Below, piece after piece: positions 1 through 64,000 of a stretch of 64,000 bases of DNA. The stretch is taken from assembly GCF_902459465.1 (NCBI RefSeq), contig NC_047066.1, positions 21,266,001 through 21,330,000 of the forward strand, in the 5' to 3' direction. Under the pieces are notes generated by a model. That model was given only the letters and a program-made list of their open reading frames with translations, was not told the DNA's origin and ran no database searches. The DNA comes from Asterias rubens (taxonomy: Eukaryota). Made by a program: the position numbers and the translations under genes. Position 1 is the first letter of the stretch; each line of letters starts with the position of its first letter.

Positions 1-2123
1 TTCTCGGGTTACCTCTACGTTGAGTAGCTCCCAAACCCCAACATTAGCGTAGGTGGAAGTTAAAGGTAGTCGTTCAGACTGTGTGAGATTAAGCTGATTG
101 GCACCGTAGGCCCATGATGTAAACCTGAATTCGCAGGACTGGGTATCGAATGGGAACATTCTGGCGTTGATTTTACAAGAGGTCTTCAGTGTAGACGGTG
201 AAGACCATTCCACGTGTCCACTATTTTGTACAATCAATGGGATGCCCTTGTAACTGTCAAACGGTTTGTCAACGCTGTAATTGTAGGCATAAAATAATGC
301 AATTTAGTATCAGTTTAACAAACATCTAACAAGTTAAATAATTTTGATTTAAAAGGTTTCTCTGTGCTGCGAAAAACTTTAACCACATGTTGGTAAGCAA
401 TTTGATCAAAATTTCGACTTACTTTTTGTAAAGAGTAGTATCTGGCAGCCATATTTTAGACTTGTCGACGTAAAGAACATCAATGCCGTTGTAATCATTT
501 GGATCCCAAGTTAAATACTCGTCCACCCATATCTGAAAATGTAGATAAAATCAACCGGATATAATTAATAAAAACGAACTAGTTTTTTTCAGTTGAACAG
601 AGCACTGATCAAAATTTCATGCTGATCGTTAAAATAGTCATCCGTTTTTACAACAGCCACCAGAACTCGAACAAGACTATTTTGTAATTACCTTGAATTA
701 CATTGCCACAAACGATTCTCCAAATATAACACCAAGATCAAATATTTAAGTTTTGACGGCCAACTTCACGAAAATAAATTAAGTTTCATTCAGTTTCATT
801 CAGTTTCATTCAAATGCAGGCATGCTTCCCTACATTCAAACTAGGGTTCCTTTGTAGTCACTTCCCGAGTGACAGGCGGGTACCCATTTCTCGTCTGGAT
901 AACTACCTTTAAGCATCACTTTAACCAGGAACAATGGATTCACCTGGTAAGTATGCTGCCACCAGGCTTCCTGAAAGTCCATTATTTCGTTTTCGTGCGC
1001 AAATATACAAGCTACATTTTCGCAATTCTCAAGTTGAATGTGTACAGCCAATTAATGACAGCGATGCAATTGAAAAGTTGACCAGCCTCTTGCTGTTTGT
1101 TTTTGCGAAATTATACGATAATATTATATTAAGTTACAAATAAAAAGGTAACTACTGGAATAAATCAATTTATTTGCCAATGACTAAATACTGATTGTTA
1201 AAGGTTCTAAAACTATAAAACTGTACCTGGCTTAACCAAACTCCCATTTCCAAGGTCTGATATCGCTCACTCTGTAAGGAAAAAGAAAAAGTATGGAATC
1301 AAATCACGAGTTTCATTAAGGATAAAACAGTGTAAGGTCCTTTAAAGTTATAATTAGAATGATTTAGTCGCCAGTGATTAAAACAAATCCACCAGAATTT
1401 GAAGTATTGGCCACACACCATAACAAGCTTTTGTTCTTCACACACAACACAGTAAAACACTATACTTTATAATCAGTTCAACAACAATATACCTAAAACT
1501 ACAATTATATCTAACATGAAAAATTTCCATTACAATCATTACCAATTCTATGACTTGGCGGATTACCAGACTAAATACCACTGTTGTTACATCCGATACG
1601 TTATATACGGGTCGGGTTGATTGGAAACCGTAGCCACCAAGTAGCTCCTTCAGAAGTACATTCTGGGCACTCATCTGACGACATTCTAAACGCAGAAAGC
1701 GGGTATAAATTGTCATTAAAAAACTATATTGCATACGAAAGATGTGTTATAGTCATTAGTACCAACCAGCAAAACATACCCTTACGTTTACCTGCCGCCC
1801 CTTTAACCAAGTAAAGAATATTACACTATAATGATGAAGTGAAAAGGCAACTTTACTACAGTCCAGGGAGAATGTTTTTTTTTTCTTTCATTCATGAACA
1901 ACTACAACAGCACTTTGCTGAAAACTTAAAAACAAATGTTCAATGACAAACAATGTCTGCACAAACAGAAAACAAAACCTCAAACAATTAAAAATGCATT
2001 AGCATGTTCTACAGATTTGTTTAAAAAAAAAGGTTTAAATTATCAGAAATAAAACTTACCACTCAAAGAGGAAGACGCTGAAACTAACAGGAGAGGCAGA
2101 ACAATCCACCGCATCATTGACAT
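1..2123 (-). CDS. nAChR-like Cys-loop channel subunit, paralog 1 (3' end off window)
   Basis: Exons 2060-2123 (signal peptide MSMMRWIVLPLLLVSASSSLS), 1543-1685, 1227-1271 (45 bp, SERYQTLEMGVWLSQ), 423-532 (110 bp, WDPNDYNG..IWLPDTTLYKN) and 1-274 (Cys loop CKINARMFPFDTQSC, loop B TSWAY). All GT-AG with consistent phases. Confidence 0.93.
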
Positions 2124-2264
2124 CAATTTCTGGTGGAGCAATCCCATGTCGTAAACGATACAAAGACAAAGCTTCTCCACAGATAATGTCAAACTAAAGA
2201 TTTATGGTAAGATTTTCCTGTAGATTTTTGTTCATTTACTTGGTCAGCATGTGACGTACGACCA

Positions 2265-2279
2265 TTGGGCGTGGCATGT
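2265..2279 (-). promoter_or_regulatory. Conserved Sp/KLF-type GC box (TTGGGCGTGGCATGT) upstream of paralog 1
   Basis: The same 15-mer occurs at 8674-8688 and 16006-16020, and the core GGGCGTGG at 23818-23825. Each lies 140-240 bp upstream of a paralog ATG. Confidence 0.6.
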
Positions 2280-3709
2280 CCTCTAGAAAATCGCAAGTTT
2301 TTGTTTATATTATCGACCACTAATCGTTGTCTTTATCATTTAAGTCATCAGTAGATTCAGACTTTTATAGTTTTATATTGAACAGTTCTATCCGTCTGAC
2401 CATGTAAACTGTATCGTTTTGGAGCCTGTTGACCAATCAGAAGGCGGCATTTATGGTCACGCGATACATAAGAGCGTATAATTTAGGAGGTAACTGTGCA
2501 TCCATGCGAGCTTTATACTGTTACATAACACTTCGTTGACCTCGGTTTGCTCATAGAGCAAGTTAAATCATTTTGGGGGATGCAGTAGTTCATATGGGAG
2601 GACTACAAACAGAGGAAATATTACTCGTGAGATATCACTATAGTACAGATATAGTATAGTCAACTACGGCGTAGAATAGATAATAAAACAAAAGACACAA
2701 AATCGACAGATGAAGACGACCAACGAAACAATCTTGTAGGATTTTGGGACTTACAGTAACGAACTTTATCGGAAATCAACAAGGTGCAGATAATAATTAT
2801 GATGGTACTAACTCCAATGGTCACTCGAGCGATATTATTGTATGTAAATCTAAGATGTATATGTTGGTATGCTGGTATTCAATGCTACACTCAAATGGGC
2901 ATAATGGACATACATGTACTATAATAATTAGTAATACCAAATATAAACATTTGTATAGCGCTTTACACAGGCGTACATTACAAAAATAAACATTATATAC
3001 ATCATAATAATAATACACTTGACACTTATGAGCATAGTGAAAGAAAACAATTGTCACTATGCACGAGAATCGGTTGATTGGCGTGATACTCGGAACGAGT
3101 GGTATCAACTACAAATACAGATCCAGGTGAAGGGTGATCGCACGCACAATTATGTGACGTCATAAGTCAACTAAGTGGTTAAAATGATCTCCAACTCGTC
3201 CAGACTGACAAGTGACATGCACCTCTTTATCCTCTGATTGGATGATAAACCCCAAATAATGGAGAAAACAGAGTGCGAGCTCATTATGTTTTTCATTTTG
3301 CACTATATGAAATGGGGGTTCATTTTAAGTGGGGTGTACCCACAACGGTCTTATATTAATGCGGAGTCCCTCACACTGTAATAAAGAAACAAAGAAACTG
3401 GCGGTTTTTTCACTCAACTCGGCTGTTGACTGATTTATCCAACTTGTATACTCATTGTTGGATATTTGTTGGATAACAAATACAATGCATATGGCAAACA
3501 CAATAATCATTCAATAAGGTTAGTTTATGGAATTTAAAAGCAACGTTTTATTGTTGTTAAGCATTACCCTTTATACAACTACAAATTGACATGTTTATTT
3601 CTCAATATATGAACTATTTGCTCACTTTATTTTTAAACTTAAAACTTTTACAATCCATTATGTGATCTCATTGCTTGTATGATCCCCCCCAAAAAAATAA
3701 AAATCTAAC

Positions 3710-3878
3710 AGCAGTCACGGGTTCTCCGTTACAGAAGGCCAGTCCTTCTCTGGAGTTCACCCCATTCATACTGTGCTGTCTTTTATGTATGATACATTTT
3801 AAATCGACCATTGTTCATTGTTTATCTGTTTGTATGATGGTATGAATGGAAATCAAATAAACAAACAAACAAACAAAA
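3710..3878 (+). mobile_element. Probable LINE/SINE 3' end with (AAAC)n tail
   Basis: GC-richer block ending in aaataaacaaacaaacaaacaaa. Family not identified. Confidence 0.35.
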
Positions 3879-4584
3879 ATGCAAAATTGCTACGTATGTC
3901 TTCATCAGAGGTCATCGGACTCTTCAATGATTTGGTTAGAGAATGAATCCCTAATGGTAACCCATTAGGGCAATGGTATAATGCATAGAGACGCAACGGA
4001 AACGTTCGCTTTGCTTCCCGTAATTATTAATTAAAGAGTGTATTCAATAAAAGCTTTTGTAGTTAACAATCAGTGGTGTTTGCACAAACGGGTTATGAAC
4101 ACTCGGGTATGCCATATCTTTTCGGAATCGTGAGTACAAATTACTCTGAATTGTTTGAGGAAAAGATATAGAGCCCCGGTCGTCATATACTATCGACCTA
4201 TCATCAGGTGGACGTTTCTAATTTATAAATAGGCGCAGCCAGTCTTGAGTTTATTATTATACATAGATTATCGCTAATGTATTAACGAATGACCCAAGTT
4301 TACTTCTACTTTCATATTTTATCATAATATACTTTAAAGTACAATACAAGAGAGCATTTAATCTAAACTTGAGTTAACGCAAACACAAACACACAGAATC
4401 CACAGCTAACTGTTGTAACACGTGCATGGAAAGCGATTTTTTTTTCGAAAAAAAAATCAAACTTATATAAACATTGAATATCAATGACTTGACAAACTTT
4501 ACACTGATGTTTAAACATCATTCAAGTTTTAACATAGTTTTAAATGAGAAGGAGATCACATTATTGTTGTCTTATCACATGGTG

Positions 4585-7500
4585 TTAATCAACCTTGTTT
4601 AGATTCAGAAAATAGCATAAAATAGTTACACAAAATGATGTCAGTGTAACCAGAGTGCTGATGAGTAAGGCTGCACGGTCAATCACCAAGGCAACATCCC
4701 GCCACACCGGACCATTGAAGGCTCGATCATCACTAGCCTGGTGCCCTTCTCGTGCCGATCGGTGACCTTTGATTTCAGCGTGACGCTTTGCTCTTCCGAC
4801 GGGGGAGCTGATGGTTTTTGACCGGTTGGTCGATGCATATTCTCGCTTCTGAGCAATCTGAAGAGTGTCGGGGTGAATATTATGGTTCTCTACCCAGTCA
4901 TCCACCCGGTAAAGATGAATATCTGACGGGAGAAAGTCAGAGTGGGTACTGGTCTCGAGCCCGGAGTCCAGACTGCCATTATTTCGGCAATTTTCACCTG
5001 CTGGTTCGGCATCGAGAGTTCCTTCGGGAGTTGGGTATTTTACTAACTTACCTAGAACTCTGAATGTGAGGTACTTTATCGAGCGAGGTATGGGACGCCG
5101 GTTGTCCCGAAAGTAAATGTTGAGGACGACTACGGTGATGATGATGGAGAAACATGACAGGATGATCATGGACGTGAAGTAAAAACCTATGTGGGGAAAA
5201 TGGACATAATAACTTTCCCTCAGTAAAAATCATTTCAGATTTGAATGTTGAAATTACAGGTTACTTTTATGTAACTGTTACTTCCCATAATTAAAAGATA
5301 TATTTACCAATTATTGGAGTGTTTTCTGATGCTGGAGGCAAAAATGTTCCAATCTGCTGCTGAAAGAGAACCAACGACAACAGGTTGGTCATACCCAGTG
5401 ATATCTTCTCCCCTGATTCCGGGGGCAACACAAACACCATGAGATTTAGAAGAGAGAGCAGAACACACGGGAGGACAATCTGGAGCAAGAAGAAGAGAGG
5501 TCGTCTTTGCAGATGAATAAAGTAAGATAGCTCAGTGTAGACTACAGATCCTTCATAGGACTTGGATCCTCGAAGATTCACTACTTTGAGTAGCTCCCAG
5601 ACCCCAACATCAGAGTACTCAACAAGTTCTGCCTCTTCAGACTTAGTTAGATTAAGCTGATTGTCACCGTAGGCCCATGATGAAAACTTGAGCTGGCAGA
5701 CCTGGGTGTCGAAGGGGAACATACCGGCGTTGATACGGCATGCAGTCTTGAGTATGGCCGGCGTGGACCAAAATACACTTCCATCACTGTTCACAATCAC
5801 TGGGATGTCCTTGTAACTTTCAAAATTCGTGTCAACGCTGCAATATCAAATAAAAGCAATTCAGTGTCAGCTTATTAAACACTCTAACAATTGTTGTTCT
5901 TTTTTTAAGCTGCGATCTTGTAACCTTAAATAAACGGTGAATGTTGACTGGCTTACGTAGTTATTTACTACACTGCAAAAACTGGGGTGCTAAAATTAAT
6001 ATTATTATTATTATTTTTTTTTTTTTGTTTTTGTTTTTTTTTGGGGGGGGGGGGTTCACAGAAAGATACCCATGACATGATAAAAAATAACACCAACGTA
6101 AATGTTTGCAGAAATTAGAATTATTGTGAACATGTACATTTAGATTATTTTCTTTCAATATCTACGTGTATCAACACCTATGAAATTTTTAACGCAATAG
6201 TTTCAGCAGTATAAATTTCAATCAAAACATGCAGTATCTTTTGTAACGTTTAACTTGAATTACATGGCGACGCCTCAGGTTCGCAATTTTATCAAACTTC
6301 GAACATAATTTGATCAACTTACTTTTTGTATAGAGTAGTATCCGGTAGCCATATTTTAGACTTTTCGATGTAAAGATGGTCAACGCCGTTGTAATCTTTT
6401 GGATCCCAAGTTAAGTACTCGTCCAGCCATTGCTGGAAAAAGTAGCATGAATTGGTCATTATTAATTAAAAGATTAGTTGTACAGTTGAACAGAGATCTA
6501 ATCAGAAAGTCATGATAACTGATATCTCCTTTTACAGCCGCCACAACTTGAGCGAGAAGGATTATCTTCCTTGAATCACCCATTTAAAATTTGTAATCTT
6601 TAAACCAAGCTCGATTATTCAACATCAAATAACTGTTCCGTTAGTTGTCAAATTACAAAGAAATAAGTAATTTATCATACTTATTATCCTTGCCGATAAT
6701 TATATTATTGTTCACGAATTTAAAACTATAACACTGTACCTGGGTTAACCAAACTCCCACCTCTAACGTCTGATAACGCTCACTCTGTAAAGAACAACAA
6801 CACAAAATAATACATGTTTTAATCATGTTTCAATCAGCCATCATAAAGTCTTGTTTAATAGATGACAAAATTCTAAGTCACCGAAAGCGTCAAATGCTCG
6901 GACTGACTAATTACTATTGTCATGAACTGTTAACATAATCATCGTGATGAAAGCGAAATAAAGGTTAAATAATATCATCGCCACAAATATTTGACAAGCA
7001 ATCTTTGAAAGGAAAATTAAATTTGATCTATCGAAACCCTTAAAACTAATTGCGTTTATCCTTTTATAAAAATTAAATAAAAAAAGTCATCCACACAATT
7101 CCTGGTAGCCGTTAACGAGACGCACTTATCGCTCCTACGGGGATTATCGTTTCTGAACCTGAAATAATGAGTTATTGAATAACAATAGCGCAATTTAATA
7201 CCATGCAGGTCGTGAAAACAGCCACTGTTGGTTCCAATTTCCTGCCCTTTGTGTTGAACATGGAGGTTTGAGTTTTACATGGAAGTTAATTTTGTTGGCC
7301 CCGAGCCGCATGACGTGTCCTTGTTTTCCCCGTGTTACAATAATAACAATAATAATAACAATACCTTTTTACGGGTTGTATGTAGTCTTGAAATCAAGTT
7401 CAAGTTTAGATATGCAGTGTTTTAAATACATAATGTGGAGGGACAATCAGACCACTTGGTGCTTGACATGTGCTATTGGGTCCATGTTTTGGGTCCATGT

Positions 7501-8437
7501 ATTGCGTCTTCAACTCAGAAATCTTTATAGGCCTTTAGAGGAAAACAATTACGGGTACAAGAAATAAAGTGTGTAGCTTGCTAAAATTTTGTGATGCCCT
7601 GTGCCCATAGCGGGGTTTGTATAATATTCGGAAAAGCATTTACCAATTCAATGACTTGGATGAGTGTCAGACCAAATACCACCGTTGTAACATGTGATAA
7701 GTTATAAACAGGTCGGGTTGATTGGAAACCGTAACCATCGAGTAGCTCTTTCAGAAGTACATTCTGGGCACTCATCTGACGACATTCTTTAAAATAAAAA
7801 CATTGAGGGGAAAACATACAGTAATTCCATTTTATTATCATGGTTTATAAATAAAAGGTAAGGTAAGATAAGGGTCATTTTTACTATAGCAATCATAATC
7901 GGGTTGTATTCGTTAAAAATACATCAAAGGTTACACACAAAACACCAAGGGTAGTTGTACTTTTCATTGACAAATATGTATACTGCAGACGTCAGACGCA
8001 TAATCAAACCAGCTAAAATAACCTTAAGTCTACATGCCATCTCCCTCTTCCCAGAAAACAATATTTAGTAATAGATCCCATTCTTGGCGAGTATGACCCG
8101 GAATCAAGCATATTATGCCTACTTGTATATCTACCGGAAGAAAACCCCTTTTGTTTTACTTTGCCAGGAATAAAACGAAATAGAATTCAAAACAATCACA
8201 GTATTTTTTATACTAAAAGATTAAGAGTTAATAATTGAAGGACAAACAATTATAAATAATTTAAAAAATGTATATACACAAACAGAAAAAAACATACAGC
8301 CATTAATATCCATCCACATGGACTTAAGATTTAGGCCTATATAGGCATGTGTTTAAATCATGATATAAAGTCTTACCACTCAAAGACGGAGACGCTGTAA
8401 TCAACAGGAGAGGCAGAACAATCCACTGCATCATCAT
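4585..8437 (-). CDS. nAChR-like Cys-loop channel subunit, paralog 2 (complete, ~496 aa, non-alpha type)
   Basis: Exons 8377-8437, 7644-7786, 6740-6784, 6323-6432, 5308-5837, 4585-5186 sum to 1491 nt with an open frame. Cys loop CRINAGMFPFDTQVC; M1 then M2 PPESGEKISLGMTNLLSLVLFQQQ; M3; M4 after WRDVALVIDR. No vicinal CC in loop C. Confidence 0.95.
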
Positions 8438-10318
8438 TGCCACTTTTCTGGAGCAAATCCCTTGTCTTAAACGAATCAAAGGCAAAGCTTCTCCACAGAT
8501 AACTTCAAATTAAAGAATGACTGTCGGTATTTTCCTGAAGCTTGCGATGGGTCGAAAACGCATTGTACTACACACGTATATGAGTACACCTTTACGCTCC
8601 TTTCCATTAAAAATCGCCAGCCAACCGTGAGTAGAATAAATACTCGTTCGATTAATAAGATGACGTTTTACTCTTGGGCGTGGCATGTTGTCAAGGTAAC
8701 AGTTAACGTTTGTTATTATAGACCATTAATTCCATTCGTGATTAAACAATGACCAGAAGGACCTTCCATGTACCATGATGGTATTTATGTTGCTTGAACA
8801 GAGTACAGTTATTATTACCTAAGTTTTATCGATGCATGATTTCATTGAGTTGATGTTATAACTTTGGCATGTTCAAAGTTATGCGTATACGTTACGTACT
8901 TAATAGGTATGTTTACTTTAAACATTGGAAATGGTCCTCGAAAGCAACAACCAACGAGCAAAGATTTGTTTTGTCCTCTAGCTCTTCATGCTAGTCTGAA
9001 ATGAGAGCCGTGTAAAGAATTTACCAATGTGCCCAATCCCCGGATAGGCTCTTTATGAATTCGAGCCCTCTTGTGTCGGTTATCACTTTAAAAAGTTTTA
9101 AGGCAAGGTGCATCTCAGTTCCTATATTATAGAACAGTAGTTTCGTTATATGGGCTCATCAGCTAACTGATTCTTCCTAAGTTTTCGCAATTTAATTCAC
9201 GAATCATGATTCTTTTAAATTTCATTCAGTCAGACTAATAATTATTTAAAATTTGAAACATACATCATATTACATGTAGGCTACACGGTACATATGTCTG
9301 CTTTATTCACACAAACTTAGCGCTTTACCTAACAAGTGTTTCAGCGAGCAAGTTAGTCCATGGGGTTTCATGAACAGTTGTTTATTTTCCATCATTTATA
9401 GCAATACGTTTACAAGAAGGCCAAAACCAAGTTTCCACAATATATACATACGCAATAAATACTATTTAGTAATTAATAGTAGTATTTAACTTTTGTTTTG
9501 CCTATTTCTACTTCATTGGTTTTCCTGGTTGTCTTTCGTGTAGTTTTGTCCTTTGTCATATTATTTCACCAGCCGTTTTTTATTTTAACATTTTTATTGT
9601 GGTCCTTTTTGCGTTAATGTTTTTGTTCGATATCTTTTGTCGTGTGATATTTTCTGTGAACTGTAATTTATAATAATATCTTTTCTGTGAACTATTATAG
9701 TTCTCGGTTGTCGGACTAATTTGCCAAGTTTGGAAAACCATATTGATGCAATCAAACTGTTGACTGTATTCCCTAGGGGTTGTTTTATAATGGAAAAGCA
9801 AATGGAAACGCTCTGCATTGCTTTGCTAGTTGCTACTTAAAGAATTTGTTCGGTTAAATAAAGTGCAATTTAAAAATAATGGTGTCTGCAGAGACACACA
9901 CTCCAATATATAATCCATATCTACATACAAATTATGCTAAAATGTTTGAGCAAAAAGTAGCTCTATTATCCACTATCAGTTGGATATTTCTACATAGATA
10001 AAGCCAGGCTTGTAATAATTATTTATGTATACGATTAATATTATTAATCTATATTTACTGCGTATTTTTGTTAATGTTTTATTAATTATGATACTTCAAA
10101 GTACCTGTGAGATACAATCCAAAATAGCAATAGAGTTGAGTTAATGCTCGCATACACAACTTTTACAGCTTTACTATAAACTTATCCTTATTTTTCGAAG
10201 AAATTTCAAATTTTGTACACAATCATATCGAATGACAGCTTTGACCACATTTTTACATAAACATCGGTCCAATTTCAGCATTTCTTTAGGAAGGAGATCA
10301 CACTATGGTCAAATTGCG

Positions 10319-13300
10319 TTAATTCAAATTGAGAACATAACATGTGGTAGTTACACAAAATGATGTCAGTGTAACCACGGTGCTGATGAGTAAGGCTGTA
10401 CGGTCAATCACCAGGGCAACATCCCGCCATACCGGACCCTTGAAGGCTCGATCATCACTAGTCTGGTGCCCTTCCCGTGCCGATCGGTGGTCTTTGATTT
10501 CAGCGTGACGCTTCGCTCTTCCGACGGGGGAGCTGATGGTTTTTGACCGGTTGGTTGATGCATATTCTCGCCTCTGAGCAATCTGAAGAGTCTCGGAGTG
10601 AATTATGCGGTTGTCCATCCAGTCATCCAGTACCCGGCAAAGATGAGTATCTGAGGGCGGCATGCCAGAGTGGTTACTTGTCTCGAGCCCGGAGTCCAGA
10701 CTGCCATTATTTTGGTAATTTTCACCTGCTGGATCTGCTTCGAGAGTTTCTTCGGGAGCTGGGTATCTTACTAACTTACCGAGAACTCTGAATGTGAGGC
10801 ACTTTATCGAGCGAGGTATGGGACGCCGGTTGTCCCGAAAGTAAATGTTGAGGACGACTACGGTGATGATGATGGAGAAACATGACAGGGCGATCATGCA
10901 CGTGAAGAAATACCCTATTGGGAAAAAATAGAAACAGTAACATTTACTAAAACATGAAATATCATATTGGATTAGTTTTTTTATACACGAGTGTCTTGTA
11001 AAGAGAAAGAATGTGTTCATTTTCTTCAAAGGAACGTCAAAAACGGTTTTCCTTTACAAAAACTGTTTAGATTTGTATGACATTTATTTGGCAGGTAGAA
11101 ACTTACGTAACTTTTAGTCATATAAAGGGTCATAGACTGGTAACTCCAAAATTATGGCTATGACTTTACACAATGGGTGAGGATCACTTTAGCTGTTCAA
11201 AGTATAGATCTTGAGAGAGGAATCCCTTCAAAGTAATATGGTTTGATACATTAAAAAAAAAAAAAAAAAAGGGCTTTGAAGGATCATTGAAAAGAAAGCT
11301 CAACGTTATTATTTGTGATTTGATTGAATAAAGTCATCACCAGTTGTTGAAGAAGCTTCGAGGTTACTTGAAGAAAGCACAACATCGAGATTGCTATCTT
11401 CTCTTTCTCTCTCTTTGGCAAATATGGTGGCCGTTTGTGGCTGGGTATTTTATCAGCGTTTAGACACTGTTTTCAGCTGAAACTTTAACATGTGACGTTA
11501 ACTGCATAATTATGTCTTCGAAAATTGTGCGCTATAAAAATTCAGAATTACATTGACAAACAAATCTATTACACCTTTAAACTTAACTATGAAATTTGTT
11601 AAATATTTACCAATTATTGGAGTGTTTTCTGATGTTGGAGGAAACAATGTCCCAATTAGCTGCTGAAAGAGAACCAGTGACAACAGGTTGGTCATACCCA
11701 GTGATATCTTCTCCCCTGATTCCGGGGGCAAGATAAACACCATGAGATTCAGAAAAGAGAGCAGAACACACGGGAGGAAAATCTGGAGTAAGAAGAAGAG
11801 AGGTCGTCTTCTCAGATGAATAAAGTAAGATAGCTCTGGGTAGGCAACCGGTCCGTCATACGACTTTAATTCATGCTGAATCTCTATTTTGAGTAGTTCC
11901 CAAACCCCAACATCAGAGTAGTCGGCCTTTGGATCATTCAATCTATCAGACTGTGTGAGATTGAGCTGGTGATTGCCATAAGCCCATGATGTAAACTTGA
12001 GCTGGCAGACCTGGGTATCGAATGGGAACATACTGGCGTTGATACGGCATGTAGTCTTGAGTATGGCCGGCGTGGACCAATATACACTTCCATCACTGTT
12101 CACAACTACTGGGATGTCCTTGTAACTTTCAAAAAGTTTTTCAACGCTGCAACATAGAAACAAAATGCATTTCAGTTTCAGCGTATGATATCTTACAAAG
12201 TGTACACTGTTCCGACACACCTTACAAAGTGTCAACTGTTCCGACACACCTTACAAAGTGTCAACTGTTCCGACACACCTTACAAAGTGTCAACTGTTCC
12301 GACACACCTTACAAAGTGTCAACTGTTCCGACACACCTTACAAAGTGTCAACTGTTCCGACACACCTTACAAAGTGTAAACTGTTCCGACACACCTTACA
12401 AAATGTCAACTGTTCCGACACACCTTACAAAGTGTCGACTGTTCCGATACAGTAGTCGGAACAGCTTATGTTTTCGTCAAGATTTGTTTATTTTTTCTTC
12501 TTATTTCTTTCGCTCTGTCGAAAAACCCATAGGTTTTGTACACACATTTTTGTTAGTACTAAAAATCATACTTGGCTTGTTTAAGAGTCAGTTCATATTA
12601 AAGCTTAGGTCATGAAGTTTATATACACTTAGTTAAATTATAAGCTTTACCTCTTAAGTTATTTTGCATAGTAACAACGACACAAATTTGTTAATTAGCC
12701 AATCTTGATACCATCATATCTCCAATGTCTTTTTCTTCTCGTAGTCCTATTCCTTATGTTTCTGTTCGTATTCATGTATTTGTAGTTAAAGGGAAGGTTC
12801 ACGTTTGGTAATTACTCAAAACAAATATTAACTTAAAAACTGACTTGGTAACGAGCATTAGAGAGCTGTTGGTGGTATAAAACATTGTTGGAAACGACTC
12901 CCTCTGAAGTAACGTAGTTTTTGAGAAAGGGGTAATTTCTCACTCAAATAATAAAAGACTTCTAGCTAGAAGTCTTTTATTCTTATCTGAAAGCACACCA
13001 ATTCGTCCACGTGGTTGTTTTTTCTTTCATCATTTCCTCGCAACTTTGATGACCAATTGAGCCCAAATTTTCACAGGCTTGTTATTTTATGGTTATGATG
13101 GGATACATCAAGTGAGAACACTGGTCTTTGACAATTACCAAACGTGTACTTTCCCTTTAATCATAATTTTTAAACTGATGTATTATGTATATAAATGTTT
13201 ATGGGTGTGCGTGTATGTATGTGCGTGTATTTATATTACTTTATACCGTTTTTGAATACTTCTATCTCTATGGCTATTTTTATTTGTACAAATAGTAGTA

Positions 13301-15793
13301 ATTCAACAGATGGCTGTGATGACTGTTTATCAATAAACCAACAACTTACTTTTTGTGTACAGTAGTATCTGGAAGCCATATTTTAGACTTGTCGATGTAA
13401 AGATGGTCAACTCCGTTGTAATCATTTGGATCCCAAGTTAAATACTCGTCCGGCCATTGCTGGAAAAAAAAGTTGCTGCATAAATAAGTCATAAATGTTA
13501 CAACAAATTATTTGTATTGATCAGAGCAATGATCAAAATGTCTGTCATACTGAATGCTACAACAAGTCTGTCTTTTTACAGCCATTACAACTTAACAAGA
13601 TAGTTGATTTACCTTGACTTGTATATTTATCAAAAAGCAAATGTCCTATACAATCGTTTTAAAACCAATATCGAATTTGTAATATGGATTTTAGTCAAAC
13701 GTATTGAATTACTGTTAAAGTTAACGAGTAATAAGTGAATTACATCAGAGATTAATTTATCCTTTTTAATGGTTGAATCTTACATTTGTTTACGAGTTTG
13801 TAACTACATACCTGAGTTAACCAAACTCCCACCTCTATTGTCTGATATCGCTCACTCTGCAGTGTGAAGAAAAGACAAAATAATGCAATTGTTTTAGTCA
13901 TGTGTCAATCAGGCATCATGGACACTGGGTGGACATATTTTGTAGTTGTCAAAGACCAATAATCTCATTTGGTGTAATCTAACATATTATTTGCACACAA
14001 TAAAAAATCTGTGAAAATTGTTGACTCAGTTGGTCATCACAAGGTGTGTTTGCTTTCAGACGCATAATAAAAGGTTGCAGGCCTAATATGTTTTTAATAT
14101 TTTAGTGAAAAATGTTAGTGAAAAACTACGTTACTTCAGAAGGAACCGTTTCTCAAAATGTTTTATACTATCGCAGCTCTCCATTGCTCATTACCAAGTA
14201 AGTTTTTATGCTAACTTTTGTGTTGTGTAATTACCAATAATGTCCAGTGCCTTCAATCCTGACATGTTGTGGATAAAACTATGGAATCAATTGGACCGTT
14301 TGGTGCTCGACATGGCACATGGTACATTGGGTCCATCTTTTTGTGTCTAAACTGTGGCTTTTTTTGGAGGGGGGGGGGACTTCTGGGCAAGAGGAAAGTA
14401 GTTTGCTAAAATATGGGAACATCGGGGGATAACCTCTGTCCCATATCGTGCATGGTGTAATTCAGAAAAGCATTTACCAATTCAATGACTTGGATGAGTG
14501 TCAGACCAAATACCACCGTTGTAACATGTGATAAGTTATAAACAGGTCGGGTTGATTGGAAACCGTAACCATCGAGTAGCTCTTTCAGAAGTACATTCTG
14601 GGCACTCATCTGACGACATTCTATAAAATAAAGTAATAACATTTTATTATTCATGGTTGATTGATAACAAACAAAGTCATCGCATAGCAGCCATCTGCTG
14701 AATTACCAATTGCACAAATAAATAAGTAGAATTAATATTTATAAACGGCATAACATAATATGCACACACAAAAAATACACAAATATCAGAAACAAATACA
14801 AACAAAAGGACTATACGAAAGTACTAGGCCTACACCATGTATAAAAAACTAAAAATCTGTAAAGAAAAATTTATGTAGGCCTATACACAAGTACATACAC
14901 TCAAAACACCAAAATGATGTTCAACTACAACTGGGAAAACTGTAAATTCATGGCATTTTCATTTGACCATGGAATGAAAGGCACTATTAGTATTAGCATG
15001 TCTCTAGCTTGGTACGTACATTATGAGTAGTCAATAATGAGTTACAATTAATACTGAGCCATTAAATTCACCTCTTGTTTTAGGAATCCACTCGCGAAAT
15101 TCAGTTCAATTCGGCTTAGCAAATTTGAGGTAAAAGTGTTGGCGGCGTTGTTTCAGATCTTGCATTTTAAAAGCATGTATTAAGACAAGACCATTATGCT
15201 TTAGACTCAATTTCGCTAAGCAAAACCTATAGACTTTTTTCATACGTTCAAGTGCATTGGGTTATTTACAAAAGACATGGATGCCAGACAGGAACGGCAT
15301 ATTCTAACAGACAGTCGAATGAAACCCACATAAGTTCAAGTCGATTAAACACCAAAGGTGTTACCGTATAATAATAATTGAAACCTCACCATGCAACGCC
15401 TAAGAAAAAGAAAACGATGACGATATATAAAGCATGTGAAAATATAGCCACGATTTGTATTTTTCGATAAAAGACTAATACTTTAATTTAAAATTTCCAA
15501 CCGTCACACTCTAGACCGGAAAACTGTTCTTTATAATACTTTTTGCATTATTGAACAACTTACAGTAACCCTACTGAAGCCGAATAATTGAAGGGCAAAC
15601 AAACAATAATCTATTATTTAAAACAGGTCTGCACAAACAGAAACCAAAACACACACCATTAAATACCCGTCCACTTAGACGTAAGATTTAGGCCTAGGTC
15701 TATGTTTAAATGGTTTAAATCATGAAATAAAGTCTTACCGCTCAAAGACGAAGACGCTGAAATCAACAGGAGAGGCAGAACAATCCACCGCAT
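10319..15793 (-). CDS. nAChR-like Cys-loop channel subunit, paralog 3 (complete, ~494 aa, non-alpha type)
   Basis: Exons 15739-15793, 14478-14620, 13812-13856, 13350-13459, 11611-12146, 10319-10914 sum to 1485 nt, open. Cys loop CRINASMFPFDTQVC, GEK motif, four TM segments. Confidence 0.95.
12193..12464. repeat. 29-bp minisatellite, ~8.8 copies, in intron 4 of paralog 3
   Basis: Unit ttacaaagtgtcaactgttccgacacacc at 12193, 12222 ... 12425, closed by the inverted repeat ctgttccga..tcggaacag. Confidence 0.95.
12786..13160. mobile_element. TTAA-flanked MITE, family A (Kolobok-like non-autonomous), diverged copy
   Basis: TIRs ttaaagggaaggttcacgtttggtaatt / aattaccaaacgtgtactttccctttaa; body homologous to the other family A copies. 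Confidence 0.8.
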
Positions 15794-17340
15794 AATTGAT
15801 GTAATTTCTGGAGAATGCGCGTATCAAAAAATCCTCAACAGACGATGTCAATGTAAAAAATGACTGGAGATGAGATGGTCCCGTACAGTTTTGTACTAGG
15901 TCCAAAACGCAATATCACATGAAACATACCTTTCCATTAAAAATCCCATGTGAGCCGTGAGTCGAATATACTTGTTTATTTACTTAATTATGTGGCACAT
16001 GACCGTTGGGCGTGGCATGTTGGGGATAATCGCAAACGTGGTATAAATCGACCAGTCTCTCAGATCCGTTCGTGTTTATCTATTAGTCATTATGAAAATT
16101 TTGATGGTTTTATGTAATTGCTTAAACGGAGGACATACATTATTACATACATTAATTTTATCAACGCATGATGTCATGCTCTTAGCTTCGATCTGTTCCA
16201 AGTTATCCTTACTTTGGCGTACTAAGGTATATTTAAAACATTGGTAAAGGTCCCAAAAAGCAAAAACCGACGGGCCAAGATTTTTTGTTCGCTCTTCCTG
16301 CTGATCTGAACAAGAGCGGTAAAGATGTGTCCAATGTGTCGGTTCGGTGCCGACGTTGCACAATGTTTTGTGACGTCTGATGTAGACTTTGTCTCTAAGA
16401 TGTCAAACTTGGATGTCTTTTCAGAGCCAACGCTCCCACTTAAGAGATTTACACAACTGTTTTACCGGCAAGTTTACTATTTATTATATTTTCATCCTAT
16501 TTATTCACACCATGCAAAGTTTTAAACAATACGTAAGGCCTATGTCCAACTTCTTTTTAGTCACCTCAGATACAAATGTTCATGCATGGCTTCAAGAGTT
16601 GATTCTTGCAACAGAATTATGATTCCAATTCTCTACATGAACGTTGCGAAGTGCGCCCTCTACTATGGTACACGAACAGATTGCAATATGTAGTATACTA
16701 CTTTGCTTTATACACCTCGAAGAACGTCTATAAACTACAATTTATCCGAATATGGGTCTATCTGACAGAGAATACATTTGAATCATTTGGAATTAGGGTT
16801 ATCAGTGTCCAGTCCAACCTGACCCATTGGTCGGTCGGGCCCATTGTCGCCCTGAACCCGTTTCAACTCTGTTGTGGGTTTATTCATATATTATACAACA
16901 TTTTGGGTAAAACTACACGATATTGACAATAAAAAAATATAAAAAATATAACAATTCTATTTTTCGAAATAAAACATTACGGCAACCATCATAACCAGGT
17001 AAACTCCTACGACTATCAATGGAACGTGCTTTATTTTCACAGATACACATACATCAGTCAATATACCAGCTCCCCGAAGGCAACGCTTATGAGCAAATTA
17101 TATAGTTTTCGCTCTTCCTGCTGATCTGCTTGAGAGCGGTTCAAAGATTATTGTCCAATGTGTCGGTTCGGTGCCACCATTGTCTTGTGACGTCTGATAA
17201 TAGAATTGGTCTCTAAGACAGCCAACGTTGCAAAGCGCGCCCTCTACGAAAAATAAGTGCAACGAGTTAAGAATACTTTTGCTTTACGCCTCGATGAACG
17301 ACTATAACTTCATCTTTATTATTATATTCCCTGTTTGTTT

Positions 17341-17460
17341 ACTATACACACCGATGTGCTTTAGTACTGTATACTCAGTACTTCCCCGAGCTCTAAACAG
17401 CACAGGCATAATATTACTCGGGTGGGATTCGAACCAACGACATTTGCAACTCTAGAGCAG
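17341..17460 (-). mobile_element. tRNA-derived SINE fragment (same family as 25061 and 60399-60743)
   Basis: B-box GGTTCGAATCCC on the - strand plus the shared body gtactgagtatacagt. Confidence 0.75.
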
Positions 17461-18579
17461 CTTCAACTTTATAAATACCCCAATTCACACATGCTCAGTG
17501 GCCTTAGAGGATCACTCTGGCGGCGTTTGACCCAAGATTGGCCCTGTGATTGGCAACGCTCTCGGCCACTTTTACATCTTCAAAAAGCGAAATGTTCCTT
17601 TTAGATTAACGTTTAGTTGCCTGTACATTATCCACTGACTTCCTGTAAATACACCTTCTGGAAAAGTAAGTAAAAGAAAATATACTTACTCGAATCCGAT
17701 TAATGTATCAGTAAACAGCCGAGCTAACCTGTGATTACGCTGGTGTTCGGTTCTCTTCTGGCAGTCATCATTTGCTGCGTAAGGTCAGATTTTGAGTAGG
17801 CCTTTATTGGAATTAAAATAGATGAAATGAAGATAATCTATGAAAAAGAGAATTGAAAGGCGTGTAGGTAACATAGGATATCAATCACCCAGCGAAAGAC
17901 TTCAAGTTCATGCCTTCATGTAGGAAGAAGGATGAGATGAACATGTGCAAAAACATGATAGCATCGGCCGTGAGATTTTAATTGAAATTTGTAATGTAGG
18001 AAGTAATTGTATTTTTAGCTATATCTTTATTGTACAGATTGCGTATACAGTTTGTACATTTAAGGATTTTGAGGATAACTATTTTTGTCATGATGCGACT
18101 CTAATGCTTCAAATTCCTGTGAATGTTTTTAATAATTTGCTACAAACTATTCTATTCTATAGTTACCATATTCTGACTGGTGAGGGGGTGTTTCCTGGGT
18201 ATTCTAAAACTAAAGTTTTCCTCGTAACCCAGTTAAAGGGGATGTAATTGACCTTGTACCCTATAAGATTCTAGTTTATAAGAGTGTAATTCCTGGAATT
18301 AGACCGCGAATTTAAAACGGAACAAAGACAAAGATCACACTCGTTTGTTCGGCATTAATTTTTTATAAGCATATTATGGATACATTAAGACACAGTGAAA
18401 AATAAACATTGGTACGTTACTATTCAATGCCTCAAATCCCATACAACAATTCTACAGTCTGAATGTTTATTACAATACAAAGGATTTGTTACAACAATTA
18501 AAACTTGTGACGAAGATGCTATTGTTTACAAACTCCGGTTGCAAATCAAACCTGAATTCAAGCTTACGCATTTACACGA

Positions 18580-18966
18580 TTAAAGGCAGTGGACACTATT
18601 GGTAATTACTCAAAATAATTATTAGCATAAAACCTTACTTGGTAACAAGTAATGGGGAGAGGTTGGTAGTATAAAACATTGTGAGAAACGGCTCCCTCTG
18701 AAGTGGAGTAGTTTTCGAGAAAGAAGTAATTTTCAACGAATTTGATTTCGAGACCTCAAGTTTAGAATTTGAGGGCCCGAAATCAAGCATCTGAAAGCAC
18801 ACAACTTCGTGTGACAAGGGTGTTTTTTTCTTTCATAGTTATCTCGCAACTCCGACGACCAATCAAGCTCAAATTTTCACAGGTTTTTAATTTTATGCAT
18901 ATGTTGAGATACACCAAGTGAGAAGACTGGTCTTTGACAATTACCAATAGTGCCCACTGGTTTTAA
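18580..18966. mobile_element. TTAA-flanked MITE, family A
   Basis: TIRs ttaaaggcagtggacactattggtaatt / aattaccaatagtgcccactggttttaa. Confidence 0.88.
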
Positions 18967-19441
18967 ATTGAAGGTATAAGTTTGGTATTCGCTGCTTAAA
19001 TTAATGGCAACAAAAGCATTTGGCTAGAAGCCTACAGCAGCTTGTGATGGTAGTCGAGCATTTTGAGAAACAATTCACTTCGAATACATCAGAAAGCCGA
19101 CCCCTTATGAACCGAACGATTGCCATTAGCCAGAGAAGCAGAAGCTTTTCCACATTAATATTTATATTTATATCATGTGGAATCTGGGACAACTCCAATG
19201 TTGACGTTGAATTAACAGCCGGTTGGATTGGTCCGTATCAACGTCATACTGCTGTATGGTTCATGCTTACACGATCAAATTCTTAGAATTTTTTCATTAT
19301 CATAATCTAGCTTTGCTTTTTCTAAAGGTTAATTTAAGGGGCTTTTCTTATTTTGTTCAACCCTTTCTGCTTTTTTTTCTTTTTCTTTTTTTCTAAATTG
19401 AATGAACATTAATAAGGCTTTCATTCTAAGAATAATATTTC

Positions 19442-22400
19442 CTACGAAATTAACAAAAACAGTGACACAGATACAGTAGCTGCCATAAAAGTCACGAGTG
19501 AAGATAAGACAAGGGCAGCCCGGTCAATCACGAGTGCTACATCCTTCCAGTTAAGAGCTCCGTTGGTCTTGTGGTGCGATTCCGCAGTTCCATCGGCTCC
19601 AGCTTGGGTAGACTGGATGAAAGAGATACCAATGCCAATGTCGTCCTTCGGGTTGCTGATATCGTTTTTAGCACCCACTTGACTGGAACCTGGTTCAAAC
19701 ATCGCGTTAATACCTTGCTCCTTCGTATCTGTGCTCACTTTGAATTTCCCAGCCGGATCGTGTTTTGAATAGGTCAGATCTTGTCTGCATCTTCGAATAG
19801 TCGTGGATGATCCTTTTGAAGCTTTGTAGCGGACCAACTTTGCCATGTGTTTGAGCACTACGATTTTGACCCATCGTGGTATGGCCTGCCGATTGTCGCG
19901 ATGAAACAAGTTCAGAACGATCACGGTACATACGATGGAGGTACTAGCAAGGACTATCATCGGGCAGAAGAAATATCCTGCGATACAAGACAAAAGAAAA
20001 TCAAATTAAGTTATTGAAATTGAGTGAAATTCAGTCACAAATGTACACCGAAACTGTCTTACAATTCCAGATGAACATGATTGAAAGCTTCAAGCTCCCC
20101 GATTATCATTTTTGAAGATTGAAGTCTGAGTTTAATCATTAACCCTGCTATAGCCCCACATACCGGTACACCTTGAATGCATAATCTGGACCCGCACAAT
20201 ACAACAATGATACAAGTATCAATTTGCCCAAGTCTGACATGACATAAGTGGTAATATGACAGCTACCGTAACTATTACAAATGTGGAAGGCATTAGTCTT
20301 TTTGAGGTATGGTGGACATTATAGAAGTACAATGTTTGGTTTTGGTGTTTACAGACAAATTTACCCAAACCAAATAATGTCATAGTGTTGTTCCACCAAA
20401 CCTCAAAATTTCCTTTCTTACCGACCAAAGAAAATGACTCACCAATGATAGGTGCATTATCTGAAGTCGGGGGAACAGCGTTGCTGATCAGCTGCTGGAA
20501 CAGAACCAGTGACAACAGGTTGGCCATACCCAGTGATACTTTCTCCCCTGACTCGGGGGGCAAGACAAACACCATCAGGTTGATTAGAGAGAGCAGGATA
20601 CATGGAATGATGATTTGGACAGTGTAGAACATGGGTCTCCGTCTTAGATAAACGGTATAAGTCAGTTCTTGGTAGGGAACGCCATCGTAAACAGACTCGC
20701 TTCCGTTCACAATGACGTCACGAAGCTCCCAGACCCCAACGTCTTCGTACAGATTTTTACTGTCCATCTCCTCCAATATCTGAAGATGTAACTCATAACT
20801 GTTGTACACCCATGATGAGAATTTTAGCTTACAGACTTGAGTGTCGAATGGGAAAAGTCGCGCGTCTATCTTGCAGGAGCTTTTTAGAATGACTTGGGCC
20901 TCCCATCTCATCATGCCATTGTAGTTAACGACGACTGAGGTATCTTTGTAGCTTTCAAAGTCTTTGTCCATACTACCAAAAAAAAACAGGATAGAATCAG
21001 AATCTTCAATATTATGTTGATATTGAAACTCAGTTTAAATGTTGTGCCATTTTTACGTTCATGAAGTTGTATTTTTGACTGTTTCGGGTGAAGCGGTTAT
21101 AAAGCTATGACCCCCGAGGTGATCCCCAGAGAGTCCTGCATAATGCCTCGGTGGTCGAAGCGGGAGTAGTAGCTTAAACAAGCGCAAGTAAAAACAGTCA
21201 ATATTTGTTTTACAACACGTCATAAGATACATTAACATAGACGTAGGTACAGAGAAGCTGATGTTGCTACAAGTAGGCCCAAAGTACATCGGTTACAACG
21301 GGAATAGTACATTGGTTACCACGGGTAAATTACACTGGTTGCTACAGGTACATCTGTTGCCACAGGCAGAACATTGGTTGCTTCGGGTAGCCTATAATAC
21401 AATGGTTGATACAGGTATAGTACGTCGGTTGCTATGGGTATAGTACATTGGTTGCTACAGGTATAGTACATTGGTTGCTTAGGGCAGCCTAATGGTTGCT
21501 ACGGGTATAGTACGTTGGTTGCTATGGGTGTAGTACATTGGTTGCTTAGGGCAGCCTATAATACAATGGTTGATACAGGTATATTACGTCGGTTGCTATG
21601 GGTATAGTACATTGGTTGCTACAGGTATAGTACATTGGTTGCTTAGGGCAGCCTATAGTACAATGGTTGCTACGGATTGGTTGATACAGGTATAGTACGT
21701 CGGTTGCTATGGGTATAGTACATTGGTTGCTACAGGATGAAATATCATGAAAGATTACCTTACCTGTTGTACAGCGTTATATCCGGCAACCATATTTTGG
21801 ATCTTGAAACAAAAAGTCGTTTTACTCCGTTGTTTTTGTCAGGATCCCAGGTCATAAACTCATCCGTCCATTGCTGAAATGAGAACGTAAAGAGAACAAA
21901 ATTATGCTGGTATTTTTTTTTTTTTTAATGATTCGTGAAAAATTTGATTATGGTTTGACAAAACCTTTATTACCAATAACGATCCGGGATATTGTTATTG
22001 GTACTCAATAACATTTTATTGAGATTACTTTTTGAAACATTTTTAACTGAAACAAAGTGCACATTAACATATTTCAACAATGCAAATTACATGCTTCAGG
22101 TACATTTATCTTGTGTATTCTGAACTTGACAAGCAAGAATATTCTGATCAAAAAAGAAGATTATTTTGTGGTATAACAGCTTCTTGGAAATCCTAGCACG
22201 TTGATTTGTAATGGGAGAACGTTAGGTTTATATAAAACCATATAAGGCCAACCCATCCCTACACATCACGCTCATCAACTTTCGGCCCTCCTTATGAAAT
22301 ATAAAAAATAAAATAAAAAACAATAACGAGAAACAAAACAACACTATGAACAGCTTTTCCTACCTGAGTGAACCAAGTTCCAATTTCAAGAGTTTGATGT

Positions 22401-23647
22401 TTTTCATTCTGTAACAGACAAACAAAAATAGTAAATTTTGATTTTAAAGCTGAAGTCATAGATTGTGTGTTCGAAACAAGCAGTTTTAAAAAGGCAGTGG
22501 ACACTATTGGTAATTACTCAAAATAATGATTAGCATAAAACCTTAATTAGTAACGAGTAATGGGGAGAGGTTGATACTATAAATGGGTGTGAGAATTGGC
22601 TCCCTCTGAAATTACGTAGTTTTCGAGAAAGAAGTAATTTTCAACAAATTTGATTTCGAGACCTTAGATTTAGAATTTGAGGTATCGAAATCAAGCATCT
22701 GAGAGAACACAACTTCGTGTGACCATGGTGCGACAAGGGTTTTTTTTTCTTTCATTAATATCTCGCAACTTCGACAACCGATTGAGCTCAACTTTTCACA
22801 GGTTCGTTATTTTATGCATATACCAACTGTGAAGACTAGTCTTTGACAATTACCAATAATGTCCAGTGTCTTCAAGTAATGTTTGAAGCTTTGCTAGGTG
22901 TAGACAACAATAAATAGTTCTAAACTTCAGTTATAACCGAGCTGTTACAGTCAAGATGTGAAATCTCAATTGAATGTGAAATGTTAAACAGTTCCTAAAT
23001 AATTTTCAAGTTATCTTCTAACATAAAAAGAAAACTGTTCTTACCAATTCTATAACTTGTGTAAGTAAAAACATAAACTCCACACGGATGACATCTGATG
23101 CATTTCTGACCGGTCGTAAAGTGGTGAACTCATAGCCATCAAGTAAACTCCTCAGTAAACGTTGGGTGCTCATTTGACCAAAACATTCTGCGAAGAAGAA
23201 ATTAAAACAGATTTTCCATTTAGCTTGGGTCGTATATAACGTACCGGCTTAGGAAACAGCTACATTTTTACAATTTATTTGTAAATCTTAAGGGGGAAAC
23301 CCAAGACATGCTAAACAGTTACATTTTCCCGTTACTGTTTTATTATAAAGGCTGATTTTTAGAAATGTTGTTCCACTTTGTCGTTGTTTACTGTTTCATT
23401 CCATTATAGATGTTAAATTTGCATCGGGGATAAAGAATTTTTTTTTTTTCATTCCAACTATACTAGGCCTCCACTGCAATGTTTGAGCTGAAAAATGAAC
23501 CCATGTGACAATTTATGATAAATTTTAATTATCAAACAGCTGTTTGTATGTCCCATCTTTCTCCACTGTACCCTACTAAGTAAATCACATTGATGGTTAC
23601 TTACCGTGCATCAATGCTGCGGCTGTTAACAGGTGGATCAAATTCAT
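19442..23647 (-). CDS. nAChR-like Cys-loop channel subunit, paralog 4 (complete, ~468 aa, most divergent copy)
   Basis: Exons 23605-23647 (MNLIHLLTAAALMH), 23045-23187, 22364-22408 (NEKHQTLEIGTWFTQ), 21764-21873, 20443-20972, 19442-19977 sum to 1407 nt, open. Cys loop CKIDARLFPFDTQVC; M2 GEKVSLGMANLLSLVLFQQ; WKDVALVIDR before M4. Confidence 0.94.
21262..21736. repeat. Degenerate 23-bp minisatellite with higher-order structure in intron 4 of paralog 4
   Basis: Unit gtatagtacattggttgctacag, about 20 variant copies; ends about 27 bp from the exon 4 donor. Confidence 0.9.
22486..22875. mobile_element. TTAA-flanked MITE, family A (intron 2 of paralog 4)
   Basis: aaggcagtggacactattggtaattactc ... 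aattaccaataatgtccagtgtcttcaa; collinear with the 18580 copy. Confidence 0.85.
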
Positions 23648-25060
23648 CGTATATACGGTCCTCGGAAAATCCACCTAGATGAGCGACTTTAGCCGAATAT
23701 CCACCCGTTGACAATCCAGTGGAACGTAATTATATCGATAAAGCTTTAATATTCGCTGCAAGGCTATACACCGAGCTTGATTCAAGATCAAAACAAGCTT
23801 TACTCTAACGCAATAGAGGGCGTGGTTTATCACATGTAGAGTAGTTTAGACAGTCTCTCTCGAGAGTTTATTGCCGTGTGTTTTTGAAGCAATATTCATT
23901 TTAATTTGGGGTTCACCATACAAGCTTTCAATACAAGACAGTTCAGGACGCGCAAAGGTTAACCACTTAGCCACTGGACCGCCCAGCCGCCTATCGAAAT
24001 ACTGTAGTGGTAGGAGGAAACCTTGCTAGCTTGTGTTTGTAGAAAAAAAGGACCATCAAAAGAATCCTCGATAGTCATTATTAAGCTAATGAAGCTAATG
24101 ATGGTGAAATAATTTAGCTCTTACCCCAACAAGACGCTCATTAATAAATACAAAGGAAACTGTATTTATTAATCATTCATGATAATAATTTGTCAAAAAC
24201 TCACGCCTTCGCATTTAATCAGTATAATCATTGAGTCAGATAAAAGCCTTGAAAAGCTATTGTGTCCATTTTATCCTTACAAACAAATATTCGCCATAAA
24301 AATTACAGTAGCCGTTTAACGAGAGACATGTATTGTTCTCATGCGAACTTGTACTTTTATACAAATATCAAGGTTCAAATTGTGCATAAAAATTAAGCTG
24401 TGGCTATCTTTTAAAATTTGAACTACGATTCCAGTAATTAACTGCAAGATTTTTGAAGTATTAGTTTTCAGCAAACTCGGGCGGTGCAGGGACTAGAGGG
24501 TTAAACAAGCTATGATAGAGGAGCAGTATTTAGATTAACGGTACAATACACTAATCGAAATGGCATACCCATCCTCAACCAACAAATATGCCAACATCCT
24601 TTGGTCTTTTCATCCATATTAATTTTGATACGAAGATATCAGGCAGAGGAAAGAAATTGGCTGTCAATTAAGGCATGAACAAAAGAGTCAAATCAAATAC
24701 CCACTCGAGTAATTCATAACCGCCTTAATTATCAGGGGAAAGAGCTTCTACAATAATGAGCCACTTAATAGACGTAAAGTAATTGTAAGCCTCTCTGTTT
24801 GCACTGTTTTATTAGTAGCACGGACCTGTCACTTAGGGTTAGCACGTCTTAGGTTTAAAGAGGCCACCAGATTGGACGCTTTGGGCTATAAAAAGCGTTT
24901 GTTGTGAAAATAATGTGGTGAGAAAGATAAATTAAAAGCATTGACTATGAGAGTTTTTCAAAATAACTATATTAAAGAAATATTATTATCCAATAACAAA
25001 ACAACTGTGAACAAATCGCCATTATTTATATCTCGACTTGTGTTGATAACTAATTATAAG

Positions 25061-25172
25061 AGATGTTAAATTTTGAATCGGGGATAAAGAATTTTTTAAT
25101 TTTTTGTTTTTACCCATACACCGATGTGTGTTACTCGGGTTGGATTCAAACCCACGACCCTTCCTTGCAATT
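25061..25172 (-). mobile_element. Internally deleted tRNA-derived SINE
   Basis: Tail agatgttaaattt..tcggggataaagaat and head ggattcaaacccacgacc match the 60.4-60.7 kb SINE. Confidence 0.7.
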
Positions 25173-25671
25173 GATAATTAATTATCTAAGTTATGTACCG
25201 CGATATTTCAAACATCATACCCAGTAAAAATCATAAAATGGTCTCATGTTTCTGTTCTTGGAGTATCTCGATACGATCACCTGTTCCATTCGATTTTACT
25301 TCATTGAAATATTATTTATCGTCATTTTTGTGTGTTGCAACTATTCACCCATGCTATTATTTAAGATACAAATGGATGGGTAATAAGCCCCACCGTGCAT
25401 ATGAAGCGTATCCACTTTTAAATTGGTTTCATTGACATCGTCAATTATTAATTCATGCATATTATGCAGCACCACAAACAACAAAATAACGGGGAAGGAG
25501 GGCAAACAGAGGAGCGGTATGTCGTAATAAAAGTCCATGTTTGTTAAAGACTAGACTGCACATTGGCATGTATGTGCTACTTGTGAACGTATAGACTTGA
25601 TTTCAAGTCTGAGATCGCAGTTATTTATCAGCACCAGCCACGCAAAACTCTTCAACAGATAAACTATCAAA

Positions 25672-26199
25672 GGGTGCGTTCGTTCTAGCTTCCCTGGGTC
25701 GACCCCGGTGTGTAGCGGTTTTTTCCCCAGGACGAGTGTGTGCAGATAATTACCCACGTAATAATGGGTGCGTTCGTTTAGCTTCCCTGGGTCGACCCCG
25801 GTGTGTAGCGGTTTTTTCCCCAGGACGAGTGTGTGCAGATAATTACCCACGTAATAATGGGTGCGTTCGTTTAGCTTCCCTGGGTCGACCCCGGTGTGTA
25901 GCGGTTTTTTTCCCAGGACGAGTGTGTGCAGATAATTACCCACGTAATAATGGGTGCGTTCGGTTAGCTTCCCTGGGTCGACTCCGGTGTGTGGCGTTTT
26001 TTTTTTCCCAGGACGAGTGTGTGCAGATAATTACCCACGTAATAATGGGTGCGTTCGTTTAGCTTCCCTGGGTCGACTCCGGTGTGTGGCGTTTTTTTTT
26101 TTCCAGGACGAGTGTGTGCAGATAATTACCCACGTTCGTCCTGGTAAAAAAAAACGCCACACACCGGGGTCGACCCAGGGGAGCTAAACGAGCGCACCC
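25672..26199. repeat. Five tandem 93-95 bp units followed by one inverted arm (MITE arm amplified in tandem)
   Basis: Units begin gggtgcgttcg at 25672, 25766, 25859, 25952 and 26047. 26136-26199 is the reverse complement of the first ~64 bp of the unit. Confidence 0.9.
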
Positions 26200-28582
26200 A
26201 ATGTGTTGGCCTTCGTGTAGACTAAAAGCCACAATCACAGACTTAGGAACCAAGTCCAGTGACCGTCTAGCAACCAAAGAAAACCTGATTTAGTCATTTT
26301 TCAAAAACATGTACACATCTCTGAACAAAATAATTATTCAACATCGCCCTCTTGCGGTAAGTTTGTTTTTTAAGTTTCAGCAAGTTAAAATACAATACAT
26401 GTACATACCATAGACTGGTGCCATGTCTTTATCGGCAAGGATAATGCCAGGTTATTGGTTTATGTACACACATATACTATAGGTAGAATTTAACCTCGAA
26501 CCAAATGTAGGGAACATGAGATGCGAGGTCAAAGGTGATTATATACGTGGTCTAAAAACGGCAGACTCTAGCGTAATTACACGAGGTGCGAAGTGTGACG
26601 TCGGATGTCCAGGCTACGGCACAACCCATACAAGATGCGATAAAGCACTTCTAGCAGGCTCAGACTAACAAGCTAACAGCCGAATTCACGAAACGGCACT
26701 AGTATCATTCCTAAGTCGAGTTTAGGACGAGTAATTCGTCCACAATTAGGGGGGGGGGGGTTAACGTCTATGGATACGGAACTTAACTCGTCTGGTCCTT
26801 TCAATCCTAAGTTAGAACAGAGTTTGGTGAAATCGACGGCAGGCACTCTTTCAATGTCGCATGGCTCTTTAATGATACTCACTATGGATTCCTTATTAAA
26901 TGGTACTCACAATAATTATGATAAGTTATATAAATATGCAAATGTAGGAAATCATTTTTATCGTTGTGAGAGCAAATTCTAGGGAATAACACTGTGCCAT
27001 TACAGTATGTCTTCTCCAAATTGTACGCGTACGTGTTTCAGGGGTGAAATTCATTGCTGACAAAAATGCCCGATATAAAAAAGTGTCAACAGTTTGGAAG
27101 GAAATGATAAAGTTTCGAAATTTTAGGAGGAAATGATGCAGTTTCCGGCTTTATGTCACCCTGGGGTTTAGCTTTAAGGAATAATTTCCAAAACAGAGAA
27201 GTGGATCAAAGAGCAGGATTTATTTAAACAATTATGTTGCGGTTGTTTTTCTTCGACGGGTGGATACACACACAAAATCTGAATTCAGAAATCAGGGAGC
27301 TAAACTTACCGATGTGGCTCCGATCTCACTGGTGCTCCTGGTTTAGTCCGTGGATGCCTTTGAGTAACAACGGCTGTCTCATTTGATATGTTTTCCTGAA
27401 AATGAACACACATTGGTAAAAGTTAATTAATGACCATGAGAAGGGCACTCTCTTATTTTATGGGGGGGGGGGGGGGGGGGGTGGGGGGGGATGGGGGGGG
27501 GGGGTCTAGTACCAAACTGTGGTTGACAAGAAGTTCGCTGACAGGATACATTTCGATTTCGACTCGGTGTTGTACGGTGGTAGTAGGAGCTGTGTTATTT
27601 TGGCTATCTCGGTTATTATCTATTGTTTATCGAGGACTTCAGTTTTTAACCCTTTGTTAAACAAAGGGATAATTTTCGAAACCTTACATAAGAAAAAACA
27701 CGTGATTGGTTTTCTTTTTAATTAGATAAATATTCATTATTAGTGTAGTACAACTGTTACCTTTAAAAGGGAAAACAAATCGCCCTATCGTGGTAAACAT
27801 TTCAACAGCGACTCGTCAGATCATAGAGCTTTGCACTGCCCAAGGCATAAGGGAAGAAAAAGAGCGCCAGGATCGTTCACCCAAGGGAATAAATTTGCGG
27901 TTATTTCTGATTTTCTTGAGAGCTGTGACCTCGCTAACATAATTATGAAGATCTATTAATAATCTTGAAAATAAGACCACATCCCTTCAATGAATGTTGT
28001 GACCTTATTTTATTCCTTAACTCATTGTTCTCTCATTCGCGCATAAATGTTCACCTTATAAAAAAAGTTATACTGTTTATAACATTTTATACAAACTTCT
28101 CCAACTCCATGTAAATCTCTCATTACATTCAAAGGCTGTGAAAAATAACACATTTTATTTACGTATAACAGCACCCTAAGTTTAAAGGGCATAATAGTTT
28201 ACATGTAGATGATTTAGCTTTGGGCTATGTTTTCTTTGTAATTAATGGGGGGGGGGTATTAACTCGGGATTGATTCTGTATGTCCACATTCTCTACGCCA
28301 TTAAAATCGACAATTCGTTATAGAGCAACACAAATTCCAGTAAAATTACATCAATTAAAACAGTCGCTTGTTTTTACATTGACCTCTATTCAATAAACTT
28401 TCCTGCTGTAGTTTTAAAATTTACTCTTATCGGCTGATAATTACAGTCATTTTCGTTGAAAATGGTTAATTCTTGTTTCCAGATTAGTCACCAAGTTTCC
28501 AATCTTCATGGTTAAGGGACTTTCTTTGACTCAAATCTTTACGTGGGCGCTATAGATCATCATAAATAAATGTGTATTTGCA

Positions 28583-28927
28583 TTAAAGTATTTGAGTACC
28601 TTTTCAAAATGTCCATAGATTTACATTAAACTTACAGGGTTTGAAAATAATGATAGTGGAAAGCTTCCTGAGGTGCTGTAGTTTTTGAGAAATGAGTAAA
28701 ACAATGCCATAAAAATACGTTTGTAAACGATTAAAATAATTTTCGTCTCATGAGACGAAAATTATTTCCCTGACATTGTTTTACTCATTTCCCAAAAACT
28801 ACAGCACCTCAGCACGTAATATTTTCAGGGAAGCTTTCTACTATCATTATCTTCAAACTGTGTAAGTTTAGTGTAAATCTGTGGACATTGTGTTTTTTGT
28901 CCAACAAAAGATACATAGACCCTTTAA
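28583..28927. mobile_element. TTAA-flanked foldback MITE (family C)
   Basis: Long imperfect palindrome centred on aattttcgtctcatgagacgaaaatt, with ttaaag / ctttaa ends. Confidence 0.8.
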
Positions 28928-29799
28928 GTTATCAGGTCAGTACTATTTGTATCAGCAGCGAAATGCAACAGTTCGTTTATGCACGGGTAAAGGTCAATAT
29001 TTATGAGTCACAAATCAAACGGTTTTAAAGTTTTTCGGCCAAGAATCATCAAGAACTATAGTAGCCCTAAATCCGACTTATTTGACACAGAACACCCTTT
29101 TTTCACAAGGAATTCTTGTTTACATCGATCTGTTTCCCTCTTCAGTGCTGTTCAAGGTCTTCCAATAACCAAAGGTGGAAATTGCATCGATATATAATAT
29201 GTTTTAGAGAGAAGAGTAAAAGAGTGTCTTACAATTATTGTGTCAGAGTTGTGCGAATATTTATTGTTTAAATTAATATTATTACATATAAAGACAAAAC
29301 CCCTGTTTACTTTGAATTTGTTCGATCAAGGTATCTAGCATTAAATATCAGTCACAACCGCTATAGATACATTATTTCCTAAAATTCTATGAAAATAAAC
29401 GTATGGGCGTTCCAACGTTCTTCCGATGATATCTCAAAAACCTTCTCAATCCTTCACTCTACTAAAGCAGGTTGATTGTATACTGTGTTGTATAACTGTA
29501 ACAGTTTGTTCATGATTGGTAAACTTATTACACCTTTAAATGTTCAGGGGGCTTCGATACAGCTGCTCAATGTAAAACATGATGTCTTGGTTTTGTTTAC
29601 AATGCGTCATAGCTTCCGATGCTTTGGCATACATTCACTTGGGATAACGTTTTTACCCACCGAGATTTTCATCTTGATTCAGCATTTTAAACACCAGAAT
29701 CAAGGGAAGGGTTAAAAGGTTTCATCAAAACCCAGGGAAGCCAAGACTGCATCTTGGAACTTTTCCAAAATATTCAAGTTTGTCAGAACGTCTTCCTTC

Positions 29800-30830
29800 C
29801 TTCTCTTAGGTGCTTTTGGAAGGTTGCCATATTTTGCTCCATTTGCAGAAATAGTCAAGCGTTTGGTGGAAGTGCCAGATTTAGAACAATACAGGATGGA
29901 GTTTCTTTCATGCTTTTCTGATGTTGTTGGTTGACGCCAAGTTTTGAAAACGTTATGTCTTCTTTTTTCTTTCTCTGCTGTGTTCTTTTGGATGGCGGCC
30001 ACATTTTGCTCCATTTAGTGCAGCAACAGTTAGGTGGTAAGGTGGAAGTGCCAGATTTAGAACATACAGGATGGAGTTTCTTTCAGGCTTTACTGATGTT
30101 GTTGGTTGACGCCAAGTTAAGAAAAGCTATAGATGCTATTTCGTCTTTCTTTTCTCTCTTGTGTGTTCTTTTGGACGGTGGCCACATTTTTCTCCATTTA
30201 GTGCAGCAACAGTTAAGTGGTTTGGCGGAAGTGCCAGATTTAGAACATACAGGATGGAGTTTCTTTCAGGCTTTTCTGATGTTGTTGGTTGACGCCAAGT
30301 TTTGAAAAGCTATAGATGCTATTTCGTCTTTCTTTTCTCTCTTGTGTGTTCTTTTGGAAGGCTGCCACAGCTTGCACCATTTCGGTAAGGCAACGGTAAA
30401 GTGTTTTGTTGAAGTGCCAGATTTAGAACAGGAGGATGGAGTTTCTTTCAAGCTTTTCTGATGTTGTTGGTTGAGGCCAAGTTTTCAAAATCTATAGATG
30501 CTATGTCTTCTTTATTTCTTTCTCTGTTGTGTTCTTTTAAATGGTGGCCACAAAGTGCAGCAACGGTTAAGTCGTTTGGTGGAAGTGCCAGGTTTAGAAC
30601 ACAGGATGGAGTTTCTCTATATTTTCTGATGTTAGGTGAGGCCAAATTTTGAACATGAACATCGTTATGCTATGTCTACTTTTTTTAAATGTTATTTTGG
30701 AAGGTTGCCACAGTTTCCAACAATTTTGATGCTGCAACCTGGGTGTTTTGGGAGAAGTGCCAGGTTTATAACATTCAGGGTAGATTTTCTGTCTCCTTTT
30801 TCTGACGATTGTTAGTTGAGGCCAAGTTTT
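29800..30830. repeat. Six degenerate 171-183 bp tandem units (possible decayed coding repeat)
   Basis: The anchor gtgccag(a/g)ttta recurs at 29872, 30048, 30231, 30414, 30585 and 30757. Confidence 0.85.
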
Positions 30831-33493
30831 TAACTTCAACATCGTTATGCAAACGTCTTAATCCTTATTTTAAAGCAGCCCCAATCCCTAACTATCTCGA
30901 GGACACGTTGTTTTGGACGCCTTCCATGGGCTATAAAAAGACCACAGACCGGATGGTCGAGTTAAACCTCCAGAACCCACAACCCTCCAATCTGAACTCT
31001 TCGTCCAATACTACGTGTCATACTGTTCAGTTTAATGCATATAGTATAGGACAGATCTTCGTCCAAATTCGACCGTCCATGAGTGAAAAACAAGTGCGTC
31101 ATCAATCACGTGCTCGTGGGGTATGTCAGTCACCGAATATAAAACAGAAAGTTACGTTTAATGGAAAAGAACTCTTACAATATTGTTATAATGAGTATTA
31201 ATAATAATAATGTTAACAGCAATATAAAGCGCCACATATCCAACAAATTGCCCAAACGCGCTATACATCAAAAGAAGAACACTTTACATTATCAAAAGCT
31301 TTAAAAAATGCTAAAAAGATCAAACATTATAAATTAAGCAAGGCAAAACTTCAAGAAGTACGGTACAAAGTACAGTTTATTGTGTTCAGTAATTTTGTCC
31401 AAAACAAGATGAATACACAAGTCTTCAGTGTCAGCTTCTTCGAGGTAAAAAAACGTTTTCAAAACATTTGGATCATAACTTAGCGAGATTTAGATCATAA
31501 AGCTTTCTTATATTTTTATTTTTGTATAGGTGAAGTCGATTTTCTTTTACGTTATTTGCAGAAAATAATCACGAAAACAAAACATATTTGTATTGTGGCC
31601 CTGCCCAGCATCTTGAGTATGCTTCTTTCTTCCTAACTAGCTTTCTAATTTTAGACTGAGTTTCGACCCCCCACCCAAACGTTTTTTTATTATATACTAA
31701 CAGCTGAAAGGTCATTTCTTTTTAATAGCATTAAAATAATTTGACCCGGAAATCGCTTTGCAGCAAGACGGATATGCTAATCAAAATGTATTAGAGAGGG
31801 CCCACTCACTGAATAAAAAAATCAATTAAACTCATGACTTATAATGTATTGTCATCGCCAAAAAAGAGTTCAACCATGAGATTCAGAGATTAATATTGGA
31901 TGACTGATGTGTGGGTTCAAATTGGAGAAATTAACCGCTCCTCAACCTCAACTTCGTTGATGAAAGATGTAAGCAATATACACAGGTCAATATTTTGAGA
32001 TGAAGTTCCCTTATCATTGAAAACTGCCGGCGTTTAAAGTTATTTTTGATTAGTAAATGCAAACATACTTTGTGATTTACATTGTTCGAACTCGGTGGAT
32101 GCGTTTCAGTAAAACAACGAAATATTTCATATTGTCTTATAAATACCCAAGCGTTTCGACCCTAGCAGAGTCTTTCATGAGAGCTAAGTGACGAGAAAGA
32201 CTCATAGGGTCAAAACACCATACTACTAATATTGTTTTGCATTAACACCTCTTGGTTGGTAAGCAGTTTGTAACAGCAATTTTTGTTCTTCTCATTTTCG
32301 TTTTAGTTAACTTTTCCCATACTGTTCGTAATCATGCTTTATTTGACAGCTGCAATAAAAAAAACGATAATTTGCGTTGTCCTTGCATGGGGACCAGGTA
32401 ATAAAAAAAGTGGGACGAGGTCTTGGACGTCTGTTAAGAACCGGCAGGGTCGTGGCCGTGCGATAAAAAACCTCGGCCCGGTCCTTTATCACACGGCCAC
32501 TAGGCTACCCTGCAGGTTTTAAACGAAGGTTCAAGACCGAGTCACTACTCATTGATTCTAATTCATAAATACCCCTTAAGTTTGATTAAACGCAGACATG
32601 TTGGAAAACTGGGGGGAAATCAGTAATTTTTAAGTTCTTGTCATCATCTCATGCTCCGTTTCGTGAAGCGTCAACATGAATTAGTGACATTTTGTCACCA
32701 TGATCAAAAGCGTTTCTCGTTATTGTTTTTCCTAATTCTCAGCATTCTGCTTTCGAAAAAAGATTAGCAGAAATTACGTGGAAAAGGAACGTTGAAAGGA
32801 AACGTTAAACAAAATCATGCTTAGTAAAAAAAGATTCTCCAGTCGTCATTATTCATAAGTTCCTATGTCCTCAACCACAAAAGCTATTTTGACAATCTCT
32901 ACATCATGAAAGGGCTTTACGTGCGTTCTCTGTTAACATTATAAAATAAGTATGTGTTATTTACGGTGCGATGTTTACTTTTGTCTAGTTGTTGCATTTC
33001 AAGCAGCCCGATGTAATTTCACAAAATAAGAATGACCAAAGTGACAAACCCTATTAAAAATGTAGCGTTTGGTGGTATCCTGCTTATTAGTGCTTAGCAG
33101 AATGTTTAAAGCAATATTTTCTGCTTTTAAGCAGCCTTATGGCATTTGGCCCTGCCTGTACGGTCATTTTATTTGGACATAGAGTGTGCCATGTACATTT
33201 GTCCGACCAAACAGAATGCATGCCATGCTGTATAGGCGGGGAGGGGGAAGGCAAATCAGCGGTTAGAACAGTGGTTCTATTTGTGTCTTTTTGAGGATGC
33301 AGAACGTGATTGAAGTAATTACGTACTTCGATGACGCACTACCTCCCCTTTACATCATGACCTGTTCCTAAAATACATTATAACCATGCGATGATGTCAT
33401 CTAAATGAAAAACGCACGGGTATTAACTTTCCCTTATTACATTATCAATTAGTGAAAAATGTTTGAGATGTTGTATAGTGAAATTTTGTTAGA

Positions 33494-33842
33494 TTAAAGG
33501 CAGTGGGCACTATTGGTAATTACTCAAAATAATTATTAGCATGAAACCTTTCTTGGTGACGAGTAATGGGGACAGGTTGATAGTATAAAACATCGGAGAC
33601 AGGTTGATAATATAAAACATCAGAGACCTCAGATTTAGAACTTGAGGTCTCGAAATCAACCATTTTAAACGCACACTTATACTTCGTGTAACAAGGGTGT
33701 TTTTTCTTTCATTATTATCTCGCAAGTTCGATGACCGATTGAGCTCAAATTTTCACAGGTTTGTTATTTTATGCTTATGTTGAAATGCACAAACTGTGAA
33801 GGCTAGTCTTTGACAACCACCAATAGTGTCCACTCCCTTTAA
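33494..33842. mobile_element. TTAA-flanked MITE, family A (internally rearranged)
   Basis: ttaaaggcagtgggcactattggtaatt ... caatagtgtccactccctttaa. Confidence 0.85.
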
Positions 33843-34841
33843 GGGGTGAGTGTGACATTGTAGATAATGTTTGCCGCGTCCGGACAAAAGAAGATGTTTA
33901 TCCCAACTTTTACAGTGTACATCATTCGATTAAAGTTCAAGAATTTCATGTCCTTCGTATGCAGTATGTTTCTCCCAAGAGACTCAAACATCTTAATTGT
34001 TTTCAGTCATAAAATGACCACACAAAAAAACACGTAGTGTAAATGGTGAGATTCTCTTTGCAAGTCTCTTTCTTTAAAGTGACAGTGGTTTTTCAGCTGC
34101 TAAATATTGCTGCAGTTCGTTTTAAAATCCTAACTCTTGTTTTCACAATGAAATTTCCCATGAATTTGTTTCAGTATTTCAGAATGCCACCATTGACCCC
34201 CTTGAATTGGCCACCATCTCAGATGAAACATGCACGCATGAAATGGTATCGCTGGCTCAGAGGTGCGCAGTGCGTACACGTGTAAATCTTTCCATTGTTT
34301 TACATCAAAGATGGTGGTCAATGACGTCATGCGCAGTCCATCTATACCTAATTATAACTAGAAACTACGGCACATGACGGTCATTGTCTGTGTTATATAG
34401 GCTAATAGATTGGTTTAATGAGCTGGACACAAAGCCTTATCCGCAAAATAACAAACAAACACTGTAAACATACATCTAAATAGGATGCACGACATTCAAA
34501 CAGACATTGATTTAAAGTAACAGGAATTGATGAACAGTGACTGGTTCTTTGGCCATAATCCAGCATTTTCCAAAAGTGACAAAGGACATTGACATTAAGA
34601 TGTGTTGTTGTTCCAATAGGTCAAGGAACATGTCGACACTTCCTTCTACATGAACTTAACATTTCGTTCACAACCACAGAGGAAATCTAAATTAACTCTA
34701 AACCTTTACAGTTTTGATATTAAATCAACGAATGGAAACATTCCAAGGACAGGGAAAGATCGTTGAGATGCAGTGGCGGATTGTATAAAAGTTGCATCTA
34801 CATCCTGAAGCAACTGTTTGACGTCTACTGTGAATCAATTG

Positions 34842-35212
34842 TTAAAGCCATTGAACACTTTCGGTAAACAGTATTGTCCAAAGGCCAACACTTCGTGTAT
34901 CACAACTTCTATACAAAATAACAAACCTATGAAAATTTAGGCTCAATCGGTCATCGGAGTCGGGAGAAAATAATGGACCATCCCACCCAATTTTTTCCGC
35001 ACGTTTATGACATGTGCTTTAAACAAATCCGTAATTCTCGCTATCGAGAATTGATAATTGTTTTAATGTTTTCTCAAAAAATAAAGCATTTCATGGAATA
35101 ATATTTCAGGAGAAGTCTTTCACCATGACCTTCTGTAAACCCTGTAAGTTATTTGTAAATCTGTAAACTTGTTTTTATTGTTTTCTGTTCCGAAAGTGTA
35201 TATTGGCTTTAA
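34842..35212. mobile_element. TTAA-flanked MITE, family B
   Basis: TIRs ttaaagccattgaacactttcgg / ccgaaagtgtatattggctttaa; second copy at 62136-62509. Confidence 0.85.
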
Positions 35213-38150
35213 AGGGGGATCTGGGACCTACTCACTGAAAAAAGGGACGCGAAAACAATGGACTATACAAAATATTACTTTTGAAACAGTCTGACAAGGG
35301 TAAGCATATGTCTTTATAATGCGAACATTATCAATTCAACTGTTGAATCCCTCTTTAACCTATTAAAAAAGTTTCAGCATGTGCTGACATCAAACACCGA
35401 GGCATGACAACCATACATGTCCCTCGCCACAGGGTTTAACCGTAATGAATCGAGGAAAAACAGGAACTCTGTGCAAGTCTCGCGCGTATTACAACATCCG
35501 GGACCAAGAGTTTAAAGTACGTGCGCGCGCCACTGTTCCGTCGGATAGTTTTACTTTAGTTTGTGGCTATTAAAACTATACATATTGCTGGGAATGGAAA
35601 TTTTTACGATTAAATAAGTGAAAGTAAAATAAAGCATACAAACAATGAAGAAAGCCGAGAATAATCACTTAACTTCCGTTTCCGGTTACGTGTAAACACG
35701 GGTTAGAAGTTTTGCCCAATGAGGTACGGGTTCAACTTAGTTTTAGGTGATTGATCACACACATCCTGGCGTGATTGGCAACTATGGGTTCCTCAATTAT
35801 GCATCCTAGTCAAAAAGTTTTACATTTGTTTCAATGTTAATTTGAACAAATTACTTCTTACAAAATGGATTTTTTTTATAGAGAAGATTTAATTTCACCG
35901 AAAAATATAGTATTTTTTCCAGTAGTTTTGTCATTGTCAAATAATGCGAGACTTGCACAAACGATTCAATTGTACTTTCTATTCTTAATTCCATCTGGAG
36001 CCGAGTCTAGAAGGCGTCGTAATAGAGGGAAGTGTTCAGATTATTATGTTTTTAAACGATCAAGTATTACAACAACTACGTAAGAGGCCGTTTGAATTTC
36101 GCCTGTTATAGGCCTACTCTATGTCTCCAAATGTGTACATTGAAAACAACAAACAAGACGTATTCAATCAAAAGATGTCAGTTACCGGGTCAGCCTGGCC
36201 TAGACTCTGGCCCCGGAATCCGGATTAATTCTACCAGTAAGTTGTTAGAGTGTACCACAAACACATTTTTACAAAATAATATAGTATTGTCTGGAGAAAA
36301 CAAAATAATTAGCCATCACAACAAAAAATTAACAACTGAGCGTAATTGATTTAGGCACCTGTCTCATAGTAACGATCTTGAATTGACTGCTATGGTGACA
36401 ATGCTTTTCGTGATTACTGATATAGATTTTATTTTGAGAAACCACACAAACAACTGCGTGTAGGAAATGAGTCGATCCTGGTTGGGCGTTTATTTTTACC
36501 CTCGAATAAGGTACCTTAATCTTCAGATCCATATCAATACTAAAAGTTTAACATTTCAACGGCAAACTGTTTCTGGTATCTGTTTGAAAAGTTATTGGGA
36601 ATAATTTCCACAAGGAGAGGGCATGCCAGTCATTGCACACACAAAACAAGTCTCGGCGGTTAGTTTGTAAGTGTTGTGTGTAAGCCAACAATAAATGAAT
36701 CAATGAACTTCCAGCCTGAAAGGTTTTACCACATGCAGTCTACATGTGACCTTTCACCGTGTGACTCTCTTGTTTTGTGTGTAGATTATTTACATACAGT
36801 TTTATTTTGCTCTTTTTGTATTTTGTGGTGCGTTTTATAGCAGTCCACTTGTAAGAGATTTTATTTTAAAAAAAATCTAAATTATTAGTAATTAAAAAAT
36901 AAATTTGCTCCATCATTCTTGGAGTAGCGCATACTTCAGGTAATTGAGGAAATGTACTTAACCAATTTTCCTGTTTTTAAGTTATTAGAACGGAGATAGC
37001 CACAGCTTGTCAAACGCACGAGCAAGCCGACAGCTGATGAGTCCATGTTCTGGTTAACTTTCTTAAATTTGCATCTGACACCTTTGGGGATACTTGCCGG
37101 GGGGGGGGGGCAATTTTAAAGCTATAAATGACTTTTTACATCGTAAAGATGCTCTCAGATAAGATAACACGCAATTTTTATATGAGACGTTAACATTCAA
37201 GATGGTTCAATTCAATTCAATTCAAAATGTCATGGCACAAACGCCACAAAGGGATTTAGACAAACTTTTTGTACTATAAGAAGAATTTGCCTAAATACAA
37301 AAGATTTCTAAAACTTTCTCAGCATAAACAGACCTACTTTTATCAGAGCACACAGTAAATAGTTCCGGCTGAGATATCATGTTTTGCAACAATGCCTATC
37401 AGTCTGGTAGTAATTAGGGTTGATGGACAATGAGGAACGCGTGCTAGTGCACTCGCTAAGGCGGTCCCTACATCCCCCTTCTACAGACACAGTCTCAGTT
37501 TACGTCCGTTTCGTGGATTCTGTAAGCATGGATATCTATAAGCGTCTATATAAGCTAGGGTTCATATTAATAAACTTCATTTGACCTAACTGTCGTCTCA
37601 TAATGATGTGACTCATTCCCACGACTCGATTTATCATTCTCCAGATTACCACTCGTTTCCTCCCAGTATAACGTGCATAAAATAAACCACATAGGGACAC
37701 CTCAATGGATGCCTTAAATTTGCATATTTAGCGACTATCCCTATACCCCTTCCACAAGAAACGTTTTTTCAAGGGTTGTTAAAGGGCACTTGGATTTGCG
37801 TGGTCTTAATCATATCCTGGACTTTAAGGGACCTTCAACGTCTTGAGTATAATTCAGAGGTTTTCAGAATAGCGTGACGATATAATCACCCGTAGCGCCC
37901 CCTGTTGGTCATCTGCTCTGTCCACTAAAACATCGACGTCCAGTGTTTTATTAGTCAAAGCTTGGTCTCTTAATTAGGTAGTAGGTGCAGGTGACCGAAA
38001 CACGTCATGTACATAGGTCCCTTAGAATTAAGAATTCTATTTTCATCCCCCACGTTTTTGCGCATGCGAGACACGTTTCCGGTTGAGCTAGAGTGAAGCC
38101 CTAGCGTGATGTCCCCGTGATCCAGGGCAGGGGAGGGGGAAGTGCAAGGG

Positions 38151-38158
38151 TATATAAA
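38151..38158 (+). promoter_or_regulatory. Candidate TATA box of the carbonic anhydrase gene
   Basis: TATATAAA about 110 bp upstream of the ATG, with an NRF1-like TTGCGCATGCG near 38058. Confidence 0.5.
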
Positions 38159-38265
38159 CCCGATGCGGGCGAACGTCTTCATGTTGTTGTTCTTTCACGG
38201 CGTTTGGATTTTTGCGGGGGAGCGACTGGGAAGTTTTGAGGAGGTGCCAACCATCTAGTTAAGTC

Positions 38266-41200
38266 ATGGATACTCTAATGCAACTGTGTGGATTATGTTT
38301 ACTTTTGATTATTCCAGTTGTCCGTAAGTAGTTTATTTGATTTTAATCAGTTTGATTTAATGAGCATACAAAGTAAAAACAAACTCGGGAAAGGAACAAG
38401 TTTGGCCGAAGTATTTGCGTATCTTTACATCACAGATTTTAAGACGCCATCTTTAGATTCAAAAGCCAACTTAAATTGGCATAACCGACAGATTGTGCAA
38501 GTGTTATGTTTATTCTCATATGAAACCGTAAATGGGTACTAACAGGGTTTGTTAATTTTAATGTATAGTAAAAATTTAGCCATAAACAAGGCATCACCTC
38601 TCACCAAAAAAAGGGCAAATTTTACATGACTTTCTTGGGAGAAAAATATCACTTATTCACGAGCAATCACTTTACCAAGGAATGTGAATGTGACTGTGGT
38701 TTAACACCAGACGATGCAGCACTTATATCACACACTCAAGTTTAATAGTGGCATCGTTGTCACTCGTCAGACTGGGGACCCAGCCGACAACATGGCTGAG
38801 ACACCTTTGAGAGATTGGTATGGCATACGACACGCATCATTACCACCCTTTCCAATCTTTTAACTTTTAGTTTTTAAACAAATTCTAAATCTTTCGCATG
38901 GTGAAATTACATTTTAAGTACGTCTTGTGTGTATGGTCGTGATGAAAGTTTCTTTTGAAAGGAGTGCAGACACCGAGAAGAGTGCAGACACCGAGAAGAG
39001 CTACACGAGTTGAAACCGACGGTTCTTTTCAGAACCACCCCAACTCATTAGAGATAGTCATTACATGGTGTTACCTCTCTATATAAAGAGCTACTTTGTT
39101 TGCAACGTTTGTCTGGCTTGCTGCAGACATCTTGATTAACTTTTACTTTTGCTTTGTTTTGAACTTCAGATACAGTACCATGGGGCTACCCTCAAACAAA
39201 ACCTGGTGAGTACAGCCAAAATATCTTGCTTAATCCAACTTTTAAGCAACTCCTAATACTAACAATGCCACAATATGCTCATCTGTGTTCAAGACAAAGG
39301 AACCTGGTTAGTCTAATCAGTGACGGAAATTAAATGAATCGCCACAAAGGCTGCAGCGATAACTCTTTATCGAGTTAACGAGTTGATGCTATCTAATCCG
39401 AGTCCATAAAATGATGAATCATCTGAAATTATGCAACAATTCAACACAGCCACGCCTGTTGAATTAGTCATTTATTTATAATGGTATCCCACAGGTAATT
39501 TCTAGTATCAAATATTATCATTGTCTGGTTCCAGTTTGATACAAAGTTTACAACAAATCAGTACAAGATTTCCTGAACAGCGTTTATGCCAAGAAAAGGT
39601 GATCGAGGTTTATTCCAAAAGCTTATCAATTACCACAATTCCTGAGGCAAACAGGTGTTGAGAAAAAGGTGAGACTGCCACGTCCATTTCAGCCTACCAC
39701 ACCCAGATTGAGAAATCAACTAATTGATTCAGGGTCCATTGTTTTAAACATCTAGACTCCTTGCTTTGGGAACCATCAATGACGCAAAACAAAGAAAACG
39801 TATACGCGCGTACGCGCCACGCACAACTCTCGTCCAATGACGAATGGGCGCTGTTTAGGCTTGTATATGCACGGGCCAATATTGGCTGCCATCTTTGATG
39901 AAACGTGCACGCGTAAAAGGCTATCATTGGCTGATACTGTGTGCGCAGTGCGTAAATGCCTATCTATTATGAGGTTTGATGTCGAAACTGAGGTTCGAAC
40001 TACCGAAACTTCGCGATATCTCAAGAATCTAGGACACAAAAGTATCTACCATCTCATTATTTAAACCACCTTGACTTTACAGGTACGGACTACTGGCCTA
40101 AGATATATCCCATGTATTGTGCTGGTTTGAGCCAATCACCGATCGACATAAGGTCGACTGCTGCTATCAAAATGGAACCCGTCTCGTTTGATTTGCTTGG
40201 ATTTGGAGCCCAACTCCCGAGAAATGCTAATATTGTTGTGCAGAACAGTGGCCTCAGCGGTGAGAAATAATTAGTTAGACTTTAGTCTTATTTTAATTTG
40301 TTATCTGCAAGAGGTTCGCTTTGGGCTAATCCTAGACTTGACCTAAGTCCAAATCCCGTGCCATCGCTCAGCATTCCCCCAAACCTGTTCCGCACGGGAC
40401 CACTAATAGCTATATGGACCTCTCGCTCGAGAACGGGACTTGAATCAAGTCTAGGCTAATTCTGGCTCTACCACAATTATTGAGCTGTCTTTTCAAACTA
40501 AAAACTTTTCGAGAGCCTACAATCTAGTCTGATTTTGAAGAACATAACTCTTAAAAAATATATTAGGTGATGTTAAAATTTGCATTGGGTAAAAATAATA
40601 TTTGGGTTTAACCAATCTACCCAAAGATGCTCAGCACCGCGCCGCGATTCAGGTGAAGGTTATTTTTTTTTTATTTTTTTTTTTAATAAACTCACAATAA
40701 TCTGCATGGAGACATAATATGCAGGGACACTGTTAACATTTAGTTTAAGCACAGAAATATACTTTAGTAGTTACTGTAACAGTAAGAAGCAGTTTTAACT
40801 ATTATTTCAGAAAACCGTACTACAGTTAGTGAAGCAAGTCGCGTTCATACTTTCAATGCCGAAATTGGGCAAGTTGAATGAGCGTCAATGTACTACAAGA
40901 AATAAATACAATGGCTGCCTAACAGTAATCTAATTAAGAAAACCAAAAAGATTACAGATTATTGTCTTACCTTTCACAGCTCAAGTAAAGCTCAAGGGTG
41001 ATTACTTTGTGAGTGGGGGCGGGCTCCCTGGTGCACAATACAAAGCTGCAAGTATTCACTTCCATTGGGGCAGTACCAACGACAGAGGATCCGAACACAC
41101 CGTGGATGGACGCCAAGCTCCTGCAGAGGTAATAATATGTAAAATGTTTAATCATGGGAAAGTACATCAATGTTTCTAGAAATTATTGACCTTCACTTTT

Positions 41201-44200
41201 GAGGAAATACATAACTCAAACAACATGTGGGGAAAGTCTTCAAATTAGGTTGACAGCACTCTTGGGTGTTAAAATTTACACCATGGGTCCTGGTATTGTC
41301 AAATGATACAGACAAATACTCAAAATGTACACAGAGGGTGTTAAAACAACACTAATTCATCATCATGAGATAACACCCAACTACAGAAATATGATATTTT
41401 TCGCTCTTTGTTTTTCTCCTGTACTCAGACTTATTTGATTTAACCGTGTCCGGTTTTGAAGCTATCGACTGACGCTTAGGATTTAGTGTTTTACAAGTTG
41501 GCAATCCTAAAGTATATCACTAGTCAATGCTCTTACCGCTGGATTATGCGTCAATAACCAATGACTTTAGAGATTTCCCGGATTTCCACGACCTTGACAG
41601 ACACTTAAACATAAATCGGAAAGATTCTCGGCATTTCCGTCGTCCACTACTTCAGACATTACATTAACATGTGCTTATGAAAACTATTTTGTTGACATTA
41701 TTTTGAATCATTTACTCCTAGATGCACATCGTGACTCATGACGTAAGATTTGCAACAGTTAGCGAGGCAGCTTATAAAGTGGACGGGTTGGCAGTTCTTG
41801 GATTCTTCATCGAGGTAAACCCATTAAAATCATTACTGCTATGGATCTTATGCACTGACGTCATCTCGTCGCCATCTTGAGCAACGCGAGGCTCACGCGA
41901 AGAGCCATTGAGTTACCTCACCCTGCAGTGACGTCACGTGCATAAGATTTACATAATAGGTACGGAGGCCTAGCATAACTGCATACAATTTCTTGTTCTA
42001 CTTTTAGGTTTGCATTTGATATCGGCAGTTTCAAGACAGATCGCAGCGCACTGTCCTAAAACTTGTTTTAGTCTTTCAGTATTTGTCCTGAGTTCTGAAG
42101 TATCCTTTATTGATATTGGTCTTCAATGTCTAAGTGCTCTCTAAAACCTTCAAGTACAGTTTTATGTCAAGATGACAAATTGAGGACAAAACTAGCTATA
42201 AACACAACAATGCTTACCAGAAAAAATAAATTAACAGCTGAAATACCATTTCACGTGAAGCATCTGTGGCTGTGGTATCCTGCTTATAGAGGCTAAATTT
42301 TAAAGAAGTATTTTCTTGATAGGGCCAAACCTCACAAACATCCTTATCAGGTACATCAGCTAGAGCCGCTAATTTAGAAGCGGCATTATAATTTATTTTA
42401 AGACATTCACCGTCTCTATGCAATTTGACTCCTATGGCTGGCTGTAAGAGCATGGAGGAAGAAAGTCTAAGTTTCTTCCTCCATGGTAAGAGGCAGACAG
42501 TAAAGCGTGTGACGTCAAGGCGAGAGGTATTTTTAAAGAGTTGTTTTTCAACTTTATGTGTCTGCTGACTTTTTCTGTCTGCACATCACTTCCGGACAAA
42601 TCCATTCCGGTGTTTGGGCGTTACCGGCTCTGTCACCGCCCAACTCGCATGGTAGTTTAAGCCATGTGACAATGCTCTAGAGGGACAGATTGACATTGTT
42701 AAGTTTTTTTTTTTAATAGATGATAAAACAAAAAGTATCGGATGTGTCTTGCCACAAAACATTTAATCAATAATTTCCTCTGTTAAGTTGGGTTATTTTT
42801 TACATCATAATTTTCAAGTTAACAGATATTAGTTTATGGTTTAAATGTATATTCTTTCTCTTCTTAACACCAGATTCAAGCACAGCCTAATCCCGGTTTC
42901 CAAGCATTAGTGGACGCACTTGGCAAGTTGAAATACAACGGTATGTTGTTTATTTACTATTCCAGTTCATCATCTTGTTATTGTTTACGCCATGTTTACA
43001 AAGTACATAGTCTTGACTTCTAACAGAGGTTACACTATACAATTGTTGCACGCTGTGACGGGTCCATGGTGTTTTGTACACTCGAAGGGGGAAATGGAAC
43101 CCAAGGCGAAGCCGAGGGTGCCATTTCCCCTCAAGAGTGTACAAAACCCATGGACCCCAATCACAGAGTGCAACAATTGTTTTGTTATACCTTTGTATAT
43201 TTGTTAATCCCCTTCTCAAAGTTTTGTTGTCATCTTCAAACATTACTACGACGGACTATTCATTGTTTAATAAGCAGACGATCGAGAAACAATTCCCTCG
43301 AACCCGCGGTTATTTCGTACACAGCGCTGGAAATCGACCAACGCCGGGAACGATCAAGGTGATGTACACCGGTGAACATCACTTTTCATGTTACCCGGCC
43401 CGTCGAGCCAGGTAACATGCGTATTTGTTGCACGGCACGGGAATGGTTCTCGTCCAATCAAACTTCCACAATTTGTACAGAGGTATAACAAAGCTTAATG
43501 AAAGACAACTTGTTTTCCCCTTTGCAAATTTACGATGTTTTGATTTGAAAGATGAAGGCTTGTATGCAGATTCATGTTTTGTAAATTTATGTTATCTTAG
43601 TGGCTGGTAGTTATAATGGTGGTGCGGTAACTTGCCTGCCATAAAATGACATCGAATGCACAACGGTCTATTTCTGTACACGTGTACAAAGAAATGTCTG
43701 GAAAAATCTTAAGTTTTTGAGAAAAACGTTTTTAATTAAGTTAGTTATGTTACAAAATACATGTATAAAAGCGTGCGATAACTTTTATCGTATGGCCATA
43801 CAAAGGTTTAAAGACAAGTAAACTCAGGGCTGTATGCTTCGTTTTTGAAAGGGCAAGGGCACCAAGGCATTTTCTCTTAGGCAAAGGGCACCCTATGAGG
43901 AAATTGTAAATTTTTACTGGAGCATTTCAAGGGCACCAAGGCAATGGCAAGGGGCAACGGAGGCAATCGCCTCTGTTGCCTCCGTGAAGTATCAGGCCTG
44001 TAAACTATTAAAAAGAACAGTACCTTGCGCCTAATTGTTATTTTTCCCAGCGACTTCTTTTCATTCCCTTTAAAACCAAACGACGTTTATTTCATTTTGA
44101 TTAGTGTCCTAGCCTTAGTGATAGCCTCATGATCATGCGTGTAGCATTGTTACATCCCAAAAGGTTAACATTTCGGAAACTGCTGATAGTTTAGTCTAAC

Positions 44201-45080
44201 AAAAGCAGCACTCCCGTTTAAATTATTTTTAAAAGTTAAATTCCTCGGTTTGGTTTGCATATAGATATATCACTATCTGTTTTACCTTAAAGTTTGAAGA
44301 AGAAAACAATACAAGAGTTAGCAAAGCTTACTGCTATTTTGAACCCTTAATATTTTACATCCGTTCTCCTGCAGGTGACACATTCACTCTTCCAGCCCCG
44401 TTCGCACTCTCAGATTTACTGCCAAACACCAACATCATGATGCCCTATTTCCGTTACCGGGGGTCTCTCACGACACCCACTTGTAACGAGGTTGTAGTGT
44501 GGACAGTCTTCAAGATGCCGATTCGCCTTTCCCAAGCTCAGGTATTTTCAAATTAACTTTTTATTTTATTTACTGCATTGGAAAGTGCGGATTGAGTTCT
44601 CGAATTACCTTGCCTTGTGGGGATTATATGAAGGGCATTGTTTGGTTAGGGTGTATAAATAGACAAATTTACCCAATCCAAATAATAGTTCCCTACTTGT
44701 GTATCTCAAAACTCCAATGAAGATCTTTATACCTTATTTACTTTTTTAAGTGGATAAAAAACAAGCACGTTTTACTTAGTTCTGGTGTGCCATACAGACG
44801 AACTAATAGTGAGGCCATTGGTTGCTTTTTTTTTTGTTTTTTTTTAAAGATTTGTTTGTTGTTGTTTGTCTTCAAACACAACTATTTTATTAAATGCTAT
44901 TAAATGATGAATTTATTTGTTTTTGTTCTCAATTGCCTACAGCTCAACGTCTTCCGCAGGCTTTTAGAAACCTCGGCAGGGGCACCTGTCGAAAGACCAT
45001 TGGTTGACAACTGGCGGCCGACACAGCCCCTCAACGGCCGATTAGTATATCACTCTGCTGGTGTCTTGCGATCAAACTAA
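38266..45080 (+). CDS. Secreted alpha-carbonic anhydrase (~294 aa)
   Basis: Exons 38266-38323 (signal peptide), 39170-39205 (PWGY), 40083-40259 (C..QSPIDI), 40980-41128 (HFHWGS..GSEHTVDG..PAE), 41722-41814 (MHIV..DGLAVLGF), 42874-42940, 44375-44541 (YFRYRGSLTTPTCNEVVVWTVF), 44943-45080 (DNWRPTQPLNGR). Sum 885 nt, phases consistent. Zn ligands H94/H96/H119 present. Confidence 0.95.
43035..43210. mobile_element. Palindromic MITE-like element in a CA intron
   Basis: Arms acaattgttgcac..ccatgg..ttttgtacactc / gagtgtacaaaa..ccatgg..gtgcaacaattgt around gcgaagccgag. Confidence 0.65.
43825..44000. mobile_element. Non-autonomous DNA transposon with CAG..CTG termini (hAT-like)
   Basis: TIRs cagggctgtatgcttc / gaagtatcaggcctg; flanks share taaact (partial TSD). 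Confidence 0.65.
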
Positions 45081-45099
45081 ACACCGCATCGTGCTAACA

Positions 45100-45268
45100 G
45101 GGCTCAATTTCATAGAGCTGCTTAGGCACAAACAGCAGCTTAGCACAACACAATTATGCTTAACAGAGCAAGGTTACCAGCCAAGACTGCAGCTATCCTG
45201 CTCATCTCTGCTTAGCAGAAAAGTGTCCAGCAATATTTTCTGCTTACGCATCTCTATAAAATTGGGCC
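45100..45268. mobile_element. MITE family E (GGCCCAATTTCATAGAGCTG termini), about 20 nt after the CA stop codon
   Basis: gggctcaatttcatagagctgc ... tctctataaaattgggcc. Other copies at 55565-56143 (split), 60877 onward and 63481-63680. Confidence 0.8.
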
Positions 45269-48200
45269 GTGGTGTCACTGAGACGAATGGACGGTCGATT
45301 TGACAGGTTTTAAGATGTCAGCTAACGGGGTTACAAACTTGCGCATGCGTGCTTTTATAATTGTTGAACTTTTATTTATGGACTGACTAAATACAATTTG
45401 TATTTGTGTGTTACTGGTATCGTAGATAAAGTACAACTAAAACTATTTTTAATACAAAATAACATTATATTTACTGCATAAAACAGACAATTGAACTTGT
45501 ACTGTTCTGCTTTTACATAAAAGGTAAAACACATCACCTATTTTTTATATATATTTGGTAAATATTAATGTGTGATTTACATTGCATGAAGACAGGACAG
45601 CTACTCTTTCCTAACATCGCGCACATGTATAAAGCTGATAAGCTCACACAAAATGCTAAGAGTGCTATTCATACGCACAATTACAGACAACTGTATTATA
45701 ATTTCTGGGATTTGCATGTTTTTTGTTTCATATTGAAGATTTAAGTCCATGTATACTATTTTAAATAGTTTTGTTTTGCTTATAAAATTGGGTTTGGGCA
45801 ATCGTACCGCATTTTGTGCACTCATGCTGTGATAATTTGGAATACTGGTTTTTATATTTCATTTAATAACTACTAATAATAGAATATATAACGGAGTGCA
45901 ACTTGTATTTTACTTGGTTTTTCTCAAAGTCTATGTATCTTTCTAAAACTGTATAAACATCTATTTAATTGCTCAGCAATTTGACTGAGAGGTACTTTTT
46001 AAGAATTATCTTTGGCCTTGATTGACTCAAGTTTGTATATGAATGTAATTCGGCAAAATATCATGTGATAAAAATATTAAACAATGGCTGGCTCATTTGG
46101 TTAACAAACACCGTCTCGTCAAACGGATATTGTATTGAGGTATTGATGTACAACAATTGAAACACATTCTTGTTGAGACATTTTTATCAATGTTTACACG
46201 TTTACATCATTATAAACGGTAAACCTTCGTATACAATTTTTATCAGAGCTGCAATCGGTCAAATTATCATTTAAGCGTTACCGCTAAACAAAACAAACCA
46301 CATTTTAAAACTTCTATTGTTTAAATAACTGGCTGTTTCTGCTGATCAATGTTGTACGTTGACTTATCAAATAAAGTGTGTGAAAGTATCGAAATATTAA
46401 CAAACTTCGAAATAATTACAAACCAAAAACATGACCATACAATCTGTTCCAATTTTAATTCTTTGTGAGTATTGAATACATTATTGATCAATAAAAATAA
46501 GACGATGTATTAATAGCACCAAACAACGTTTACAATCGGAAGAAATAATTTGACTATAAAGATTCATTGGTGTTTCTTTAAAATATTTATTATAAATTAC
46601 ATTCTTGGTTTATTAGTCCAAAAAATAAAATATACACCTGACAAACATGATCCAACCATAACAAATTTCAAACACCATGGCAGAAGCACTTTTACAGATA
46701 AGAACAAAATCATAGTCACATGGTTTAAGTGAGAGCTCAAAATCAAGTCACATCTTGGTGAGAATTCAATGATGCAGGACAAAATTATGCAATTGATATT
46801 CATCAGTAAAGTAACCGATTACCCCAAAAATAGGGCTATCCATTCAACTGACATAACTCATAAAAACAGAAACCACATTATACTCAGAACCAATCAATCA
46901 ACACCCTGATATCTAGAAATGATTGTGCAATTCCACAACTACTGCTACATTCTGTCTGAAGTTTCCTCCATGCTCCACTTATGTTAAGTTGGTGTCTGTT
47001 GATAGCAACAAATCTTACATGTCAAGTCACTAAAACCATATGAAGAGATGTATGACTCGTGTTGGGAACGCCCACCAGTAGAGAGTAATGCAACCTTTAA
47101 GACATTTTACAGTAAATAACTGACCCCACCTGTCCAACTCTATCAATAAAAATAAGGAACCTTGGGTTTACGTTTGTTTAAAGCATTTCGACAAAGGACA
47201 TAAACTAGCACAATGAGCTTAAATAAAAGTTGACCTTTCATTCAAACACTCAACTGATGGGGAAAAAACTAATTAAAATTACGATCTTTGGCTTGTTCAA
47301 AACTACCATTCCATTTTAAAAGAAAACAAAAACATTTAACAAAATTAATTAATAAAATTGAATTTTATATGAGTTGTTTATATTTTACTTTGTAATGACA
47401 GATTGGCAATAATGTATTTACACTCCCTTTAACAACAACCTGTGACATTTGCCTGGGAGTCTGTGGCTCACTAATAGGACTTTTGAGTCATCTCATCAGG
47501 GTCCTTATCCCTCAGGCCTAGAAAACCAAACTCTGTGTTTTCCCTGGGGATAACATCTTCCTTGAAGGAATTGCATTCTATACTAAATTCGATTATAATA
47601 TTTCAGTGCATATTATTTCAGTGCAAAATAATTCATCAAATCATCCCATTTGAAAACTTGTATGAGTTGTTTAGAATCATTTACTTGCCTGTGATTCTGT
47701 GGCTCTTGAAACAAAGTTTTGAATCATCGACATAGTCATCTCAGGCTACCCCCTCAGGCCTAACAAATCAAACTGTGTGTTTCCCCCAAGAAAACATCTT
47801 CCTTGCCCTCAAGGAATAAGCTGTTTGCGTGTTATATTTGAATACTGTCTGGTACAATGACGTGCTTGATCACAAGTTATTACATAAATTTGAATTCCTC
47901 AGACTACCAAGGTTTTGGGCAAGCTTTTGGGTAACGCAGTTTTGAATGGATGCATATGGCACAATAGTACTAGGGATTGCTCATCTGGAGGTTTCCATGC
48001 AAGTCTTGCCCAGAACCATTTAACATAGGGACTGTCTCTAAAATACTGTAGTAAATAACCCCTTTTTGCTATGAAAAGTCGCCATCTTGTAGGGCAAATC
48101 GTATGTGCGTCCAAACGCATACATCATTGAAGCACCCAACATTCCCGGTTTGATTTCTACGGCACATGCACGTACACACGCACGTACACACACACGCACA

Positions 48201-48737
48201 TGCGCACAAGCGCCATCTTGTAGGTCGGATATTTGAACGGTGACGTCATATTCAATAAGAACTTACTTGGATCCTCTAAGTTTAGGAACATGCTCCCCCC
48301 GGAAAAAACTACTACACGTGATAGGGTACTTCGAGCCAGCACAGTAACCGGGCTTCACATTCCCAAGTGTCGTACTGAAAGGTACAAACGATCCACTATT
48401 CCTGCTCTTGCCCGCATTTTGTGAACTTCTGGCCAAATCCCTCGGCTTAAAATATCTATCTTCTTTTTTTATAGTAATGGATGGTTTAATTGTAAATTGC
48501 CTTTTTTTTTAAATTGTTATTACCAAATGTGTTCTTGCCAACTGGGATTTGCCATTTCTTTATTTTTTGCCATGTAGCGACTCCTAGTCTCATTAGTAAT
48601 CATTGCTGTAAATTTAATGACAATTATATTGGTTTTTCTAAGTGAGCGATGGTTGGTTTTCTAATCTTATCAAATTGTTTTTGTGCTCTTTTTAAGTTTA
48701 TAAATTTATATATTTTTTTTATTTATATATAATAGTA

Positions 48738-48823
48738 ATGTTTTTCAATGACTTTTTTGTAAACTGTGCATTTCGGCTTTTTAGCCGCTGTATTGCAGTG
48801 TTTTAATAAATAAACCATGAATA
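48738..48823 (+). repeat. 86-bp dispersed repeat identical to 63747-63832 (retroelement-like 3' tail)
   Basis: Read base by base, the two copies are identical. Each contains aataaa and is followed by a microsatellite, (aat)n or (ta)n. Confidence 0.85.
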
Positions 48824-49004
48824 ATAATAATAATAATAATAATAATACGGTCTATAGTCTGAGGAGTTCAAAAGTAAGCGGTACATTGTGACTAAGCAAG
48901 TCCTGTTACCAGACATTATTCAAATCTAAATCGCAAAAGGCTTGCATACTATACTAGATCTGATTATTTCAGTGCATAATTCATTGTACCATCCCCTTTG
49001 CAAA

Positions 49005-50529
49005 CTATTTGAACAATATCATGGTGATCAACACAAAAGTATAGAAAGAAAGGTCAAAGGTCACTAGAGAAGCACCATTACAAAGTCCATGTTTACAACA
49101 GTAGTTCAAAATACAAGGGTCATCACCGATGCAATCAAAACTCAGCTCGAAACATTTTGTGTCAGTTGGGGCTGAACATTGGCGATATGTGATGTCGGAC
49201 ACTCCCCCGGTTATTTTCTGAATGGATTGAAAGAAAAATAAATACAAAACATCAAAACACTAAATCAATGGTCAAACAGAATGCATAAATTACATAGTCT
49301 GCAATAATTATGATTCAATTATATTGCAGCTTGGAAGTAAAATAAGAATGATATCTAAAAAAACACTAGATCTGGTCTAAGATTGTAAAATTGTTGTGAC
49401 AATCAACATGTGATTTTATCAGTGAAACATGTGACAAAATGTACAAACTGAAAAGTTCAAGGTGCTTTAAAGGTTTTGCAGAATACTCCACTATAAACCT
49501 TTCTCGTTTTGCATACTGATTGTTATTTAGAAATTCAATGTTTTCTGATGGAAGTTTAAACAATCATCAACGCAGGTTTTAAAAACATACATAGATCTCA
49601 AAAAATGTTTTCCCTGCCTAATAACAAACAACAGAGGGCTCACTTTACAATACAGTAAATAGCACACAGACCTTATCTCAAATACTCGGCAAAGTGTGTT
49701 TTGCTCAGAATACTGGGCTGAACTTGCTAGTTCTGGGTAGGCCCGCCTGGCGCCACCAACCGTGGCTACAACACTACATGTAATGTTGATGTTCAATGTC
49801 ATAACGTAAACAACAAAACTTGTCACTTACTATACATGATGTCACTCCATCGCTGCACGTTTCCTTCAACTTGGATTCAAGATATGGGTTCTCCATTCTG
49901 CATTCTTCATTGTCCTTGCTGTTACACTTCCAACATTCAAACGCCTTTGTGACAGCTAGAACTGCAAACAAATTGTGAAGAAATATTATGTTACAAATTT
50001 GCATGTAATTAGTTACACTTACAATCTCCAGAATCTGTTATTCCCCCCCCCCCCCTTTTTCTTGTTCTTCTTTAGGGATCGGAATTGCCAGTATGGATCA
50101 AAATTGAATTTGATTGAATTGCCAGGGCTGCACTGGACTCAAGCTCTGGTGTTTTTGTTCAGAAGAGTGGGGGTTAAATGTTCCATCCTTTAGATGGAAG
50201 CTGAAGCTGTAGGTCCTGTGTGTTATGTAGTGCAAATAAAAGACCGCAATTACACTTATTGCTAGAGAAGGGGTTTCCCCACTCTAATAATTCACAACTT
50301 CAAAACATTAAAAAGTTGTTCAAGCGCATTCAGCACCTTGTTAGTGGATACAAGTGGTACAAAAGACATCAATATTCAGCAAACGGCATGTTGGCTCTGC
50401 ATGAAATGACACAAAAAACAATGTGGATCACTCTACAATGAACACCAATAAATTGGCCGATGAATACTAACCTTTCCCAAAAATGAGCAGGAATAGAAGA
50501 TACTTCCTCATTGTAGCTGTACCGTTCAT
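49005..50529 (-). CDS. Ly6/uPAR (three-finger) GPI-anchored protein, Lynx1/sleepless-like (~133 aa)
   Basis: Exons 50472-50529 (MNGTATMRKYLLFLLIFGK), 49831-49961 (VLAVTKA-FECWKC..C..C..C) and 49005-49217 (RQC..C..C..C..YCCKHGLCN-GAS plus hydrophobic tail). Sum 402 nt. The CxxC start and CCxxxxCN end are diagnostic of an LU domain. Probable 5' UTR exons end at donors near 51398 and 53183. Confidence 0.9.
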
Positions 50530-50616
50530 CAGTTCTGAAGAGATAATGAAAAAATAATAATTTGAATATAAGCAGGCAAAGCAATGCAGGGAATGGTGTG
50601 TTTACCAAATAAAAAC

Positions 50617-50881
50617 TAGTCTTGGTTCCAAGACCATTGGTGTTGCGCGGTCACACACGTACACAACCAACGTTCCGATTATGCACTGCAAAAACTGTAC
50701 ACGCTTGTAATGAACGAACGCTAGTGGGCACTCTGTTTCTCTGATTTAGATCTCATCTTGGTGAGATCCGGAAATCAGAGAAACGTTCGTTCATTACAAG
50801 CGTGTACAGTTTTTGCCGTGCATAACCGGAACGTTGGTTGTGTGTGACCGCGCAACACCAATGGTCTTGGAACCAAGACTA
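50617..50881. mobile_element. TA-flanked foldback MITE in a Ly6 gene intron
   Basis: Near-perfect long arms tagtcttggttccaagaccattggtgttgcgcggtcacacac / gtgtgtgaccgcgcaacaccaatggtcttggaaccaagacta. Confidence 0.88.
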
Positions 50882-53800
50882 AATAAAAACATAATATGAA
50901 CCCAACTTTTAAATATTATATAAAAAGTACAAAGCAATAATGTCGCGGTTCTGTTCTAACAGGACTTGAACTGGCCTAAAAACACCACCATAATTTATAG
51001 CAATGACTTCACCAAGCATGCTTGATGATCTACTCTAGTCTAATTTAGTGCAATAAACCAAAAATTCAGCCCTATAAATACCTAGAATGAGAGGGGGAAG
51101 GGAGGTGTCATGGGTTTGAATCCCACCAGAGCAGTCTGGTAAGCCTTTCTTCCCGGTAGGACTAAGGAAAGCTTGGGTAGAGCTTGTTTCAATAATTATA
51201 TTATTAAAATATTAGTATCACATCACATTCACAATACAAATAAATAGTTAAAAGTTATGATCCATATAACAATTATACCAAAAGGTAAAAAAATGGCTTT
51301 ATAAAAAAAAAAATAACTTAAAATAAAAGTATGCCAGAGACATAGATTGCAATTTACATATAAATTATAAAGGATGTAGCGGTTATAACTTACATACCAT
51401 AGGGTGTCGGTGTTGAACACGTTCTTCCTTGTTGTTGTGGCTGTTCTTCATTCACTCAACCTCAAGCATTTTCACGATAACGATTGACAGTGTGTCCACA
51501 ACGGTCACAACGACAGAACACATGCATTTGTTGTGGAATGCGGCGCTGTGATAGTGTACAATACACTGTTCCTTTTGTTGGAATTTGAAAAAATGAAGCT
51601 GTGGACATCATGGGCAATACACTCCGCACCGACCTTTACACCCGCCGTTCGAAAAAGTATGATAACAATGACACGTGCCACTATCAGGTGACCTCGCTCT
51701 ACTCTGAGCTAGCTACCCCCCCTGCTGACGGACGTTTTCAACAGCGCCCTCTGCTGACTTGTGTGGGTTTTCTTTTATTCTGACACGTCAAAACATACAA
51801 TAAAAGTTGTGGCGTTCCCAAATGGGACGGTAGCAATGCAAACACGATAGATTTTTTGTTCATTTTATTTCTGCAATAATTTGGAGGCAGATACAGAGAA
51901 TTATCTTCTTCCAATTAATTTATTTCCACTTCATTTATGTATTAATTGTATTAATTTATTTTGTGGTTTTTTTGTCAGGTTTTATTTATTTTCTTTATTA
52001 ATTTATTTTTATGTTTTTAATATTTGTATTTATTTATTTATTATTTTATTATGTTAAGGTTTTTATTTATTTAATTTTATTTACTTTATCAAAGTCAAAA
52101 TTGCCCCAGCAGGGGACTGCCACTTATTTCACTAGCCCCTTTTGTTATAGTAAACTTAAACAATTTCCTTCCACACTTGAGGATACAAAATGTTTCAATT
52201 ACCAAATTTCTAAGTTAAACAATTTAGGTATAGGCCCTAACCAAAAAAGACAATGAAGCCGCCCTGTCATTTTTATTTTTATTTGTTTACTATGTTTATT
52301 TTTATGACTATCATTCGATGGATTTTTAATTCTGCATTGCTTCCTTTAGGCCTATTATGACGTGAAAGTCAATTTAAAATAGCTCATTCACACATGCTGT
52401 GTGGGTACAAATTAAGCACATTATTTTAAATTAATGATATAACTCCTACAGGGAATCATGTTCTTAAACAGAACAATAAACTCGAGTAGTTAACCACTTA
52501 TCGTGCACAGTCATGGATGTGTGTAGAACTGGGCAAGTTTTTTTAACAGACTTCTCTTTAAAATTATGCCCCCAAAAACGGGGTGCACCAATGTCAATAA
52601 TTGTCAATAATTTTACGAGAAATTTAGAAACTTGTCATTTCGCTTTTATTACTCTGCAACTAACTAATACACAAGACAAGAAGAAGTGACGATAAAAAAT
52701 GTTGTGCTGTTTTTTTGTTCAAAATTGGACTTGCCAAACAAAAGGACAACCTTAAAATTTAATGCCGAGGAACATTAATGGAGAAATTCTCTCCTCAATA
52801 AAATAATTAAGAGCACAGAGAGTCAGACATAATGGTAAATCTCTTGAGAAACTAAAAGTGGTGTCAATACTACTACTAGGAGGGAGACATGAGTTCGGTC
52901 GAACAGTAGACGACAGCGCCCCGTAGCTTTTGTACACATGTCGCGAGCAGACGATAACGCCCCGTAGTATGTGTACAATTCACGGGTCCGAACGAGTTGC
53001 GTTTCTGCAGCGAGAGTCACAGGTTGTCATTTTTTCTTTCATACAAACTAGAGTTTTTGTCAACATTTATGGCCAAATAATCATCCATTATTTGTCTATA
53101 TTCCCTACATGTACATGTGAAGTGGTAGAATTCTTATTTCAGTGGTTGAAAAAGGTAAAATAACATGAATTTCGTGACTTACCGGTTTGTTGGTCCGAGG
53201 GTGTTGCTGTTTTTCGCACGTGCGTTTCCTATGTGACATGTGGGAGTGTTTACGTTGTGTGCATAGTTCGCATACTTCACAAGCGAAGTCCGTGACGTAA
53301 GCTTTTGTTGGCCAATCAAGTATCAGTACGGGCTACATGTGCGTTTGCGCACTGCGACATGTACTACATCACGTGCATTGATCTCCATACTAGTTGTATA
53401 ATATGTATAATGAGATCAATGATCACGTGCCTTTCTATTTATACTACTATTCTAGTTATTATTTTAAAACAATTTAATTAAGACTTGTTTAGATTAATTG
53501 TTTTACTTGTTCTTTCTATTAATAATTATAATAGTTGAAGAACAAGTTACTTCTCTGTTTCCCACATTTCATGACTGGTTTGTTTGGGGGGGGGGGGGGG
53601 GGGCGGCGAGGGGTGTCATTTTTCGTGAAGGGGTGTGTTAGATTATGCAAATCACATGATCACTGACTGCCGTCGTCCACCCATGGCACATACTGCTTGA
53701 TGCTGTGCTTAAGTAAAAATTTAGCGGGGCACCAGTTAAGTCCATGTCACAACATTGTAAACTTAGTGTAATTTTTGTTGGCAATCTGTTTCTGTTAAGC

Positions 53801-55727
53801 AAGACTTTTCTGTGCTTAGCATTTTTTTGTGCTTTCAGGCTCTATGAAAATGCTCCCATGTGTTTGCCATGATGCAAAAACATTGGTTCATGTACCCGAC
53901 TGGGGAAATGTAACATAACGCATTAATTAGTTTGTTAAAATAAAGTTCAGTCACTTAAAGAATAGGGTAAATGACAATCAGAACAAAAAATATGTTATAT
54001 ATTTGGTGTTTTATTTTGAAAAAAATAAATAAATAATCAGGATATTATAACTCACAATTCTGTTATATTTGTTTAATTCTTTTTTCTTTCTTCAAAATAT
54101 AAAATGAGACCAGCTTAGTTGACCCTGGACACCAAAAGTATCTTCCCAAATCAGTTGATTTTACTGTAGATGCAAGAGCTTTAAGGTAAAATTTCAGGCC
54201 AGCTGGGCCTCTCACGTCTGTTTAATTAGTTTATGATACCATGAAGGTAGAGCAGCTACTATATAAATATGCTATACACACAGGGGCAAGCTACACTTCT
54301 TTACAATTCCAAACCAGATTATTTAACGTGCATTACACAATGCGCACAGGATCTTTGGCTTAATAAAAGATGATGTAAATATGGTTAAATGCCATGAATG
54401 GCATGAGTGCCATGACTGTCCCAAACTCAAACACTGACAACAACAGGGCCTAACTCCATAGAGCTGCTTATAAGCAGAGAATTATGCTTAGCAACTTTCT
54501 GTTCAGCAAAAAATAAATATGATGTGATGGCAGTGGCAATAAATATGCACGTACAGTCACAGTATAAGAGTGCATCATTTCGGACACAGCCACAAGCCAG
54601 CAATAATCATGGCGTCCCACTGAATTATTTAAAAACATTGATTAACAAATTTTGATTACCCTTGGGGAAAAATTAACTTCAAACTTAAGTATAAGCTTCT
54701 AAAAATGGTTTTAGTAGTTACAAAAATATTCCTGTTGACTTCACTCTGTATACAAAATAACATTATTGCATGCAAAAACTTAAACAACAACCACCTTATG
54801 ACAATACCAGTAATTCTTACAGATGTCTTATAGTAAACCTACCAAGTTAGTGTTAGAAGTTCTAACTAAACAAAGAAGGTTTTAACCAAAAAATAATATG
54901 CTATAATACTTTTTCTTCAAATAAAACTATATGCAAATTTGGCAAACAAAATGAAACTGAAACTATGCATAATGAACTAAGAACCAATGAGTTTTGTAGA
55001 TTAAAAGATGAAAAGGTGGGATGTCTATTGCTTTAAACTTCTTCCATTTAGGAAAAACTTAAAGATAATAATTTTTTTTTGGTGCCCTATAAAATTACCA
55101 CCCCAACACCCTGCTGACCCATGATTAACGGTCAACGAAGTGCGGAATTCCCTTCTTCCGTAAGCGCCAATTCTTTGCTTACAGTAAACGTTGAAACACC
55201 TTGAGCGTCACTGAGTAATGGATATGAGTGTTAAAAGCCACTACTATTAGAGTTAGAACCCAAATTACCCAACATCAAACAAAAAGTCTACTAAAACATG
55301 ATCACCAGACATATGCCACTAACTCAAGGTAATCTGTGACCAGGATCCTGCTATTTTTGCTAAGCAGAAAATGGGTTAGGAATATTTATGCTGCTTTGTT
55401 TACATTACCATGTATTCAATATTCTTGAAACTGTTGTGTACATTTTTAAAGTTGGTTAAAAAGTTTAGCTACGTTTTACACACATTATTTGTAAATACAC
55501 ATCAATTGATTTGCTTAAAACCAAACGAATATATATGTCAAACAAATAATTTGTTTACCACCAGTGGGGCAATTTCATGAAGCTGACTAAGCAGAAGATA
55601 GCTTAATACATTTCAGCAATGCACAAATTTGCAGGAACCAGCCACAAGTAGTACATCAACTTAGTAGTTTAACCGGTAACCTTATTCTGGTAAGCAAAAT
55701 TGTCTTGTCCTTAATTACTTTTTGTGC

Positions 55728-56119
55728 TTAAAGGAACACATTGCCTTGGATCGGTCGAGTTGGTCTTTGAAAAGCGTTCGTAACCGTTTTTTTATATAAT
55801 GCATATAGGTAGAAAGATGTTGTGAAAGTAGAATACAATGATCCACATAAACATGCCTCGAAATTGCACGGTTTTCCTTTTACCTCGTCGACTAACACGG
55901 TCGGCCATTTATGGGAGTCAAGTTTTTGACTCCCATAAATGGCCGACCGTGTTAGTTCGCACAGTAAAAGGAAAACCACGCAATTTCGAGGCAAACTTGT
56001 GTGGATCATTGTATTCTACTTTTAAAACATCTTTCCAACCATATGCACTTTATAACAAACAGTTATAACAAACTTTTTATAGACCAACTCGTCCGATCCA
56101 AGGCAACATGTTCCTTTAA
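55728..56119. mobile_element. TTAA-flanked palindromic MITE (family D) nested inside a family E MITE
   Basis: ttaaaggaacacattgccttggatcgg / ccgatccaaggcaacatgttcctttaa, with family E sequence on both sides. Confidence 0.88.
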
Positions 56120-57184
56120 AAGGAGCTTTATGAAATTGTGCTCTGTACTACTTCTGACTACTTCAAGGAACTACCTCGTCAAAAGTAAACCATTGGAGTT
56201 CAGAAATGAATTTTCTTCAATTATATATATATAATTATAATACAATTTTACTTCTCATAAGCACTTCATAATAGTGAGTCGTTTAAGTTTTTCAAACAAT
56301 GTTCACCACAAGTAAAACATTATATACCATGATAAAAGATAATACCATCAGAAAAAAAGAGCACAACAAATGTTACAACAGAAACCCATAACCCTGTTCT
56401 GTCCCCCCCCCCCTTAAAAAAAATGAAATAAAATAAGTAAAACCAAACATAAGATAGATGAAAAAATGAAAACATTATTACCTGTTTTTCATCTCCACAA
56501 AGTAAAGGCTATCGGCTGTTAAAGTGCCTTAAAATATGTAACTGTTTTTCCCACAATTCTGAGGTTAAAAAAATTGCCAAGTAGATACTAGACTTTCGAT
56601 ATGGTTTCGATCGAAAATGTGAAAAGCTGAAGCAACATTTTTAGGTTGCATGGGCTTTAGACGGTAGTTTCACAATGTAAAATTTCATCATGATTAAAAT
56701 CTCTGTATACACAGCTTCTGTATACTCTCTTCTGAAAAATAAAAACTTCCTCCTGTTGAAATATTGCTTTGCGCTTTTGAAAGACTCAAATATTTAAAGG
56801 TCTGTATACGTCTGGTAACTTGACTCTGAAAATAAATGACAGTACAAACTTATTTGGTACAAAGTACAGCAGCTTTAAATAGAATAATGCTTTTTGAGAA
56901 ACTTTGCACCTTGAAGTACTGTGGTTAGTGAAAAATATATCTATTTTTTGTGCACAAATTTGAATCTGAGAAGCGTACTGTTATAAGGCTTATGAGATTG
57001 TGTATTCCGGTTAAAGATTATTCTTCCTGCATGTATTAAACCGCTCTAGATTTTCAACATCTCAAGAATGCCACCACCTTTCGCATAGAAATTTTCACAG
57101 TTTAGTTTTATGGTATGTATACAACTATGATTGAAAAAAAAAACAGTGGGTTCAAATGACCAAACGTATACAATCCCTTCAAAA

Positions 57185-60100
57185 TCATACCACTGTCGGT
57201 TTGTGAAACATCTTCCCTTGTTGAATCCTATTTTTGAGTTCCATCCAGAGGAGTTGACGTTCCTTCTTGACCCCCTTCAGCATTCCTCGGTTCTCTAAGG
57301 CTCGTCTTGAGAGGTACGGTAAGACATCCTCCACTGGACCATAAGGAAGGTATTTATAAACAGCATAGTTTGACTGTCCTGTAATGAGAAACACATCAAG
57401 GTTAACGGCAGTGGACACTATTGGTAATTACTCAAAATAATTATCAGCATAAAACCTCACTTAGTAATGAGTAATGGGGAGAAGTTGAAAGTGTAAAACA
57501 TTGTGAGAAACGGCTCCCTCTGAGGTGACGTAGTTTTCTTTTGAGACCTCAAGTTTAGAGGTTGATGTCTTGAAATCAAGCATCTGAAAGCACACAGCTT
57601 CGTGTGACAAGGGTGTTTTTTTCTTTCACACTTATCTCGCATCTCCGACGACCAATCAAGCTCAAATTTTCACAGGTTTGTTGTTTTATGCATGGGGAGA
57701 GATACACAAAGTGAGAAGACTGGTCTTTGACAATTACCAATGGTGTCCAGTGTCTTTAAGGCATGCAGGCAACTTTTGTAATGGTTGTCTCATTCAGTCA
57801 GATTGGCTCAGTGGTTTGTGTCCCTGCCTTTGCCCTCTGTGGACCCCGGTTCGAACCCGGACCGGAGCCTAGCACGTAAAGTGTCATGGCAGGGAGTCAA
57901 ACCCACACTCTACTGATCAGAAACACCAGACCTTGAATCCAGTGCTCTTAACTAGACTATGACAAGCCACAAAATGTAGGAAAGTAAAATTAAAACCTGA
58001 TTGTCTACTGATTAAAAGTCTTTGATGTTTGTATATTTTTTTAAACAGGGAATTTACGTAAAACTTTACAGTGCTTGTTCTGCTTAACCACATCATACAT
58101 CAGGCATTGGTGACAATCACTACACCAAGTCTTCCCATTTAGATGCAAGGAAACATACTTTGCTTTCAAAATTCCTGTCAAGTACTAACCAGGCTTTAAA
58201 AACCTCAACGAATCTTAAATTATAGGGTTTGGAATTAATTGAGTAGCTTACCCAGAGGAAAGGAGACCTGGTCACACATTCCAAGCAGCTGTCCAAAGTA
58301 CACCAGACGATCTCCTGGCTTGATGTTCAACTCTTGCATTCTACATAAAATAACAGTCTACATTAAACAGTCTGGCATAAATTACACTCCTGGCGCTGAA
58401 ATATCCAATCTGGTAGAGCTTGTTAAGAATGATTTTGTATGACGAAGCAACCATAATAAAACACCTTGAAAGGTTGGCAATAGGAGGTAGCCAGACCACA
58501 CCGCGTACACCCCCTTTTCTTAGCAACAAGTGTACTGGGTTCTTTTACTTGCATCACACATTACTATCATAGGCTTTACATGTACATGTAGGTCCCATCT
58601 AAACAACTAAGCAATCAAGGTGAAGTGTCTTGCTTCAGAACACAATGTGTCAAGACCAGGACTAGAACCCACACACAACAAGACAACAAATTTATATGTT
58701 GAAACAGCTAATTTTGATCCGTGTCTTTTTATGTCTTTTTTCATTTTGACTAAGGTCATGCGACAACAAATTCGGAACCATACGAAAAGGCTTGCGGTAA
58801 CACCATGTAATGACTATCTCTCGTTGAGTCGGGGTGGCTCTGAAAAGAACCGTTCGTTTCAACTCGACGTCTCGATCAATATGCTCTGGAGACTTTTAGA
58901 CCAGTAAAAATTCCGAGCAACAAGCTCGTCGGTCTTGTGAATTATGTCCCCCATCTCGATCCCCGTTTAATACAGCCTTGGTAACATGAGTCAACTTTCA
59001 CTGGCAACTTGGAGGCAACCAACTGCAGTGCAAGAAAATGGAACACATTCTCAAGCAATGCCTTATACTATCCCCAAGAAAAATGTGAATATTCAAATCA
59101 TAATGTAAATGCCTTTCCTTCATGGACATTGCTTGCAAATTGCCTTCTATGACTTGACCCTAAGGGCCTTGTCACACGAGGCAACTTTTGCAGGCAACTC
59201 GGAGGCAACCAACTACAGTGCATACTACATGACCACTTTGGTAGCACATGAGTAAATTTTAAAACATTGTCTTACGATCTTCAAAAAAACAATTTTAACA
59301 ATCAAAATGGGAATGCCTTTTCTTCTTGGAGATTGCCTGGAACTGGTTGCTCGCAAATTGCCTTCTATGACATGACCCTAACACTAAACCTACCTCTCAA
59401 CAGCAAATCGTATCGTTCCCTCATTGTGTGTCGCAACCATAGTATTGACCTTTCCTCTTGTGTGTATTGTATGCAGCATGTAATCCAAGCATTGATGATA
59501 CATAGCACCAGTTGCTTCATAGTTATCATTAATGGGGTCATCGTAGCCAACTTCCTTTGCTCTCTTTCTCTCTTGATCCATGTAGGCACCGCGGACGAGC
59601 TTGGCACCAAAGTGGAACTCTTCACGGTTGGCAAGCTCCATGTCTACCTTGAGATTGTTGAAGGTTTGCTTTTAGGGGAACAACAATTATAATAATAATA
59701 GTAATGCATTTATAATGCGCTCTCTATCTAGTGTACAAGACCCTATTCTGAGGCCTAGAAGAAATTGGTGGCAGCGGTGGGATTTTTTAAATAATTATTC
59801 AATATTTCTGCTGATATAAAATAGTATATTTGCACTACTCTTCTCTTTTTGTATATACGCCAGTAGCATAGAAAAAATGGCCCCAAGCCAAAGTTATTAT
59901 ATTAACTTCCTGGCTCTATTGAACATTCCCTTGTCATTTTGAATATTGTCTTACTCTGTATTGTACTATTGTCATGTGTTAATGTCAAAAACAAAAATTA
60001 AAAAATATACAAAATATAAAAAAATAAAGCTTGCTTCGGTGATCATAACTCTGGCACATCATCATTTTCGCTTATTTAGGCATGGATTATTCTACATTGG

Positions 60101-62722
60101 TTGGTTCGTCTCGTGTTCTTTCAAACAATTACTCAAAACCTATTTGCTCACAGTCAAATCCAAACTTTAAAATTCTTATGCACACCTCAATTAACACTCA
60201 TTCTTTGTGCATAAACCTACCTACCTTCAAATAGCACTGGTATGTGTTGAAGATAATGGGTCTTTCCTTGTTGAATTTCCGCATGAGTTCAACAGTGAGT
60301 CTGTTTATGGCAGGTTGGAAGTATGTTTGCTCAGCATCAATCATTAACCGTACTCCTTTATCACGAGCTCTCTGAATAGAAACAATTCCAGACAAATATT
60401 AACTTATTTTGTTACCCATATACACCGACGTGTGTTAGCACTGTATACTCAGTACTTTCCCGAGTCCTGTGAAAAAATATCACAGGCATGTTACTAGGGT
60501 GGGATTCGAACCCACAACCCTTGCAATTCTAGAGCAGTGTCTCTAGCTACCGGGCAACCTCGGTAGTCTAGACACTGCTCAAGAATTGCAAGGGTCGTGG
60601 GTTCGAATCCCACCCGAGTAACATGCCTGTGATATTTTTTCACAGGACTCGGGAAAGTACTGAGTATACAGTGCTAACACACATCGGTGTATATGGGTAA
60701 AAAACTAAGTTAATACTCTTTATCCCCGATGCAACTTTAACATATTCCAGACAAATAAATGCATGCAATCGGATCCTTGTCACTCCATTTGGGTTATCTA
60801 TTCTCCTGTTAGACAAGTGAAATTCCTATCTGATAGCAGGCATGGGGTTAAACAGATGCCAAAGGCCCCATGCACTTGGCCCAATTTCATAGAGCAAAAA
60901 GTAGCCTAGCACAATCAACTTAAGCTTACCAAAATCGGGTTACCAGCGAAGATACCAAGTCATTTGTGCAACATATGGCTGGTTTACTGCTTATGTTTGC
61001 TAAACAGAACATTTTTAAGTACTGTTTTCTGCTTAAAGACAGTGGACACTATTGGTAATTGTCAAAGACCAGTCTTCTCACTTGCTGTGTCTCAACATAA
61101 GCATAAAAAACAACCCTGTGAAAACTTGAGCTCAATCGGTCATCGAAGTTGCGAGATAATAATGAAAGAAAAAACACCATTGTCACACAAAGTTGTGTGC
61201 TTCAGATGCTTGATTTCGAGACCTCAAATTCTAAATCTGATGTCCTGAAATCAAATTCGTGGAAAATTACTTCTTTCTCATAAACTACGCCACTTTCTCA
61301 CAACGTTCTATACTACCAACCTCTCCCCACTACTTGTTACCAAGTAAGGTTTTATGCTTATGTTTGCTAAACAGAGCATTTTTAAGCACTGTTTTCTGCT
61401 TAAAGGCTCTGGGCACTTTTGGTAATTGTCAAAGACCAGCCTTCTCACTTTGTGTATCTCAACATGTGCATAAAATAACAAACCTGTGTAAATTTAAAAT
61501 CAATTGGTCGGGTGGATTTTTAATTGAGTTTTGAAAGAGCTTGGGGTATTATTGACTATTTGCCCAGTTGCTGCAAAAGCTTTAGAGCCTTCATTTGTAC
61601 ATGTGTATGACCTAAGTGTAGTTTAATTGTAAACCAAATTCCTTTAGTCTTTTACTTTTATTTGGTGATGTATTTTTTTAAATAAACCAAAATTAAATTG
61701 AATTGTATGACATGTTATTTCATAAACTGTCTGTCAGTTCCACTAGATCTTTTCCAACCTACCTTGGCCAAGGTGTTGATTCGAGCCAACATTCTTTTCA
61801 TCTGTAACTCTTCTTCTTCTGTTAATATAAGCTGCAATGGCTCCAAATGGCCTCGCTAAAAGATGACACACAACACAACACTGATAAGACCCATAGACTA
61901 AATACCAATACAAGAGTTTTATACAGCGCACCTATATGCCATACTTGCATGCCTGCCAACATTGATACCTCAGAAATAGGAATACCAGTTGTAAGAGTGC
62001 ACAGATAGCGAGGCAAGAATTCGTGCGAGTAAAGATCATTAAAATTCGTTGTAAATCTAAACAGTTGACAGGTATGTGCTTATGGGTAAAGAACTGTTCT
62101 TTATGTTCATAGAATGTGCTCAACTTCCTTACAGTTTAAAGCCATTGGACCCTTTCGGTAAACAGTATTGTCCAAGGCCCACACTTCGTGTATCACAACT
62201 TCTATATCAAATAACAAACCTGTGAAAATTTGGGCTTGATCGGTCATCGGAGTTGGGAGAAAATAACGGGAAAACCCACCCTTGTATCCGCGCGTTTCGC
62301 CGTGTCATGACATGTGTTTAAAATAAATCCGTAATTCTCGTTAACGAGAATTGATATTGTTTTACTGTTTTCTCAAAAAGTAAAGCATTTCATGGAATAA
62401 TATTTCAAGAGAAGTATTTCACCACTACCTTCTGTAAACCCTGTAAGTTATTTGTAAATCTGTGAACTTTTTTTTTGTTTTCTGTACCGAAAGGGTCCAA
62501 TGGCTTTAACTAGAACATTGCTTATGATGAGCTACGCTTATAAAAAACTGTGTTTTAGGCTGCTCAGGAACAGAAAAGTTTCTGGCTTCACGGCTCTATG
62601 AACAATGAGTTTGAAATGCACTTAAAACAATATATCTTACCTCTATTCTGGGAACTTTGAAGATTTTGGTGAGCTTTATGTCCGGTTCCATCAACCTATC
62701 CCAGTCCAGAAGGTCGATACGT
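57185..62722 (-). CDS. PRODH: Proline dehydrogenase 1, mitochondrial (3' six exons; 5' part off window)
   Basis: Exons 62641-62722, 61763-61855, 60225-60371 ([14 protein letters not shown]), 59394-59668 ([16 protein letters not shown]), 58252-58340 ([10 protein letters not shown]), 57185-57378 ([23 protein letters not shown]). GT-AG with consistent phases. Confidence 0.96.
57402..57759. mobile_element. TTAA-flanked MITE, family A (last PRODH intron, 24 nt from the acceptor)
   Basis: ttaacggcagtggacactattggtaatt ... aattaccaatggtgtccagtgtctttaa. Confidence 0.85.
57798..57970. mobile_element. Two opposed tRNA-derived SINE heads
   Basis: The + strand has A box TGGCTCAGTGG and B box GGTTCGAACCC without a full cloverleaf. 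The - strand has a second SINE head (cactggattcaaggtctggtgtttctgatcag), also seen at ~50125-50175. Confidence 0.6.
60385..60757. mobile_element. Inverted partial SINE plus near full-length SINE flanked by a 14-bp TSD
   Basis: attccagacaaata at 60385-60398 and 60744-60757. The - strand arm (60399-60542) is complementary to the + strand copy (60541-60743). Confidence 0.88.
61033..61500. mobile_element. Family A MITE (reverse orientation, truncated) inside a family E MITE, followed by a diverged repeat of the same junction
   Basis: ttatgtttgctaaacag..ttttctgc-TTAA-agacagtggacac at 60990-61083, and again with substitutions at 61359-61450. Confidence 0.75.
62136..62509. mobile_element. TTAA-flanked MITE, family B
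   Basis: ttaaagccattggaccctttcgg / ccgaaagggtccaatggctttaa. Confidence 0.88.
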
Positions 62723-63480
62723 CTGAAAAACCACACCAAAGTATTTATCAGTAACAGTCACTGAAGGGCAAGTGCATCAAGTTTGTCAAACCATTGAATG
62801 GTATACACATAATGAATGTTTATGAGTGCAATGGTGCGAGTATGTTCATGAGTTGAAAGATGGAATGTTCTATTCAACGAGGCGGAGCCGAGTTGAATGG
62901 GACATTGCAGCTTTCAACGAATGAACATAATTCACACCATTGTACGAATGAAAAACATTCATTATTTGTTTTATATAATATCCAAGTAGATCTTTGTCAT
63001 TTTGATTGAAAGATACAACTTTCAAAACAAACAAAGCGTAGACCTACAATTTTTAATTGTAGAAGCCGAATGCTAGTAATTTTACTAATATGCCTTGCAG
63101 TAACCCTGCTTTGTTACTAAAGACACGCAGTGATGTTTTTTCCCAGCTTTTTCGTTCCATCCGAAAAGTACCATTGCACGCTGGCATCGTGCAATGGTAC
63201 TTTTCGGATGGAACGAAAAAGCACGGTGAGTGACTCAGCGTGCAATGGTACTTTTATTTGCTATCACGTGAAGGACAATCCTCCAATCAAATGGCAAGGA
63301 TCTGCTTGGGTGTTATATAATAGATACTACTGTGATTTGATTGGACACAGCATTGTAAAATGTTACCATTGCTAAACTCAAAGCAAAACTGCCTGGGAAG
63401 CAAAATTTTCCAGCTTCCTTGATTGATACCAAGGCCACATCCAAATCAGCAACTACATGTACAGCTACAGTCACATCTCA

Positions 63481-63680
63481 GGGCCCAATTTCATAGAGCT
63501 GCTAAGCACAAAATGTTGCTAAGCACAACAAAATGATGCTTAAACTAGAATAAGGATACCAGCCAACATACAGCCATTCCACATGACGTACAATTTATAA
63601 CTGGTATCCTTCTCCCTTTCGCTTAGCAGAAAATTGTTAAGCAATATTTCCTGCTTAAGCAGCTTTATGAAACTGGGCCC
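63481..63680. mobile_element. MITE family E
   Basis: gggcccaatttcatagagctgc ... gcagctttatgaaactgggccc. Confidence 0.85.
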
Positions 63681-64000
63681 TGTTGCTATGAGGATGTAGG
63701 TATAATCCATGTATGGAGGTCTAATTTATTCCTCCATGATACATGTATGTTTTTCAATGACTTTTTTGTAAACTGTGCATTTCGGCTTTTTAGCCGCTGT
63801 ATTGCAGTGTTTTAATAAATAAACCATGAATATATATATGTCAACATGTGTCAAGGCCACGATCTAGTCACGGCTGTAGCTGCCAACAAAACAGCTGCAA
63901 TGAGATGATGGCATAAAATTAACTTCATTTTCAGGATGCGCTTGAAAATGGAGTAGATGCCGGAACTGGGCTTTTATTAGTCATCCAATATAAATAATAA

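Follow-up and report, generated by a model that had tools for sequence, protein, structure and literature searches.

A nine-gene nicotinic receptor array in the starfish Asterias rubens and the apparent independent birth of a non-alpha lineage

In this article, I will discuss an array of nine nicotinic acetylcholine receptor (nAChR) genes in the starfish Asterias rubens, five of which lack the vicinal Cys-Cys pair of loop C and, judged by their sequences, are an independent non-alpha lineage born from an alpha7/9/10-like ancestor. The array is a clean, datable case of such a birth from an alpha-type gene, the apparent steps being loss of the loop-C disulfide, release of the constraint on loop C and neutralization of the outer ring of the pore, after which the lineage multiplied while it remained physically next to its alpha-type sister in each starfish genus sampled. 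The outer four genes lie in the window analysed here (64,000 nucleotides of contig NC_047066.1), and I put at roughly one in two the probability that they encode non-alpha partner subunits of the neighbouring alpha-type genes in acetylcholine-gated channels, both the co-assembly and the ligand being what I infer here. The array provides well-defined candidates for starfish cholinergic physiology and not a demonstrated new system.

Searches with the large exons (tblastn and tblastx) found four nAChR-family genes, c1 to c4, all on the minus strand and within positions 1-23647 of the window, with no copy at E<1e-3 across 24-64 kb; the sole weak match beyond c4 (27054-27377, E at least 0.07) is non-significant. 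At least four same-strand paralogs with six exons each had been proposed in a sequence-only reading of this DNA, and four are what the hand-built models confirm, each with six exons, GT-AG introns and conserved exon sizes from c1 to c4 (55, or 43 in c4/143/45/110/530-536/536-602 nt). Three genes (c2, c3 and c4) fall entirely within the window, and their uninterrupted proteins of 494, 494 and 468 aa are identical to RefSeq XP_033627796.1, XP_033627853.1 and XP_033627797.1, so these genes were already annotated, under the names "beta-3-like" and "alpha-7-like". Such names come from automatic annotation and are, on the sequence evidence below, misleading; "beta-3-like" in particular is not backed by the tree. 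The window start cuts c1, which is intact on the chromosome: the record's annotation begins at the ATG at 2147, and the remainder on the same chromosome (L001) completes a 488-aa open reading frame whose end, L001:8350, is the annotated gene end. The model of c2 is contained within P0166, to which it is 100% identical, and c3 and c4 are identical to P0290 and P0151, respectively. The features are as follows.

1..2147, minus strand: c1, 5' part, comprising exons 1-4 plus the opening 274 nt of exon 5; its 3' remainder is off the window
2114-2060, 1685-1543, 1271-1227, 532-423, 274-1, minus strand: c1 exons, hand model
177-133, minus strand: c1 Cys loop
4585..8434, minus strand: c2, complete six-exon gene, 494/495 aa, XP_033627796.1 ("beta-3-like")
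8431-8377, 7786-7644, 6784-6740, 6432-6323, 5837-5308, 5186-4585, minus strand: c2 exons
5740-5696, 5569-5528, 5425-5345, minus strand: c2 Cys loop, loop C (GSKSYEGSVVYTEL) and M2
10319..15793, minus strand: c3, complete six-exon gene, 494 aa, XP_033627853.1 ("beta-3-like")
15793-15739, 14620-14478, 13856-13812, 13459-13350, 12146-11611, 10914-10319, minus strand: c3 exons
12049-12005, 11872-11831, 11728-11648, minus strand: c3 Cys loop, loop C (ELKSYDGPVAYPEL) and M2
19442..23647, minus strand: c4, complete six-exon gene, 468 aa, XP_033627797.1 ("alpha-7-like")
23647-23605, 23187-23045, 22408-22364, 21873-21764, 20972-20443, 19977-19442, minus strand: c4 exons
20875-20831, 20701-20663, 20560-20480, minus strand: c4 Cys loop, loop C (SESVYDGVPYQEL) and M2
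Plus strand, array: the Y-x-CC genes P0281, a 474-aa gene, P0171 and P0170
Minus strand, array: the Cys-Cys-less genes P0165, c1, c2, c3 and c4

The complete array spans 75 kb of LR699096.1 (~21.215-21.290 Mb), with four Cys-Cys (alpha-type) genes placed tail-to-tail with the five Cys-Cys-less genes, a CH/GAS2 gene at one border and, beyond c4 at the other, 10 kb without a called gene. The six-exon plan is common to all full-length models of the array (55-67/143-149/45/110/530-542/variable). A Ly6 gene, a candidate for the published Lystar5, also lies in the vicinity. Within the window, RNA contigs that lack c1 intron 4 (275-422; X26 record 2), c2 intron 5 (X26) and c4 intron 5 (the exon 5/6 junction; X8 record 24) match with 0 mismatches, showing transcription and correct splicing of c1, c2 and c4, at a low contig depth of 2-13.

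Each of these genes is predicted from its sequence to encode a standard cation-selective Cys-loop subunit with an extracellular ligand-binding domain and four membrane helices. The signal peptide, Cys loop and GEK motif reported earlier are present in all four: the hydrophobic N-termini end at SLS/E, the Cys loop is C-x13-C (C-x6-FPFD-x-Q-x-C), and M2 carries PPESGEK (the GEK intermediate ring) and the 9' Leu, with an outer 20' ring that is uncharged (G/S/T/N in place of E). Exons 5 and 6 of c2, c3 and c4 score above the curated Pfam cutoffs for Neur_chan_LBD and Neur_chan_memb, and among solved structures human alpha7 is the closest in sequence (E 3e-37), the phmmer bit scores against the PDB being 131 for alpha7, 120 for beta2 and 101 for 5-HT3A. 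A 5-HT3 identity was considered and rejected given the nAChR-type loop A (WLPDxTLYKN) and the higher score of alpha7 over 5-HT3A. The AlphaFold2 model of c3 (pLDDT 79.8) is a beta-sandwich with four helices whose fold is matched best by alpha4beta2, alpha7 and muscle nAChR, all bona fide nAChRs, and no chemotactile receptor appears among the best 60 sequence or best 50 fold matches in the PDB.

Alignment to human alpha7 bears out the absence of the loop-C Cys-Cys that had been noted for copies 2-4, where YECCKEPYPD of alpha7 aligns to SYDG-PVAYPEL, the Cys-Cys falling on G and a gap, and extends it to c1, whose loop C (AYGE-SIAYPEL) lies off the window. The pair is also absent from P0165, P0003 and P0164 and present in P0170, P0171, P0281 and the 474-aa gene, and loop C of the Cys-Cys-less genes is 1-2 residues shorter. 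Cys-Cys-less subunits are by definition "non-alpha"; the loss alone does not define them as "non-cholinergic". The acetylcholine aromatic box is largely kept (Y93, W149, Y188, Y195 and W55 in alpha7 numbering): c1, c2, c4 and the valvatid orthologues still carry the Tyr of loop A, the Trp of loops B and D and both Tyr of loop C, and the Cys-Cys-less genes retain the loop D Trp, loop B Trp and pore rings, with His replacing the loop A Tyr in c3 and its A. amurensis orthologue and with both loop C tyrosines lost in P0165.

The Cys-Cys-less genes form a starfish-only clade, B (support 100/99), which is sister to an equally starfish-only Cys-Cys clade, A (99/97), and the two are nested in an echinoderm/hemichordate alpha7/9/10-like group in a tree that includes some mollusc sequences and leaves beta3/alpha5, 5-HT3, anionic, Alpo4 and cephalopod chemotactile receptor sequences outside its scope. 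Several intervening branches (SH-aLRT support 91-100) separate clade B from vertebrate beta2/beta4, and its members have no 1:1 counterpart among vertebrate beta subunits, which supports that part of the earlier reading. Support for monophyly of the Asterias B genes is 87/83, which is moderate for a single Asterias-specific expansion. In all three starfish genera clade B stands tail-to-tail with Cys-Cys alpha-type genes, as one B/A pair each in Acanthaster planci and Patiria miniata and with five B genes in Asterias; as the A. planci B gene (P0003) is 1.7 kb away from the end of its scaffold, further copies in that species are possible. Since the B genes fall in an echinoderm-only clade apart from the sampled molluscs, their origin was probably independent of the cephalopod receptors.

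The window genes also evolve faster than their neighbours. By Nei-Gojobori counts and Fisher tests on few sequences, dN/dS is 0.23-0.46 for the window genes vs 0.06-0.13 for their neighbours, protein-level evolution is 2-8 times faster, and nonsynonymous/synonymous changes number 82/76 vs 20/64 (p = 2e-5). The ratio is <1 for every copy and the only region not <1 is the c4 cytoplasmic loop; it is highest in c2 (0.46), whose M1-M3 segment reaches 0.85 on very few changes. In the two Asterias species, c2, c3 and c4 are intact with conserved splice sites, c3 and c4 having hardly changed in their transmembrane core, whereas c1 survives in A. amurensis as a 3' remnant only. Among the young paralogs c1-c3, divergence peaks in loops C and F (p = 2e-6 to 5e-3), at ~50% identity vs 75-89% in the rest of the ligand-binding domain, and c4, which closes the array on its outer side, has diverged most of all the copies. 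A freely varying loop C is expected of non-alpha subunits in the family in general, and here the alpha-type orthologues agree at 18/20 loop C positions and the variable Cys-Cys-less orthologues at 8/19, as such subunits would lead one to expect.

The partner-subunit reading brings these observations together as follows. A single tandem duplication of an alpha7/9/10-like alpha-type gene would have founded the Cys-Cys-less lineage before the sampled valvatids (Patiria, Acanthaster) and forcipulatids (Asterias) split; this lineage would then have lost the loop-C disulfide, with loop C shortened by 1-2 residues, and would have kept its tail-to-tail position beside the alpha-type sister to the present; and in the Asterias lineage one B gene would have become five by tandem duplication with birth-and-death turnover, the outer copies entering relaxed or diversifying evolution. 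The B subunits would serve as complementary or structural partners, co-assembling with the adjacent Cys-Cys subunits into acetylcholine-gated cation channels, and different B copies might tune pharmacology, conductance or Ca2+ permeability. The constant pairing with alpha-type genes fits a chemosensory role no better than it fits such an ordinary partnership of alpha and non-alpha subunits, and the conserved linkage may simply reflect tandem origin. What speaks against a partner role is that the loop A Tyr and both loop C Tyr are mostly kept, which a purely complementary subunit would not need, while ligand diversification would also fit the dN/dS values (0.23-0.46), the disappearance of an intact c1 from A. 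amurensis and the divergence of loops C and F.

Such diversification would suit the sequence-only reading's proposal of an independent chemosensory-like expansion, which I consider unlikely on this analysis. The genes, paralleling cephalopod receptors or Alpo4, would then encode orphan or chemosensory receptors gated in external sensory tissue by ligands other than acetylcholine, environmental or not. The starfish-only tandem clade, the gene loss, the fast rates relative to the array neighbours and the hot spots in loops C and F stand in favour of this proposal, and the annelid receptor Alpo4, which likewise keeps the aromatic box and has lost the Cys-Cys, is unresponsive to acetylcholine or serotonin (PMC10338036). 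The expansion is, however, of five genes only, vs one in Patiria and Acanthaster, dN/dS is below 1 everywhere but in the c4 cytoplasmic loop, variable loops C and F are seen in many pLGIC families, clade B always occurs together with alpha-type partners in linked positions, and the box is kept whereas the cephalopod receptors are described as lacking common ligand motifs (PMC10338036). Expression data from the crown-of-thorns starfish cut both ways: the tables list nAChR models gbr.90.118 and gbr.90.120_122 (PMC9759900), and the latter ("alpha-9-like"), only putatively a clade-B gene and two gene numbers from an "alpha-10-like" model, is up-regulated in the oral organs, a set of tube feet, sensory tentacles and radial nerve (PMC9759900 Table S1.2) that, by including the radial nerve, does not separate sensory from neural expression. 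A second starfish paper gave no match, and a literature search brought up no publication about these genes or about the diversity of nAChRs in echinoderms. It is very doubtful, in the more specific form of the idea, that these are fast-evolving, externally facing starfish sensors, perhaps of tube feet or terminal tentacles, with loops C and F tuned to quaternary amines, saponin-like molecules or prey cues; a sensory or orphan-ligand role, if true, would extend the octopus chemotactile-receptor story to deuterostomes.

The retained aromatic residues suggest another possibility, namely acetylcholine/choline/betaine-type receptors, as homomers or B-only heteromers, in which B/B or B/A interfaces would still hold a quaternary amine although the loop-C disulfide is gone. 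The same residues bind the quaternary ammonium group of CHAPS in Alpo4 (PMC10338036), and the alpha7/9/10-like ancestry is that of the homomer-forming group; the His of c3 and its A. amurensis orthologue, the loss of both loop C tyrosines in P0165, the short and highly variable loop C and the description of the vicinal disulfide as required for nAChR ligand binding (PMC10338036) make this quite improbable. It is more doubtful still that the genes are redundant young duplicates drifting to loss with no distinct function, as the high dN/dS of the outer copies (c2 and its M1-M3 above all), the remnant state of c1 in A. amurensis and the low RNA depth could suggest, given that three copies are intact in both Asterias species, that each copy has a dN/dS well below 1 with the c3/c4 core near-unchanged, and that c1, c2 and c4 are transcribed and spliced.

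How, then, do the starfish genes compare with known systems? With alpha7 and alpha9/alpha10 (and ACR-16-like subunits) they share the same large clade, the FPFD-bearing Cys loop, the aromatic box residues and, in the pore, the SGEK ring and 9' Leu, and alpha7 is their best sequence match among solved structures and among their best fold matches; they differ in lacking the loop-C Cys-Cys, in a loop C shorter by 1-2 residues, in an uncharged 20' ring (G/S/T/N, not E) and in being starfish-specific, without a 1:1 vertebrate orthologue. The vertebrate CHRNA5-CHRNA3-CHRNB4 genes form a conserved alpha/non-alpha cluster, and the starfish genes resemble beta-type nAChR subunits in their missing Cys-Cys, variable loop C and position beside alpha-type genes (in three starfish genera), yet the tree gives no common descent with vertebrate beta2/beta4, beta3 lying outside it.

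Among invertebrates, chemotactile receptors of the cephalopod type are marked by expression in external sensory cells and by gating through hydrophobic or bitter compounds instead of acetylcholine. The cephalopod receptors CRT1 and CRB1 are also an nAChR-derived, Cys-Cys-less, lineage-specific expansion (PMC10338036); the starfish genes, by contrast, number five, are linked to alpha-type partners and keep most of the aromatic box, so that the loss of canonical acetylcholine-binding motifs seen in cephalopods is not found in c1, c2 and c4, with His at loop A in c3. Alpo4 of Alvinella pompejana, an orphan, alpha7-like receptor with the aromatic residues present and the vicinal disulfide absent (PMC10338036), shares this box-kept, disulfide-lost signature, but it is lophotrochozoan, phylogenetically isolated and solved as a homopentamer, whereas the starfish genes sit in a mixed alpha/non-alpha array and are known from sequence. 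Lastly, bivalve molluscs show stepwise, lineage-specific tandem nAChR duplication, with arrays of up to 12 genes and with loss (Jiao et al. 2019, PMC6896357), a pattern of duplication and gene loss that the starfish array shares; in the molluscs, however, the expansions are massive, at 99-217 genes, and consist for the most part of intron-poor retrocopies (PMC6896357), whereas the starfish array has 9 genes and keeps the ancestral six-exon structure in its full-length models.

A tblastn search of the window with the long open reading frames of the region gave four matching exon sets on the minus strand at 1-23647 and no significant further match in the other 40 kb. These nicotinic acetylcholine receptor (nAChR)-like copies (c1 to c4) were modelled from five conserved exons per copy, found by tblastx of the copies against one another, and a sixth, signal-peptide exon lying 5' of the rest, found by searching for an ATG, a hydrophobic stretch and a phase-1 GT donor. 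All introns of the models are GT-AG and exon sizes are nearly identical between copies; the translations of c2 (494 aa), c3 (494 aa) and c4 (468 aa) are uninterrupted, and the window start truncates c1 within exon 5. The 178-aa exon-5 product of c3, compared against 1.84 billion representatives, found only echinoderm nAChR-like proteins as its best full-length matches, and an Acanthaster match used as a second query led to Asterias rubens proteins identical to the c2-c4 models. Since, in addition, the locus of a neighbouring protein overlaps the window (LR699096.1:21,266,001-21,330,000, assembly GCA_902459465.3) at 100% identity, these are genuine genes with an existing annotation, under automatic names only.

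Gene models and their database counterparts
c1-c4, minus strand, exons 1-6: 55 (43 in c4) / 143 / 45 / 110 / 530-536 / 536-602 nt
c2, minus strand: contained in P0166 (XP_033627796.1), RefSeq "beta-3-like"
c3, minus strand: equals P0290 (XP_033627853.1), RefSeq "beta-3-like"
c4, minus strand: equals P0151 (XP_033627797.1), RefSeq "alpha-7-like"

The sequence-only reading, which had described at least four same-strand, six-exon copies, was correct in every detail of what it observed, its features having been re-derived here. Three spliced junctions were also found with zero mismatches in contigs of public RNA runs, at a word depth that was low throughout (2-13):

c1 exon 4/exon 5, run X26
c2 exon 5/exon 6, run X26
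c4 exon 5/exon 6, run X8 (record 24)

RNA contigs (runs X4 and X26) also cover about 1 kb 3' of the c2 stop codon (3528-4494), which points to an extended 3' UTR of c2 or to intergenic transcription.

Contig look-ups of the paralogs revealed that the array exceeds the window and comprises nine genes, in plus and minus blocks that abut tail-to-tail, with a CH/GAS2 gene beyond P0281 and no gene called within 10 kb past c4:

Plus strand: P0281 (475 aa), a 474-aa gene, P0171 and P0170; alpha-type, Y-x-CC in loop C in 4/4
Minus strand: P0165, c1, c2, c3 and c4; Y-x-CC absent in 5/5

The alpha-type genes share the six-exon plan of c1-c4. The annotated models of P0165 (L001:10001-12866, on the chromosome stretch that holds the rest of c1) and P0283 (L006) have five exons and start inside the counterpart of exon 2, and both therefore probably lack the signal-peptide exon; in A. 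amurensis, two alpha-type genes are fused in model P0282 (935 aa).

In trees of 63 sequences (quick search) and 30 sequences (careful search), the Cys-Cys-less genes form a single clade B (support 100/99), in which Acanthaster P0003 and Patiria P0164 stand against all Asterias genes, the latter branching as (c4, (P0165, (c1, c2, c3))) with monophyly at 87/83. Its sister (99/97) is the Cys-Cys clade A (P0170, P0171, P0281, Acanthaster P0169 and Patiria P0168), and both clades are starfish-only, nesting within an echinoderm clade and then a hemichordate and echinoderm group in the alpha7/alpha9/alpha10/ACR-16-like part of the family, at a clear distance from both the heteromeric subunits of insects and nematodes and vertebrate beta2/beta4. 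This placement with echinoderm and vertebrate subunits, which the sequence-only reading had proposed as a check, does not group the genes with vertebrate beta2/beta4; on these trees the Cys-Cys of clade B was lost once, before the valvatid/forcipulatid split, and the name "beta-3-like" can be taken as no guide to descent. The Cys-Cys is also missing from brittle-star (Amphiura P0013/P0018), crinoid (P0023/P0186) and sea-urchin (Lytechinus P0221) branches of the same echinoderm clade in a 27-sequence alignment, so its loss recurs within the phylum.

A single clade-B gene lies tail-to-tail with a clade-A gene both in Patiria miniata (8 kb between, with no more pLGIC exons in 10 kb upstream) and in Acanthaster planci (2.7 kb between), where the clade-B gene is 1.7 kb from a scaffold end that limits the single-copy count, extra copies being possible. 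Most simply, the array began as an ancestral convergent pair of one alpha and one non-alpha gene, and both sides were enlarged in the Asterias lineage, to 4 + 5 genes.

Neur_chan_LBD and Neur_chan_memb were detected (Pfam). Among solved structures, human alpha7 was the top sequence match (E 3e-37); beta2, alpha3 and alpha4 came next, and 5-HT3A scored lower. The c3 AlphaFold2 model (pLDDT 79.8, and >90 over the greater part of the ligand-binding and membrane domains) matched bona fide nAChR chains in all of its top 50 PDB hits. At the loop-C tip, YECCKEPYPD of alpha7 aligns to SYDG-PVAYPEL, Cys-Cys being replaced by Gly and a one-residue deletion, which bears out the absence already noted for copies 2-4 and is now extended to c1, whose loop C lies in chromosome sequence beyond the window. 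In the 27-sequence alignment, every copy has a Cys loop with FPFD, PPESGEK, a 9' Leu and QQ at 15'/16', and the 20' position is uncharged in c1-c4 and E or D in alpha7 and the neighbouring alpha-type genes. Most of the aromatic box is preserved: c1-c4 all retain the Trp of loop D, the Trp of loop B and the two Tyr of loop C. At the loop A position, c1, c2 and c4 have Tyr; c3 and its orthologue in A. amurensis have His.

The A. amurensis region holds intact orthologues of c4, c3, c2 and P0165, and between the latter two only a fragment of the last exon of c1 (L004:22609-22901, CP134957.1; tblastn, 91% identical to c1 residues 424-488). Nei-Gojobori comparison of rebuilt orthologous coding sequences of the two species gave whole-gene values below 1 throughout:

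dN/dS, A. rubens versus A. amurensis
c2: 0.46
c3: 0.23
c4: 0.28
P0165: 0.125
P0170 (alpha-type): 0.06

Pooled nonsynonymous/synonymous changes were 82/76 in c2-c4 versus 20/64 in the two neighbours P0165 and P0170 (Fisher p = 2e-5), the small change counts (dS about 0.07-0.12) making regional dN/dS rough. Among the young paralogs c1-c3, loops C and F are only about 50% identical versus 75-89% in the rest of the ligand-binding domain (p = 2e-6, 0.003, 0.005), a contrast absent from the alpha-type paralogs. Between the valvatid orthologues themselves, loop C identity is 18/20 for the alpha-type gene versus 8/19 for the Cys-Cys-less gene; constraint on loop C was therefore relaxed once the disulfide was lost.

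These data fit the ordinary pattern in this family, in which a non-alpha lineage arises from an alpha gene and is retained beside it. Conserved vertebrate nAChR clusters such as CHRNA5-A3-B4 encode products that co-assemble. Most likely, the starfish non-alpha subunits would fill complementary or structural positions of heteromeric acetylcholine-gated channels, the extra copies diversifying channel properties. That they are instead sensory or orphan-ligand receptors, as the sequence-only reading proposed, is a possibility rather than a finding: it is kept in play because the outer copies evolve faster, a gene has been lost in A. amurensis, loops C and F are hot spots, and there is the precedent of Alpo4, which, like the starfish genes, has the aromatic box and lacks Cys-Cys, and which does not respond to acetylcholine (PMC10338036). 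Against a close parallel with the chemotactile receptors of octopus stand an aromatic box that is retained, a family of small size and a constant linkage to alpha-type genes, and the functional claim of the sequence-only reading is not yet carried by present evidence.

Lophotrochozoans offer well-documented cases both of tandem, lineage-specific expansion of nAChR genes and of orphan receptors without Cys-Cys (PMC6896357, PMC10338036); in the literature we found no description of starfish clade B or its conserved alpha/non-alpha pairing. A crown-of-thorns "alpha-9-like" nAChR model, gbr.90.120_122, adjoins an "alpha-10-like" model and is up-regulated in oral organs, which there comprise tube feet, sensory tentacles and the radial nerve and so include nerve cord (PMC9759900, Table S1.2); it is a lead only, as a candidate match to the clade-B gene.

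Other features of the window were noted in passing:

49774-50004 and 49005-49247, minus strand: two ORFs with a Ly6/uPAR three-finger pattern (..ECWKCN.., ..CCKHGLCN)
22471-22923 (c4 intron 2) and 12788-13173 (c3 intron 4): one repeat element (tblastx)
12192-12451, c3 intron 4: 29-bp unit x9 (96% matches), ending 46 bp upstream of exon 5
21283-21738, c4 intron 4: degenerate 23/46-bp minisatellite, about 17 copies

The Ly6/uPAR-like ORFs are some 25 kb away from the receptor genes, and Lystar5, a Lynx2-like A. rubens protein, is a published nAChR modulator (PMC9410279). The element shared by c3 and c4 has no tRNA-like gene within it, and its contig word depth, which reaches millions in each of four runs, marks it as a very high-copy interspersed repeat. 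Depth is high in the runs for the minisatellite too, and the 29-bp repeat gives rise to long but spurious reading frames on both strands.
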